Assembly (NCBI RefSeq): GCF_964204865.1
Contig: NC_135252.1
Span: forward strand, 16,182,001-16,246,000
DNA: 64,000 bases
Reading direction: 5' to 3'
Source: Styela clava
Lineage: Eukaryota
In this document: piece by piece, positions 1-64,000 of the stretch
How the letters are laid out: every line of letters starts with the position of its first letter
Position numbering within the stretch: the stretch's first letter is position 1
The notes under the pieces: model-generated
Told to the model about the DNA's origin: nothing
The model's input: the letters and a program-made list of their open reading frames with translations, nothing else
Databases searched by the model: none
Program-made: the position numbers and the translations under genes

Positions 1-761
1 GATTTTCCAACTGTAATACTGCAAAGGTGCTTCTGACATTTCCTGACGCGAGAACCCACAACTTAGTTTGCTCTCTGTTCTGCCTGAAGCCTAATGAAAT
101 ACAAAACTTTGTATAGATGCTCGTTTGAAAGGTAGAAAACAGGCCATTCTGCTCACAGTAGTGCTAATAGTGGAACGGACGCACTGCCCCCTGGTAGTTC
201 ATTGCACATACAAATCTTTGCAACTACCCTAATGCAAATACCAAATTCTCTACTGCCGAGCCTGTGGTGCCGTCATGCCGACCACCATGTAGGCACATCC
301 ATGGCTTTGAGTTCATTAGGATAGAAACATGCGTTCCTAATAGGTTGTAGATAGTTGGTGGATTGAAAAAGTTTGCTACGGCGTACGTCCAATGGTCAAA
401 TAATTCGAGCATATATTTAATTGCAGCTGTCAACCAGCTAATAACAACAAAAACTTAACAAGAATCCTGTCTTTCATTCTAAATATACATCAATATATTA
501 TACCTGTAATGAATGAGAAATCGAGTGCCCTGATAAGGGGCTTTATTCAACTTAAATCTAAAGCACATTCGGAATCTAAAGTGAAATCCATATGTAAGTA
601 AATGTTACTAAATAAGAAAAACAAATACATAGCGAATTGCTGACGCTATTAGTAAGCGGGTCAATAGTAAAATGAGTATGTTGAATGAAGTAACTACGGC
701 ACAGCAATTATTGTCATTTGGTAAACGCGCTATAGCAATCATCGTTGGGCTGCCAATGTAT

Positions 762-1090
762 AAACGAGAATATCGGTTGGAAACCGAAGACTTATCGATC
801 GATAATTAGGGGATCCCCCCAAACAGAAACTGCAGTCTCGATTCATCCGCTCTTGTAACTTGCGCACTGCGCATCGCACACACACATTCGGCGGGTCTCA
901 AAATTCTCTCGCTTTACAAAAATCTAGATCACTATATCAATAATTGATTGATAACTCGCTAATTATACGACATAATTCGCGCTTCCGGTCCGAGATAAGA
1001 TGAATGCACATGCAAAATCTGGAGCAGATTCAATCTCGCTTTTGTGAGATATGGCGTGCATCTAACAGACATACAGACATACAGTTACAT
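762..1090 (-). mobile_element. Non-autonomous Helentron/DINE-like (HINE) element, partial
   Basis: Reverse-complement match to the element at 28607-28891 (aaacgagaatatcgg...accgaagacttatcgatc; internal cagacata repeats). Confidence 0.6.
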
Positions 1091-2764
1091 TGATTTGCAT
1101 TCACAAGTTATTATAATACCTGAATCACATGCTTCATGTACAGAAACCAAATTTCTATAACGGATTGTGTATGTATGAAAGAACATTTTTATTTTAATCA
1201 ATAGTATTGAATTTTTGAGTTCAATAAAAAAATTAATGAAAAAATGATTAACAGTTTTTTCCGTCGCTCAAGTTATTCATCATATGCAAACTACGTTTGA
1301 GGTACATTTCACACGGTCCAGTCCTACACACTTTTTATCTCTTCTTTGTGCAAGAAATAAAGAATGCTGAGAACTTCTGCCATAAAAATATGATTGTTAA
1401 AATAGTTACATAAATTGTGTCTGAATTTCATCTTTTATATTTGTTTGAATTTTCAAAGTTCAACGTTATTCCATGTTTCTATTTTGATCTGATTATTTCT
1501 ATTTGTACGGTAATCGAACACCCTGAATATCGATTCTATTCTCACTTTAGAATTTGCTGACGTGTATAATGTTGTTGCGTTGCTTTAGGAAGTGAAATAT
1601 TGTTTATGTGATAAAAAAAATAAATTTACTACTTTACAGTTGCAAGAATATTTTAACTACCCAATAATTCTGATCAATCAATGTTCCTAAAATTTTAGGC
1701 GAACTTCATTAGCATTCAACTATCTAACATGTTTATCATTCGCATTTTCGCAGCACTAATTTCGCATTGTTATGTCAATATTTCTAATTTGACGTCCTAT
1801 TCAACCTCCGTATAAATTTTTCTTCCTATATTCATATGTTTACAGATCAGTAATCGGAATTTCTACAATATTCTGAGTATGAAAAATTTGGTGGAGCTGT
1901 TAGGACCGTGAAGTCTGAGCGACTTAAACAAACTTTATCATGGTGTATATTTAACCATTCAACATTCGTTACACGACGGTCTTGACTTGCTTTTCATGCA
2001 CAGATGGTTAACAACAGCTTTTGCTTTTAGCTAAATACTGAAAGTGTAATAGTTCGAATTCTAATAATTTTAATTTTTAGTGGTTTTTCTCAAGCGTCAA
2101 TGACTTTTTCCACGGTTGCATGCAGTGTCATTAAATAACAAAACATAACAAATTGCGTAGTCAACACGATTCTGTTTTATCGCAATATTTTTCAAAATAT
2201 ATTCACCCATTTAGGATTTATGTCAAAGCAAAGAATAAAGAGGAGCAAAAGGTTGCAAAGAGGCCTTGACTGCCTGAAATCAAACTATATGATCGAAACA
2301 CTTGTTTTAAAGTTTAAACTATTTAGAAATAGACGTATTTCCTCATATGCAATAAGGAAATAGGCACCGCATATCAGAATGTCTTTTATTTCTTTAAAAA
2401 ATCTGAATTCGTGTGGCCATTTTTTCAATTTTACAAGGAATAAGTACGTATTGGGAAGTTACCTTTCGTTTATTCAAGATTAACCACTGTGCTGAACTTT
2501 AAGCTAAGCCATGGTATTACACCATGATGTATTGAACTATGAAATTTTCTATATTGTGCCTTACAGGGTTTAAAGCAGGTTACAAATTTCCAAGTTTCGT
2601 GATTTAAAGCTGGTACTCGTCCTTCCGTTCATTACCAAACATCTTGTCATACATCCTATAAACGTTGCAACGGTCTAGCGGCGAAGCCTATAAAAGATCG
2701 ACCACTTCACATTTGCTATTATACTGAGGACGAGAGTCGAAAATAAATTTTTAAGCGACTAGTT

Positions 2765-3218
2765 CAGGTTGGTCCAAGGCGGTCGGCTTCGCGGGCCACA
2801 AAATTATTTTTGCATTGTTCGCGGGCCACAATAGTGCCAAGAATAGGTAAACAGTGCAATACAAAACAAACACTTTTATTTTGCAAACAAATAGTTATCA
2901 GACATAGCCATCCCAGGCTAATAGAATCCGCATTTTTAGTTTTCTATGATGTCTATATTGTTAGCATACCGATATTCCCGACCAAAAAGATAGAAATGAT
3001 AATGATTTAGACTGCCATGAACATCATTCAACTTCGCTAGTTGCCTCAGCTATCCATAACACTAGTCAATTCAGTGATACTATTGATGTAACAATATGTC
3101 AAAAGATTTTTCTGATCAATTTTATTACGAAACAACACGCAATGCGATTTTTTGATTACTCTCCGAATGTGACGCGGGCCACAGATAATGAAGCGGCGGG
3201 TGGGTTTGGACCACCCTG
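2765..3218. mobile_element. hAT (Buster-type) MITE
   Basis: TIRs caggttggtccaa / ttggaccaccctg (12/13 match); perfect 8-bp TSD gacTAgtt at 2757-2764 and 3219-3226 with central TA. Confidence 0.85.
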
Positions 3219-3548
3219 GACTAGTTAGTACTATATTTGTAACGAGGTTGGCTGACATCGAATTGATATTGATGATATTGATTGATATTGATGGCCAATA
3301 TTGGCCGATTTCTCTACTTGATATGGCCGATATTTGGAGTCTGAGACTGTGTTACGAATGAGTTATCCTATAAAAAATATAATATTGATCGAGTCATTTT
3401 ATTTTTATATTTCCTTTTTGTCAATAAAATTTAAAACACGATGTTTGCATTCAAATTGCCGTCTAAGTATTGTCGATGTAGTACTAAATAATGATTGAAT
3501 GATTTGGATTCAAGAAATAATATTACAACATTGTACATACAATTTTAG

Positions 3549-4415
3549 ATGAATTCCAAGACGTTTATTCATCTGTTTCTAATCGCCGTACTGGCATCTG
3601 ACCTGGGACATGCTTGGCTGAAGTGGGACCGAAGACCTTCGGAAAAAATGACAAGCGTTGAAAATGAGGTAATTCTCAAAGGCTAAATCTTTTCATTTTA
3701 GGCCAAACGTATTTTACTAAATTAGCAGCTGTGAAATTTGCTTATGAATGGACAATTCCCTATTTCAATTTAAACTACTCTCCTGTCAACAGAGCAGACA
3801 CTGTCGCAACATTATAACCTCGTGTGAATTTTAGCTCATCACTTCCTATGAATAATCATATATATATTATTTAATACTATTGTATCTAGGATAGCCACTC
3901 ATTCCAACAATATTTGCACAACGCACCAAGAGACATATCTGCATTACATGGTATCGCCAGTATGAACTTAGGTAGGATATTGTATAAACGTCTTATTGAA
4001 AAAAACTGAATTTTAAGTTGAATAAAGCGTACAAATATTTTTTCGGAAATTGACACTTGGGAGGTAAAAGTTGATTTAAAAAAGTTAAGAGTGAAAAAGT
4101 TTTGCCAATTTTAATTCTACTCCATAAGGTTTTACATTTCGAACACGTTGATTTACCGCGTGCACTGATTTTGCATGAAACAGCCCATGCCAATAACCAC
4201 ATTTTGAAACATTCCTCGCTGCATTTTAAACCACTAATAGTAGTCAATTTCGTTAAAGTATATTAAATAGAATACATTGCCATTTTTCTAATATTAATAA
4301 TTTTAAAACAGACCAAATTGAAAAACTTGCCCAGACCATGATGGAGGACAGCAGAAGAAATGACGAAGATCAAGTCGCAGAGGAATTGGCAAACAGAGCA
4401 GCCATGATGCGTTAA
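3549..4415 (+). CDS. Divergent secreted prepropeptide, copy A (101 aa; coding exons 3549-3668, 3890-3971, 4312-4415)
   Basis: Spliced at GT-AG: MNSKTFIHLFLIAVLASDLGHA-WLKW-DRRPSEKMTSVENE|DSHSFQQYLHNAPRDISALHGIASMNL|DQIEKLAQTMMEDSRRNDEDQVAEELANRAAMMR*. Same intron phases (0,1) and motifs (MNSK, WDR, SFQ, MNLD, EEL, AMMR) as the last two introns of copies B-J; ATG directly follows an AG acceptor. Confidence 0.85.
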
Positions 4416-6012
4416 AATGATTACATGATATTTTATTTACTCAGAAATTCAAATTTTATCGGACGGATAGTGCATTTTGACGATATATTATTTCGGTTTC
4501 ACAAAAACAAAATCTAACATGTATATGTTTTTAAAAGAGTGGATTTTAGTTTTGCGGTATATGAGCAAAAGTTTGATCTTGAGACATTTCAACAAATAAA
4601 CGAATATTCCTGAAATTAAATGTTATTATTGTTCATCTGTAAAGTGAAGTGAGAAGTGGGTATACGTATCATAAATAAAATGTAAAGAGAATTACTGTTA
4701 AAACCAGATGTAATGTGTATCATTATTTCACTATATCTGCCAAATCTGAGATAAGTAGTACTTTAATTTTAACGAAAAAATTAAAACATCGGAGACATCA
4801 TTTCATTTTATAGGAGTATCTAAAATACTAAAAATTATCAAAACTAGATTCAAAATAGAATATCAAGCAATATTCAGCTTGGCGACATAAATTTTTGCAA
4901 TAAAGTACCTAAATAAAATAACTGATTTGCGCCCAATTCTATAACATGTATTTTATATTAAAATAATAAATTATATTTGTATTAACAACCAACTTATATA
5001 GAAAGGTTTAGTAAACTCGTAATTTTTGATATAAATTCTCATTTTGTTATTTCAAATTATAGCAAATTCCGTCTTTAAAGCTATGTTCACAATACACTAT
5101 ATATGTTTTAAGAATATTCGGCTTAGATGCGGAACAAATGAAAACGCGTGTATTTCTGGTCCATTTCGAAGCAATTTGGTGTTATTTGTTTTTCTGATGA
5201 AGCTTCGGATTTACTGAATATAAACATTCGAAATGAGCATTTCAATGAATGAATAAGAATTATTATGTGATATATCCACAATCCGTTAGGCCATCAAGTT
5301 GACGAAATTCTGTTAAAGTTTTGTGTGGGTCTTTGCGTCTCGTGTGTATTCCAGCGGATGTTTGTTTATTTCATCACTGTGCTTTTTTGAATCTCAGTTC
5401 ATTGTTGATGAAGTTGATTAATGAGTCATAACTTTGAGCTGGCAGTCTGTTGAACCAATTGTTACTACCATTTACTATATTCAAATTTTAGAAAGATCTG
5501 GATACTGCTAGCAACGATGTAAAAAGTTCAATTATCTTTGAGATAAGCCAATTAATTATTTCACAACTTGAAACAAAATACAATTGTCAAAATATGCGTT
5601 CTGTCTTCGATACACTCTCATGTTTTGGCCTAGGGTCGATATTGACGGGATAATGATATAGCAAGTCTTCCAATTTCACGATATCAATCTTTTTAAAATA
5701 GAAAATGAAAGTCAAAACAATACCATTACGAATGTGATTCAAGACACATTTCCATCCAGGCGAGATGTTGCTGAAATTGTAAACGAAATACATTCAAAAC
5801 GTATGTTAGCCTACAAGCCCAATATTATTGTGCATTCAACTTCCGATTACAGGAATTTCCATAAAATTTCCTACCAAAGTTATTTTTGACATGGAATAAA
5901 TAATAATTTGCTGTTCATAAATGTCTGGGAAAATTTATGTTATGAAAAAACAAACAAAATGGTATTGCCTTAGTCAAGCGTGCTGTTGGGTAAAATGCCA
6001 CTAACGAAGAAG

Positions 6013-6020
6013 TATATAAA
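6013..6020 (+). promoter_or_regulatory. TATA box of copy B (equivalents at 9137, 15475, 22838, 27043, 36196)
   Basis: tatataaa in conserved context in each unit, about 60 nt upstream of a conserved splice donor (gtaagg in C, F, J) that defines a non-coding first exon. Confidence 0.6.
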
Positions 6021-6469
6021 CGCGAAGAATTTGATGCAAATTATATTGAGGCGAATCTACACACAGAAGATGTTAATGGCAGGAACTGGGTATTTCCCTG
6101 CCTATCATTTGTCAAACGATTCGTGTTGATAATTAGAATTTGGCTTTTGGTTTAAACTTTTTGAGCTCTTTTGCTTCCCGTGTTCGATGTGATATGCAGA
6201 CAGATCGCGACGCATTGAGAAACATCTTACGCACAGATTGCCCCATCAGTGATAAATATCTGTTTACATACGTGAAAATGTTTACTACTCATTGATCTAC
6301 CAAAGCTGACGCCGTGTTTTTTCATTTGAAATATTGTCCTCCAAGTTGATATCTCGCACTATATTTGCACTACAGAAAGAATTGAAGAACGTAGAAGAAT
6401 AAGTTATAAAAATAAAGTATATTCAGAAACTAGAAACTATAACTTAATATTACATTATGAATTTTATAG

Positions 6470-7765
6470 ATGAATTCCAAGTTTCTCGTTCTATTGCTCC
6501 TTGTTGCTTTGTTAGCAATTCAACATGGCGATTCCTGGGGTCTGAGACGACGCCGGGGAAAGAAAGGTAGAGGATGGCGTAAGGCAGGGTAAATTTCATA
6601 TTAATAGAATCCATTGGTTATATAATGTAACAATATTGGCAATTTATTGAAAAGTGCATTAGTTAAATTCGGTGAAATTAGCTTACACCTATTTGTTATA
6701 TTTTTGGTAAGAGTGTATTTTGATGATAGATTTTCGGAAAAAGATTTCTCTCGAAACATTTGCAATTTTTCAATCAGACTAAAGAATCATGATTATTTAC
6801 GAGAACAAGTTTTATCATATTTATTTCACTTTCTTGACAAAATACGCCATGTACGTATTCTCCTCAAATCTGTTGTTTACTAACCTAATAGCATTCTTTC
6901 GAAAGGAAATAGAAGACCAGAATTCCGTTGGTTAAACTGGAAAGATGGAGCGTAACCACATTGGTATCACTAGTTCAGCATTAACAGGCTAATTATTTCT
7001 TAATGATAACAGAATTTGGCATTTTTTTCCAGAAAAGTACTTGGCGGCATTGCTAAAGTCGGTCTCAAACTTCTTGGATGGGATCGTGATTCTTTTGAAA
7101 AACTGGCCTATCTGAAAAGCGAGGTTAGCCCTTTTTTATTTTATTTGTCTTTTATTAATTTATTTTATTATTCTATCATTTTTTTTTACTTCTTGCTGTT
7201 ATTTATCTGTATATAGGACAGCGACTCGTTTCAAGAATTTTTGGAGAATGCGAAGGATGAATTCGAAGACGAATTGTCGGATGACGACATGAACAAATTA
7301 GTTTCTGCATTGAATTCAGTCTCTGGAATGAGTCTGGGTGAAATGTTTTTTTTTAAAAAGGAGATAATGCTCTGATACATCCTGTAGTGGAAATTAGCAC
7401 TTGTCCATTTTCAATGTTTCGATATTTTTATCGCTTTCACTATTCTTATAACTCGAATTTAAAAAATTATATCGATATCAATGCATTTGGTGCACTTTAC
7501 ATACTAATTGCCATCACGAAAAAGATTTCCAATATTATATGACTTATTACTTACATATATTACTTCGTATCAAACAAAGTTGCAACCACTCGTATATAGG
7601 TTTATTCGCGATAATTTATTTATTTCTTCTTGTTATTGAACAGACGAAATTGAAGAATTTGCTCAGAATATGAAAAGCAACGATGTAGAAGTTAATGAGA
7701 GCTTAAAGAAAGCTACCCATCAACTCCGGGAGGAATTACTCCTGAGATCCGCAATGATGCGATAA
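6470..7765 (+). CDS. Styelin-like cationic antimicrobial prepropeptide, copy B (150 aa; exons 6470-6588, 7033-7123, 7217-7337, 7644-7765)
   Basis: MNSKFLVLLLLVALLAIQHGDS-WGLRRRRGKKGRGWRKAGKVLGGIAKVGLKLLGW-DRDSFEKLAYLKSE|DSDSFQEFLENAKDEFEDELSDDDMNKLVSALNSVSGMSL|DEIEEFAQNMKSNDVEVNESLKKATHQLREELLLRSAMMR*. Canonical splice sites, phases 2/0/1, signal-cationic-acidic layout. Confidence 0.9.
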
Positions 7766-9609
7766 ATGAGTTCATAATGCGAAAATTTGGCTATATTGTT
7801 CCTGAATTCCAGTCAATTTTCAGTTACTGTCACAGTACACTTCAATTGCTCTAAAAAAAAACATAAAACTTTCAAGAAGCAATTTTTATCCATCTCTGTT
7901 TGCTTCGGAAACGATTGTATTCTCTTTTGTTTTCAAAACCTCTTGACTATAACGATTTATGAAGATGATGAAATATATACCAATATATATGCCTTTATTC
8001 CAGTGGTTCTCAACCTGGGTTTTTTTTTTCAGGGGAACGCAGAACAAAATATTTTTAAGTGCGACTTTTTTCTATAAAATATATCCTAATCAGTGATAGA
8101 AAAAATAAATTAGTTCATAGGCGGAAAAATTACTAACGAGGAAAAATGAAAACCAATTTTTAGGGCTTTGAGTTGACCAATCCCGAACTAAGAACTCCCA
8201 CTTCAGAACACTCTCACCACCTTGACATCTTATCTGTTGACAGCACGCATTTTAATTTGACTATAAGTCTGCGATTTTTAACATTTTTCTATTTACTTCC
8301 CTCCCTTTCTATTAATACTATATTGTTTATTGAATCTCTAATGAACCACTTTTCATTGTAATGTAATACAAGATCGGAATATAAAATTACCACGAATGAC
8401 TCTTGTACAACTGTGAAAGGCACCATAATATTGGAACATAAATTTAATTTTTATACAAACCAAATAAGAAACTTGAGATCACTACGGATGTGAAAGAGCT
8501 TTTAGGTGAAGAATCACATAATTTTTGTAACATACAGTATATATTACGTGAGTTGCATAAATGACTGCCGCTTAATTTCATAATATACATTTCATTCTCG
8601 AAATACATCCCGATTTTATTATTTCAAATGACACACCTGCTCCATTTTTGTATTATTGCGTTCTGTCTTCGGTCAACTCTCATTTTTCGAGCCTAGCCTC
8701 AATATTCACAGTATAGTTATTATATTTTTCAATGTCACGATATCAATCTTTTCAAAATCGAAACTGAAAAACAAAACAACAACATTACGAATGTGTTTCT
8801 CGACACATCTCCATTCAGGCGAGATGTTGCTGAAAATAGTAAACGAACTACATTCAAAACGTATGTTAGCCTACAAGCCCAATATTGTTGTGCATTCAAC
8901 TTCCAAATACAGAAGTTTCCATAAAATTCGCCACTAAAGTTATTTTTGAGTTCACAAGCATATGGTTTTATATATTTAAATTAGCAAAGTTTTCTTAAAC
9001 TGTGAAGCATATGTCGACGTGGAATGAATGATTTGCTGTTTATAGATGTCTAGAAATTTTTTTTGTTACAAAAATATTCAAAATCGTGTTGCAGTAGTCA
9101 AGCGTGCTGTTGTGGAAAACGCCCGTTAGGAAAAAGTATATAAACGCGAAAAATTTGTTGCAAATCATATTGACGCGAATCTACACTCAGAATACGTTAA
9201 TGGTAAGGAGTGGATCTGAGAATTTATTTGTCTATCATTTGGTAAACGATTCGTCTCGATAATGAAAATTTGGCATTTGGTGATCAAAATTTTTCAACCT
9301 TTTATGCTCCCCGTGCTCGATTTGATGCGCAGATCGCGTCGCATTGTGAAATGTCTCACCCCCAGATTGCCCCACCAATGAAAACAATGTATGATTACAT
9401 GCATGAAAGTTTTTTACCCATTGTTTTACCGAAACTGACGGCGTGTTTTTAATTTCGTAATGGTGGAATGTTTTCCTTCAAGTTTATATCTCCCCACTAT
9501 ATTTGCACTACAGAAAGAATTGAAAAATCTAGGAGAACGTACTTTTGAACAATAAAATATATTCAGAAACTAGAAACTATAACTTAATATTACATTATGA
9601 ATTTCATAG

Positions 9610-10929
9610 ATGAATTTCAAGTTTCTTGTTCTATTGCTTCTTGTTGCTTTGTTAGCAATTCAACATGGTGATTCCTGGGGTCGGAGAAAGAAACGTGGAG
9701 GAAGGAAACGAAGAGGATGGCGTAAAGCTGTGTAAATTTTATATTAATTGAATCCATTTATATAATGTAACAATATTGACAATTTATTAAAAAGTGCAAT
9801 AGTTAAATTCAGTGACATTATTAGTTTACACTGAAATGTTATTTTTATGGGCTTGGTTTCTCTCGACGCATTTACACTGTTTCTAATCGGACTAAAAAAT
9901 TATGATTATTTTGGAACAAGTTTCATTATAATTATTTCACTTCCTTAGCAACATGCACCATGTACGTCTGCCCTACAAATATGCTGTTAAATAGCTGAAT
10001 AGCTTTTTTTCCGAAAGTTGCCTGATTGGCAATAGAAGACCAGAATTCCGTTAGTTAAACTGGAAAGCTAGAGCGTACCCATATTGGTATCACTGCTTCA
10101 GAATTAACAAGAAACAAGATAATTATCTCTGAAAAATTGTATAATTTTGACTTATAACAAAACAAAATGGTTTTATTCAGAAAAGTCGGTCTTCGATTAC
10201 TTCGATGGGATCGTGATTCTTTGGAGAAACTGGCCTATCTGAAAAGCGAGGTTATCTATTTTCAAACTTATTTCTCTTTAATTATTTCTTTTATCATTTT
10301 GTTTGTCTTCTTACTGGTATTTATTCATTTATAGGACAACGACTCGTTTCAAGAATTTTTGGATGAATTCAAAGACGAATTGTCTGATGGAGACATGAAC
10401 AAATTGGCTTCTGCATTAAATGCAGTCTCTGGATCGAATCTGGGTAAAATGCTTTCTATTAACAAGAAAAGGATGCTTTAAAACATCTCGTAGTTTAAAC
10501 TAGCATTTGTTTAATTTAAATTATTCCATTGATCATTTAATTTCCCATTTCTGTTTTTATTGCTAAATTTAAAAACGCTCATCATTGAACGCCATTGACA
10601 CTTTTTTGTGCTATCATCAAACCAATTTCGATATCATATGACTAATTTCCTAAAATATTACTTTCTATTTTACAAAGTTTCAATCAATCCTATATGTGAT
10701 TATTCGTATTGACTTTTCATGAAGAACGATTTCGTATTGAAAGGAACCCCTTGTCCATATACTTAGTTCGGTGCAATGAACATTCATTACTCCTTGTCTT
10801 TTAACAGACGAAAGTGAAGAATATGCTCAGAATAGGAAAAGCAACGATGTAGAAGTTGACAAAAGCCCGAAGGAAGCTACTGATCAACTCCGTGAGAAGT
10901 TACTCCTGAGAACCGCAATGATGCGATAA
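9610..10929 (+). CDS. Cationic prepropeptide, copy C (140 aa; exons 9610-9731, 10181-10250, 10335-10443, 10808-10929)
   Basis: Core WGRRKKRGGRKRRGWRKAVKVGLRLLRW; in-frame 21-nt deletion in exon 2 and 12-nt deletion in exon 3; open to AMMR*. Confidence 0.9.
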
Positions 10930-11545
10930 GTTCCGAATGCCGCTCTACTAATTCATATGACAAGATAAAAAGCTCTCATTCAAAATACGTCATGAATATC
11001 TACAACCGCAAAAAACAGCGAGGCGACAATTCTACATATGTGTGTGCCATGTTACTTGGATCAATAATTTGGCCATATTGTTTCTGAAATCTAGCAAAAG
11101 TTATGATTATAGTATTTTTTATCGAGTTATTCAGATTAGTTGGAGCGTACTGCATTGCGGATTGATTCCGACAAGAAATAAAATAACTGAGCGGAATTTG
11201 TTATTATTTTATTATTTAAAGGGCGTGGCATAAAAGACATGCTTGCATGCGCTCTGCCTACGTTTGCCACTTTGCTGGAGATACATAGTCGAACCTTTAT
11301 CGGGAGGGTTCAAGGTAGTTTATATTTACGGTGCAAGCAGTATGCGTACTTGCCTGCGCCCCCAAGGTTTCAACTCACTCGCGTGTTTCCATTTGAAACC
11401 TCCGGAAGCTGACTGACTGAATCATTCTTATGGATCATATTGATCAATACATATTTATTCACACATTATCTCTTTATTAAATATTGATCATTTCAATCAA
11501 ATGTTCAATAGACAATGAAAAATATTGACAATTTTCAACTGTAAT

Positions 11546-11649
11546 AGTAACGCCTATTCCATGGGTATTTGTACTCCTGTAGCACAGTAGACTCCATAGT
11601 CCATATCCCCAACATCTTCACCAGTGTCTATCTCAGACAGCACACATAC
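11546..11649 (-). pseudogene. Relic of GIY-YIG gene exon 2, downstream of copy C
   Basis: Acceptor then VCVLSEIDTGEDVGDM.../VLQEYKYPWNRR with a frameshift; homologous to 38733-38831. Confidence 0.75.
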
Positions 11650-13344
11650 CTAAAACGCAAAATTACCTATTACATGCATCACTGCTCTTCTCGATGAAAA
11701 GCATAATTTAGTTTCACTTTATTTCTAACAAGCGTGATATAAAAATTGAGAAGCTTATTAGTCAATTGATATTTTCAATAGGTCATCCGCGAAAAGGTTT
11801 TGAATAAGCGTGTATTATGACTTCTGCCTGAAACATTAGAGCCAACTATTCATATGGCATATGATAACTTATCATGTAGAATTGCAAGTATGTGGTCTCT
11901 CTCTGGCATACAAGTGGGAAAATACCTGCAATTACTAAATTTAATACGAACCATTGGGGCGGGACGGCTGCTGCCAGACTTCGCTTTTCCTGTAATTTGA
12001 GCATTTGTTTTGTTGAGTGCCAATGTTGCACCGGGAGTGTACTGGATCAGGTATGCCGTAATATCTTCTTCGCAAGTTTTAGGCCGCGAGCCGAGGCCAT
12101 TTATCTTTCAGTTTCGTAGCGCACATAAGGTAACTACCTGAAAATGATTTTAAAATGTTCCTTAGAAATTTAGTAACAAATATTGCCTTGTTCCCACTTC
12201 CAAAAGTTGCACGTTTTACAGAAAAGACGCTTTTACCACAATAAATATGTGTTACCATCTGTCCTATTTCCTCTGCTTTCCCGGTATTATGGGCCATTGA
12301 ACGCAGACTTCTGCATGACGTAACAATTAAATTAGTCAGCTGTAGGTGCATCCCCAGTGGTCGGATGAATATCAGATGTACTACTACTGCTCGCTTTTGC
12401 GTTGAGTAGCCTTTCCATAGTTTTTTCAGTTATTATTAGTTCAGTTATTCTAAGGAGGTGTTGAAAAGTATAAGTAAGGTATTAAACACTTGTATATCCT
12501 TACCATAAATAGCAATTTTAGTTGAGCACTAGCTTTTAAAAGACGTTGTTAAATAGGTACGGTGCGGTAACTCCAAGGAAAGCTAGACCTAGAATAATAT
12601 GTCACAAACAACGATATTTTCTGGCTTGCATGAAATGTTTATGATTAATTTAATGACTCTTCTTGACTATTCAGCAGACTTATACTACTATATAGGCCAC
12701 AGCATATTTGGAAATAGAAATTAATGGCTGTTTCTGTATGCACGGTTGTGTGAAAGAGAAGAAAATAATCAATTTTGCTAATGTCGGTTGGTCTAAATCT
12801 AAATTCATAGAGGCGACAAGAACATGGGAAGCAATGATAAGTTATGCCGGAGTGGAAAGAAAGTAGCATTGGAAACGATTGAGAGGTGAGAAATAAAGTT
12901 GTAGACAGACAGTTGATGTTTTAAAATATAGTCTAGGGCTCTAGGCCTATAGTCCATACTCATACTGTCATAGGGCATTTCAGACTGTGACATGTCAAAA
13001 TTTAGTGTAGATATAGTCTAGTAATGGTATGCAAACACTGCTGGACTGTAGTACATTCAATGAGCATATATACGCTCATTGAGCAGGCTACATCATATAA
13101 AATGCATTATGTATTCAAGGTATTAGTTAGTATTTAGTGGTATTTTTACACTCGTACTGTTCCAAAAATGATTTTCTTCCTCATTTTAGATACTGTACTA
13201 CAAAAGAAAACGGCAATGTTCAACCAATCCGACCTAACGCAGGCTCTAATCCCTGCTGCTATCAGTGCTATAAAATGGATTAAACAAGAAGTCTTGAAGC
13301 GTAAAGGTATATGAGAATCATAATAGTTGCAAATTGCAAAATAT

Positions 13345-13623
13345 TCAATGCAGCAACCAGTTTGTTCATGTCGTCATCCGACAATTCGTCTTTGAATTCA
13401 TCCTTCGCATTCTCCAAAAATGCTTGAAACGAATCGATGTCCTATATACGAAATAATAACAGTAAGAAGACAAAATAATGAAAAATGATAGGCTGATGAA
13501 AGAAATAACAAAGGAGTTTGGAACAAGATGACCTAGCTTTTCAGTTAGGCCAGTTTTTCAATAGAATCACGATCCCATCCAAGAAGTCGAAGGCCGGCTT
13601 TAGCAATGCCGCCAAGTACTTTT
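13345..13623 (-). pseudogene. Inverted prepropeptide pseudogene fragment, copy D (exon 2 and truncated exon 3)
   Basis: KVLGGIAKAGLRLLGWDRDSIEKLA*LKS* has two stops; exon 3 breaks off after ALN; intron-1 homology continues to about 13950; no exon 1 or 4. Confidence 0.88.
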
Positions 13624-14333
13624 CTCTGAATAAAAATCTATTTTCTCCTTTACCAGCTAATATTCTGTTATCATTCAGATATAATTAGCCCGTTGAGGCT
13701 ACACTAGTGATACCACTAGTTGGTACGCTTTGACTATTCAATTTAACTAAAGGAATACTGGTCTTCTATTGCCAATTGGGCAACTTCCGAATGAAAGCTA
13801 TTGGGCTATTATACAGCAGATTTGTAGGGAAGGCGTACAGGGTGCGTGCTGTCAAGGAAGTGAAATAAATATGCTAAAACTTCTTCTTGTAAATAATCAT
13901 GAATCTTTAGTCTGATTAGAAAGGTGCGAATGTGTCGAATGAAATCTTTTGCTTTGAAATTGACAGTGGTTAAAGATTTTTTTGCTAGGAGGCTATTACT
14001 TTTATTTATTTCGAAAATTTCTGTGGGCTCCATGGAATTTTATTTTGTTTGCGCAGCTTGTGGCGGTTCCGCGTTCATGTTGGTTGCCATCTTGTGATGG
14101 GCCGGCGAAATCCAAATAACTGGGGTACTGCTGGTCTACTGTGACAAATTGCATACCCGTACTACCTCGTTTTGGCTTTCATGCCCATATATTTAAACAA
14201 TGCTCTCTTTTTTAACAACATGGAAATAGAAGCATTTTATCATATGTATAAATGAAATAGTATACCTCATATCAGAAATAAATGTCTGATATTTTTTTTT
14301 CATTCGCGTGATCAACTAGATCTGTTTTTTGAG

Positions 14334-14608
14334 TTTTACAAGGAACAAGTGCTATTGAAAAGTTGTCTTGCGTTTATTCAAGGTTACGCACTGTGCTAAA
14401 CTTTAAGCTAACACATGACATTGGTTGCGATGTAATCAACCATTAACTTCTTCATATTGTGACATTAGAGGTTTAAAGCAGGTTAGAAATTTCCTGGTTT
14501 CTTGAATTTCAAGCTGTTCCTTTTCCTTCCATTCATGACCAAACATCATTTCATACATCCTATAAAGATAGCGACGAGGCTTATAAAAGTGCACATTTCC
14601 ATTATACT
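14334..14608 (+). repeat. Diverged duplicate of the copy A upstream/TATA region (about 2429-2725)
   Basis: Shared blocks cgtttattcaag, actgtgct.aactttaagcta, gtttaaagcaggtta, catacatcctataaa, tataaaag. Confidence 0.75.
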
Positions 14609-15595
14609 AAAAAAAACGTGGTAATATACATGGTATTTAGCAAAAATATGAGGCAAAATATTACGAAATATTTTTGTTGAACGAAAATAAATCGAACATG
14701 CTTTGAATAGTTTCCAGAGTAAATTTAAGTTTTGAGGTACATGAGCGGAACTTTGTTCTTGAGCATTTTTAACAAGTAGACGAAAATTCCTGCAATACAA
14801 TTTCTGTAATTGTTTATATATGTAGATATATATAGAGAGAGAAATGTTTGTTTGTAAGTTTTAAATCAGACGTTCGTCGAATTTTAGCAGGTTCAAGGTT
14901 ACACTTGAATTGGCTCCTTATAGAATATACGTGCCATCTTATATAGATGCGGACTCGCTGTCAGTTTTGATCAAAATCACGTCAATCACGAGATCCAGTT
15001 GGCTGCTTTGTTGCTAATAAAAATATTTGGCTGATGACAGCCAAAAAAATATAATTCAGCATTAATCAGGATTCGATAGTTTGGTAGATTTTTTTTGAAA
15101 ACTGAACCGAGCGCATTTAAATGCGCTTTAAAAAAAGGACAAACAACAACATTACGAATGGGATTCACGACACATTTCCATCCAGGCGAGAAGCTGCTGA
15201 AAATAGTAAACGAATTACATTCAAACCGTATGTTAGCCTACAAGCCCAATATTGTTGTGCATTCAACTTCCAATCATTGGAATTTCCATGAAATTCGCTA
15301 CTAAAGTTATTTTTGAGTTCACGAGCATATGGTTTTATATATTTAAATTAGCAAATATTTTTTAAACTGTAAAGCATATGTCGACGGGGAATAAATAATT
15401 TGCTGTTTATAGATGCCTAGAAAATCGTGTTGCAGTAGAAGCGTGCTGCTGAGGAAACGCCCGTTAGAAAAAAGTGTATAAACTCGAAGAATTTGTTGAG
15501 AATCATATTGAAGCGAATCTACACTCAGAAGACGTTTAGGGTAATGGGGGGAAATGAGTACTTATTTGTCTATCATTTAAACGATTCATCTAGTA

Positions 15596-16906
15596 CAGTG
15601 TTTCCCAAACTTTTTTCTGACAGCGCCCCCTTAGACGACTTTTTAAGTAGCAAACGCCCCCCTGACAAAAAAGTCGAAGCAACTTTATTCTCCATTTATC
15701 ATTAGTATATTGTGAAAGTTGAGCCTGGTGAAATACCACCAGCTTGATAATATCTGGCTTCATTTGAGTTAAAAACAGTCTTGAGTTTCGTCTGACACTG
15801 TCAAGGGAATCGCTCTTGACATGTAAAAGCGCGGTCACTGCACTAAATACACGCTCCACCATGAATGAGCTGGCAAGAGCAATTGAAAAACTTTTGACGG
15901 GTCTCACACGTGGGGATATTTCAATTTGATTCTGTTGCAAAAAAAAAGGAACACTGAAAGACTTGAACATGGGTTTGAATTATAAACCCAGTAACCCAGT
16001 ATAAACCCATAAACTTCTGTTTGCGTATGATTATACTTGGAAGTTTTGCAAAATTTTCAACCACTCACTTAGTTTTTTGCCGAAGCGCACCTTCTGCTGT
16101 TGGGACATGAAAATTAAAGAATTCAAACGGTGAATACAGAACATTACGTGGTTGTGCCAAGAAAAATCTGGACATGATTTGAGGGATTGATAGAGATGAC
16201 CAGCAGTAGTTCCAGCATGACCCCTCATATATCAAATCAGACGCTTGCTTTCTTGGAAGAAAAGTCAGCAATGGCATCCCGTGGGCACCTCAATTATCGG
16301 AATGAAACCTCTCAGATTCTGATATGTAAGATGTTCGAAGGACAATCCTTAAACGATTGGTAAACACAAGGCTGCAATTGCAGAAATAAAATAGAGAAAA
16401 ACCCAAAGAAGAGTGATTGACAATGTTCCAAGAAGAATGCAATTTTTTTTAATGTCGAGAAGAGCATTTGGAACATCAACATAATTTTTGTGCAAAACGT
16501 CCTAGATTCTCCGACAATTTTTGGGTACAAACATACGCACACAGAAGTTCAAGTGTAGACAAAATGAAACAATTCACTCCATTTCGTAGAAGTAATCGAG
16601 AAATTGATGGTTCCGTTTTTTGGGATCACGCTGTATAATACTGTTTTTAATATAAATCAGTTAAAAATGCTGCTTAAGCGAGAAGTTTCCAACACCGAAA
16701 TCACAAGCAAACTTGTTTGAACCAAAACATAGGAGTAAATGACATAAATTATCACACTTCTTGCGAGCTCCCGTATTGATGTCAGCGCCCCCCAATCGCC
16801 CAGTTTGACAGAAAGCGCCCCCCAATTGCTCAAATCGCCATCAACGCCCCCTAAGTTATCATAAACGCCCACAAGGGGGCGTTTTCGCCCACTTTGGGAA
16901 CCGCTG
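15596..16906 (-). mobile_element. Internally deleted Buster/Charlie hAT transposon in the 5'-UTR intron of copy E
   Basis: TIRs cagtgtttcccaaa / tttgggaaccgctg; TSD atcTAgta / gtcTAgta; subterminal cgccccc repeats; minus-strand remnant SSFMVERVFSAVTALL...RLFLTQMKPDIIKLV..HQAQ resembling the Buster transposase C-terminus. Confidence 0.88.
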
Positions 16907-17255
16907 GTCTAGTAGATAATAAAAATTTGGCTTTTGGTTTTCAATTTTTTTCAGCTTTTATGCTCCCCGTGTTCGATTTGATGCGCATATCGCGACACAT
17001 TGAGAAATGTCTCACCCACGATTGTTCAACCACTTGTCTGATTACATACATGAAAGTTTGATATTCTCTGTTTTACTAAAAACGGACGCCATGTGTTTGA
17101 TTTTGTAGCGGTGGAATGTTGTCCTTCAAGTTGATACCTGCGCACTATATTTGCACTACAGAAAGAATTGAAAAACGTAGAAGAATACGATCGAAAAATA
17201 AGGTATATTCAGAAACTAGAAACTATAACTTGATATTACATTATATATTTCATAG

Positions 17256-20200
17256 ATGAATTTCAAGTTTCTCGTTCTATTGCTCCTTGTTGCTTTGTTA
17301 GCAATTCAACACGGTGATTCCTGGGGTCGGAGACGACGCCGGGGAAAGAAACGTAGAGGATGGCATACAGCAGGGTAAATATCATAACAATTGAATCCAA
17401 AGTTTATATAATACAGTGGTTCCAACCTTTTATTATATCGCGGCACGCTATTGAGCACTTTAAATAATCGCGGCACTCCTATCTCAAAACATGAACTTTT
17501 CTACTCTTAAAGCCAGTTTGCTATAAAATAAAAATAAACAAAGAAGATCAGACAAAGGGTATTTTATTCATGTGAGTACAAAATACCCTGTATTTAGTAA
17601 CAGGTATAGAGAGACATATATCTAACTCTCTGAGAGAAACACACTTTTAACGCAGGCGAGGGGACTCCAATAATTTCGTCTATATTTAAACACATCTTGT
17701 TTCCGCTTTACAAAATAAACATTACTGAAAAATACGATAGTCGAGCGCGAATGGTTAATAGTTTCCGATACTATAACTATTTTCTTACAATAATGTACAC
17801 GAGAGCGCCTTCGGAGCACCTCACATTATTGTATAAGATAAGCGGCCTCGCGGGTAATATGTGGTCTTCAAACGCACCGTCAATCACGCGCTTCGGTTTT
17901 GCTGGCCCTACCCCGCTCCACGTTACGCCCTTAATATTATCAGGTATTCTTACTTTTACACAATCTTTGCACAATTCTTTTTGTTGCAATCTGATATATT
18001 TCTCCCATTGACAAAATCATTCAAGTCAATTCAATCAATTCAAATTATAGTCAGCACTTGCGAGAGAAATGAAATGCCCGAGCATATATCGATGGTAATG
18101 ATATGTCGAAACGCCTATTCGACTTTTTAGAACGCAAAAACTATTCGAAAAACGTAACACAGTACGCAGTACAGTCTTTGCACAGTAATTTGTTTCCTTG
18201 TTTGACATTTTTAATTTTACGAAACGGTGTTGGCGCTCTTTATGCTAAACTAAGAATTGAAAAATACCCAAATTCGACTCCTCAAATATGTCGTTTCTGT
18301 TTGTTAGGAAGAGCCGTGGGGTAATTCTCGCGGAATTCAAGAGATTGGAGATCAAAAATGAAATCTCTTCGCGGCACACCAATGTGGCACGGTGGTTGGG
18401 AACCACTGATGCAATGTATATAACAATATTGCCAATTAAAATGCCGGGATGACACTTATTTGTAGTATAAATATGGCTCTAATTTGATTGGTCAGTAGGA
18501 GTTAACATTCTTTATGTATACGTCTTATTGAGGACGTAACTCAAAACAAAAGAAATAAAACATTTTTGCGTCGTTTTCAAGCTTGATATATGCTTGTCCG
18601 AGTGTTTGTGACCCCCCCGTTGCGCGTCCAATACCACCCCGTTGCGCGTCACTTTTTTTTCGCATATTTTCAATTCTGCGAGTTTTATATCTGTAAGTAT
18701 TTGAAAACAAAGAAATATACAGAGGAATATGTTATTACTTGAAAGAAACTAATTTGAGCGAGCGAGCAATCGTTCTCGGCGCGTAAACAAGGTAGTAATC
18801 ATTACCCGCACAATAATAAACAAACAAGGATCGCGTTCGCTCGAAACTGTTGGCGAAAACATGCTCTCTTTGTATCTTGAATATTTTGCGTTGCGTTTCG
18901 CTCCAGAATGCCACTCTTATCTCGTTTGAAAGACGACGATCTTCTCCATTTTTGGGATATTAGATGTCGAGTCCATCTGGCTTGTATTTATCACTCCGAT
19001 TTGAAATACAGAACTTTTTTCAAATTTTTTTTTCACATCTCTCGTTTCAACGCAACGGGGTTGAGACAAACGTGCTCGTGTCTCGAGAAACATTTTGTAT
19101 GAAGCGACGTAGATACTCTTTCAAAAGAAATCGCAGTGAGGTCTCTCGCACGTAAAGTAGTGACATTTTGTAGAAGGGGGATTTTTTTTCAAAGAAGAGT
19201 TGGTTTTAGAGGAAAATATTGACAATTTATTAAAGTGTGCACTAGTTAAATTCGATCACATAATTAGTTTACACCTATTTGTTATATTTTTGATCATAGG
19301 TTTTCGAAAAAAGTTTTTCTCAACACATTTGCAACATTTCCAATCAGACTAAATAATTATGATTATTTACAAGAACAAGTTTTAGCATATTTATTTCTTG
19401 ACAGCATAGGCCATATATTTCTGTCCCAGAAATCTGTTGGTTACTAACCCAATGGCATTCTTTCGAAAGGAAATACAAGACCAGAATTCCGTTGGTAAAA
19501 CTGGAAAGATAGAGCGTACCCATATTAGTATCACTGCTTTAGAATTAACAAGATAATTATCTCTGAATGATGGTGAAATATTAGCTTATATTGAAACAAC
19601 AAAATGATTCTTATTTAGAAAAGTAGTTGGCGGCATTGCTAAAGTCGGTCTCAAATTTATTCCATGGGATCGTGATTCTTTGGAGAAACTGGCCTACCTA
19701 AAAAGCGAGGTTATCTTTTTTACACTTATTTATTTTTTATTATTTCCTTTATCATCTTATCATTTCGTCGTAATATTGTTATTTATCTGTATATAGGACA
19801 GCGACTCGTTTCAAGAATTTTTGAAGAATGCGAAGGATGAATTCGAAGACGAATTGTCGGATGACGACATGAACAAGTTGGTTTCTACATTAAATGCAGT
19901 CTCTGGAATGAATCTGGGTAAAATGTTTTATTAACAACAGAAAAATGTAGTTGAAACCAGCACTTGTTTATTTTCAATGTTTCGCTATTCTTATCGATTT
20001 CACTATTCTTATAACACGAATTAAAAAAATTATATCGATATCGATGCAATTGGTGCATTTTCCATAATAATTGCCGTCACGAGACAGATTTCCAATATCA
20101 TATTACTTACATATATTACCTCGTATTAAACAATGCTCCAACCACTCGTAAATGGGTTTATTCGCGCTGATTGATTTATTTCTTCTTGTCGTTTAACAGA

Positions 20201-20321
20201 CGAAATTGAAGAGTATGCTCAGAATATGAGAAGCAACGATGTAGAAGTTAATGAAAGCTTAAAGCAAGCTACTGACCAACTCCGTGAGGAATTACTCCTG
20301 AAAACCGCAATGATGCGATAA
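17256..20321 (+). CDS. Cationic prepropeptide, copy E (150 aa; exons 17256-17374, 19619-19709, 19797-19917, 20200-20321)
   Basis: Core WGRRRRRGKKRRGWHTAGKVVGGIAKVGLKFIPW; splice sites and frame intact; intron 1 expanded to 2244 nt by insertions. Confidence 0.88.
17414..18408. mobile_element. hAT (Charlie/Buster-like) non-autonomous element in copy E intron 1
   Basis: Termini cagtggttccaacc / ggttgggaaccactg; subterminal cgcggcac repeats; degenerate 8-bp TSD (atataata / atgcaatg); absent from paralogous introns. Confidence 0.78.
18438..19214. mobile_element. Unclassified insertion in copy E intron 1
   Basis: Absent from the introns of copies B and C; flanked by aatattgccaatt / aatattgacaatt direct repeats. 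Confidence 0.5.
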
Positions 20322-20785
20322 ATGAGTTCCGATGCAAAAGATTTGGCCATATTGTTTCTGAAATCTAGCGAAAGTTATACTATAGTATTTTTCTTTATCT
20401 AGTTATTTGAATTAGTTGAAGCGTCTTACATTGCGGATTGATTCCGACAATAAATAAATAACTAAGCGGAATTTGTCTGATATTATTTCATTTATTTGAA
20501 GGGTGTGGCATAAAAGACTTGCCTGCATTCGGCTTGCTTATGTTTGCTGGATATACATCGTCGAACCTTTATCAGGAGAGTTCTGTAAGCAGTCTGCTCG
20601 CATGTCCCAAGGTTTCGACTCACTCGCGTGTTTTTCTTTGAAAACTCTAGAATCTGACTGACTGAATCATTCTCATGGATAATATTGATCAATACATATT
20701 TATTCACACATTACCTATTTTTCAAATATTGATCATTTCAATCGAATGTTCAATAGACAATGAAAAATGATGACAATTTTCTACG

Positions 20786-20887
20786 TTAATAGTAACTCAT
20801 ATTTCATGGGTATTTGTACTCCTGCAGTACGCTAGATTCCATATCACCAGCATCTTCATCAGTGTCTATCTAAAACAGCACACGCAC
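20786..20887 (-). pseudogene. Relic of GIY-YIG exon 2, downstream of copy E
   Basis: VRVLF*IDTDEDAGDMESSVLQEYKYP*NMSYY*; adjacent sequence (about 21110-21210) matches the intron of the intact gene. Confidence 0.8.
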
Positions 20888-23307
20888 CTAAAACATGAAA
20901 TTACCTATTACATGCAGCACCATCTGGCAGCAATGCTCTTCTCGCCAAAAAGATAAATTAGTTTTACTTTATTTTTAACAAAGCGTGATATAAAAATTGA
21001 GAAGCTTCATAGTCCATTGATATTTTAAATAAGTTATTATCGACAATGCCTTGAATAAGCGTTGATATCACGACTTCCGTATCGAACGTTAGAGACATTA
21101 TTTCTCAGACAGGCATGTAGAAACCTAAGATGTAGAATTGCAAGTAAGAAGTCTCTCGGCATACACGTGGAAAAATAACGGCAAGGGTTGTAAATAGTCA
21201 ATGAAACCACAAGCCACATTTTGTGTTTGTGATACTATGTGCTAAAGATGACACCTGTGCTCAAATTATTGCCCTGATATATAAATTTACTATCCACCTT
21301 GTTTTCAACGCCAATTTCGGTCTTTAAAGCTGTGTCTACACTATATATTTTACTTCTCGCTGGTCAAAATTTTTTTTTATATGTTTTAGCGGAATTATTC
21401 GTGCTTTATTTTCATTCTATATTTTATCGTCGAAAGCTTATCTCCAGCAAAACAGAAATGTGTTAGAAATATTTGAACCATAATTTCAAATGATCACCTA
21501 AATCAAGCCATATTCAACGTATAATATAGACGTACATTGTGAAAGATACAAAAGAAGTGAAAACGTATGGATTTCTGGTCCCTGTCACAGCAATTGGGTG
21601 TTATTTATTTTTCCGCTAAAGCTCAGAATTTTCTAAATAAAAATTTTTTGAATAAGCATTCCACTGAATAAGCATTATTTTGTAATGACCCACAATTTGT
21701 CAGGCCAACAAGTTGACGAAATTCTCTTAAAGCTTTGCGCATTTCTTTGCGTCTTATGAATAATATTTCAGCGGATGTTTTTTTTTTTTTTGAATCTCAG
21801 TTCATTATTGATAAAGCCGATTGATTAGTCAGTCATAACTTCATGCTAGCAGGTTTGTATTTTTCACAAAATATTTATGCTTTCATCATGTTATTTCAGA
21901 TATATCATATGGATATTCCAGCTAGGAACGAGTGAAATATCATCATGTCTAGCCATCATCAATATTAAAAGTTGGTATTAATAATTCTACACGTGCAGTC
22001 GATTGAAGCACAAGTTAGGTATTTGGTCAAATCCTAGTTATTTAGGCTTTTCTTCATTACGTAGGGACACCATTACTTTGCACTAGTGCTAGGAAATGTA
22101 ATGACAGCGGTTGGCTATCTAATTAAACTAATTGTTACTGGCTTACTGCCATCTAATATCTTTGAATTGTAGAAACTTCTAATCACTGCCAAAACAAATG
22201 GAACGATGCAAAAAATTATCTACATTCATGTTAATTCAATCATATATTTCACAGTAATTCAATAAATAGTCTTGCTGCACACTAACACAAATATATTTCT
22301 GTAACGTTTCGTCTGACCACGGTCAAACTTCCTCAGACATACATATTTCAACCCAATCGATAGCATATATTTCACAACTTGAAACAAAATACATTTGTCA
22401 CGTTCTGTCTTCAGTAAACTCTCATTTTTGAGTGTTCCAATGTCACGATATCAAGCTTTTTAGAATCGAAACTGAAACACAAAACAACAACGTTACGAAT
22501 GTGATTCACAACAGTTTTTATCCAGACGAGAAGCTGATTAAAATAGTAAACGAACTACATTTAAAACGTATGTTAGCCTACAAGCCCAATATTGTTGTGC
22601 ATTCGACTTTCAATTATGAGATTTTCATAAAATTCGCCACTAAAGTTATTTTTAAGTTAACAAGCATATGGTTTCATATATTTATATTAGAAAATATTTC
22701 TTAAACTGTAAAGCATATGTCGACGGGGAATGAATAATTTGCTGTTTATAGATGCCTAAAAAATTTTTTTGTTATAAAACTATTCAAAATCGTGTTGCAG
22801 TAGTCAAGCTGTTGGGGAAAACGCCCATTAGAAAACGTATATAAACGCGAAGAATTTGTTGAGAATCACATTGAGCCGTATCTACACTCAGAAGACGTTA
22901 AAGGTAAGGGGTAAATCTGAGTATTTATTTGTCTATCATTTCTTAAACGGTTCGTCTTGATGATGAAAATTGGCTTTTTGTTTTCAGTTTTTTTTTTCAG
23001 CATTTCAGCTCCCCGTGCTCGACTTGATGCGTAGATCTTGGCGCATTGAGAAATGTTTAACCCCAGATTGCCCCATCAATGAAAACATTATCTGATTACA
23101 TACATGAAAGTTTATTGCTCTTTATTTTACCAAAACTGACGCCGTGTTTATTATTTTTAACCGTGGAATGTTTTCCTTCAATTTGATATCTCCGCACTAT
23201 ATTTGCACTACAGAAAGAATTGAAGAACCTAGAAAATTACGTTATAAAAATAAAGTATATTCAGAAACTAGAAACTTTAACTTAATATTACATTATGAAT
23301 TTTATAG

Positions 23308-24254
23308 ATGAATTTCAAGTTTCTCGTTCTATTGCTCCTTGTTGCTTTGTTGGCAATTCAACATGGTGATTCCTGGGGTCGGAGACGACGCCGGGGAAAG
23401 AAACGTAGAGGATGGCATACAGCAGGGTAAATTTTTTTTTAATTGAATCCCTCGTTGACAGTCTATGAATTGTGCACTAATATTATCTGGTAATAAAACA
23501 AAATGACTTTATTCAGAAAAGTACTTGGCCACGTTGCTAAAGTTGGCCTTCGACTTCTTCGGTGGGATCGTGATTCTTTGGAGAAACTGGCCTACCTGAA
23601 AAGCGAGGTTATCTTTTTTTGAACTCGTTTATCTTTTATTATTTCTTTTATCGTTCTATCTTTTTTTATCATTTTGTCATATAACTGTTATTTATTTGTA
23701 TATAGGACAGCGCCTCTTTTCAAGAATTTTTGGAGAATGCGATGGATGAATTCAAAGACGAATTGTCGGATGACGACATGAACAAATTGGTTTCTGCATT
23801 AAATTCAGTCTCTGAAATGAATCTAGGTAAAATGTGATATAAACAAGAAGAAAATGCCTTATTACATCCTGTAGTTGAAACTAGCACTTGTTTATTTTCA
23901 ATGTTTCGTTAATTTTATTGCTTTCATTATTCCTTTAGCAACAATTTAAAAAATCATATCGATATCTACAAATGCAATTGGTGCATTTCCCATACTAATT
24001 GCCATCCCGACACAGATTTCCAATATCATATGACCTATTACTTAGATATATTACTTCGTATCAACAAAGTTCCAACCACTCGAATACAGGTTTATTCGCG
24101 TTAATTTATGTATTTTTCCTTGTCTTTTTAAACAGACGAAATTAAACAATTTGCTCAGAATCTGAAAAGCAACGACGTAGAAGTTAATGAAAGCTTAAAG
24201 GAAGCTACTGATCAACTCCGCGAGGAGTTACTCCTGAGAACCGCAATGATGTGA
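23308..24254 (+). CDS. Cationic prepropeptide, copy F (149 aa; exons 23308-23426, 23517-23607, 23706-23826, 24136-24254)
   Basis: Core WGRRRRRGKKRRGWHTAGKVLGHVAKVGLRLLRW; 90-nt intron 1; terminal CGA changed to TGA so it ends AMM*. Confidence 0.9.
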
Positions 24255-24858
24255 TAAGTTCCGAAAGCCGCTCTACTAATTCATATGACAAGATAATAAG
24301 TTTGCCAGCTCTCATTCAAAATACGTCATGAATATCTACAACTGGAAAACAGGAAAAATTCGAGACGACAATTCTACATGTGTGTGTGCCATGTTACTTT
24401 GATCAAAAATTTGGCCATATTGTTTCTGAAATCTAGCAAAAGTTATGCTATAGTATTTTTCTTTATCGTGGTATTTGAATTAGTTGGAGCGTATAACATT
24501 GCGGATTGATTCCGACAAGAAATAAATAACTGTGCGGAATTTGTCTGATATTATTTCATTATTTAAAGGGCGCTGCAAAAAAGACAAGCTTGCATCCCTC
24601 TGCTTACGTTTGCTGGAGATCCTCAGTCGAACCTTTATCGGGAGAGTTCTGCAAGCAGCTTGCGTGCTTGTCTGCGCCCCCTAGGTTTTAACTCACTCGC
24701 GTGTTTTTATTTGAAAACTCAAGAATCTGACTGACTGAATCATTCTCATGGATACTATTGATCAATACATTTTTATTCTTACATTACCTATTTTTCAAAT
24801 ATTGATCATTTCGAACGAATGTTCAATAGACAATGATGAATAATGACAATTTTCTACG

Positions 24859-24944
24859 TTAATAGTAACGCTTATTCCATGGGTATTTGTAACACTCCTG
24901 CAAGATTCCATATCGCCAGTGTCTATCTCATACATCACACGTAC
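24859..24944 (-). pseudogene. Relic of GIY-YIG exon 2, downstream of copy F
   Basis: VRVMYEIDTGDMES... with internal deletions and a frameshift before the KYPWNKR-equivalent sequence. Confidence 0.7.
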
Positions 24945-26748
24945 CTTAAACATGACTTTATCCATTACATGCAGCACTATCCGGCAGCAATGCTTTTCAT
25001 CAATTTAGTTTTCTTTTATTTCTAACTAAGCGTGATATCAAAATTGAGAAGCTTCATAGTCCATTGATATTTTAAATAAGTTATTAGCGACAATGCCTTG
25101 AATAAGCGTTGATATCACGACTTCCGTATCGAACGTTAGAGATATTATTTCTCAGACAGGCATGTAGAAACCTAAGATGTAGAATTGCAAGTAAGAAGTC
25201 TCTCGGCATACACGTGGAAAAATAACGGCAAGGGTTGTAAATAGTCAATGAAACCATATTTGTGTTTATGATACTATGTGCTAAAGTTGACACCTGTGCA
25301 AAAATTATTTCCCTGATATATAAATTTACTATCCACTTTGTTTTCAACGTCAATTTCGGTCTTTAAAGCTGTGTCTACATTATATATTTTACTGCTCGCT
25401 GGTCAGAAGAAAGTTTTATATGTTTTGGCGGGGTCATTCGTGCTTTAATTTCATTCTATATTTTATCGTCGAAAGCTTACCTTCAGCAAAACAGAAATGT
25501 GGTAGAAATACTTGAACCATAATTTCAAATGATCACCCAAATCAAGGCATAATCAACGTACAATATAGACGTACATTGTGAAAGATACAAATGAAATAAA
25601 AACGTATGGATTTCTGGTCCTTGTCACAGCAATTTGGTGTTATTTATTTTTCTGATAAAGCTTCGAATTTTCTAAATAAAAGAATTTGGAATAAGCATTC
25701 CACTGAATAAGCATTGTTTTGTAATCGTACCACAGTTTGTTAGGCCAACAAGTCGACGAAATTCTCTTAAAGCTTTGCGCAGTTCTTTGCGTGTTATGAA
25801 TATTCCAGCGGATTTCGTTTATTTTTTTGGATCTCAGTTCATTGTTGATAGAGCTGATTGATCAGTCAATCATAACTTCACGTTGGCAGGTTTTTATTTT
25901 TCACAAAAGATTTATGCTTTTATCATGTTATTTCAAATATTTGATATAGATATTCCAGCTAGGAACGGGTAAAATATCATCATGTCTAGGCATCATCAAT
26001 ATTAAAAGTTGGTATTAATAATTCTACACGTGCAGCCGATTGAAGCCCAGTTAGGTATTAGGTCAAAGCCTTGTTATTTAGGCTTTTCTTCATTACGTAG
26101 GGACACTATTACTTTTCACAAGTGCTAGGAAATGTAATGGCATCGGTCGACTAACTAATTGAACGAATTGTTACTGCCATTTACGATATTCAAATTGTAG
26201 AACAAAAGCAACGGTGTGAAACTTTATCTACCCTTATGGTAAATCTATTATGTATTTCACAACTTAAAACCAAATACATTTGTCACGCTCTGTCCTCGGT
26301 AAACTCTCATTTTTGAGTCTTCCAATGTCACGATATTAACTGTATAGTCAATATATAAAGTTTTCCAATGTCACGATATCAAGCTTTTTGAAATCGAAAC
26401 TGAAAGACAAAACAACAACATTACGAATGTGATTCACAACACATCTCCATCCATGCGAGAAGCTGATTAAAATAGTAAACGAAGCCGTTTGGCGGTTGGA
26501 CGAGCAACTATTTATACGATTATTCACATCATCGTTGAGTAATTTCACCGCTTGTGCGATGTAAAATTACACATACTATTGCATATTCCAATGTCACGAT
26601 ATCAAGCTTTTTGAAATCGAGACTGAAAGACAAAACAACAACATTACGAATGTAATTCACAATAGATTTTATCCAGACGAGAAGCTGAGTGAACTCCACT
26701 CAAAACGCATGTTAGCCCAATATTGTTGTGCATTCGACTTTCAATTAT

Positions 26749-26758
26749 GGGAATTTCC
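26749..26758 (+). promoter_or_regulatory. NF-kB consensus site upstream of copy G
   Basis: GGGAATTTCC matches GGGRNYYYCC; same aligned position in other units (aggaatttcc 5851, tggaatttcc 15279, gggaatttcc 35970). Confidence 0.5.
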
Positions 26759-27451
26759 ATAAAATTTGCCACTGAACGTTTTTTTGAGTTCACAAGCATA
26801 TGGTTGTATATATTTTAATTAGCAAGGTTTAAAGCATTTTATGTCGACGTGGAATGAGTTCACAAGCATATGGTTGTATATATTTTAATTAGCAAAGTTT
26901 TCTTAAACTGCAAAGCATATGTCGACGTGGAATGAATAATTTGCTGTTTATTGATGTCTAAAATTTTTTTTTCACGAAAATATTCAAAATCGGGTTGCAG
27001 TAGTCAAGCGTACCGTTGGGAAAAACGACCGTTAGGAAAAAATATATAAACGCGAAGAATTTGTTGCTAATCATATTGAGGCGAATCTACACTCAGAAAA
27101 CGTTAAAATTAAGGAGTGTATCTGAGTATTTATTTGTCTATCATTCGTTAAATGATTCGTTTTGATAACGAAAAATTGGCTTTTGGTTTTCAAATTTTTT
27201 CATCATTTATGCTCCCCGCGTTTGATTTGATGCGCAGATCGCGACGCATTGAGAAATGTTTAACCCCAGATTGCCCCACCAATGAAAACATTGTCTGATT
27301 ACATACATGAAAGTTTTTTCTCATTGTTTTACCAAAACTGACGCCGTGTTTTTGATTTTGTAACGATGAAATGTAGGAGAACTTTTTTGAAAAATAAAGT
27401 ATATTCAGAAACTAGAAACTATAACTTAATATTACATTATGAATTTTATAG

Positions 27452-28337
27452 ATGAATTTCAAGTTTCTCGTTCTATTTCTCCTTGTTGCCTTTTTAGCAA
27501 TTCAACATGGTGATTCCTGGGGTCGGAGAAGACGCCGGGGAAAGAGACGTAGAGGATGGCATACAGCAGGGTTAATTTTATAATAATTGAATCCTTTGTT
27601 GACAGTCTATGAATTGTGCACTAATATTATCTGGTAATAAAACAAATGACTTTTATTCAGAAAAGTACTTGGCCACGTTGCTAAAGTTGGCCTTCGACTT
27701 CTTCGTTGGGATCGTGATTCTTTGGAGAAACTGGCCTACCTAAAAAGCGAGGTCATCTTTTTTTGAACCCGTTTATCTTTTATTATTTCTTTTATCGTTC
27801 TATCTTTTTTATCATTTTGTCATATAACTGTTATTTATTTGTATATAGGACAGCGACTCTTTTCAAGAATTTTTGGAGAATGCGAAGGATGAATTCAACG
27901 ACGAATTGTCGGATGACGACATGAACAAGTTGGTTTCTGCATTAAATTCAGTCTCTGGAATGAATCTAGGTAAAATGTTTTTTTAACAGACAGAAGATGA
28001 TCTGATACATCCTGTAGTTGAAAGCATTTGTTTATTTTTAATGTTTTGTTGATTTTATCGCTTTCACTATTCCTTTAGCAACAATTTAAAAAATTATATC
28101 GATATCTACAAATGCAATTGGTGCATTTCCCATGCTAATTGCCATCACGAGACAGATTTCCGATATCATATGACTAATTACTTACATATATTACTTCGTA
28201 TCAAACAATGTTCCAACCACTCGTATATAGGTTTATTCGCGTTAATTTATTTATTTTTTCCTTGTCTTTGAACAGACGAAATTGAAGAATTTGCTCAAAA
28301 TATGAAAAGCAACGATGTAGAATTAATGAAAGCTTAA
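27452..28337 (+). CDS. Cationic prepropeptide, copy G, C-terminally frameshifted, possibly a pseudogene (exons 27452-27570, 27661-27751, 27849-27969, 28276-28337)
   Basis: Core WGRRRRRGKRRRGWHTAGKVLGHVAKVGLRLLRW intact; 1-nt deletion in exon 4 gives ...SNDVELMKA* (ancestral stop at 28394-28396); 5'-UTR donor mutated (ttaagg). Confidence 0.75.
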
Positions 28338-28606
28338 AGGAAGCTACTGATCAACTCCGTGAAAAGTTACTCCTGAGAACCGCAATGATGCGATAAGTTC
28401 CGAATGCCGCTCTACTAATTCATATGACAAGATAATAAATTTTCAAGCTTTTATTCAAAATACGTCATGAATATCTACATCCGCAAAAACAACGAGGCGA
28501 CAATTCTACATATGTGTGTGCCATGTTACTTGGATCAAAAATTTATCCATATTGTTTCTGAAATCTAGCAAAAGTTATGCTTATAGTATATTTCTTTATC
28601 GAGTTA

Positions 28607-28891
28607 TTACTTATCGATTTTAATCGGTAAGTATGTTAATAGGTATTTCTGTTTGTCTGTTATATGCACGCGATATCTCACGGAAGCGAGATTGAATCTG
28701 CTCCAGATTTTGCATGTGCATTCATCTTATTCCGGACCAGAAGTCTATTGATTTTGGGCGAATTATGTCGTATAATTAGCGAGTTATTGATTAATTAGTG
28801 ATGGGACACAAGGAGGAGTAAGGGCGCTGTTTTGGGGGATCCCCTAACTTTTGATCGATAAGTCTTCGGTCTCTGACCGATATTCTCGTTT
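28607..28891 (+). mobile_element. Non-autonomous Helentron/DINE-like (HINE) element
   Basis: Inserted in a T run without TSD (empty paralogous site gagttatttaaattag); subterminal inverted repeats acttatcgat / atcgataagt; 3' hairpin tcggt-ctctg-accga; ctgt-type microsatellite. Confidence 0.75.
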
Positions 28892-29269
28892 AAATTAGTT
28901 GGAGCGTACTGCATTGCGTATGGATTCCGACAAAAAATAAAATAACTGAGCGGTATTTATCTGATAATATTTTTTTATTTAAAGGGCGTGGCATAAAAGA
29001 CATGCTTGCTTTCGCTCTGCTCACGTTTGCTGGAGATCGATAGTCGAACATCCGGTGGGTTCAAGCAGTATGCGTGCTTGTCTGCGCCCCCTAGGTTTTA
29101 AATCACCCGTGTGTTTTTATTTGAAACTCAAGACGCTGGCTGACTGAATCATTTTTATGGATCATATATTGATCAATACATATTTATTCACACATTACCT
29201 ATTTTTCAAATATTGATCATTTCAATCGAATGTTCAATAGACAATGATAAATAATGACAATTTTTTACG

Positions 29270-29373
29270 TTAATAGTAACGCTTATTCCATGGGTATTTG
29301 TACTTCTGCAGTACGCTAGACTCCATATATCCCCAGCATCTTCATCAGTGTCTATCTTATACAGCACACGTAC
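29270..29373 (-). pseudogene. Relic of GIY-YIG exon 2, downstream of copy G
   Basis: tttcag|VRVLYKIDTDEDAGD, then a 2-nt insertion, then MESSVLQKYKYPWNKRYY*. Confidence 0.8.
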
Positions 29374-31029
29374 CTGAAACATGAAATTACCAATTACATG
29401 CAGCACTATCCGACAGCAATGCTCTTCTCGATGAAAAACATAATTTAGTTTTACTTTATGAAAATTGAGAAGCATATTAGTCAATTGATACTTTGAATAG
29501 TTCATAGGCAAAAAAATTTTGTGGTCCCTGTTGTTAAATTTCATTTTCAACGTTTTTTTAACTTCATGTCGATACCTGAATTAAAGGCATATTATTTGGG
29601 ATTAAATTACAGACAAGGATGAACTAAAACTTAACTAAATAACATAATTTGACAGATTGTCAATAAATTGATTGTACAGAGAACTTGATCTCGTATCAAA
29701 CGCAACCACCTAAAAACTAAAGATTGGTGAACATTTGCGATAAGGCATCTGTTTAGTTAAAACGATTGTACTCGCTACAATCGGGCAGGGAAATCGGACT
29801 TTCTTCAATACTTTCCAAAAGTTGTAGAATATCACTAGGCATCCTTTTTTTCTGCTTTGCAATTTTCCATCAATGTGATAAACACATTTTTATTAATGAT
29901 TAGATCTTATGTAATTGACCAGGAATCTATAAACGAAAGATATAAATGCATACTTAGGTTACTATGTGTGGTAAATCATGTCTACAAAACACGAATTGCT
30001 ATTGGTGTTTATGTCGATAAAAAGTACAGACATATTGTTCCTTGTTCAGATCTATGATGTCGTCAAACATATGTTGCAGTATTGTCAGTATTATCATACG
30101 TCATAGTGAATGGTACGCCGCGAAACTGAATTTTCAATCACCTTTATGCGGGGACAGTTCCAGGTTTTTTGAAGATTAATTTGTCGTTGGATTTTACTCA
30201 ACTTCGAGAAAACTTTTCCGTAATTCCGAAAGTTGTATATGGTGATTAGGTACAAAACTTGGATCTTTTATACAACGTTTAGTAGTTTTTTTGACAAAAG
30301 ATTTGCACATTTGCATCGTTTTATTCCGACTTAAGGATCATGATTATTTACAATAACAAGTTTTATCATATTTATTTCACTTTTATGTACGCCATCTCTA
30401 CATAGATCTGTTGTTAAATAGTCCAATAGCTTCCCAATATCCCAATTGGCAATAAGAGACCAGAATTCCATTAGTCAAAGTGGAAAGATAGAGTTGTTGA
30501 TTGGAATCATTAGTTCAGATTTAACAGAATAATTATACATGAATGATAATAGAATATTATCTTATAATAAAACTAAATGGTTTCTGAATGTAGTTCTTTT
30601 ACTATTTTAATCAGCTTCTCGTCTGGATAAGAAAACTGTTGTGAATCACATTCATAACGTTGTTGTTTTGTCTTTCAGTTTCGATTCTAAAAAGCTTGAT
30701 ATCGTGACATTGGAAGACTCAAGAAAGAGAATTTACCGAAGACAAAACGTGACAAATGTATTTTGTTTCAAGTTGTGAAATATATGATTGATTTAACATG
30801 AAAGTAAATAATTTTTTACATCTTTCCATTTGTTTCGGCAGTGATGAAAAATTTCTACAATTCAAAGATATTAGATGGCAGTAAGCAGTAACAATTAGTT
30901 CAATTAGTTAGCCAACCGCTGCCATTACATTTCCTAGCACTATAGTGAAAAGTAATAGTGTCCCTACGTAATGTAAAAAGGTCTAAATAATGAGGCTTTG
31001 ACCGAATACCTAACTTGTGCCTCAGTCGG

Positions 31030-31379
31030 CCGTACCTTTAGCATCACCGGTAACCTCAAAAAACTAGCAATTTTTGAGTAGCAACGAATTGCAGAATCCG
31101 CCTTCACGCCGACGTTCGATGGCACGTCATCATGCGTGCGCAGAACGTTCGGTGACGTCATAGAAAACAAAAACAAATCTCACAGAGCTAACAGAAATAT
31201 TTGAAATAAATAAAATTAATAGTCTTCTGGAGAAAAATTTTATCTGTAACTACTGAAAATTTCATAGCCTGTGGTCCAGTAATCAATAAGAAAAGCGATT
31301 CCTTCAAAACGTGTCAATAGACTACAAGAATAAGAACGACATAACAACAAAACGATCGCTATGTCCACTACGTGTCCAA
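31030..31379 (+). mobile_element. Interspersed repeat, HINE-like; second copy at about 52640-52918
   Basis: Shared acagagctaacagaaatatttgaaataaataaaa...aacgatcg.tatgtccactacgtgtccaa with an AAC-rich tract; the 52.6-kb copy has ttggacac / gtgtccaa inverted repeats. Confidence 0.55.
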
Positions 31380-31991
31380 TTATGGTTCAAATATTTCTAC
31401 CACATTTCTGTTTTGCTGAAGGTAAGCTATCGACGATAAAATATAGAATGAAAATAAAGCACAAATAACCCCGCCAAAACATATAAAACTTTCTTCTGGC
31501 CAGCGCGCAGTAAAATATACAGTGTAGACAAAGCTTTAAAGACCGAAATTTGACGTTGAAAACAAAGTGGATAGTAAATTTAATAATAATAAATTATTAA
31601 TATTTAATAAATATCAGGGCAATAATTTTGGCACAGGTGTCAACTTTAGCACCTAGTATCACAAACACAAAATGTGGTTTCATTGACTATTTACAACCCT
31701 TGCCGTTATTTTTCCACGTGTATGCCGAGAGACTTCTTACTTGTAATTCTACATCTTAGGTTTCTACATGCCTGCCTGAAGAATAAAGTCTCTAACGTTC
31801 TATACGGAAGATATCCACGCTTATTCGAGACATTGTCGCTAATAACTTATTTAAAATATCAATGGACTATAAAGCTTCTCAATTTTGATATCACGCTTTG
31901 TTAGAAATAGAGTAAAACTAAGTTATTTTTTCATCGAGAAGAGCATTGCTGCCAGATATTGCTGCATGTAATAGGTAATTTCATGTTTTAG

Positions 31992-32090
31992 GTGCGTGTG
32001 CTGTTTTAGATAGACACTGGTGAAGATGCTGGTGATATGGAATCTAGCGTACTGCAGGAGTACAAAAACCCATGGAATATGCGTTACTAT
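31992..32090 (+). pseudogene. Relic of GIY-YIG exon 2 in the inverted unit
   Basis: VRVLF*IDTGEDAGDMESSVLQEYKNPWNMR; shares the TAG stop with the 20786-20887 relic. Confidence 0.8.
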
Positions 32091-32672
32091 TACCATAGAA
32101 AATTGTCATTATTTTTCATTGTCTATTGAACATTCGATTGAAATGATCAATATTTCAAAAATAGGTAATGTGTGAATAATATGTATTGATCAATATGATC
32201 CATAAGAATGATTCAGTCAGCCAGCTTCTTGAGTTTTCAAATGAAAACACGCGAGTGAGTTAAAACCTTGGGGGCGCAGACAAGCACGCATGTTGCTTGA
32301 TAAAGGTTCGACTGTGGATCTCCAGCAAACGTAAGCAGAGCGAATGCAAGCATGACTTTTATGCCACGTCCTTTAAATAATGAAATAATATCAGACCAAT
32401 TCCGCTCAGATATTTTATTTTTTGTCGGAATCAATCCGCAATGCAGTACGCTCCAACTAATTTAAATAACTCGATAAAGAAAAATACTATATAACTTTTG
32501 CTAGATTTTAAAAACAATATGGCTAAATTTTTGATCCAAGTAACATGGCACATACATATGTAAAATTGTCGCCTCGCTGTTTTTGCGGATGTAGATATTC
32601 CTGACGTATTTTGAATAAGAGCTTGAAAATTTATTATCTTGTTATATGAATTAGTAGCGCGGCATTCGGAAC

Positions 32673-33258
32673 TTATCGCATCATTGCGGTTCTCAGGAGT
32701 AACTTTTCACGGAGTTGATCAGTAGCTTCCTTCGGGCTTTTGTCAACTTCTACATTGTTGTATAGAGAGAAGAGATGCAAGTCTTAGGGATAAAGACTGA
32801 TCACTCTAGTATATAAAAGTTCGATTCCCACGTTATTAAATTGACACGCGTTATGGAATTTGACTCCAATCTGGATTCTTTCAGACGATAATAAGCACAC
32901 AATGTTGAATGCCGAATTGTTGTATATTATTGAAAAGATGCACGATCCAAATTCCAAATACAGATAAAATTGTAACACACTTAATTCTAAAACAGTAAGA
33001 TTACAAGTGAACCAAAAAGCACGATATTATGCGGTCCTCTCGGCAAACCGGAAACGTTACGTCATCAAATTGGTGGATACGAGAAAGGCAATACATGGAG
33101 CGAATGCATTATCGCTGTTGCGAAACATAATGTGGCCTATTTTGTGAAATGTTACATGCTATTAGTATGAAAGGGTTAAATACATTATAATCCATAGTTA
33201 CACAATGCACATTCGCTACAGTTGCTTTCCATATTCCGAGCATATTCTTCAATTTCGT
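32673..33258 (-). pseudogene. Prepropeptide copy H: exon 4 only, split by a solo LTR
   Basis: cag|(D)EIEEYARNMESN [insertion] NVEVDKSPKEATDQLREKLLLRTAMMR*; exons 1-3 absent. Confidence 0.85.
32761..33220. mobile_element. Probable solo LTR (460 bp)
   Basis: 4-bp TSD gttg on both sides; ends tatagaga...tcgctaca (degenerate TG...CA short inverted ends); interrupts exon 4 of copy H. Confidence 0.65.
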
Positions 33259-34959
33259 CTGTCGAACGAAGTATATAGTCAAGGGTATCATTTCAATACG
33301 AAATCGTTTTTCTTGACAAGTCAATACGGATAATTTTATATAGGATTGATTGGAACTTTGTAAAATAGAAAGTAATATTTTAAGAAATTAGTGATATGAT
33401 ATCGAAATTGGTTTGGTGATGGCACAAAAAAGTTTCGATGGCATTCAATGATAAGCGTTTTTAAAATTTAGCAATACAAACAGAAATGGGAAATTAAATG
33501 ATAAATGGAATAATTTAAATTAAACAAATGCTAGTTTAAACTACGAGATGTATTTGGGAACCGCTGGGTTACATCATTCCCCACATCATAAATATTACAC
33601 AAAACATGAGCCCGAATTCGCAATATATACGATGGTACGCATACTTCTGGAGCGCCTAAAATTGACCTTATCTGAGAAAGCTGAAAACTTGGTTTAATGA
33701 TTTAGTTCGTCGTAGTAAAGTTGTTGCAAAAAGCACAAGATTGGTTTCTTCTCTTAATACTTCATATAAAGTACTGTAAGAAAAGGTGAAAACTAATGAA
33801 TGGAACGACCCCTTTCTTCAGGAGTGAATTCAAATCCAACAAAGTTTCCGTTCATGCTTACGGAGATGAGGTAGTTCTAACGTTTGTTTAATCGAAATCT
33901 TTATTTTGTCTATTTAATATTCTGGAAAACAGAGTTTTATACAGCACTGAACAACACGATATGAGTAGCAGATTAAACTCATTTATAAGCTTTGTACTTT
34001 TCACCATATATAAGACTTTCGGAATTTTGAAGAAATGCTCTTGTTTCATATTGCTGTACGTTGTTTCATTAATAGGGCAAAATAATGCAACGTCACTTTG
34101 ACGGTAAGCAACTTTTGTGTGTTTATAGACATGATTTACCGCGCATAGTAGCATTCAACTATACATTCATCCTTGGGTTTATGTATTTCTGGTAATTCTA
34201 TCTATAAGAATTTCTTTTAGGCAATCAGTCCTCTTTAGGCAATCACCTCCAACATGATGATGGAAGTCCCCCTTATGGGTGTCAAGAGTTTACCGGACGT
34301 CATTCACCGGTAATGATGTGCGTCGGATGTGATTTCTAAGGCTGCATGAGGATTAATCAGTGGGTAGATCAGATTATGAATGAATTGGTAATTATATATG
34401 CTTCATAAAAATTGAGGTCAAGCTGTATGGCAAGAATGCTGGCACTTTCGCTTAGTCTGGTATACCAGAATAACAGACTTAGATAAGAAGCGATTACAGG
34501 TATTGCGACAGTCAGTTTGTTGAAATTACAATTGAAACATGAGAATGACAAAAAACGTTGGGGCGCAGACTAGCACGAAAAATGCTCTCAAAACTAGAAT
34601 GAAGATTCGACTATGGCTATGCGACAAATGAATATGTATATCAGATGCAAACATATGTTCTACGCCACGCCCTTTAAATAAATAAAATAATATCACACAA
34701 ATTCCGCTCAGTAATTTTTCTTATCGGAATCAATCCACAATGTAATACGCTCCAACTAATTCAAATACTATCATAAAGAAAAATACCATAGTATAACTAT
34801 TGCTAGATTTCAGAAACAATATGACCAAATTTTTGATCCAAGTAACATGGCACACACAAATGTAAAATTGTCGTCCCGCATTTTTCTTGTTTTCCAGTTG
34901 TAGATATTCATGACGTATTTTGAATGAGAGCTGGCAAATTTATGATCTTGTTATATGAA

Positions 34960-35845
34960 TTAGTAGAGCAGCGTTCGAAACATTGCGGTTCTGAGGAGTA
35001 ATTCCTCACGGAGTTGATCGGTAACTTGCTTTAAGCTTTCATTAACTTCTACATCGTTGTCTTTCATATTCTGAGCAAATTCTTCAATTTCGTCTGTTCA
35101 AATACAAGGTAAAATAAATCAATTAACGCGAGTAAACCTACATTCGAGTGATTGGAACTTTGTTTGATACGAAGTAATATATGTAAGTATTAGGTCATAT
35201 GATATTGGAAATCTGTGCCGTGATGGCAATTAGTATGGGAAATGCAGCAATTGCATTTGTAGATATCGATATGATTTTTTAAATTGTTGCTAAAGGAATA
35301 GTGAAAACGATAAAATTAACGAAACATTGAAAATAAACAAGTGCTAGTTTCAACTACAGGATGTATCAGAGCATCTTCTCTCTGTAAAAAAAAACATTTT
35401 ACCCAGATTCATTCCAGAGACTGAATTTAATGCAGAAACCAATTTGTTCATGTCGTCATCCGACAATTCATCTTTGAATTCATTCTTCGCATTCTCCAAA
35501 AATTCTTGAAAAGAGTCGCTGTCCTATATACAAATAAATAACAGTTATATGACAAAATGATAAAAAATGATAGAACGATAAAAGTAATAATAATAAAAGA
35601 TAAACGAGTTCGAAAAAAGATAACCTCGGTTTTCAGGTAGGCCAGTTTCTCCAAAGAATCACGATCCCATCGAAGAAGTCGAAGACCGACTTTAGCAACG
35701 TGGCCAAGTACTTTTCTGAATAAAAGTCATTTTGTTTTATTACCAGCCAATATTAGTGCACAATTCATAGACTGTCAACAAGGGGTTCAATTACTTTAAA
35801 ATTTACCCTGCTGTATGCCATCCTCTACGTTTCTTTCCCCGGCGT
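34960..35845 (-). pseudogene. Inverted prepropeptide copy I lacking start codon and signal peptide
   Basis: Exons 2-4 open (KVLGHVAKVGLRLLRW...; ends RTAMFRTLLY* after loss of the normal stop); a deletion joins intron sequence (ctataacta) to acgccggggaaag, removing acceptor, ATG and signal peptide. Confidence 0.88.
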
Positions 35846-35969
35846 TAGTTATAGATTCTAGTTTCTGGATATACTTTATTTTTACTTTATACTTTATTTT
35901 TACGAACTACATTCAAAACGTATGTTAGCATACAAGCCCAATACTGTTGTGCATTCGACTTTCAATTAT

Positions 35970-35979
35970 GGGAATTTCC
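35970..35979 (+). promoter_or_regulatory. NF-kB consensus site upstream of copy J
   Basis: GGGAATTTCC about 220 nt upstream of the TATA box at 36196-36203. Confidence 0.5.
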
Positions 35980-36659
35980 ATAAAATTTGCCACTAAAGGT
36001 ATTTTTGAGTTCACAAGCAAATGGTTATATATATTTTAATTAGCAAAGTTTCCTTAAACTGTAAAGCATTTGTCGACGTGGAATGAATAATTTGTTGTTT
36101 CTAGATGCCTAGAAATTTTTTTTGTTATAAAACTATTCAAAATCGTGTTGCAGTACTCAAGTGTGCTGTTGGGGAAAACGCCCATTAGGAAAACGTATAT
36201 AAACGCGAAGAATTTGTTGAGAATCACGTTGAGTCGTATCTACACTCAGAAGACATTAAAGGTAAGGAGTGGATCTAAGTATTTATTTGTCCATCATTTG
36301 TTAAACGATTCGTCTTGATAATGAAAATTGGCTTTTGGTTTTCAATTTTTTTCAGCATTTATGCTCCCCGCGTTCGATTTGATGCGCAGATCGCGACGCA
36401 TTGAGAAATGTTCAACCCCAGATTGCCCCACCAATGAAAACATTATCTGATTACATACATGAAAGTTTGTTGCTCGTTTTACCAAAACTGACGCTGTGTT
36501 TATTACTTTTAACGCTGGAATGTTTTCCTTCAAGTTGATACCCCCGCACTATATTTGCACTACAGAAAGAATTGAAGAACGTAGAAGAATACGTTATAGA
36601 AATAAAGTATATTCAGAAACTAGAAACTATAACGTATAATTATATTATAAATTTTATAG

Positions 36660-37601
36660 ATGAATTTCAAGTTTCTCGTTCTATTGCTCCTTGTTGCTTT
36701 GTTAGCAATTCAACATGGTGATTCCTGGGGTCGGAGACGACGCCGGGGAAAGAAACGTAGAGGATGGCATACAGCAGGGTAAATTTAATAGTAATTGAAT
36801 CCCTTGTTGACAGTCTATGATTTGTGCAGTAATATTGGCTGGTAACAAAACAAAATGACTTTTATTTAGAAAAGCACTTGGCCACGTTGCTAAAGTTGGT
36901 CTTCGACTTCTTCGGTGGGATCGTAATTCTTTGGAGAAATTGGCCTACCTGAAAAGCGAGGTTATCTTTTTTTGAACTCGTTTACTATTTATTATTTATT
37001 TTATCGTTCTATCATTTTTTATCATTTTGTCATATTACCGTTATTTATCTGTATATAGGACAGCGACTCTTTTCAAGAATTTTTGGAGAATGCGAAGGAT
37101 GAATTCAAAGACGAATTGTCGCATGACGACATGAACAAATTGTTTTCTGCATTAAATTCAGTCTCTGGAATGAATCTGGGTAAATTTTTTTTTTTAACAG
37201 AGAGAAGATGCATCCTGTAGTTGAAACCAGCACTTGTTTATTTTCAATGTTTCGTTGATTTTATCGCTTCCGCCATTCCTTCAGCAACAATTTAAAAATT
37301 ATATCGATATCTATTGATGCATCCGGTGCATTTTTCATACTAATTGCCATCACAAGAGAAATTTCCAATATCATATGACTTATTACTTACATATATTACT
37401 TCGTATTAAACAAAGTTCCAACCACTCGTATATAGGTTTATTCGCGTTAATTTATTTATCTTCCCTTGTTTTTGAACAGACGAAATTGAAGAATTTGCTC
37501 AGAATATGAAAAGCAACGATTCAGAAGTTGACGAAAGCCTAAAAAAGGCTACTAATCAACTCCGTGAGGAGTTACTCCTGGGAACCGCATTGATGCGATA
37601 A
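36660..37601 (+). CDS. Cationic prepropeptide, copy J (150 aa; exons 36660-36778, 36870-36960, 37059-37179, 37480-37601)
   Basis: Core WGRRRRRGKKRRGWHTAGKALGHVAKVGLRLLRW; intact TATA, UTR-exon donor (36262) and splice sites; ends GTALMR*. Confidence 0.9.
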
Positions 37602-38732
37602 GTTCCGAATGCCGCTCTACTAATTCATATTACAAGATAATAAATTTGCCAGCTCTCATTCAAAATACGTCATGAATATCTACATCTGGAAAATAGGAAA
37701 AATGCGAGACGACAATATACATATGTGTGTGCCATGTTACTTGGATCAAACATTTGGCCATATTGTTTCTGAAATCTAGCAATAGTTATGCTATAGTATT
37801 TTGCTTTATCCAATTATTCAAATTAGTTGGAGCGTATTACATTGCAGATTGATTCCGATAAGTAATAAAATTATTGAGCTGAATTGTCTGATAATATTTT
37901 AATTATTTAAAGGGCGTGGCATAGAACATATATGCTTGCATATGCGCCCCAAGGTTTTTCGCATTCTCGTGTTTCATTTGGAATTTCAACGAAGCCGCAA
38001 TACCTGTAATCACCTTTTATCTGAGTTTGTTATTCTGGTATACCAGACTAAGCAAAAGTGCCAGCATTCTTGCCATACAGCTTGACCTCAATTTTTATGA
38101 AGCATATAATATTACCAATTCATTCATAATCTGATTTACCCACTGATTTATCCTCATGAAGCCTTAGCAATCACATCCGGCGCACATCATAACCGGTAAG
38201 ACAATATTATGCTCGAATACGCCTTCAGAAAAAACGACAATTCAGGTAATATAGCAGAAGTTACTTATCATATGGACTCATTTGAGACAAAATTCTGATT
38301 TGTACCTAATGCGTTTGCTGTGTAATAAAACGTTTAGTAATGAAGCGATAATACCGTCCAGACTTGAAAGCAAATTTATCTGGAGAAAGCAGTTAGTTTA
38401 TCATGTGTATCAATCAGTTCCTATTCAAGAATTACACGATGACATGGAGGTTCGTTTCAACGATGTAATTCAATCGTAGGTTCAGCAGTGGGAAAAAAGT
38501 TGTTTCTGACTTAAATGAAGCCGAATATATATAAGGTGTCTTATCAAACAATCTAATCCTAATTCTCATAAACATATTATTACACTAGAAATTCATTTTT
38601 CAAGTTAGACCCGGTCTCAAAATAAATTTTATGGCTCACATTAGTCTGTAGATTTAATACATATTTATTCACTTATTTTTCAAATCGCTCAAATTTCCAA
38701 CAGACAATAAAAAATAAAGACAATTCACTGCG

Positions 38733-39562
38733 TTAAGAACGCCTATTCCACGGGTATTTATACTTCTTCAGCACTTCCTTCTCCATTTCCCCAGCATCTT
38801 CACCAGTGTATTTCTTCAACAGTACACGTACCTGAAACATGACTTTACCCTATTACAATGCAAACATCCATAGCTGGAACGACCGTGTTTTGGATACGCG
38901 ATTGTAATATGATTTCAGTTAGAAACGTTAGAATCGATGTAAAATTGCAGAAACGAATTTACTTGGAATGGAAAAATAACTATAAGGGCTGTAAACAATC
39001 ACCGGAACCACATGCTCCATTCAGGTTGAAATCAGAATTGACGCCGGATCACATTTCATCTGCTCCAGAAATAAGGGTAACAGACGTAGCGAAGGTTTTA
39101 AAGGATCGTATGCACAAATACAATATTTCTTTTTATGCGGAAAATAGTGAACCAACTTACTTCGACAAATTCTCAGAAAAAAAAAATTTGAAAGATTACC
39201 TGCAATGCTTGACCCTCTTCTAAGACTTTGTCGATTTTCGTAGCAAGATGGGATCCGTCTGTACAATATTGATCTACTCGATCCAGTACGGAACAATTTG
39301 AGCTTGATTCCGATTTCCCAACATACACAACTTCTCTTGTTTCCCTAATTCTCCATTCATAAATTCCATCGTCCCCAGCAAAAAGATCCAATTTTTCCAT
39401 ATCGCTTCTTCTCAGACGATATCCATCACCATTCCTTTCTTCGTACGAGCCATTTTTGTCCTTTCGAATGCTTGGCTTCATAACAGTAACGAATCCAGAC
39501 CACTTTCCTCGCCATTTTTTGAATAGATCTCGATCATCTGCGTCCTCTCTCTTGGTTCTCAT
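38733..39562 (-). CDS. Stand-alone GIY-YIG nuclease-like protein (153 aa; exons 39562-39200 and 38831-38733)
   Basis: Exon 1 ...DGIYEWRIRETREVVYVGKSESSSNCSVLDRVDQYCTDGSHLATKIDKVLEEGQALQ|gtaatc; tttcag|VRVLLKKYTGEDAGEMEKEVLKKYKYPWNRRS*. GIY/YVG motif, helix Arg, candidate metal-binding Glu and terminal Asn occur in canonical order; phase-0 intron. Confidence 0.85.
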
Positions 39563-41227
39563 ATTTTATTGAATCTTCCAGGGAACAGTCGTACTGACAA
39601 ATTTATGGAATTCCAACGGTAAATCGTAACTGTACCGAGCTTACGTAGGTGTTTACTTCATCTGATGGGCAATAACAAATGTGCTGTAATAAATAAAACA
39701 CGAATTGGAGATTAATATTTAACTAAAATTAATGGTGTTGTTGCACCATTCCCGATAAATGTTTCGAAAATGGGGTTTCATTTGGGGATATCCCTGGGTG
39801 TGTGTACATAAACCATATTTTGCTAATTTGGCGAATAAATACAGACGCGATATAAGACATGTTGTATTGTGGAGTAGGGTTTATGGTCTACGGTTGAATA
39901 TTACGTTTTTCCTAAAATAATGATTCAATTAAATATTTCAATCCGAGAATGATTTTATAAATCAAGCTTTAGAAATTAAATAGTCATTTAAAATTGAAAT
40001 ATTTTTTAAAGATGGCGGAATAATTATTTAACCAGAAAATGTAGATTTAGTTGAAATTACGTTATTTTAGATTAGGGAACAACAAACATATCCGTAACAT
40101 TTAATGATAATGAAAAAATGCGATTTTGCTTCATGTCAATATTTATTCATCAAAGACAACTTTACTGGTTGTTTCTCGGACGTTCGAGTCAAAATCAAAC
40201 AATGCTCTAAAGTCAAAGTGAAGTAAATTTGGCGTTCGTAAATGAAATTAATAAGGATTTATGTATAGTATTCGTAGAGAAAGTTAGTGAGATCGGAGTG
40301 GCAATTTTAGAGTACTTTGCGAATGTCTGTCGTCTTTCCCTATAAGTGCCGGTTCTCTCTATAAGTACTTTCCCATTTGATCTGTGGAAATTTGTATCGT
40401 ATAACAATATTCGATGTGTATTTCACTTCAAAGTAGGCATCGTGAAGAATTTGCTAAACAGGTAATGGCCCAGCGAAATTTTCAAATATATATCACAAGA
40501 GTTATTATAATGCTTTTTGTGGTGCTCTTTCAGCCTATGTGCACATAACTATCTTGTAGTGTTTACTGCTCGAGCTCAGTGTAGGCACAGTCGGGTGTTC
40601 ATTATTATCATCTTTTTTTTGTGGCACAGATCGCGTATAATTAATAGAATTGAAAAAGTACAATAAAAATGTTGAAACAATTCCAATACAATTAAATTAA
40701 AGATGCTTATTTGGGGAGTTGGTCAATATTCTTCAACGTTTTTTTTAACTCCATGTCGATATCCGAAGTAAAGGCATATTATTTGAAATTAAATTACAGA
40801 TAAGGTGGTACTGAAACTTAACTAAATAACATAATTTGACAGATTGTCAATAAATTGATTGTACAGAGAACTTGATCTCGTATCAAACGCAACCACCTAA
40901 AAACTAATGATTGGTGAACATTTGCGATAAGGCATCTGTTTAGTTAAAACGATTATACTCGCTACAATCGGACAGGGAAATCGGGCTTTCTTCAATGCTT
41001 CCCAAAACATGGAGAATATCACTAGGCGGAACTTGCTTTTTTCTGCTGTGCAATTTCCCATCAATGTGATAAACACATTTTTATTAATGATTAGAGCTTA
41101 TTTAAAGTCAAAGTGGAAAGATAGAGTGTACGAACATTGGAATCACTAGTTCAGAATTAACTAGATAATTATACATGACTGATAATAGAATATTAGCTTA
41201 TAATAAAACAAAACGATTTTTATTCAG

Positions 41228-41542
41228 AAAAGTAATTGGGTGGGATTGATAAAGCCCGTATCAAACTTCTTGGATGGGATCGTGATTCTTTGGAAAAACT
41301 GGCCTATCTGAAAAGCGAGGTTAGGTCTGTTTTTAAAACTTATTGATCCTTCTTTATTTCTTTCATCATTCTTCTAGCATTTTGTCTTCTTACTGTTATT
41401 TATCTGTATATATATATATAGGACAACGGCTCTTTTCAAGAATTTTTGGAGAATGCGAAGGACGAATTCAAAGACGAATTGTCGGATGACGAAATGAACA
41501 AATTGGTTTCTGCATTGAATTCAGTCTCTGGAATGAATCTGG
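41228..41542 (+). pseudogene. Prepropeptide copy K (exons 2-3 only)
   Basis: Exon 2 frameshifted (aaa gta att ggg tgg gat tga); exon 3 (41422-41542) open; exons 1 and 4 missing. Confidence 0.85.
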
Positions 41543-41703
41543 GTAAAATGTGATATAAACAAGAAGAAGATGCTCTGATACATCCTGTAGTTGAAACTAG
41601 CACTCAATATTTTGATATTTGTATCGCTTTCACTATTCTTATACAAAAAATTTAAAAATGCCACCACGAGATAGATTTTCAATATATATCATATTATGAC
41701 TTA

Positions 41704-42480
41704 TTAAACAAAATTCCTAAATTTAAAAGGCTAGTTTTGTTAAATTGTGATATACAGTGATATAGAACAATCTGATGTATATTTCAACTTTATAGTGTAC
41801 ATATGAAGTAAAAACTTGAAATTTAGAAATATATATTACCATAAAGAAAAAACAAATAAATTTGCCCCGTCTTATGTATGAACGCTCTGAAGCAAACGTG
41901 TTTTTTTTATTAATTCGGGATCCTGATTGTTTGCGGACTCATTAGAACAATCGTGGCATTAATGATTTTATACGTTAAATATATATTATGTTATTACGGC
42001 AATGTCATAAATAAATGCAACTTGAAGTTTTTAGTTTCGTGAAATGACAAATTTAAGATTCTAAGCTTTTAGTTTCAATTTTTAACCGGAATCATGAAAG
42101 AAAAAAATAAACCTAATTCAAAAATGATAAAGTTGAATAAAAATTCCTACCTCACCAACTCCAACAAGTGCTCTGCCAAACAATGACGAAGATTGAATCC
42201 AACATTTCATCACGAACGTTAATATTTAAGCAAAGTCGTATGACCTTAATTGCGGAAATACATACTTCACCCACATGGCTTGGTAATGTACGTGGATATG
42301 TGAGTATACTCTTGGAAATTTGGAGCAAATATTGCTTTTACTAGAATTTTTGAGTATTGAATGAAAGCGATAAAAAGCTGTCTATGGGATTATAAGTTAT
42401 TACTTGAATTTTTTAGTTTTTGAAACAGTCCATTTTCAAATTTATTTGCCATCGAATCAATTTTAACAGCTAATATAAAA
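41704..42480 (+). repeat. Segmental duplicate of about 63225-64000
   Basis: Collinear high similarity starting ttaaacaaaattcctaaatt.aaaaggctagttttg; the second copy runs off the window end. Confidence 0.85.
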
Positions 42481-43446
42481 ATATAATCATTCTTGATGAA
42501 TGAATACTCGGAAGATGAATTGTCAGAAACGTGGTATGCATTCGGATAATTCTAGAAAAAACGATCAATTTTTGTGGCATTAAATACAGGAAGTTGATCG
42601 TTAAAGTGCCAACACAATAGTGTACTGAATCTAATTTATGGAATCCAGCTTTACATTCATCCATTGTTTCACTTAGTTATCGTTTCTGATTTTTAATGTG
42701 ACTCCGTCGTTACCAGGTGGAATACGTCATTTGAAATTGTTGCATGACATTATATTCAAAATTTAGAATTGGGATCTAAACCATCGTAACCAGACTTTTG
42801 CGCATAATAAATAAATCTCAATTGTAATGAGAATAATATGAATTTGTAATAAGAAATATCGAGAATTCAATTCAGGTTCAGAATATCTTCCAATATGGTC
42901 TGACGTCAAGTTTCCTCTCAATATTCACTTCTATTTATGCTATTTTGTTCTATTTATTAATTAACCTCCGATGAAACGGTTAATACAACCAAACACACCA
43001 AAGAAACGGAAAGCACACAACAAAATCAACAATACCAGGCAGTAAAATGTAAGAAAGCAATATACATCATAGAAACACTGACGGCCCCTGAACTAGCTAC
43101 TACAATTTGCAAAATAGGCTGAAAATAAATTATGACAGGCATTTTAAAATACTCCAAACAATTCTATATGTTCACAACATTTGAACAGAACTGATGATAG
43201 CTAATTCCATGATAAAACTAACAAGAGAGCAATGCTCAAATATATGGACACGCAGAACAATTCCCCAAAAATCATATGCGGTGACCAACGACTAACATAC
43301 CGTCGGTGACTTACCAGTACCTGTATCGGGGTACCGTGACGGTACAGGGACTGTCATAGATATTTTAGGTCCTGTGACAATTGAAACATCAGTTGAAATA
43401 TCTCGTGATATGAGTCAATTATGTACCGTATTATCGGATCAGGTAC

Positions 43447-44368
43447 TGTAAGTTCGAAAATTGGCATTATCTTCTATCAATGGGGATTTCCCTAAAGTGA
43501 AACGACAAATGGAAAATTCCAGCTGTCCACATATGTTGCAATCGACTCTCGCTGGACAAGTCTAATCTTGCCTCGCTCTCACGTGACTCGCTGCCGTGTT
43601 TGACGGCAGTCGTTGCTTAATATTCGCATAGATTGCTTTTTATGTGTTAAATTAGTTACGTTTAACGTCCGGTTGTAGGGATAATAATTGCCCATACCTA
43701 AGGCTTATGTTATTGGAACATATAACTGCTGTAACTTTTATTGTAGAATATTATATAAGCTATAAATAGACTGTAATTTGATTGATTGATTCTCTGAATC
43801 CTGAACTGAAATTGAAGTTATTTCTGAATATTTGTTATCGCTTGGCTTAAAACGTTTCGGTAAGTTTTAGTATTTGTTGTTTATGATAAGAATTCTTGTT
43901 ATTAGTTCAAATAATATTCCAAATAATAATAATTAATTGGTATTTAAATAGTATATAGTATTTCATGTTAATTAAATACTGTCAGTAGAGCTAGACAATG
44001 TCGCATTGTTTAATGATTAAGTTTGCAAGTGCTTTAATGCATTATTGTTATTTTCTGTGGTCTGTATTTGAATATTTTCATTTAAATTCAGAAAACCGCT
44101 ACGCTACACATCACCATACACATTGCATCATTCTGTTATTAGTACGCTACACCTCTTTAACCTCATTCAACATTGTGAACTGTTTTATTGGATTTAATTC
44201 AATATATCAAATTTCATTGTACAACATTTGATATTTGTGGCATTGGAGGACACACTGAGAGTTGCGCGTTTTCGAATAGTTTTTCAAGAACCAAAGAACA
44301 GCCAGATATTTCAGTCACCCCCTTATGCGACACCTGTATTTGCCAGGATACATAGAAAAGGTGTTACA
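43447..44368 (+). repeat. 5' LTR
   Basis: Six substitutions versus the 3' LTR by manual comparison. Confidence 0.95.
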
Positions 44369-44391
44369 TAATAAGTTTTCGAAACGAAATC

Positions 44392-47300
44392 ATGAACTTG
44401 AGTTCGAGTGATGAAGATTACTCACCCAGAAAACTGGCTTTGAGGCAACTGACTAACTATACAACAGCCGCTTGTCAGAAGATGCCATCACTGGCTGATG
44501 TCAAAAAACAACGTACAACATTAGAACATTTATATTTCATGGCTGAAAAAGCAATTGCTGATCAGGATTTGCATGTGCTAAATTCTGTTATGTCAAGTAT
44601 TGATGATCCTTTTGCCAAACTTGTGGAAATGTACTCTGAGAGTATATCAGCTGCACCCAATGATGAAATAAGATTGAAATTCGAAAATGAACTTTGGAAT
44701 GTGAATAAAGACATTGACAACCTTTTTGCTCGAGTACGTGAATTCACACATTTACAAAACCCCAAAACGTGGAGTTCAAATCAATGCAAAGATTCTGAAC
44801 TTCCCGATTCCAGAAGAGAAAGAGCGGAAAGTGAAGTCGTGTCCTTGTCTGGTAGCATACGAAGTAAACGCTCTTATGCGAGTAGCAAGACATCAATATG
44901 CAGCAAAGGGTCTGTACATATGGCCAAGGCACAAGTTAAGCGTGAAAGAGCTCGAATTGCATTGCAAAGAACAGAAGCAAAGCAGAGAATTGAAGATGAA
45001 AAACGCAAAATTGAACATGAAAATCAAATATTGGAAGCAAAATTTGATTTGCAAGAAGCAGAGGCTGCTGTTTGGGAGAATTTGTCTGTGGTTGATGATG
45101 CTGGAAGTTCTCGGTCTTCATCAGATATATTCATCAGATCTGGTGTTCAAAAGGAAGCTACAGCTGTAGTAACTTCGCGGACTGTAGAACACGAACAACA
45201 ACCTGAGAGAAACGTTACTAATCAACAGGTGGTAAGTCAATCATCTCCTATCGCTACAACTAAACCTGCTGTTTCACCTAAACAAGATGTGGTGTCTTCA
45301 AGCAATGATGACAGCGTGAATTCTGGATTTTCCCAACAGTCCGCTGATTTTGCACTGAACACAGATTCAAATAATGAACATAATATATCTAAACCTTTGG
45401 TCACTGACACTGATAAATTTGCTCAGAGTATAGCCAGAGCTTTTGGTGAAGCCATGCATGCTCCAAAGTTGGAATATTTGACATTTTCTGGTAATCCTAT
45501 TAACTACTATATTTTCAAGAAAAATTTTGAAACTAATATTGATGCTAAAGCACCCACAGATGCCTTGAAATTAGCTTTCTTACTGCATCAATGCAAAGGA
45601 AAAGCGAAATCGCTCATACAACACTGTTCTATATTTGAACCAGAAGTGGGTTATGCCAAGGCTAAAGATATTCTTCATAAGAAATTTGGAGATTCAGATG
45701 TTGTAACTGAAGCTTTTAAAGAACAGTTGCATCGTTGTTCGAATATAAAACCAGATGATCATGCAGCACTGCAAGACTATGCTCTTTTAATGAGAAAATG
45801 TGTTCTTGTGCTCGGTAAGCTTGATAGCCTTGGAGAAATGAATACATCTGATCGTATTATCGATTTTGCCAGTAAGCTACCATACAGCTCACAGAAAGGA
45901 TGGGAAAGGAAAGCTGTGAAGATCAAAAATAATACTGGTAAAAAGGCTCAGATATGGGACTTGGCTGATTTCATTGAAGAGGAAGCTGATATTGCAGGTT
46001 CAAATACTGCGAAATCATTGAACATCAGAAGACGTGAAGATAAGCCACAACAAAAACGGCAATCAACACGAAAGTCTACAACTTATACTGTGAAAACTGA
46101 GGATGTCAAAGCAACTTCTCATGTCCAGAGTCCTGCTATTTTAAAATGTAAGTGTTGTTCCTTTTCCCACCTTTTGTCAAAATGTGAAAAGTTTAATTCT
46201 AAATCGATTGAAGAACGAGTAAAATTCCTGAAAGAAATTGGTTTCTGCTTCAATTGTCTACGTGGAGGTCACTTGGTAAAGGACTGCAAGTCACAATATA
46301 CATGCTCTGTTAAAGGGTGTGGACGAAGACATCATACTTTGTTGCATTTAAATACAAAGAAATTAGAAAATGAAGAAAATGCAAACTTCAAAAAGAATGA
46401 TGACAAACAAAGCTCAATTCAGAAGAATGTGACTACTGCAGTTCAAGCTAATTCAAATGCATGCAAGAGCTCCATGTATACTTACAGAAATATTTTGCCT
46501 GTCAGGATTCGAGCAAATAACGTTGAAGTGGAAACATATGCTCTGGTCGATATTGGGTCCGACACAACTTTTTGTGAAACAAGCTTAATTGAAGAACTTG
46601 GTTTGACTGGAAAACAAAGAACTGTTGAAATCAACACATTAGGACAACGACCAGTCATGCATGATGGTGTTGTTGTAAATCTCACTGTTGCATCAATTGA
46701 CGATGCAGAAGAAATATTCATTGAAAATGTGATGTCTATTGACAAGATTCCAGTTCAACCAAATCCTATTCCATCTGAAGAAGAACTCAAGCTACTTCCT
46801 CATCTGCAAGAACTTAATCTACGTAAAATTAAAAATAAAAATGTTTCTCTGCTTATTGGAACTGATTGTCCATATGCACATCATGTGTTGGAAGTTCGAA
46901 CTGGAAACAAGAAGCAGCCATTTGCACAAAAGTCTCCATTGGGATGGTCGATTATTGGACCATCAGTGAATATGCCATCAACGCACAAGATTCATGTCAA
47001 CTTTGTGAAGTCTGATATGTTACTCGAAGAAGAGATAAGAAGAACATGGTACACTGATTTTGAAGATGAGATTGGAGATTTGACATTTCCAACCTCGAAA
47101 GAAGATAGACATGTTCTAAATTTTCTGAAGAGCTCTGTAGAGCATTTCGATGGTCATTTCACAATACCTTTACCTTGGCGTCCTGGGACACAGCTGCAGA
47201 GCGGAAGTCTTGCATTGGCTGAACGCAGATTGGAGTATCTCCATAAACGTTTGTCTAAAAATGATGATTTGAGAGAGAAATACACAGAAAAAATGCAGGA

Positions 47301-48363
47301 ATATATTACAAAAGGTTTTGCGAAAAAGCTTTCGCAAGAAGAAGATATCCCTGCAGGTCCTGTTTGGTATTTGTGCCACCACCCGGTGTGTACCGCAAAC
47401 AAACCGAAAGTGCGTATCGTATTTGATTGTGCTGCAATTTATAAAGGTGTTTCTCTTAATGACACTCTCATGCCTGGACCAGACTTGGTGTCAAGCCTTA
47501 TTGGTGTGTTGACTCAATTTCGTAAGGGACGCATAGCTTTAGTTGCTGATATTGAAGCTATGTTTCATCAAATTAAAGTTAAGAAAGAAGATTGCAATGC
47601 TCTGCGATTTCTTTGGTGGCCAAATGGTGATATTTTAAAGAAGGCAGAATTATATTTCATGGAACGTCATATATTTGGAGCTTGCAGTTCACCTTGCATT
47701 GCTTCATTCTGCTTGAAGGAAACCGGAAAACGATTTGGTCATGAATTTGATAAAAGAATTTGTGAGATTATTGAAAATGGATTTTATGTAGATGACTGTC
47801 TTACATCTTCTGATAGTGATGAAGATGCAATAAACACAAAAACACAACTTTGTAATTTGATGAAGAAGGGAGGTTTCAATCTAACGAAGTGGATTTCAAA
47901 TAGTTCCACTGTGATGGCCAATATCCCAGAATCTGAACATACCAAATCTGTGAAAGAGTTGGATTTGCATGAACCTCGAAAAGAGCGTGTTCTTGGAGTT
48001 TTCTGGAATGTAGATGCCGATGCTTTTCAATTTCGTTCAACTGTACCTAAGTTGAAGACATATACAAGAAGGACAATTTTATCTGCAGTTAATTCACTAT
48101 TTGATCCCCTGGGAATGCTCGCTCCCGTGATTCTGGTAGCAAAAATGTTGCAACAAGAAATCATCGAAAAAGGTTTCGGCTGGGATGAAGTAATTACAGA
48201 AGACAATATTAAAGACTGGGACACTTGGTTCAAACAGCTCACTGATCTTGAATATATTTCGATTCCAAGATGTTTCAAGCCACAAGAATTTGGAAATATC
48301 AAACATTGTGAGATACACCATTTTTCAGATGCTTCTAGCTTCGTATTTGAGGCTGGTCGATGA
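44392..48363 (+). CDS. BEL/Pao gag-protease-RT polyprotein, N-terminal part (frameshifted in RNase H)
   Basis: Triple Cys/His knuckle (CKCCSFSHLLSKC, CFNCLRGGHLVKDC, CSVKGCGRRHHTLLH), protease ALVDIGSD, RT KVRIVFD / ADIEAMFHQI / YVDD, RNase H start HHFSDAS. Confidence 0.93.
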   Translation: MNLSSSDEDYSPRKLALRQLTNYTTAACQKMPSLADVKKQRTTLEHLYFMAEKAIADQDLHVLNSVMSSIDDPFAKLVEMYSESISAAPNDEIRLKFENELWNVNKDIDNLFARVREFTHLQNPKTWSSNQCKDSELPDSRRERAESEVVSLSGSIRSKRSYASSKTSICSKGSVHMAKAQVKRERARIALQRTEAKQRIEDEKRKIEHENQILEAKFDLQEAEAAVWENLSVVDDAGSSRSSSDIFIRSGVQKEATAVVTSRTVEHEQQPERNVTNQQVVSQSSPIATTKPAVSPKQDVVSSSNDDSVNSGFSQQSADFALNTDSNNEHNISKPLVTDTDKFAQSIARAFGEAMHAPKLEYLTFSGNPINYYIFKKNFETNIDAKAPTDALKLAFLLHQCKGKAKSLIQHCSIFEPEVGYAKAKDILHKKFGDSDVVTEAFKEQLHRCSNIKPDDHAALQDYALLMRKCVLVLGKLDSLGEMNTSDRIIDFASKLPYSSQKGWERKAVKIKNNTGKKAQIWDLADFIEEEADIAGSNTAKSLNIRRREDKPQQKRQSTRKSTTYTVKTEDVKATSHVQSPAILKCKCCSFSHLLSKCEKFNSKSIEERVKFLKEIGFCFNCLRGGHLVKDCKSQYTCSVKGCGRRHHTLLHLNTKKLENEENANFKKNDDKQSSIQKNVTTAVQANSNACKSSMYTYRNILPVRIRANNVEVETYALVDIGSDTTFCETSLIEELGLTGKQRTVEINTLGQRPVMHDGVVVNLTVASIDDAEEIFIENVMSIDKIPVQPNPIPSEEELKLLPHLQELNLRKIKNKNVSLLIGTDCPYAHHVLEVRTGNKKQPFAQKSPLGWSIIGPSVNMPSTHKIHVNFVKSDMLLEEEIRRTWYTDFEDEIGDLTFPTSKEDRHVLNFLKSSVEHFDGHFTIPLPWRPGTQLQSGSLALAERRLEYLHKRLSKNDDLREKYTEKMQEYITKGFAKKLSQEEDIPAGPVWYLCHHPVCTANKPKVRIVFDCAAIYKGVSLNDTLMPGPDLVSSLIGVLTQFRKGRIALVADIEAMFHQIKVKKEDCNALRFLWWPNGDILKKAELYFMERHIFGACSSPCIASFCLKETGKRFGHEFDKRICEIIENGFYVDDCLTSSDSDEDAINTKTQLCNLMKKGGFNLTKWISNSSTVMANIPESEHTKSVKELDLHEPRKERVLGVFWNVDADAFQFRSTVPKLKTYTRRTILSAVNSLFDPLGMLAPVILVAKMLQQEIIEKGFGWDEVITEDNIKDWDTWFKQLTDLEYISIPRCFKPQEFGNIKHCEIHHFSDASSFVFEAGR

Positions 48364-50380
48364 AAATAATCAAATACACTGCTCATTTTTATGTGGTAAA
48401 GCAAAGGTGGCTCCTCCGAGGGCTGAAAGCATTCCTAGACTTGAACTTGTTGCTGCTGTGCTAGCTGTAAAGGCAGATAAGTGGCTACGATTAAAGTTGA
48501 ATTATTCCGATTGTGAGTCCGTATTTTGGACTGATTCGAGTGCAGTGCGTCAAAGCATATGTAATCCAAGAAAACGTTTTCGTACCTTCGTTGCAAATAG
48601 ATTGGCCAAGATTCATCGACAGTCAAAGCCGTCTCAATGGCGACAAGTGCCTTCAAAAATCAATCCGGCTGATGACGCATCACGAGGCTTATCATTGAAA
48701 ACTCTCATCAATAAAAGTCGTTGGCTGCTTGCACCTGAATTTTTATGGAAGACCGAAGATAGTTGGCCAAGAAATTCTGAAGATAAAACGGACCTGCCTG
48801 ATGAATTTCAGCCAATTGAAAGAAAGAAAGTGGCAACAATTATTGCTTCGGATATTGACACAATTGACAACTTCATTAAAAGCTTTTCTGATTTACAAAG
48901 GCTCAAGATTGCCACTGCATGGGTGTTACGCTATAAAAGTTTCCATCGTAACCACAATTCTGTTACCACAAGAAATATAACTGTGGAAGAAATGCAATAC
49001 GCAGAGCAAGCACTTGTGAAATATGTTCAGCAGCAGAATTACAAATCTGTCATTGATAATTTATCAGACAAAAGTGAAATTGGTGACAAGAAGGCTCGTC
49101 ACGAGATGAAGAAAGCTGAGCATACAAAGTCAATTGCAAAACTAGATCCAATTATAACTGATGGAATTCTACGGATTGGGGGGAGGTTGGATAAAGCTCC
49201 TATTTCATTCGAAATGCGACATCCCATCATTTTACCAAATGATCACCACTTAACCAGATTAATCATTGACTTCTATCACAAGAAAGTTGGACATCCAAGT
49301 GTTTCTCATACTTGGAATGTTATTCGTGAAAAATACTGGATCACAAGACCGAGAGCAACAATTCGGCATGAATTAAATAAATGTGTGACCTGCAGAAAAG
49401 CTAACACACGACAAGGAGAACAGTTAATGGCTGAACTGCCATCTGCTCGTCTAAAGGTTGGTCAACCACCATTCTATTCAACAGGAATCGACTTCTTCGG
49501 CCCATATTTGATCAAACGTGGGAGAAGTGAAATCAAAAGATATGGCTGCATATTTACATGCCTCACAACAAGAGCTGTACATATTGAACTGGCAGAAGAT
49601 TTATCCACTGATGCTTTCATAAATGCTCTTAGGAGGTTTATGGCAAGAAGATCAAAACCTTTTGAATTGCACAGTGACAATGGAACTAATTTTGTTGGAG
49701 CAGAACGAATATTACGAGAAGAAATGCATAAGCTCGATCATACCAAATTAGATGGATTCTTCAAAAAACAAGAAATCCGCTGGTATTTCAATACTCCAAC
49801 AGCCAGCAACCAAGGAGGTTCCTGGGAAATTTTAATTCGATCAATAAGAAGAATTTTGAACAAGATATTTTACAAATCTCCTGTTGTATCTCAAGATGTT
49901 CTGCATACTGCACTCCTGGAGGCAGAATACATAATCAATTCAAGACCTTTGTGTCCAGTTTCTTTTGATCCAAGAGATAATGCACCATTATCTCCAAATC
50001 ATCTACTTCTGCAAAAACCAACACCATGTATTTCACCTGGATTATTCAATAATCAAGATTCCTATAGTCGTCTACAGTGGCGTCGAGTTCAACTTCTTGC
50101 TGACGAGTTCTGGAGGAGATTCTGCAAAGAATATTTGCCAACCATAGCCATTCGTCAAAAATGGCCGGACAAGACAAGAAACTTCACTGTTGGGGACATA
50201 GTACTTGTGGTAAACAACAGTGTACCAAGGGGCAAATGGGAAATGGGACGAATTGTCAACACATATCCGGATCGATTTGACATAGTTCGTAATGTAGATG
50301 TCAAAACTCAATGGGGAGTACTGAGAAGACCAATCAACAAGTTATGTCTCATTCAAGAAGCAAATGTGGAAGAAAAGTAA
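48340..50380 (+). CDS. BEL/Pao RNase H-integrase, C-terminal part of the same polyprotein
   Basis: SYLRL..KAKVAP..SIPRLEL, WTDS, NPADDASRG; HHCC zinc motif; DDE core GIDFFGP / SDNGTNF / WE; C-terminal GDIVLV...RPINKL. Confidence 0.93.
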
Positions 50381-50586
50381 TGAAAGAACTGAACTGTTTA
50401 AAACAGTTTTTTATGGACTGTTTATTCAAGATGAGAAATCTTGAAAATATTGCACATTTACATACAAGTTGAGATTTCGTCAATTTTTATTATTTGACCA
50501 TAATTTCGTTTTCTGCAATTTTTGAACTTTTTGTTTTTAAGGGAAATGTATTTATTGTCCCAATGCATACATTTGGGGGGAGTTTA

Positions 50587-51508
50587 TGTAAGTTCGAAAA
50601 TTGGCATTATCTTCTATCAATGGGGATTTCCCTAAAGTGAAACGACAAATGGAAAATTCCAGCTGTCCACATATGTTGCAATCGACTCTCGCTGGACAAG
50701 TCTAATCTTGCCTCGCTCTCACGTGACTCGCTGCCGTGTTTGACGGCAGTCGTTGCTTAATATTCGCATAGATTGCTTTTTATGTGTTAAATTAGTTACG
50801 TTTAACGTCCGGTTGTAGGGATAATAATTGCCCATACCCAAGGCTTATGTTATTGGAACATATAACTGCTGTAACTTTTATTGTAGAATATTATATAGGC
50901 TATAAATAGACTGTAATTTGATTGATTGATTCTCTGAATCCTGAACTGAAATTGAAGTTATTTCTGAATATTTGTTATCGCCTGGCTTAAAACGTTTCGG
51001 TAAGTTTTAGTATTTGTTGTTTATGATAAGAATTCTTGTTATTAGTTCAAATAATATTCCAAATAATAATAATTAATTGGTATTTAAATAGTATATAGTA
51101 TTTCATGTTAATTAAATACTGTCAGTAGAGCTAGACAATGTCACATTGTTTAATGATTAAGTTTGCAAGTGCTTTAATGCATTATTGTTATTTTCTGTGG
51201 TCTGTATTTGAATATTTTCATTTAAATTCAGAAAACCGCTACGCTACACATCACCATACACATTGCATCATTCTGTTATTAGTACGCTACACCTCTTTAA
51301 CCTCATTCAACATTGTGAACTGTTTTATTGGATTTAATTCAATATATCAAATTTCATTGTACAACATTTGATATTTGTGGCATTGGAGGACACACTGAGA
51401 GTTGCGCGTTTTCGAACAGTTTTTCAAGAACCAAAGAACAGCCAGATATTTCAGTCACCCCCTTATGCGACACCTGTATTTGCCAGGATACATAGAAAAT
51501 GTGTTACA
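50587..51508 (+). repeat. 3' LTR
   Basis: Direct repeat of 43447-44368, followed by the GGTAC TSD. Confidence 0.95.
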
Positions 51509-51949
51509 GGTACCGAACCACAGTCAAACATTTCACATAAAAACGTTACTAAATAACATGCGTCAACTTAACACCACCCGAATCGGGGTACAATTTTTGG
51601 TACAGTGACTGTCATAGCCGTTTAGGGCTGATGGACAATTCGACTACACGGACAACTCACCAGGCCTAGGGTGGTGTAGCCAGTCTGCGGACAATTTCAT
51701 TCAAACCGCTATAAAACAAAAACCAATATATCTAACCCGTTAATTTTTTCACCGTGGGTGCATTGGCGGCATTTATTCTACACGCTAAATCTCGTATTAA
51801 CTTTCTACGACAAAGGGTTAAAGCTATACAAATCCCCAAAGTACGGCACTTGAAAGACGTATTTGCGACCGAACGACCAGTGTGCGACCACGGATTTCAA
51901 GCCTTGATCATCGTTTCTGCTGCGTCGAGACTATCGCATACGCAGCCAT

Positions 51950-52623
51950 ACAGCAATCAAACAGACAAAACACGGTGGTCGCAAATTGGTTGACAAAGAT
52001 ATTATCGGCGTATTAGGATAGGATTTACATATTTATCCCGGGGGAGAGAAGTAACTATCAAAGATGGTTAACACAACTCTACCCACCTGCCAAGTTTCAT
52101 CTTTTTATCTCTTATATTTGTATGGACTTTCAAGCTTTTGACAGCTACGAGTTAGTTCAGTGTCACCGCGCTGTGTTACGGTACCAGAACTACTCTATCT
52201 TTAGAAGTTCCTGTCTTGTGACAGCGTGAAAACATTGGGCTTCTAATTGCATTTCTGACCGTCATATATTTCAAGAACACGGTTATTTTGAACAAAACTC
52301 GTTAAATTATAAACAAAGCACCACATCGCAGCAATCAAACAGACGAAAACACGGTGGTCGCAAATTGATTGACAAAGATATTATCGACGTATCGAAAATG
52401 CACACCCCCTATTCCCCCTCCTTCAAATGTAGAAACGCGAAACCTTCAAATATGGTTAAAAGAAACACAACTCTACCCACCTGCCAAGTTTCATCTTTTT
52501 ATCTCTTATATTTGTATGGATTTTCAAGCTTTTGACAGCTACGAGTTAGTTCAGTGTCACCGCGCCGTGTTACGGTACCAGAACTTCTCTATCTTTATAA
52601 GGTCCTGTCTTGTGACAGCGTGA
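51950..52623 (+). repeat. Two tandem copies of a ~280-bp repeat (about 51950-52229 and 52328-52623)
   Basis: cagcaatcaaacagac..aacacggtggtcgcaaatt ... acacaactctacccacctgccaagtttcatc ... ctgtcttgtgacagcgtga occurs twice. Confidence 0.75.
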
Positions 52624-53257
52624 ATTGAAATTGCAAGATGATCCGTTGGACACAAAATGGCGTCCGATACCCGCAGAACGTTTAGTGACGTCATAGCAAA
52701 CAAAAACAAATCTTACAGAGCTAACAGAAATATTTGAAATAAATAAAAGTAATAGCCTTCTGGAGAAAAATTTCATCTTCAACCACTGAAAATTTCAAAG
52801 CAATTAGTCCAGTAATCAAAGAGAAAAGCGACTTTTTAAAAACGTGTCAAAGAACAAGAATAAGAACAACAACAACAACATAATATTGAAACGATCGTTA
52901 TGTCCACTACGTGTCCAAAAATACAACACTAAATGAACTGCAACGGCATCGCACGCAAACAGCAACAGCGTTCCAACATCAGCTCACTGTCCAGCACAAA
53001 AACATCCAACAATCACAATCCAACAATCACAAAACCACCAACAAATATCCCCGATAACCGGAGACCAGAGGCACTCCCACAGACACAAAACACCCGAAAT
53101 CCAACCGAAAACAACTACACTGTACGGTACCAACCACAGCTCACGCTAACAGGTCACACCAACGACTGGGTCACACCCCGAAGACATACCGACAGTGTCA
53201 CAGCGCCCCCAGTGTCTTCAATGCCAAAATACCAAATATAGAAACAATATCACATGA

Positions 53258-53946
53258 CATCATTTAACAGATAAAACAAGGGTCGTCACATCTCCATATC
53301 AATACCTGAAGTAAAAGCATATTATTTGAGATTAAATTACAGACAAGAATGAACTGAAACTTAACTGAATAACATATTTTGACAGATTGTGAATAAAGTG
53401 ATCGTACAGAGAACTAGATCTCGTATCAAATGCAACCGCTCAATAACTAATGATTGGTGAACATTTGCGATAAGTTTGCGATTTGTTTAAGTAAAACGAT
53501 TATACTCGCTGCAATCATGCTGGGAAATTGGACTTTCTCGAATACTTTCCAAAAGTTGTAGAATGTCATTAGACAGGACATACTTTTTTTTGCTGTGCAA
53601 TTTTCCATCAATGTGATAAACACATTTTTATTATTGATAAGATCCTATTCATTTGACCAGGAATCTTTAAACGGAAGAATAAATGCATACTTAGGTTACT
53701 ATGTGTGGTAAATCATTTCTAGAAAACACAAATTGCGATTGGTGTTTATGCTAATAAAAAGTACAGTTGTACATATTGTTTCTTGTTCAGATCTATGATG
53801 TCGTCGAACATATGTTGCAGTATTGTCACTATTATCATACGTCACAGTAAATGGTACGCCGCGAAACTGAATTTTTAAGGTTTTAAGCTTCCCGTTTTTT
53901 TGAAGATTAATTTGTCGTTGGATTTTACTCAACTTTGAGAAAACTT
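53258..53946 (+). repeat. 689-bp segment almost identical to 58443-59131; older relatives at about 29560-30240, 40750-41100 and 61110-61990
   Basis: One mismatch noticed between the two recent copies; diverged copies share gcatattatttg.gattaaattacagac and gattggtgaacatttgcgataag. Confidence 0.88.
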
Positions 53947-54096
53947 TTCGAAATTCCAAAAGTTGTGGATCTGCAGTTAAATAGTCCAATAGCTTTCCAA
54001 TAGCCCAATTGGCAAATAAGAGAGACCAAAATTCCATTGTCTAAGTGGAAATATAGAGCGTACGCACATTGGAATCACTAGTTCTTCGTGATTCCA

Positions 54097-54637
54097 GGAT
54101 CGTGATTCTTTGGAAAACTGGCCTACCTGAAAAGCGAGGTTAGGTCTGTTTTTAAAACTTATTTAACTTTCTTTATTTCTTTCATTATTCTTTTAGAATT
54201 TTGTCATATTACCGATATTATCTGTATATAAATAGGACAACGACTCGTTTCAAGAATTTTTGGAGAATGCGAAGGATGAATTCAAAGACGAATTGTCGGA
54301 TGACGACATGAACAAACTGGTTTCTGCATTAAATTCAGTCTCTGGAATGAATCTGGGTAAAATGTGATATAAACAAGGAGTAGATGCTTTGATACATCTT
54401 GTAGTTGAAACTAGCACTTGTTTATTTTCAATATTTTGATATTTGTATCGTTTTCACTATTCTTATACAATGAATTAAAACGGCCATCACGAGACAATAT
54501 TTCAATATTATATGAATTATTAAGCATAAATAAATAAATAAATGAAAAACATTGATGTAGAAGTCAATGAAAGCTTATAGAAAGCTACTGATCAAATCCG
54601 GGAGGAGGTACTCAAGAGAACCGTAATGATGCGATAA
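54097..54637 (+). pseudogene. Prepropeptide copy L (3' part of exon 2, exon 3, damaged exon 4)
   Basis: Exon 3 (54236-54356) open; exon 2 truncated and frameshifted; exon 4 lacks its acceptor and has an in-frame TAG before ...RTVMMR*. Confidence 0.85.
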
Positions 54638-55182
54638 ATGAGTTCCGAATGCTGCTCTACAAATTTATTTACCAAGATAAAGTTTTCACAACAGCACTTG
54701 TTAAAATACGCCATAGATTATCTATATCCAAAAATGGGAAAAAAGCAAAACGACAAAGAAAAAGTTCTTTAAAATGATTAACATCTGTTCTCGACAACCT
54801 CAATATGGCGGCTGACCGATATAGTATCTCTATTCCTACAAAACAATGCATTCAAACGCCTTTATTCGCATTTGAATGCAGTTTAACTTGAGCTACCAAT
54901 GGGTTTTGATGCATGATATTATTTTTCGTGTCTACAAAATAACATTTTTTTTATTAGTATTTGAGCTTCACACCCGCCTTTTTACTCGCTTAACTTATAC
55001 ACAAGAAACATATGCTTCTCCTTCAGACGACACCATTGTTACACAACAATGGCAATTCCCATACAGGCATTGAGATATAAAGTCACACAACAATGATCAT
55101 TTTCTACAACCTTGCATAAAATTAGCTATTTTTTTATGTTGAAGAAGTGTCGAAATTGCCGTCGGATCTTATTACATCTGAC

Positions 55183-55515
55183 TTAGAAATAAGGGAAACA
55201 ATATTGATTGACTCGATCAAATACTGAATTATCAGATTTTGATTCAGATTTTCCTACATACACAACTTCCTTTCCTCCCGTTTTTTCCTCAATTTGCAAC
55301 TCATAAATTCCATCATTCCCAGCAAAACAATCTAACTGTTCCATGTCGCTTTTTCTCCGACAATATCCATTACCACTCCTTCCTTTGTACAAGCCGTTTC
55401 CGTTCTTTCTTTTACACCACTTCATAGTAGTATAGAATTCAGACCATTTTCCTTCCCATTATTCAAAAAGATCTGAATTACTTGCCTCATTTCTTTTGAT
55501 TTTCGGAGGAGCTAT
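55183..55515 (-). pseudogene. GIY-YIG paralog pseudogene (exon 1), convergent with copy L
   Basis: IAPPKIKRNEASNSDLFE*WEGKWSEFYTTMK...DGIYELQIEEKTGGKEVVYVGKSESKSDNSVFDRVNQYCFPYF*; internal stop, truncated after QYC, no exon 2 found. Confidence 0.82.
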
Positions 55516-57620
55516 GGTATAACCAACAAATTTACGAAATCGAAACTATAAATCGTAACACGGATGAGCTAGCGTAGAAGTTTAGTTGGACTGAAGGTCA
55601 ACAACAAATTTTATGAAATAAATAACGTGGCGTAGCTTCATTCTCGATAAATGTCTCGCAGTTGGGGTTTTATAGGCCATAGGGGATATCCCCGGGTGTA
55701 CAGAACCCCATTTTGCTGGAATATTAAATAGAATATAGACGCGATATAGTACTTACTCCAATATTTAATACAGTGATTCCCAACCTTTTCAGGCGGCCAA
55801 AATTTAAAAACAAAGTTTTGTAATATTTCGAGAGCCAAAGATATTCTCAAGTACTAGGCGGTATGTAATGCTCATGCTAAAATTGTCAGATAATTAACCG
55901 ACTGATAACAGAAGTGCAGTCGTGTTCTACGCACATGTGTAATTACTATTGAGCAACACTGAATACCAAATATAAAATGAAAAATGGAATTTACTAAAAA
56001 AATGAGTGACTTTTTGGTTTTTGTTGAACAAGTCACCCAGTGTGACCCAGTGTAGTAGAGTGTTCGATCTGTAGATAATTCGTCTTTCGTAAAATATAGA
56101 TTTGAATGAAATTTGTCAAAATCCTTTTAATGCATGATGTTTTTTTTTTATTTAAAATCCATTTACTTTACTGAATATAAATGTTTGTTTAATGCCTCAT
56201 TATAACGCTCTGATTCTGGAACGCTCCATTCATTGATATACAATTACTTTGTTTAGAAAGTAAGTGAGATCGGAATGGCCAATTCATACCGCACTGTCTG
56301 CAACCTTTTGAACTCAGCGTGCAATTTTATGAATAATGAGCACCTTCGCGTGCCAAACATTTTTAGGTTTTGGTTTGCATAGTCAACTACCTGATTTGAA
56401 TAGTAAACGGATGAAAAACAAAGTAATTTTATAGGATCGTGCATGGAAATTAGCTTACTACTATCAAAATCGGAAATTTCCATTTCATTCTGAAACAGTC
56501 GCCGCGATTACGCGTTTATAAAAATGAGCAGACTTTTTCCGGGTATACCGTAAAATATTCAATTCAGGACAGCTACGGGAATCTATGAAATTTTCTTCTA
56601 TATTGATATAATTGTGTCCAACGTAACTCGCGGTTCCGTCTTCTTGTGTCAAAATATAAACATTACTTGTCTAAAATACCGCTCAATCTGTTGGCGTATA
56701 AAAATATGAGATAGACATGCGTGATTGTATTTAGCGTGGATACTTTTTCGCGATCTTACGGGTTCGTTATCGCCGTTAGAAAAATCTCAAGATCTTTAAT
56801 AAAAATATCGTAGAGTACAATTAAATACATATGAAGTATATATATCAGTAAATCAAAAATACGTATTTATCGCCTCAATATTCTCCGCGGAACGACTTTT
56901 TCGACGGATAATAATTATTTTTCTGCTGTGTGAAGTAATCAATCCATGACCGATACGGCCATATGTAAAATGTCTTGCTTTATTATAATTTAATTGTCTT
57001 CAATTTAACCCGCGTTTTCGTCGACAATATAGATCCGTATTTTTGCCATTTTGCGAATTCGACAAATCTAAGATGTACTTGCAACAATGACTCCGCTCTA
57101 TCGCAATGCTGCCACTCAGATTATTTTTAAAATGAAACCGTTAGAAAAATTCCTAATTCTGCAATAAAATAAAATTTATTTTAGTACATTAAAAATTGAT
57201 TGAATATATATTTATACTAATTACTAATCTCATATATCACCACGACTCGGGAAAAAATAGCGTTTCTAACCTTTAACATGAATCGTATGATATTAACACG
57301 AAAATAGACATACGAAAATGTGCAAGTTACAATGCCTAAAGAAGCATTTTTGATCTGTGGCGGGCCAACTACAACAAATTGTTTAGGGTTTTGTTTTTGA
57401 TATTTAATATTGCCGCTGTTCGACGAAAAAAGCTGCGTCGCCGTTTCACTCCTTTATTTGACTTAAGAAACTCGCCGCCAATTATTGTTCAATAACTCTC
57501 AACATATTCACAATTCTGGACGAGTAAAAAAAGTAAGTAACTATTATCGTTGTCGTTAAATAACTTTTTTGAATCAGGGAGAATAAACAACAACTTAAAA
57601 GTGTTTACAGCCTAACACGC

Positions 57621-59953
57621 CACGCTGACAAAAAACAATCGTGATTTTATCAAAAAGCTGTACGAAAAGTTGCCCGAAAGTATGAATTGATAATATAATA
57701 TTCAATATTTCACGATTTTTGAATGGTAAAAAGTAACCCAACAGTAGTATGAAAAGTTGCAAGTAGTTAAACGAGTAGTTTTAAGTAGCGAAGCTTTTCC
57801 GAAAGTAGCCAAATCTGGCACCGCTGCACAGCACATGCTTATCTACACTGATTTCACGTACAGATTCGAGCTCTGATCCTAGTTTTTCCGAAAGAAGCGA
57901 AATGTGACAACAACGTACCGCACATACCTAATTACACTGGTTTCCCGTACAGACTCCGGCCTCTCGTCGATCGCAGTTAAATATTGCATGTTTTTCAATG
58001 AATTTGTCGAATTGTTAATTTTTGTTCAAATGTAGAATGTTTAGCGAACTACTAAAATAAATATCTGAATCTGCCTCAAATCACTTGGCGTGCCATCAGA
58101 AATCCTCTCGCGTGCCACAATTGGCACGCGTGCCAGGGGTTGCTGAGCCCTGGTCTAGTGTATACATATCGCCAGGCCAATACCCGAATTGCCTAAGTCA
58201 TTTTTGGCGGTTTTGAGTTTTTTTATAAAATAGGTATTTATGTAATGTCTGTTAACTCAGATTTTATTTTAAGAATTTCGAAACCCATAAAAAAGGAGAT
58301 TTTGTATGACATGCACACTTGTGCAATTGTTTCGCCATAAGGAGTTATCATTGTGATCGCCAGACTATTGTGATATCACAAAGGAAAAATAACCTCGGCG
58401 AAGTATTTTCGAGTTTTTGCATCTCAGATCCCAGCTTAGCCCCATCATTTAACAGATAAAACAAGGGTCGTCACATCTCCATATCAATACCTGAAGTAAA
58501 AGCATATTATTTGAGATTAAATTACAGACAAGAATGAACTGAAACTTAACTGAATAACATATTTTGACAGATTGTGAATAAAGTGATCGTACAGAGAACT
58601 AGATCTCGTATCAAATGCAACCGCTCAATAACTAATGATTGGTGAACATTTGCGATAAGTTTGCGATTTGTTTAAGTAAAACGATTATACTCGCTGCAAT
58701 CATGCTGGGAAATTGGACTTTCTCGAATACTTTCCAAAAGTTGTAGAATGTCATTAGACAGGACATACTTTTTTTTGCTGTGCAATTTTCCATCAATGTG
58801 ATAAACACATTTTTATTATTGATAAGATCCTGTTCATTTGACCAGGAATCTTTAAACGGAAGAATAAATGCATACTTAGGTTACTATGTGTGGTAAATCA
58901 TTTCTAGAAAACACAAATTGCGATTGGTGTTTATGCTAATAAAAAGTACAGTTGTACATATTGTTTCTTGTTCAGATCTATGATGTCGTCGAACATATGT
59001 TGCAGTATTGTCACTATTATCATACGTCACAGTAAATGGTACGCCGCGAAACTGAATTTTTAAGGTTTTAAGCTTCCCGTTTTTTTGAAGATTAATTTGT
59101 CGTTGGATTTTACTCAACTTTGAGAAAACTTCACGCTGACAAAAAACAATCGTGATTTTATCAAAAAGCTGTACGAAAAGTTGCCCGAAAGTATGAATTG
59201 ATAATATAATATTCAATATTTCACGATTTTTGAATGGTAAAAAGTAACCCAACAGTAGTATGAAAAGTTGCAAGTAGTTAAACGAGTAGTTTTAAGTAGC
59301 GAAGCTTTTCCGAAAGTAGCCAAATCTGGCACCGCTGCACAGCACATGCTTATCTACACTGATTTCACGTACAGATTCGAGCTCTGATCCTAGTTTTTCC
59401 GAAAGAAGCGAAATGTGACAACAACGTACCGCACATACCTAATTACACTGGTTTCCCGTACAGACTCCGGCCTCTCGTCGATCGCAGTTAAATATTGCAT
59501 GTTTTTCAATGAATTTGTCGAATTGTTAATTTTTGTTCAAATGTAGAATGTTTAGCGAACTACTAAAATAAATATCTGAATCTGCCTCAAATCACTTGGC
59601 GTGCCATCAGAAATCCTCTCGCGTGCCACAATTGGCACGCGTGCCAGGGGTTGCTGAGCCCTGGTCTAGTGTATACATATCGCCAGGCCAATACCCGAAT
59701 TGCCTAAGTCATTTTTGGCGGTTTTGAGTTTTTTTATAAAATAGGTATTTATGTAATGTCTGTTAACTCAGATTTTATTTTAAGAATTTCGAAACCCATA
59801 AAAAAGGAGATTTTGTATGACATGCACACTTGTGCAATTGTTTCGCCATAAGGAGTTATCATTGTGATCGCCAGACTATTGTGATATCACAAAGGAAAAA
59901 TAACCTCGGCGAAGTATTTTCGAGTTTTTGCATCTCAGATCCCAGCTTAGCCC
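57621..59953 (+). repeat. 822-bp direct duplication (57621-58442 and 59132-59953) flanking a copy of 53258-53946
   Basis: No differences seen between the two 822-bp copies by eye; each contains a hAT-like right end (ggcacgcgtgccaggggttgctgagccctg). Confidence 0.9.
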
Positions 59954-62900
59954 TTATAAATGTGAATTAATACTACAGTATAGGAAGGCGTGCATTTGTG
60001 ATATTCACTGTCTGAGTCCAATTCACCTTAGTTGGCTTCTATAATAGGGTTCATTGCTGTTTTATTCTTTATATTTAATCTTAGTCTTATTTCGGTGGGT
60101 GTGCAGAGCGTGTTATATTGATGAAATATATATTTCTAAACATAAAAAATAATGTAATTAAAAAAGATTAGCTATTTTGGGGATTAGACATCGTAGATAC
60201 TGAGAATTACATGCGTTTTTGGAATGTTTGGTTTTCAGGACTGGTGCATATAGTAGAAGTTGCAAAATTGCGTATGTCCCCAAGTCATAGACACATTTCT
60301 GCCTAAGTCACAGTGCGCCAGTATGACGTCACATAACTGCATCATACAAATTACCTTAAATCCGGCTACGATCAAAAAATTGACCATGGCAAATTTTTTG
60401 ACTCTCAGCGGCATAACAATATCACTAGGAAGTTTTTTACGTTTTTCTCAAAACTGCTAAAAATGACTTACGCGATTCGGTTATTAGCGTGACGATATTT
60501 AGTTAGTACACAATAACAACAATTGCATTTTTCTCACAATAAGATGCGGAGAACTCTATAACGGGGCACCGGTTTAAAGTTTAGCGTTTGGACACTGGGC
60601 CTACCTACTTAGGCAATAGGCAAAATTTCCAAAAGTCAAGTTATAATGGTGTTGTTTTGAACCAAGTTGTTATCAGCCTGTGTGTACATAACTGTCTTGC
60701 TGCGCCAATTGCACTAGATCAGAATAGGCACAGTTGGGTGACCATTTTCATAATTTTTTTGTGGTTTGATGGTTTACTAACACGTTAACTGTTAACGGAA
60801 GGGCCCCTTTGGTCTCCAACAATGAAGCTATTTTGTTCATTGTCGTGGTGATACAACGAACTTCAAAACTTTGAAAATACAACAAGCAAATATTCTGAAT
60901 AAAATATTTATTTAAAACTTTCAAAAAAAGTCACAATTACGATAGACAAATTTGAACTGCATGTGGTCAATTGAACAATGCGGCTCGTCCACTTATCTCA
61001 CCGATCATTTTTTGACTTCTTAAAAAGTTTCAAATTAAATGAAAACATGATTTCTTGAATAATGTCTCCCCTGAAGTTGTGAAATTCATTTTTAACGTTC
61101 TTTTGTCTCCATATCGATTTCTAAAGTAAAAGCATATCATTTAGGATTAACTTACAGACAATAATCAACTATACTGAGTTCCGGGATTTCACAATGTGCA
61201 TATTTTTCCAGAATAAAATGATTGTACCGAAAAAGGCAACTTGTATCAAACGCATCCACTTAAGACTAACGATTGGTGAATATTTGCAATAAGGCATATG
61301 TTTAGTTATAACGATTATACTCGCTAAACTTTATGTGTAATCGGCAATTGGGACAGGGAAATTGGAAGTTTCTCCAATACTTTTCGAAAATTTATAGATT
61401 TAAAAAAATGATCAGATCTTATTTAATTGATTCACCAGGAATACATAAACGGAATGTATATTCAAATATACTATACGAAGTAAACTATGTCCACATATAA
61501 ATGTGAGGTAGGTCTGCACGTATGGGGCACTTACCGTTGTTTAAGTCCATGATGTCGTCAAGCAGACGTTGCAGTAATTTGCCCTATTAATATAAGAAAT
61601 GATGTATTTATAAAAATCATGTTACTTTCACCAATATAATGTTGTTTAATGTGTAGATAGATGACTTTAGAGTGGCATAGGCCATAGACACACAAGCATT
61701 TCAAAAAGCAGGCGTAGTGACTCCAAATTGCGATCTACTGCTATGTATTTTTCCGCTTTGAATATTTTGAATAGGTATACCGTACAGTTCCTTACACCGC
61801 ATTCTGAGCGGGAAGTAATCAAGTTCCGGATGAATAGGCTAGAAGGCGAATAACCCAAAACGTCATGACAAATGTTACACCACGGAACTGAATTTCTAAA
61901 GACATTTTAAGAAGAACAGTTCATGGTTCTCAAAGAGATTAATGGGTCGTTGCATTTTACTCGATTTCGAGAAAACAATTTCTAAATTCCGGAAGTCTTA
62001 TCGTGTTATATCCTGTTGTTTAGTGCTTTACAAAACTTTGTTGTCTAGAATTATTGAATGAACAGTTGATATAAAACAAACGTTAGAACTACCTCATCTC
62101 CGTATGCATGAACGGAAACTTTGTTGGATTTGATTTCACTCCTGAAAAAAAAATGAATACACTTTAGTTCAAGTGTCGTTGAATTCAGATTTGAATAATA
62201 TAGACTGGCAATAAAAATCTTCCGTTTAGTTCATCACAGTACTTTATATGAAGTATTAGAGAATAAACTAGTTTTGTGCTTTTTACAACAGCATTACTAT
62301 ACGACGACTTCAAATCGTAAAACATGTCAAAACATGACATTTTATGTCAGATAAGGTCAACTTTATATCTATTGCGAATTCGGGCTCATGTTTTGTATAA
62401 AAAAAAAAAATATTTGTGAGGTTTGAAATGATGTAACCCAGCGGTTTCCAAACTAATTTTGTTCGTGCGGCATCAAGTTACCGGGGGAAATCTCATGTCG
62501 CACCTCCAAATTGAAAACAATTTTGTGATCGTTAATGTGTATTTTATTCTTTTTGAAATTTGCAGGCATGCAGGCCTTAAGAATAAAGGCGATGTCAACA
62601 AAACAATACAACGTCATAACAGTTACACCTATTCATCTAATGTGGGATGTGCGTCTGTTGCTCTAGACACATCTTTTCAAATCGCGGTGTTATAGTTGAT
62701 ATGCACACGCGCATTTTCTCAATATGTGCAAACGTGAATGTTATTTTGTTTTCATTGGCAACACTGATGAAAACTCAGCTTTGCTGAGCTAGGAGGTTGC
62801 AAATGGCAAAAAACACACGCAGATCTCTTTTACACAATATTCTATCATATATGAGTTATGTTTAACACAATTCTGTTTATTTTCGGGGCGCATTTAGCAA

Positions 62901-64000
62901 ATAATGCGCCACGGCGCCTCCCTTTGCGAATATCTAATTTGCAATGCGAACAACGACATTGCATTGCAAATTGTGTCTGGGTAAAAACCGAAGAAAAAAA
63001 AGGATTTACCAAAGTTTCCAGTACAAGGCTTGAAGCTTTGTCGACTCGGTCCTAATTCTGACTCCCAGATTGTAGAATGGTCTCAGTTGCGAAAGAAGTC
63101 TTGCTGTGGTAATTTTATAACTACTTCCTTCTTGAACAAAAGCTACAGCAAGCATCACAACCAGAATTGGTATTTTGAATTTCATTTTGAATCTGAAATG
63201 AGAATGGGTTTAGATTGTTTGTGGTTAAACAAAATTCCTAAATTCAAAAGGCTAGTTTTGTTAAATTGTGATATACATTGATGTAGAACAATCTGATATA
63301 TATTTCAACTTTATAGTGTATACATATGAGGTAAAAACTTGAAATTCTAAAATATATACTAACATAAAACAAAAACTAATAAATTTGCCCCGTCTTATGT
63401 ATGAACTTTCTGAAACAAACGTTTTTTTATTAATTCGGGGTCCTGATTGTTTGCGAACTCATTAAAACAATCGTGGTATTAATGATTTTGTACGTTAAAT
63501 ATATATTATGTTATCGCGGCAATGTCATAAATAAATGCAACTTGAAGTTTTTAGTTTCGTGAAATGACAAATTTAAAGAAAGCTTTTAGTTTCAATTTTA
63601 ACGGGAATCATGGAACAAAAAATGAACTTAATTCAAAAATGATAAAGTTGAATAAATATTCCTACCTTACCAACTCCAACAAGTGCTCTGCCAAACAATG
63701 ACAAGGCTTGAATCCAACATTTCATCACGGACGTTATTATTTAAGCAAAGTCGTATGACCTTAATTGCGGAAATACATACTTCATCCATATGGCTTGGTA
63801 ATGTACATGGATATGTGAGTATACTCTTGGAAATTTGGAGCAAATATTGCTTTTACTAGAATTTTTGAGTATTGAATGAAAGCGATAAAAAGCTGTCTAT
63901 GGGATTATAAGTTATTACTTGAATTTTTCAGTTTTTAAAACAGTCCATGTTTAAATTTCTTTGTCATCGAATCGATTTTAACAGCTGATATGAAAATATA

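Follow-up and report, generated by a model that had tools for sequence, protein, structure and literature searches.

The 64,000-nucleotide stretch of Styela clava DNA analysed here (the window; contig NC_135252.1, positions 16,182,001 to 16,246,000) carries an array that is probably a lineage-specific tandem set of genes within a wider styelin superfamily, encoding secreted, linear, cationic host-defence peptide precursors. When four reference exons were BLASTed against the window and the matches translated in phase, all 12 copies listed in the first-pass annotation were recovered, within the interval 3549–54637 that it had given for the array. The spliced gene that it had described was borne out as well: it has four coding exons (119, 91, 121 and 119–122 nt), and each internal exon is preceded by AG and followed by GT. 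An AG also stands directly in front of each ATG and might be a trans-splice acceptor or mark the end of an intron after a 5' exon. Five copies are intact (beginning at 6470, 9610, 17256, 23308 and 36660); a frameshift disrupts the final exon of another, a further copy is without the core, and the other five are fragments. The features are as follows, with copy F serving as the reference copy of the family.

3549..4415, forward strand: copy A, divergent, three exons (3549–3668, 3890–3971, 4312–4415) with GT/AG junctions.
6470..7765, forward strand: copy B, intact, four exons (6470–6588, 7033–7123, 7217–7337, 7644–7765; BLAST and translation).
9610..10929, forward strand: copy C, intact, exons 9610–9731, 10181–10250, 10335–10443 and 10808–10929.
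13343..13623, reverse strand: copy D, fragment, exon 2 with two stop codons plus most of exon 3.
17256..20321, forward strand: copy E, intact, exons 17256–17374, 19619–19709, 19797–19917 and 20200–20321.
23308..24254, forward strand: copy F, intact, 149 codons, exons 23308–23426, 23517–23607, 23706–23826 and 24136–24254.
27452..28393, forward strand: copy G, frameshifted, exons 27452–27570, 27661–27751, 27849–27969 and 28276–28393.
32676..33258, reverse strand: copy H, two exon 4 fragments only (BLAST matches 32676–32760 and 33221–33258).
34975..35845, reverse strand: copy I, inverted, exon 1 remnant 35807–35845, other exons 35625–35715, 35403–35523 and 34975–35093.
36660..37601, forward strand: copy J, intact, 150 codons, exons 36660–36778, 36870–36960, 37059–37179 and 37480–37601.
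41265..41542, forward strand: copy K, fragment, 3' part of exon 2 and complete exon 3.
43447..50886, forward strand: BEL/Pao-type LTR retrotransposon inside the array, not a family member, identified by its LTRs and ORF domains.
54097..54634, forward strand: copy L, fragment, end of exon 2, complete exon 3 and partial exon 4 with stops.

Read directly, copy A has a signal followed by W-L-K-W, without leader or helix, and a shortened propiece. In copy C the core has 28 residues and exon 3 is shorter by 12 nt, while the first intron of copy E extends to 2.2 kb. Copy G retains its signal, core and exons 1–3, and a 1-nt deletion in exon 4 (118 nt) leads to an early stop. Copy I has lost its start codon and signal; its exons 2–4 are open. 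The retrotransposon is bounded by 300-nt repeats at 43447 and 50587 that are 100% identical, and its ORFs (44392–50380) carry Peptidase_A17, RVT_1, rve and DUF5641 domains.

The first-pass annotation had called these genes hidden. They are indeed invisible to the ORF track, but RefSeq already holds spliced models for five copies, named "uncharacterized proteins" and identical to the exon translations; these models are possibly ab initio in part. Piece for piece, the exon translations of copies C, E, F and J equal XP_077966843.1, XP_077967070.1, XP_077967406.1 and XP_077967420.1, respectively, and all four exon translations of copy B occur exactly in protein P0016. One model, XP_077966842.1, joins part of copy A to the adjoining copy. 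We found no paper in the literature that names the modelled proteins of this family. Exons were searched individually rather than as joined spliced models, and full-length comparisons used the RefSeq proteins.

Exons are 84–93% identical among copies, keep their length and are almost free of indels; introns are 72–81% identical, range from 90 to 2244 nt and contain many indels. In the signal pN/pS stood at 0.23 and in the propiece at 0.32; the core reached 0.66, and some of its pairwise values exceeded 1. These figures come from small counts and non-independent pairs, and gene conversion may affect them. Because exon length and identity are kept beside indel-rich introns, and pN/pS is low in signal and propiece, the gene structure is not a chance effect. 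Signal and propiece are under purifying selection. A conserved signal and propiece with a faster core is the usual pattern in antimicrobial-peptide genes. It is very improbable that the array consists mostly of decaying duplicates whose RefSeq models are predictions without expression. Such decay would fit the seven of 12 copies that are broken, truncated or core-less, the transposons within the array and the RefSeq fusion of two copies; however, in five copies every one of the four exons is open and the splice sites are intact, and the selection on signal and propiece, together with indels confined to introns, argues against it.

The products, of 149–150 residues, have the predicted layout of a 22-residue signal, a cationic core and an acidic propiece, as computed from the sequence. 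The core spans 28–34 residues without D or E, as the first-pass annotation had stated, although it contains 12–14 K/R rather than 12–13; the propiece, put there at about 90 residues, has 90–94. Net charge is +12 to +14 for the core and −10 to −14 for the propiece. The core consists of a W-G-poly-Arg leader of 12 residues, with R-x-K/R-R motifs in all copies, followed by a predicted amphipathic helix. Over 18 residues this helix reaches a hydrophobic moment of 0.66, matched by none of 2000 shuffles, and without the leader its charge is only about +4. The cores matched no printed peptide, in line with the earlier claim. A cationic amphipathic segment with a neutralising anionic propiece characterises precursors of antimicrobial peptides that are linear, cationic and alpha-helical, and pleurocidin/piscidin and clavanin precursors share the same layout logic (signal, cationic peptide, neutralising anionic propiece); alpha-defensins also have an anionic neutralising propiece, but at the N-terminus. 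These features suggest an antimicrobial function for the family. Searched against the genome, the helix exon found nothing outside the window array, and a supposed resemblance of the helix to clavanins found no support. Two Logan-derived ORFs (P0005 and P0009) resemble exon 3.

AlphaFold2 predicted five helices in the propiece with pLDDT of 77–87, while residues 1–49 had pLDDT below 50, so that confidence in the core helix is low. The predicted model had no Foldseek match in the PDB at E ≤ 0.001, and every Pfam match to the propiece fell under its family cut-off. The propiece is predicted to fold into a helical domain for which no known fold matched, and not to be just an acidic tail; this might point to secreted cationic proteins with a non-microbicidal role, such as polyanion packing in granules, nucleic-acid binding in extracellular traps, cytotoxicity to other animals' cells or reproduction; poly-Arg runs would bind any polyanion. 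We regard such a role as unlikely, given that the family is homologous to peptides of this species whose antimicrobial action is proven, that an amphipathic helix sits in a charge-balanced precursor, and that the genes expanded in tandem with a fast-evolving core.

The proven peptides in question are styelins C, D and E of the same species (Swiss-Prot O18494–O18496). They do carry the motifs that the first-pass annotation had attributed to styelins: their signal ends in LVAL..IQ..EA, and EEFQ(E/D)F and REEEL are present. Alignment, hhalign and BLASTP all indicate that the window family has a styelin-type signal of 22 residues, the published length for styelins (PMC8659048). Pairwise BLASTP of a window product against Styelin-C gave an E value of 4e-4, spanning the signal, G-W and the FQEF motif. 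In direct hhalign comparison with styelins, the signal peptide alone was aligned (residues 1–25, 25%, E = 7.6e-4). None of five window-family proteins matched the Pfam Styelin family (PF17562) at E ≤ 10, whereas true styelins scored 124–134 bits against a curated cut-off of 27 bits. For want of a match to this profile, the window genes do not count as styelins narrowly defined.

Four paralogues directly upstream of the window link the family to styelins, and they include the following.

C3:16.14–16.18 Mb: LOC120342944, LOC120343457 and LOC120343518, unnamed in RefSeq.

These genes share with the window family the signal, the poly-Arg leader, the four-exon structure with its phases and the long propiece. 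Full-length hhalign between the two groups gave a probability of 99.7% (E = 4e-25), yet identity is only about 36%. Against styelins the upstream paralogues reached 95.9% (E = 6e-9), and their PF17562 scores of 8–11 bits, although sub-threshold, fell at the right place. BLASTP E values in support of the homology were 2e-11, 7e-9 and 4e-4. The upstream cores, of 51–53 residues, keep a styelin-like K-F-Y-K-R-(H/N)-(K/R) centre, which the window cores do not.

Gene structure points the same way. The Styelin-E gene, located with a 32-residue styelin D string that Swiss-Prot confirms, is likewise divided into four coding exons. Its first intron (phase 2) interrupts the peptide, and its second (phase 0) falls at the very point of the propiece that aligns with the corresponding intron of the window family; its third intron is phase 0, compared with phase 1 in the window family, and the gene lies on chromosome C10 rather than C3. 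Both precursors are charge-balanced, and in the alignment the helix of both starts with G-W. SFQEF and REELL occur in the acidic C-terminal propiece of the window family in the order of the styelin FQEF and REE(E)L motifs, but that propiece has 90–94 residues. Judging from the chain through the upstream paralogues and the shared intron positions, the family is truly but only distantly homologous to styelins, which supports the relatedness first proposed. Mature styelins are Phe-rich peptides of 31–32 residues with a G-W start, an F-Y-x-K-H-K centre and a Gly amidation donor. In contrast, the window peptide carries the 12-residue leader as an insertion after the signal, lacks Phe and the F-Y-K-K-H-K centre, and ends in W before D without a terminal Gly for amidation. 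Its propiece, predicted to be helical, is much longer, as had been claimed (about 93 residues versus 26).

The signal-plus-leader exon was found at at least 34 loci in the Styela clava genome, in about eight clusters; a word-indexed search with exon 1 of an upstream paralogue gave no match. Charge balance recurred in three clades, at +13/−14, +18 to +23 versus −16 to −22, and +5 to +8 versus −8. It is conceivable, although somewhat doubtful, that the signal and W-poly-Arg leader exon is a conserved cassette of a large unrecognised host-defence superfamily, joined at these loci to very different cationic cargoes, and that classical styelins are a leaderless, short-propiece offshoot. In that case the retained leader could act as a functional module of a new kind, serving perhaps in salt-tolerant binding or in cell entry, and each precursor would have a matched helical acidic domain.

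The leader might instead serve only as a spacer for convertase-type processing and be cut away, leaving an active peptide of about 22 residues, a G-W...W helix that starts with G-W as in every styelin. The R-x-K/R-R motifs in all copies fit such a spacer, BLASTP aligned window G35-W36 to the mature styelin N-terminal G-W with the leader as an insertion, and hhalign placed G-W of the upstream paralogue on the styelin N-terminus likewise. However, the negative charge of the propiece follows the whole core including the leader (+13 versus −14) and not the weakly charged helix, no other feature is as well conserved as the leader among the loci, at least 34, whose downstream peptides are unrelated, which goes beyond what a spacer requires, and copy B has no K-K-R-R site directly before G-W. 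We therefore consider this different mature product rather unlikely.

Another styelid precursor allows a limited comparison. Botryllin of Botryllus schlosseri, a tested antimicrobial peptide and a product of cytotoxic blood cells, is made as a precursor of 158 residues, of which 23 form the signal, 37 the mature peptide (charge +11) and about 98 the propiece (PMC9966394; GenBank OP851480). The window family resembles it as a long styelid pre-propeptide (149–150 residues, against an expected range of about 150–165). Of three botryllin 12-mers, the only segments compared, one resembled the window G-W-D-R-D-S junction with a score reached by two of 500 shuffles, one resembled only the upstream paralogues and the third matched nothing. 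As delineated by its authors, botryllin differs from the window family in having no poly-Arg leader and in keeping the K-H-K motif. Botryllus schlosseri itself was rejected as the source of the DNA, since the genome lacks the botryllin primer sequence and differs at 2 positions from the EF1-alpha primer.

Returning to the preferred reading of host-defence precursors, we propose that the 22-residue signal would be cut after G-D-S, since the cleavage site known from styelins aligns there. The pro-form would then be near neutral, its +13 N-terminal module offset by the −14 helical propiece, so that blood cells may store it safely in their granules, as they do styelins and botryllin; the propiece may be long because of the extra positive charge to be balanced. 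A cut close to the conserved junction W|D-R-D-S would free the peptide, whose disordered W-G-poly-Arg leader may bind anionic microbial surfaces while the amphipathic helix disrupts membranes.

Since 1997 styelins have been seen as a handful of precursors, each 81 residues long. The locus suggests that they are part of a far bigger superfamily that is diversifying fast within this one animal, one that may be marked by an arginine leader and a long propiece charge-matched to its peptide. It offers a clear instance of propiece length tracking peptide charge and a genomic framework joining styelins and botryllin, and the array supplies several natural peptide variants for salt-tolerant antimicrobial testing.

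Direct-repeat analysis revealed many copies of one unit in the 5-55 kb part of the window. Read out singly, this unit has four coding exons, with AG/GT at every internal boundary. Copies were listed by BLAST of the reference exons against the window followed by phased translation. This recovered every copy, A to L, that had first been listed, and a six-frame motif scan found the first-noted peptide motifs in many copies.

Features of the array and its surroundings
23308-23426, 23517-23607, 23706-23826, 24136-24254: exons of the reference unit (copy F), by direct reading
Starts 6470, 9610, 17256, 23308, 36660: intact copies, by BLAST and phased translation
Start 27452: copy with a 1-nt deletion in exon 4, by BLAST and phased translation
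3549-4415: three-exon copy without the core
13.3-13.6 kb, 32.7-33.3 kb, 35.0-35.8 kb, minus strand: fragments, by BLAST and phased translation
41.3-41.5 kb, 54.1-54.6 kb: fragments, by BLAST and phased translation
43447-50886: BEL/Pao LTR retrotransposon with identical LTRs

Two pairs of 300-nt repeats, 99-100% identical, lie at 53258-53557/58443-58742 (bracketing fragment copy L) and 57614-57913/59125-59424, and probably stem from recent mobile-element or segmental duplication. At 38733-39562, the ORFs listed on either strand are all short.

The exons are invariant in length and 84-93% identical, with gaps almost absent; the introns are 72-81% identical, indel-rich and 90 to 2244 nt long. By Nei-Gojobori counts per exon with split codons left out, pN/pS was 0.23 for the signal, 0.32 for the propiece and 0.66 for the core (the cationic segment between them), some core pairs exceeding 1, although counts are small and pairs non-independent. 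From a set of 1.84 billion proteins, an exon-3 peptide profile retrieved spliced, full-length proteins, which are Styela clava RefSeq "uncharacterized proteins". Five window copies match, piece by piece, XP_077966842.1, XP_077966843.1, XP_077967070.1, XP_077967406.1 and XP_077967420.1. Searches used single, unjoined exons, and full-length analyses used the RefSeq proteins. This indirect evidence argues strongly that the exons are real coding sequence. Altogether, the twelve copies, the exon constraint and the RefSeq models confirm the gene family reported in the first-pass annotation.

XP_077966842.1 (210 aa) joins the 3' part of copy A (3549-4415) to copy B (6470-7765), and in P0010 (118 aa), an older LOC120343414 isoform, the helix exon is skipped; these are either read-through and alternative splicing or model artefacts. 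Directly 5' of the ATG, every copy has a 14-nt pyrimidine-rich run ending in AG (e.g. 23294-23307), also seen in an upstream paralogue and the Styelin-E gene. Its sequence suggests a trans-splice acceptor or an upstream non-coding exon.

XP_077967406.1 (P0014, copy F) comprises a 22-residue signal, a core and a propiece. The core spans 34 residues, 13 of them K/R and none acidic; the propiece spans 93, of which 24 are D/E, and its net charge is -14. The core consists of a leader, W-G-R5-G-K-K-R-R, and a second part beginning G-W, whose hydrophobic moment (0.66 over an 18-residue window) was equalled by 0/2000 shuffles. AlphaFold2, given a seven-sequence alignment, predicted five helices within residues 57-149 (pLDDT 77-87), with low confidence over residues 1-49. 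Foldseek found no solved fold resembling this model.

Styela clava is the source species of styelins. We found the Styelin-E gene on C10, its translation being Swiss-Prot O18496; its four coding exons (113, 58, 57 and 18 nt) are separated by introns, of which a phase-2 one interrupts the mature peptide and a phase-0 one follows the second residue of the propiece. Both phases recur in the window genes, and the phase-0 introns coincide exactly by column in the profile alignment. Upstream of the window, at a distance of 4-40 kb, are four paralogues with the same signal, leader and long propiece as the window family but, unlike it, a retained styelin-like centre. By hhalign, the window family matched these paralogues over its full length (99.7%, E 4e-25), and the paralogues matched styelins across signal, peptide and propiece (95.9%, E 6e-9), whereas the window family matched styelins in the signal only (25%). 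BLASTP aligned P0014 with Styelin-C (pairwise E 4e-4), its leader forming an insertion ahead of G-W and SFQEF standing opposite EFQEF. Pfam PF17562 scored 124-134 bits for styelins and 8-11 bits for the upstream paralogues, and did not match the window family. Because of the hhalign chain, the BLASTP match and the PF17562 results, the family is, as judged by sequence, a divergent branch of a styelin superfamily rather than a styelin proper. The styelin-related reading proposed earlier is thus upheld in this form, the common intron phases adding to its support.

A profile built from residues 1-32 identified at least 34 loci in the Styela clava genome.

Loci matched by the first-32-residue profile
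C3: the window array and four upstream neighbours
C18 11.39-11.46 Mb: eleven loci
C3 7.75-7.78 Mb: four loci
C10: the styelin locus
Elsewhere: a few loci with very different cationic continuations

The helix exon was confined to the window array in a genome search. In the C18 cluster of eleven genes (C18:11393465-11461177; L039, L041-L045, L047, L048, L051), the same signal and W-poly-Arg leader are followed by long His/Tyr/Arg-rich or Cys-containing stretches that are not styelin-like. Secreted cationic peptide genes with a styelin-type signal and no poly-Arg leader occur at C4:7117238 and 7121200 (L061; beginning G-W-F-R-R, very Lys-rich) and at C2:24385037 and 24389852 (L060; Tyr/Arg-rich). 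Two Logan-derived, exon-3-like acidic ORFs on short contigs (P0005 and P0009) resemble the upstream paralogue type, a hint that other tunicates may have the long propiece.

The literature searched contained neither the gene identifiers or core strings of the window family nor any account of an S. clava family of this kind. Botryllin, a Botryllus peptide of tested activity, has a long precursor layout (PMC9966394) that the window-family precursor resembles. Of three published botryllin 12-mers, the K-H-K 12-mer has matches in the upstream paralogues and Styelin-C, the junction 12-mer has one at the G-W-D-R-D-S junction of the window family, and the third gave no match; from these three 12-mers, a relation to botryllin is a possible lead.

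In all clades compared, the charge of the core is offset by that of the propiece: +13 and -14 in the window family; +18/-20, +22/-16 and +23/-22 in the upstream paralogues; +5 to +8 and -8 in styelins. Extra acidic propiece length therefore tracks the extra arginines, which argues that the leader belongs to the stored pro-form. The released peptide may keep the leader or have it trimmed. An antimicrobial-type role, like the expression and processing of the products, is putative. The most likely mechanism would be a secreted, charge-neutralised precursor that releases a peptide made up of the arginine leader and an amphipathic helix.

What the first reader, a model, noticed from the sequence alone, without database searches (positions are those of the whole stretch)
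3549..4415. Copy A: same precursor scaffold but the core is only WLKW, and the acidic tract is gone too
Seen: A keeps signal, WDR boundary, SFQ, MNLD, EEL and AMMR plus both propiece introns, but lacks the cationic core and its intron. Its exon-3 equivalent has 2 acidic residues versus 12 in copy B (whose core has 12 K/R), because DEFEDELSDDD is absent. The frame stays open despite strong divergence. Inference: the acidic tract co-evolves as a charge-matched inhibitor of the core, and A is a scaffold for a Trp-flanked tetrapeptide. Ascidians are known to make short modified peptides (halocyamines, tunichromes, plicatamide), so A is a candidate ribosomal precursor for that kind of product. This last link is speculative.
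Basis: partly seen in the sequence, partly recalled or inferred. Interest (0 to 1): 0.78.

Follow-up and report, generated by a model that had tools for sequence, protein, structure and literature searches.

The report
Core-less copy of sea-squirt peptide gene
One old, still unbroken copy in a sea-squirt cluster of antimicrobial-type peptide genes has lost its positively charged peptide and most of the matching acidic stretch, but no RNA from it was seen, so it is a neat evolutionary relic rather than a shown source of a new small peptide.

Summary
Copy A (3549-4415, +) is a three-exon, 101-codon open gene model in Styela clava. It keeps the family's signal peptide, both propiece introns in the same phases, and the conserved propiece motifs. 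Only WLKW stands where its neighbours carry a 27-33-residue core with 12-14 K/R, split by an intron.

More distant upstream relatives also have the poly-Arg core and the same phase-2 intron. A is therefore derived: an in-frame deletion fused the signal exon to the end of the core exon, and WLKW is the first core residue plus the last three.

The next exon lost 10 of 12 acidic residues, 6 in a 13-codon gap and 4 by substitution. Across four lineages, core and propiece charges track each other (+1/-6 to +22/-21). This fits the published charge-balance hypothesis.

A was long under constraint: pN 0.31-0.33 against saturated pS 0.68-0.76, and it is intact while 6 of 11 younger copies are broken.

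Present activity is unproven. No RNA-type contigs cover it in 4 of 4 runs laid, although the neighbour shows spliced contigs. No public protein holds its last exon.

The tetrapeptide-precursor idea has no support. The scan noted the wider family before, on this window and on other DNA of this genome.

The parts
3549..3614 (+). Copy A, exon 1, part 1: signal peptide (22 codons). ATG at 3549, preceded directly by an acceptor-like ttttag and an in-frame TAG.
   Evidence: The best 11-residue Kyte-Doolittle mean is 2.78, and the residues at -3/-1 are G/A, as in upstream relative U1. The cleavage site itself is inferred.
3615..3626 (+). WLKW: all that is left of the cationic core, namely its first residue plus its last three.
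   Evidence: Searches align LKW-DR of A with L(R/G)W-DR at the end of the B-type core exon. Charge +1.
3627..3668 (+). Exon 1, part 3: start of the propiece (14 codons). It is homologous to the 3' end of the B-type core exon. The donor GT is at 3669.
3669..3889 (+). Intron 1 of A (phase 0). It corresponds to intron 2 of B-type genes.
   Evidence: GT..AG. The same phase as B's intron 7124-7216, which is confirmed by spliced contigs.
3890..3971 (+). Exon 2 of A, the equivalent of B-type exon 3. It has 27 full codons and 2 acidic residues, and a 13-codon in-frame gap where B has its acidic tract.
   Evidence: E 3.5e-4 against a B-only profile. Unique in the genome.
3972..4311 (+). Intron 2 of A (phase 1, splitting the D codon after MNL). 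Same position and phase as in B-type genes.
4312..4415 (+). Exon 3 of A, the equivalent of B-type exon 4. It has a 6-codon in-frame gap, and the stop codon at 4413-4415 follows AMMR directly.
   Evidence: 41-47% identity. E 3.6e-3 against a B-only profile.
4595..4600 (+). First AATAAA after the stop codon; a possible polyadenylation signal.
   Evidence: Not supported by any RNA.
6470..7765 (+). Copy B, the comparison gene. Coding exons are 6470-6588, 7033-7123, 7217-7337 and 7644-7765. Its 12-K/R core is split by a phase-2 intron.
   Evidence: Spliced contigs with GT..AG joints were seen in run X5, and two of the three joints also in X9.

Best explanation
Copy A is an old, derived, core-less paralogue inside a Styela clava tandem super-cluster. 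The cluster's genes encode secreted precursors built as signal, poly-Arg/helical cationic peptide, acidic helical propiece.

Shown:
- An in-frame genomic deletion fused the signal exon to the last codons of the core exon. It removed about 30 core residues and the phase-2 core intron.
- The following exon then lost 10 of its 12 acidic residues.
- The rest of the scaffold stayed open, spliceable and constrained: start codon, signal, two introns and the terminal motif.

Inferred:
- Once the cationic cargo was gone, selection for a charge-matching acidic tract lapsed. The reading frame was still kept by selection for a long time.
- If A is made today, its product is a secreted, weakly acidic (net about -5) propiece-only protein of roughly 79 residues with no antimicrobial cargo.
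- It is expressed at most weakly or in tissues not sampled.
For: Derived state:
- Upstream relatives U1 (L004) and V (L003) share the signal, the WG-poly-Arg leader, the phase-2 intron inside the core and the four-coding-exon layout.
- A shares DR after the core, SFQ, MNL and the AMMR-stop only with B-type copies. Their common ancestor therefore had the core.

Charge tracking, core/propiece: A +1/-6; B-type +12 to +14 / -10 to -14; U1 +17/-20; V +22/-21.

Acid loss came partly by substitution at acidic columns: columns 3, 7 and 10 are acidic in B and both outgroups, column 14 in B and one outgroup.

Constraint:
- A against five B-type copies gives pN 0.31-0.33 and pS 0.68-0.76 over 97-101 codons.
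- All three length changes are in frame.
- In a substitution-only drift simulation, ORF, ATG and splice sites survive in 7% of runs at K=0.1, 2.5% at 0.15 and 0.7% at 0.2.
- 6 of 11 B-type loci in the window are visibly broken, although intact B-type copies differ from each other by only dS 0.14-0.27.
- In the two propiece exons A changes no faster than B-type copies.

The signal stays hydrophobic and keeps G/A at -3/-1.
Against: - No contig on 3300-5917 in 4 of 4 RNA-type runs, while B-type exons are covered in 3 of 4 and spliced in 2.
- Word share 0.00 in 7 of 7 RNA-guess runs.
- No protein with A's last exon among 1.84 billion representatives, although a B-type copy of this contig is there.
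- RefSeq lists five B-type proteins and no A.
- A has no detectable similarity to the roughly 770-bp upstream region that B-type copies share.
- A's signal and first propiece segment change faster than in B-type copies: A-unique 18-20 against 8-9 with outgroup U1, p 0.03-0.05.
- The date of the core deletion is unknown. The measured constraint could predate it.
Confidence: 0.5

Rival explanations
1. A is a dead gene. The core deletion, or loss of its promoter, silenced it fairly recently, and the open frame is what remains before decay sets in.
For: - No RNA contigs in 4 of 4 runs and a 0.00 word share in 7 of 7 RNA-guess runs.
- No public gene model.
- No homology to the shared B-type upstream region.
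- Faster change in the signal and first propiece segment.
- Pseudogenes are common in this cluster: 6 of 11 B-type loci are broken.
Against: - An intact ATG, four splice dinucleotides and 101 open codons are expected in under 3% of neutral runs once K >= 0.15, so any death must be recent.
- Three separate in-frame length changes and directional loss of conserved acidic residues look like evolution under a kept frame.
- pN is far below pS.
- The RNA evidence is from assembled contigs only, which drop rare transcripts (text).
Confidence: 0.35
2. A is a working precursor whose released product is the Trp-flanked tetrapeptide WLKW, perhaps brominated or otherwise modified. It would be cut out by signal peptidase and by the same protease that frees the B-type core at W|DR.
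For: - Both presumed cleavage contexts (G-x-A|W and W|DR) survive the deletion.
- The signal is intact.
- The frame has long been constrained.
- 6-bromo-Trp in Styela clava styelin D, and frog skin scaffolds that carry very short peptides, are recalled from memory and were not checked here.
Against: - WLKW is fully explained as leftover ends of the deleted core.
- Cleavage at W|DR is itself unproven. The other lineages have G|DN and Y|DN at that place.
- The named ascidian products all end in a dehydro-DOPA- or TOPA-amine, and WLKW has no Tyr (PMC3039461 passages).
- There is no expression evidence.
- A 4-residue product does not explain why 75 propiece codons stay constrained.
Confidence: 0.06
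3. A keeps the ancestral, core-less form, and the cationic core plus its intron was inserted later in the other copies.
For: A keeps some residues that match the upstream relatives rather than B-type copies. Examples are Y in the SFQ-x-Y-L motif and the D-Q-V-x-E-E-L stretch of the last exon.
Against: U1, V and B-type genes share the same WG-poly-Arg leader and the same phase-2 intron, while A groups with B-type copies by DR, SFQ, MNL and the AMMR-stop. One loss explains this; the alternative needs repeated identical gains.
Confidence: 0.03

Closest known systems
B-type genes of the same cluster (RefSeq 'uncharacterized protein' LOC144420888, LOC120343414, LOC120343285, LOC120343454, LOC120343565 of Styela clava)
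   Same: - Same cluster and strand order.
- Homologous signal peptide.
- Same two propiece introns and phases.
- 41-48% identity in the two propiece exons, and the same stop after AMMR.
   Different: - No cationic core and no core intron.
- 13- and 6-codon in-frame gaps.
- Propiece net -6 instead of -10 to -14.
- No gene model and no RNA contigs.
Styelin/botryllin-type ascidian antimicrobial peptide precursors (signal, cationic helical peptide, C-terminal propiece)
   Same: The general layout of the family that A belongs to. Botryllin is a 158-residue pre-propeptide with a 23-residue signal and a 37-residue mature peptide of charge about +11, made in morula cells (PMC9966394 passages).
   Different: - A lacks the mature peptide altogether.
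- Sequence kinship of this cluster to styelins was not shown here. The P0001 search returned only Styela clava unnamed proteins and Pfam gave nothing.
- A resemblance of the helix and propiece motifs to styelins is recalled only.
Charge-balance hypothesis for defensin and cathelicidin propieces (Michaelson et al.; Hughes and Yeager, as cited in PMC4571063)
   Same: [quoted passage not shown] When the peptide becomes less cationic, the propiece becomes less anionic (PMC4571063 passages; PMC7073735). A is the extreme case, with cargo gone and acidic tract gone.
   Different: Here the propiece lies C-terminal of the peptide, the family is unrelated, and the evidence is four lineages in one genome. 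Inhibition by the propiece is untested.
Halocyamines, tunichromes, plicatamide (small modified ascidian peptides)
   Same: Short peptides of ascidian blood cells. Their biosynthetic origin, ribosomal or not, is still open according to the conclusions passage of PMC3039461.
   Different: All listed structures end in a dehydro-DOPA- or TOPA-derived amine and are rich in DOPA, TOPA, His or Phe. WLKW has none of these, and no product of A is known.

Membership tests
B-type cationic peptide precursor family of this Styela clava cluster | Homologous N-terminal signal peptide ending G-x-(S/A) before W | tested here: met
   Alignment. Hydropathy and the -3/-1 residues. tblastn of A's exon 1 against B-type signal exons gives E 0.002-0.003.
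B-type cationic peptide precursor family of this Styela clava cluster | Propiece exons homologous, with introns at the same positions and phases | tested here: met
   B-only profiles give E 3.5e-4 and 3.6e-3.
B-type cationic peptide precursor family of this Styela clava cluster | Cationic core of 27-33 residues (12-14 K/R) split by a phase-2 intron | tested here: not met
   Only WLKW is present. No remnant exists in six frames of 3000-4700.
B-type cationic peptide precursor family of this Styela clava cluster | Transcribed and spliced | tested here: inconclusive
   0 contigs on A in 4 of 4 runs, while B is spliced in X5 and X9. These are contigs only, so this is no proof of absence.
Styelin/botryllin-type antimicrobial peptide precursors | Cationic amphipathic mature peptide directly behind the signal | tested here: not met
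   the core has 4 residues and charge +1.
Styelin/botryllin-type antimicrobial peptide precursors | Detectable sequence homology to styelin or botryllin precursors | not tested
   No styelin or botryllin sequence was obtained from a tool. The search with P0001 returned 5 proteins, all unnamed Styela clava B-type. The supplements of PMC9966394, with the botryllin sequence, are closed.
Precursors of halocyamine/tunichrome/plicatamide-type peptides | Tyr (DOPA/TOPA) at the C-terminal end of the released peptide, turned into a dehydro-DOPA- or TOPA-amine | tested here: not met
   WLKW holds no Tyr. Product structures are in the PMC3039461 table passages.
Precursors of halocyamine/tunichrome/plicatamide-type peptides | A released small peptide detected chemically | not testable with these tools
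   Needs mass spectrometry of haemocyte extracts.
Pseudogene | Stops, frameshifts or lost splice or start signals | tested here: not met
   All signals are intact. Six B-type loci in the same window are broken.

The most novel reading that the evidence does not exclude
A is expressed in a cell type or stage not sampled here and is processed at the two retained cleavage contexts. That would make the antimicrobial-peptide scaffold a carrier for a Trp-flanked tetrapeptide, possibly brominated. It would be the first gene-encoded precursor of a small ascidian blood-cell peptide. It would also be a natural 'cargo-swap' experiment showing that the acidic tract exists only to neutralise the cationic cargo.
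Probability: 0.05. Interest if true: 0.75.

Novelty: new variant of a known kind. Interest (0 to 1): 0.33.

Why it matters
A is a natural deletion experiment inside an uncharacterised, apparently Styela clava-specific family of antimicrobial-type precursors. When the cationic peptide was lost, the acidic tract went too, and over four lineages the two charges track each other. That is clean extra support, from a new animal group and a new precursor layout, for the charge-balance idea of how cells protect themselves from their own cationic peptides. It also points to the tract that a bench test of the B-type propiece should target. By itself A is probably of little functional weight. There is no sign that it is expressed and nothing links it to a product.

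Tried and rejected
- Blastn of the A locus against the window found almost no DNA similarity outside the start of the last exon. Breakpoints therefore cannot be mapped at DNA level.
- A search for a hidden core exon in or around A found nothing.
- A search for further A-like copies in the genome found only A itself.
- The profile of the last exon against 1.84 billion representatives gave two B-type proteins and one unrelated repeat protein, with no relative in another species.
- The AlphaFold2 model of the B-type protein P0001 has mean pLDDT 54.6 and pTM 0.29. It was too poor to ask whether the acidic tract packs on the core, so it was not used.
- Pfam gave nothing above threshold.
- dS between A and B-type copies is saturated, so no real omega can be given. 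Only pN against pS is quoted.
It is another family and was not followed.
- Kinship to styelins was left untested, because no styelin sequence came from a tool.
- No paper holds the five LOC ids (0 papers). The listing shows no study of this cluster.
- Supplements of PMC9966394 (botryllin gene and sequence) are closed and could bear on the styelin link.

Full report
**What is there.** The window is contig C3:16182001-16246000 of a Styela clava assembly. A RefSeq protein of that species, on a contig of the same length (25,587,678), is encoded by a neighbouring copy.

Copy A has three coding exons: 3549-3668, 3890-3971 and 4312-4415. Both introns have GT/AG. An in-frame TAG and an acceptor-like ttttag lie directly before the ATG. 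The stop follows AMMR directly. The model has 101 codons.

The joined model was used only inside scripts. It was never sent to a search tool, and all database searches were exon by exon.

**The family.** The window holds eleven further loci of one family, called B-type here.
- A typical copy has four coding exons.
  - Exon 1 carries the signal plus a WG-poly-Arg leader.
  - A phase-2 intron follows.
  - Exon 2 carries the second half of the core, ending L(R/G)W, then DRDS...KSE.
  - Exon 3 is acidic and starts DSDSFQEF.
  - Exon 4 ends AMMR-stop.
- B's introns are confirmed by spliced contigs with GT..AG joints (6588>7033, 7123>7217, 7337>7644) in run X5. Two of the three joints are also seen in X9.
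- Five loci are intact (B, C, E, F, J). This matches the five RefSeq 'uncharacterized' proteins found.
- Six loci are broken.
  - D has a stop in exon 2 and lacks exons 1 and 4.
  - G has lost its donor and has a frameshift in exon 4.
  - H is fragments only.
  - I keeps only 12 codons of exon 1 and has no stop.
  - K has a stop and no exon 4.
  - L is truncated and has a stop.

**Check of the observation.**
- A aligns exon for exon with B-type copies: 48% identity to B in the exon-3 equivalent and 41-47% in the last exon. Intron phases are the same.
- With profiles built without A, A's two propiece exons are the best non-family hits among 2901 six-frame pieces (E 3.5e-4 and 3.6e-3; noise starts at E 0.7). 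They are collinear.
- Between the signal and DR, A has only WLKW. B has 33 counted residues with 12 K/R. No K/R-rich remnant lies in or near A.
- The exon-3 equivalent has 2 acidic residues against B's 12.
Six of the ten lost acidic residues lie in the 13-codon gap. Four were replaced by H, Q, H and R at columns 3, 7, 10 and 14; columns 3, 7 and 10 are acidic in B and in both outgroups, and column 14 in B and one outgroup.

**Polarity.** Earlier notes of this scan pointed to related genes just upstream. I fetched 40 kb upstream and found two genes of interest.
- Gene U1 lies 3.9 kb before the window.
- V-type genes lie further out.
- Both have the same four-coding-exon layout, the same signal, the same WG-poly-Arg leader and the same phase-2 intron in the core.

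A shares DR, SFQ, MNL and the AMMR-stop only with B-type copies. The ancestor of A and B-type copies therefore had core and intron, and A lost them.

LKW-DR of A aligns with L(R/G)W-DR at the end of the core exon. The simplest event is one in-frame deletion, running from just after the first core codon to three codons before the core's end, intron included. WLKW is thus the leftover of the two core ends.

**Age and constraint.**
- A's DNA is almost unalignable to the other copies.
- Over 97-101 aligned codons, A against five B-type copies gives pS 0.68-0.76 (saturated) but pN 0.31-0.33. B-type copies differ from each other by dS 0.14-0.27.
- Had the A branch drifted neutrally for most of that time, pN would approach pS.
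- In a substitution-only simulation started from A, ORF, ATG and four splice dinucleotides survive in 7% of runs at K=0.1, 2.5% at 0.15 and 0.7% at 0.2.
- All three length changes of A are in frame.
- A changes somewhat faster than B-type copies when U1 is the outgroup (18-20 against 8-9 unique changes, p 0.03-0.05). It does not with V as the outgroup (12-14 against 10). The excess sits in the signal and first propiece segment, not in the two propiece exons.
- The signal is still hydrophobic (2.78 against 3.4-3.6), with G/A at -3/-1.
- So A was kept by selection for most of its history. If it is dead, it died recently.

**Charge matching.** Net charges, with junction codons left out:

| Lineage | Core | Propiece |
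|---|---|---|
| A | +1 | -6 |
| B | +12 | -14 |
| C | +14 | -10 |
| E | +12 | -14 |
| F | +13 | -14 |
| J | +13 | -12 |
| U1 | +17 | -20 |
| V | +22 | -21 |

- The order of the two charges is perfectly inverse over the four independent lineages, which is only four points.
- This is the 'charge balance hypothesis', known for alpha-defensins and cathelicidins (passages of PMC4571063) and for frog peptides (passages of PMC7073735).

**Is A active?** The evidence is negative but weak.
- The run index lists 11 runs. Four, from one study and DNA-like, hold A fully. The seven RNA-guess runs hold 0.00 of its words.
- I laid 3300-7900 on four RNA-guess runs from three studies.
  - All 17 bins from 3300 to 5917 are empty in 4 of 4 runs.
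  - B-type exons are covered in 3 of 4 runs and spliced in 2.
  - These are assembled contigs, which lose rare transcripts.
- A profile of the last exon, with A as first row, found 3 proteins among 1,835,955,588 representatives: copy C's RefSeq protein, a B-type fragment and an unrelated repeat protein. A scores 56 bits against that profile in the genome search and would have been seen. No public gene model therefore holds A's last exon.
- A also lacks the roughly 770-bp upstream region that B-type copies share at 71-88% identity.

**The tetrapeptide idea.**
- Nothing supports it beyond the survival of both presumed cleavage contexts.
- Cleavage at W|DR is itself a guess. U1 and V have G|DN and Y|DN there.
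Their origin is still open (passages and table of PMC3039461). WLKW has no Tyr.
- A four-residue product would not explain constraint on 75 propiece codons.

**Verdict.** A is a derived, core-deleted, long-constrained but apparently unexpressed and unannotated paralogue. It is a useful natural data point for charge balance in a new, uncharacterised ascidian peptide family, not a demonstrated precursor of a new product.

**Literature.** No paper holds the five LOC ids. The listings show no description of this cluster. I saw passages only of PMC9966394, PMC3039461, PMC7073735 and PMC4571063.

Noticed in passing
L004:6073-7699 (G000:C3:16178073-16179699), L003:285-1401, L005:866-2062, L002:5778-6972: Upstream of the window lie more distant members of the same super-family. 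They have longer cores (+17 and +22), very acidic propieces (-20 and -21) and the same exon layout. The last exon of the L002 copy is in two frames (a frameshift) compared with L003 and L005.
   Followed up: partly
window 13343-13622(-), 27452-28393, 32676-33259(-), 34975-35844(-), 41230-41541, 54098-54634: Six of the eleven B-type loci in the window are visibly broken by stops, frameshifts or missing exons. Copies I and J lie head to head, and I has lost most of its first exon.
   Followed up: partly
window 17373-19618: Copy E has a core intron of about 2.2 kb, where the other copies have about 90-450 bases. This is probably an insertion.
   Followed up: no
window 44004-44126 and 51144-51266; 57749-57990 and 59260-59501: Pairs of identical translated hits about 7.1 kb and about 1.5 kb apart point to local direct duplications unrelated to the peptide genes.
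   Followed up: no
window 4536-4636 and 14716-14817: A 100-base stretch just downstream of A recurs at 76% identity elsewhere in the window. It is probably a dispersed repeat.
   Followed up: no
window 5971-6033 joined to 6464: A contig of run X5 joins a 5' untranslated exon to the signal exon of a B-type copy, with 39 other letters in between. All family members, A included, have an acceptor-like site directly before the ATG, so a 5' UTR exon is expected. For A it was not found.
   Followed up: partly
It is a different family.
   Followed up: no
P0008 (RefSeq LOC120343565, 210 aa): One RefSeq B-type model is 60 residues longer than the others. It may be a mis-joined or fused model.
   Followed up: no

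What the first reader, a model, noticed from the sequence alone, without database searches (positions are those of the whole stretch)
11546..55515. The duplicating unit is a tail-to-tail peptide + GIY-YIG nuclease cassette
Seen: convergent GIY-YIG sequence lies about 0.5-1.1 kb downstream of copies C, E, F, G, H (exon-2 and intron relics), J (intact gene) and L (exon-1 pseudogene). Peptide genes were kept in many copies while all nuclease copies but one decayed. Inference: either passive hitch-hiking with dosage selection against extra nuclease, or functional coupling (an immune effector pair, or a nuclease promoting the local breaks behind the many inversions and duplications). I know of no described AMP/GIY-YIG pairing.
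Basis: partly seen in the sequence, partly recalled or inferred. Interest (0 to 1): 0.75.

Follow-up and report, generated by a model that had tools for sequence, protein, structure and literature searches.

The report
Nuclease fragments hitch-hiking in peptide cluster
In a sea squirt, a gene for an unstudied DNA-cutting-type enzyme sits between two genes for antimicrobial-like peptides, and broken pieces of it were most likely copied along as passengers when the peptide genes multiplied.

Summary
The layout is real. In Styela clava, 7 of 12 copies of a secreted cationic-peptide gene (P) have convergent GIY-YIG sequence 0.47-1.13 kb downstream. One nuclease gene (J) is intact: it equals RefSeq XP_039268512.2, belongs to PF19239, and folds most like T4 endonuclease II.

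A co-selected cassette is not supported. The five exon-2 relics are one lineage (82-95% alike, 63-68% to J) and change neutrally (7 synonymous to 20 other variants). Three share one junction that lacks exon 1, so they were probably copied already dead. Three P copies with their 3' ends present (A, B, I) have no nuclease next to them. A second peptide gene (Q) upstream of the nuclease shows the same pattern: one intact copy and five dead fragments, four of them 76-78% to it. This points to an older duplication of a P-GIY-Q block, then passive re-copying.

What stays interesting: two undescribed peptide families, an uncharacterised nuclease family also found in clam and coral, and a kappaB-like palindrome upstream of both nuclease copies. 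Expression and synteny were not testable.

The parts
38733..39562 (-). Intact GIY-YIG nuclease gene J: exon 1 39562-39200, 368-nt GT-AG intron, exon 2 38831-38733; 153 aa
   Evidence: Splice model identical to RefSeq XP_039268512.2; PF19239 27 bits against cut-off 21.4; fold match T4 EndoII Z 10.9
55154..55504 (-). GIY pseudogene L: exon 1 with a nonsense codon, no start codon at the J position, and a deletion joining exon 1 to the mid-intron; no exon 2
   Evidence: 74% to J exon 1, E 3e-50; alignment; dN/dS 0.46 against J
11433..11931 (-). GIY relic C: exon 2 (7-nt insertion), 3' flank and part of the intron; followed by sequence with no match elsewhere in the window
20678..21220 (-). GIY relic E: exon 2 (two stop codons) and intron up to the shared junction
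24751..25262 (-). GIY relic F: exon 2 (deletions) and intron up to the shared junction
29167..29514 (-). GIY relic G: exon 2 (2-nt insertion), joined directly to a fragment of gene Q
31670..32200 (+). GIY relic H in the inverted block: exon 2 (stop shared with E) and intron up to the shared junction
21224..25262 (+). Example of the recent tandem unit (about 4 kb): intergenic X, P promoter, P gene F, spacer, GIY exon-2 relic; right edge inside the GIY intron
   Evidence: Segment map; X is homologous to the DNA between A and B
36660..37601 (+). Peptide gene P copy J, four coding exons, 150-aa precursor: signal 1-22, cationic 23-56 (net +13), anionic propiece (net -12)
   Evidence: identical to RefSeq XP_077967420.1
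6470..7765 (+). P copy B, open frame, no GIY sequence downstream
9610..10929 (+). P copy C, open frame (140 aa, in-frame deletions)
17256..20321 (+). P copy E, open frame, 2.2-kb first coding intron
   Evidence: equals XP_077967070.1
23308..24257 (+). P copy F, open frame (149 aa)
   Evidence: equals XP_077967406.1
27452..28396 (+). P copy G, 1-nt deletion in exon 4 (propiece only)
3549..4415 (+). Divergent P paralogue A, three exons, open frame, lacks most of the cationic stretch; no GIY downstream
13343..13950 (-). P fragment D (exons 2-3, inverted)
32673..33554 (-). P fragment H (intron 3 and interrupted exon 4)
34972..35845 (-). P fragment I (5'-truncated inverted sister of J); its J-type spacer runs into a Q fragment with no GIY between
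41229..41658 (+). P fragment K (exons 2-3)
54097..54637 (+). P fragment L (part of exon 2 to part of exon 4)
61092..63185 (-). Second secreted-peptide gene Q, four exons (63185-63010, 62141-62093, 61583-61535, 61120-61092), 101 aa, intron phases 2,0,1 as in P; my model, with no external record checked
   Evidence: the P-Q similarity found covers the signal peptide only (Q exon 1 compared)
29530..30238 (-). Dead Q fragment next to relic G
   Evidence: 78% to Q, 94% to the 40.7-kb fragment
33553..34193 (+). Inverted Q fragment (exons 2-3) next to I; closer to intact Q than the other fragments
   Evidence: exon 2 96%
40530..41105 (-). Dead Q fragment about 1 kb upstream of intact GIY J
53291..53963 (-). 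Dead Q fragment; near-identical copy at 58476-59129
39785..39794 (.). kappaB-like palindrome upstream of GIY J; the same 10-mer at 55683-55692 upstream of L
   Evidence: consensus recalled, function untested

Best explanation
Passive hitch-hiking in a birth-and-death peptide-gene cluster. Shown: an ordinary two-exon host gene for a small GIY-YIG protein lies tail-to-tail with peptide gene P, and pieces of peptide gene Q lie upstream of it. Inferred step 1: an older duplication (about 25% divergence) copied the P-GIY-Q block whole, so two nuclease genes coexisted for a time. Inferred step 2: the second nuclease copy lost exon 1, most simply because a tandem-duplication edge fell inside its intron and joined it to the DNA upstream of P. 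Inferred step 3: that roughly 4-kb unit (P plus dead exon 2) was re-copied, inverted and recombined, probably by unequal crossing-over. Selection kept several P copies and nothing kept the extra GIY or Q pieces. The intact enzyme is most likely an intracellular metal-dependent DNA nickase that works like T4 EndoII; its substrate is unknown.
For: Relics are 82-95% alike and 63-68% to J, and agree against J at 54 of 224 columns. J's branch is 0.24 against 0.02-0.10 for relic tips, while J's peptide exons are 99/96/95/86% identical to F's. Variants among relics are 7 synonymous to 20 non-synonymous or stop, a fraction of 0.26 against 0.20-0.25 expected if neutral (P 0.31-0.52); exon 2 differs more among relics (12.3%) than its 3' flank (9.1%). 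E, F and H share one junction followed by region X, which is homologous to the DNA between A and B. No exon-1 trace near any of the five relics by nhmmer or protein profile. Internal control: four Q fragments are 76-78% to intact Q and 88-100% to each other, and only 1 of 6 Q copies is whole. A, B and I have no nuclease next to them. P is under purifying selection, dN/dS 0.30-0.44 in 6 of 6 pairs of B, E, F, J.
Against: A second nuclease copy probably functioned. J versus L exon 1 gives dN/dS 0.46, P 0.007, although a constrained J plus a neutral L would give about 0.5. All five relics match the outgroup P0003 at positions 129 and 139, where J differs, and all keep Glu138 and Asn150. Two of ten relic pairs show low dN/dS (C-E 0.27, P 0.028; C-H 0.23, P 0.020; uncorrected, not independent). 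C and G are cut before the shared junction, and the two trees disagree on whether they nest inside E/F/H (bootstrap 54 against 70). So the nuclease may have been lost 3 to 5 separate times (L, I, E/F/H, perhaps C and G). The neutrality test rests on 27 variants and cannot exclude partial constraint.
Confidence: 0.72

Rival explanations
1. Functional coupling by regulation: the nuclease is an inducible intracellular immune effector, for example against viral or other foreign DNA, kept inside a peptide cluster and switched on with it through Rel/NF-kappaB.
For: The nuclease lies between two secreted-peptide genes. An identical kappaB-like palindrome sits about 220 and 180 nt upstream of J and L in a region 71% identical, and a perfect match lies in the P promoters of G and J; the whole window would give about 1.2 matches by chance. 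The closest solved fold is T4 EndoII, which nicks unmodified host DNA. Relatives look clustered elsewhere: 18 of 35 hits on contigs of 20 kb or more share a contig length with another hit, and a clam protein has six domains. Such expansion is typical of defence genes (own knowledge).
Against: The motif was noticed by eye first. It is perfect in only 2 of 6 P promoters, is imperfect in the open copies B, C, E and F, and also occurs in both LTRs and in another repeat. There are no expression data. The nuclease is not predicted to be secreted, and the 3' ends do not overlap. Copies A and B have open frames without it.
Confidence: 0.13
2. Whole cassettes were duplicated repeatedly, and selection removed each extra nuclease because surplus nuclease is harmful.
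For: Only 1 of 7 GIY-derived copies is whole, against 6 of 12 open P copies. Losses differ in kind: whole gene at I, exon 2 at L, exon 1 at E/F/H, and unreadable at C and G. Two relic pairs have low dN/dS.
Against: Q, which is not a nuclease, fared the same (1 of 6 whole). The relics form one lineage and change neutrally. Apparent multi-copy arrays and multi-domain forms of this family exist elsewhere.
Confidence: 0.1
3. The nuclease causes the local breaks, or is a selfish mobile element that spreads with the cluster.
For: The predicted active site is intact. The locus has tandem and inverted duplications.
Against: A protein from a spliced nuclear gene acts in trans, so it has no reason to cut locally (inference). 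No convincing terminal repeats lie around J or L, there is no Rfam match such as a hammerhead, and the only reverse transcriptase found belongs to a separate BEL/Pao element. The recent duplications copy a dead exon, which gives the gene no gain. Repeats 85-95% alike are enough to explain the instability.
Confidence: 0.04

Closest known systems
T4 endonuclease II (DenA; PDB 2wsh), GIY-YIG superfamily
   Same: Best solved match by fold (Z 10.9, rmsd 2.8, 115 aligned; next Z 6.8) and by profile (E 0.004); small stand-alone domain with an N-terminal extension; Arg and Glu of the active site present
   Different: 17% identity; animal nuclear gene with a spliceosomal intron; oligomer state, substrate and sensitivity to modified bases untested
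Pfam PF19239 (GIY_YIG_domain) proteins of marine invertebrates
   Same: Passes the curated cut-off; 89 relatives at E <= 0.001 including itself; named ones are from the clam Mercenaria and the coral Stylophora
Plant EFFECTOR OF TRANSCRIPTION (ET) factors
   Same: GIY-YIG nicking domain (PMC6585611, passages); a partial tandem duplicate, ET3, is regarded there as a pseudogene. A link between ET and PF19239 is recalled, not tested.
   Different: No ET repeats; 153-aa single domain
Ascidian linear cationic alpha-helical peptide precursors (styelins, clavanins, botryllin, Ciona LCAMPs)
   Same: Signal peptide, cationic stretch, anionic propiece, with an acidic residue at the border (PMC7387483); precursor length close to botryllin's 158 aa (PMC9966394)
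   Different: P's predicted mature peptide is Arg-rich, has at most one Phe, no KHK motif and no Gly before the Asp; the only named relatives found are S. clava uncharacterised proteins; activity untested
Birth-and-death tandem gene clusters with passively co-duplicated neighbour fragments
   Same: Mixed open, frameshifted and fragmentary copies; mosaic relationships (H exon 4 is 98% to C, its relic 95% to E); inversions and inserted repeats
   Different: The passenger is a nuclease; the general process is from own knowledge

Membership tests
GIY-YIG nuclease superfamily | GIY and YIG motifs, central Arg, C-terminal Glu (and Asn), as defined in PMC1564403 | tested here: met
   G66-I67-Y68, Y80-V81-G82, R95, E138, N150; all except V81 are at least 90% conserved in 48 aligned proteins
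GIY-YIG nuclease superfamily | GIY-YIG fold | tested here: met
   Model pLDDT 91, pTM 0.86; T4 EndoII, I-TevI, UvrC, Hpy188I and Eco29kI are among the 7 chains with Z >= 5; Foldseek best E 0.007
GIY-YIG nuclease superfamily | DNA nicking activity | not testable with these tools
   Needs an assay
PF19239 | Pfam gathering score | tested here: met
   27 bits against 21.4 for the whole protein; single exons fall below it
T4 EndoII (DenA) | Tetramer that nicks DNA lacking cytosine modification (PMC2764454) | not tested
   Fold likeness only; 17% identity; no tblastn match in phage records
Plant ET factors | Cys/His-rich ET repeats in addition to GIY-YIG | tested here: not met
   153 aa, fully spanned by the nuclease fold
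Mobile GIY-YIG elements (homing endonuclease, Penelope-like) | Extra DNA-binding or reverse-transcriptase domain | tested here: not met
   Single domain; the only reverse transcriptase found is in the BEL/Pao element
Mobile GIY-YIG elements (homing endonuclease, Penelope-like) | Terminal repeats, ribozyme or self-splicing intron host | tested here: inconclusive
   Only short AT-rich repeats of the kind chance gives; 0 Rfam matches at gathering score; old elements can lose these marks
   Recent units E, F, H end inside the intron; A, B, I have none; probably met for the older duplication
   No eukaryotic genome or expression collection was available; no paper names these genes
Ascidian LCAMP precursor (gene P) | Signal peptide, cationic amphipathic segment, anionic propiece | tested here: met
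   Hydropathy peak 3.6; net +12 to +13, then -11 to -14; hydrophobic moment 0.63 for residues 36-55
Ascidian LCAMP precursor (gene P) | Antimicrobial activity, haemocyte expression | not testable with these tools
   Needs assays
Styelins | 31-32 aa, Phe-rich, amidated, KHK motif | tested here: not met
   About 34 aa, 0-1 Phe, no KHK, no Gly before the Asp
Clavanins | 23 aa, His- and Phe-rich | tested here: not met
   About 34 aa and Arg-rich

The most novel reading that the evidence does not exclude
The nuclease is a Rel/NF-kappaB-inducible, EndoII-like intracellular defence enzyme of marine invertebrates, perhaps discriminating DNA by base modification, held between two undescribed antimicrobial-peptide genes as an old three-gene immune block.
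Probability: 0.13. Interest if true: 0.75.

Novelty: new member of a known kind. Interest (0 to 1): 0.33.

Why it matters
As it stands, this is a clear small example of how a neighbour's dead exon can mimic a co-evolving cassette, with gene Q as the control. It also yields two undescribed candidate antimicrobial-peptide families in S. clava, and one intact member of a little-studied invertebrate nuclease family whose closest solved relative is a phage enzyme. If the nuclease were co-induced with the peptides, it would point to a DNA-cutting arm of invertebrate innate immunity and make the role of this family directly testable.

Tried and rejected
Five independent decays of J-like genes: rejected, because the relics are one lineage. 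Hidden exon-1 remnants beside the relics: none. Relics near A, B, D, I, K: none. Antisense overlap of the 3' ends: poly(A)-like hexamers lie 38 and 263 nt after P-J's stop and 64-75 nt after the nuclease stop, in a 1132-nt gap.

Close prokaryotic or phage relatives: none in GTDB genomes (147 pattern matches, 0 confirmed; this scan finds close relatives only) or in phage records. BFVD gave two unnamed viral models at E 2-4e-4 and 18% identity, which does not show a viral origin. The Atlas gave generic bacterial GIY-YIG clusters for the nuclease and nothing usable for P. Pfam matches for P are below cut-off and unrelated. Eight stray ORFs had no Pfam match above cut-off. A peptide-like start at 56488(-) and J/L similarity beyond about 300 nt upstream were not supported (score 65 against a shuffled maximum of 60). 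No complex prediction was run, because binding is not claimed.

Literature. No paper with GIY-YIG + antimicrobial peptide + tunicate (0 hits) or with the gene identifiers (0 hits). GIY-YIG + ascidian gave 5 unrelated listings. PF19239 gave one listing, but the term was not found in the passages. Searches listed nothing on this locus (titles and abstract starts only). The library lacks most subscription journals, and no supplements were read; those of S. clava genome or transcriptome papers may hold expression data. Metagenome and viral contig collections stayed unchecked.
Full report
Organism and genes. The window is Styela clava. The spliced nuclease model (exon 1 39562-39200, 368-nt intron, exon 2 38831-38733) equals RefSeq XP_039268512.2, and differs from the earlier record version at 3 of 153 residues. 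That the two versions come from different individuals is my inference. The peptide gene P has four coding exons and a 150-aa precursor; copies E, F and J equal RefSeq proteins, all labelled uncharacterised.

Observation. There are 12 P copies or fragments. GIY sequence lies convergent and downstream of 7 of them, at 468-1132 nt. None was found behind A, B, D, I or K by a DNA profile or a protein profile over all six frames. D and K lack their 3' ends; A, B and I do not. Open frames: B, C, E, F, J and the divergent A. G is frameshifted in the propiece, and D, H, I, K, L are fragments. So the layout is confirmed, but the contrast between kept peptides and lost nucleases is weaker than stated.

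The nuclease. It passes the PF19239 cut-off and keeps the GIY and YIG-like motifs, Arg95, Glu138 and Asn150, the features named in PMC1564403 (passages). The model is confident (pLDDT 91). It matches T4 endonuclease II best (Z 10.9, rmsd 2.8, 115 residues, 17% identity; profile E 0.004). [quoted passage not shown] The protein has no hydrophobic N-terminus (0.85 against 3.6 for P), so it is probably intracellular. Relatives number 89 at E <= 0.001. The named ones are a six-domain clam protein and coral proteins. Of 97 hits, 35 lie on contigs of 20 kb or more, and 18 of these share a contig length with another hit (counted by hand; equal length is only a proxy for the same contig). Nuclease activity is inferred, not shown.

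The relics are one lineage. Over exon 2 and flanks they are 82-95% alike and 63-68% to J, and all five agree against J at 54 of 224 ungapped columns. J's own peptide exons are 99, 96, 95 and 86% identical to F's. Variants among the relics are neutral in kind (7 synonymous, 20 other; 0.20-0.25 synonymous expected), and exon 2 is no better conserved than its 3' flank (12.3% against 9.1%). E, F and H share one junction, where intron similarity to J ends and region X begins. X is homologous to the DNA between A and B, that is, upstream of P. The first 220-320 nt of X are unassigned, so the edge is placed only within that stretch. This is what a tandem duplication with its edge in the nuclease intron would leave. 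C and G are cut before that point, and two trees disagree on their position (bootstrap 54 and 70), so one shared loss is the simplest reading but is not proven for them.

An internal control. A second secreted-peptide gene, Q (63185-61092, minus strand; my four-exon model), has the same intron phases as P. Its fragments lie at 29.5, 33.6, 40.5, 53.3 and 58.5 kb. Four of them are 76-78% to intact Q and 88-100% to each other, the same pattern as the nuclease relics; the 33.6-kb one is closer to Q. Q pieces lie upstream of J, directly behind relic G, and behind I with no nuclease between; intact Q lies about 5.6 kb upstream of L. I infer an ancestral block, P facing GIY with Q upstream, duplicated once at about 25% divergence and then reshuffled. 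A non-nuclease neighbour fared the same way (1 of 6 whole), so selection against nuclease dosage is not needed.

Against this reading. J versus L exon 1 gives dN/dS 0.46 (98 codons, P 0.007), which is also near what one constrained and one neutral branch would give. The relics keep Glu138 and Asn150 and match the outgroup P0003 at two sites where J differs. Fixed relic-versus-J differences are 4 synonymous to 7 non-synonymous (not significant). Two of ten relic pairs have low dN/dS. A second nuclease gene therefore probably worked for a time, and nuclease loss happened at least three times (I, L, E/F/H).

Coupling. The poly(A)-like signals of P-J and the nuclease lie several hundred bases apart, so the transcripts are unlikely to overlap. 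A kappaB-like 10-mer (consensus recalled) lies upstream of both J and L and in the P promoters of G and J. The window has 18 matches at 8 places against 1.2 expected, but these reduce to four independent origins, two of them in repeats. The site is imperfect in 4 of 6 P promoters, and I noticed it before testing. It is a lead only. For local break induction there is no evidence: no convincing terminal repeats, no Rfam match, and a trans-acting protein would not prefer its own locus (inference).

The peptides. P has the signal, cationic, anionic layout described for ascidian LCAMPs, with an Asp at the border (PMC7387483, passages). It fails the styelin and clavanin features given in PMC10608444 and PMC9966394 (passages). 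Whole-gene dN/dS is 0.30-0.44 in 6 of 6 pairs. The predicted mature part is faster (0.37-3.35, none significant) than the propiece (0.18-0.43). Antimicrobial activity is inferred from architecture only.

Literature and limits. Ten searches found no description of this pairing or of these genes. PMC6585611 (passages) was read for ET factors; PMC8715426 and PMC7641849 (passages) gave nothing relevant. No supplements were read. Synteny in other ascidians and expression could not be tested, and metagenome and viral contigs stayed unchecked.

Verdict. Observation partly confirmed. Best explanation: passive hitch-hiking after an older block duplication (0.72). Novelty: new member of a known kind. 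Interest 0.33. The most novel open reading, an inducible defence nuclease inside an immune gene block, has probability 0.13.

Noticed in passing
window 43447-51508: Young BEL/Pao LTR retrotransposon: 922-nt LTRs 99.3% identical, TG...CA ends, 5-nt target duplication, and two long overlapping ORFs in different frames with protease, RT, Pao peptidase and integrase domains. Each LTR carries kappaB-like motifs.
   Followed up: partly
window 61092-63185 (-): Gene Q: 101-aa secreted precursor with a cationic segment ending in Gly before Asp-Glu, which suggests amidation; candidate second peptide family; no external record checked.
   Followed up: partly
window 3549-4415: Paralogue A keeps signal and propiece but lacks most of the cationic segment. 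RefSeq XP_077966842.1 fuses part of A to B, probably an annotation error.
   Followed up: partly
window 53258-53946, 58443-59131, 57621-58442, 59132-59953: A 689-nt duplicate (99.9%) sits between two 822-nt copies that are 100% identical: a very recent event or an assembly artefact.
   Followed up: no
window 30582-35884: One inverted block holds relic H, a Q fragment and P copy I, and abuts the J promoter, giving a fold-back-like head-to-head I/J pair.
   Followed up: partly
window 41704-42485 and 63225-64000: P fragment K is cut in intron 3 and joined to a 92% copy of Q's upstream region.
   Followed up: no
window 15591-16915 and 17400-19560: Two insertions in P copy E, one in the 5' non-coding intron and one in the first coding intron. 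The ORF at 15590-15979(-) resembles a hAT/Buster transposase end by recall only; no Pfam support.
   Followed up: partly
window 11932-13343: Sequence unique in the window that cuts relic C; frames at 11850-12429(-) look retroelement-like by eye, with no Pfam support.
   Followed up: partly
window about 36170-36660: P appears to have a TATA box and a short non-coding first exon, with the start codon directly after the acceptor AG in the 5 copies checked.
   Followed up: partly
window 13949-14052, 31139-31379, 52672-52918: Short dispersed repeat, inserted into region X in the H unit.
   Followed up: no
protein P0002 (Mercenaria mercenaria XP_053393955.1): Six tandem PF19239 domains behind an HTH/CENP-B-like N-terminal part.
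   Followed up: no
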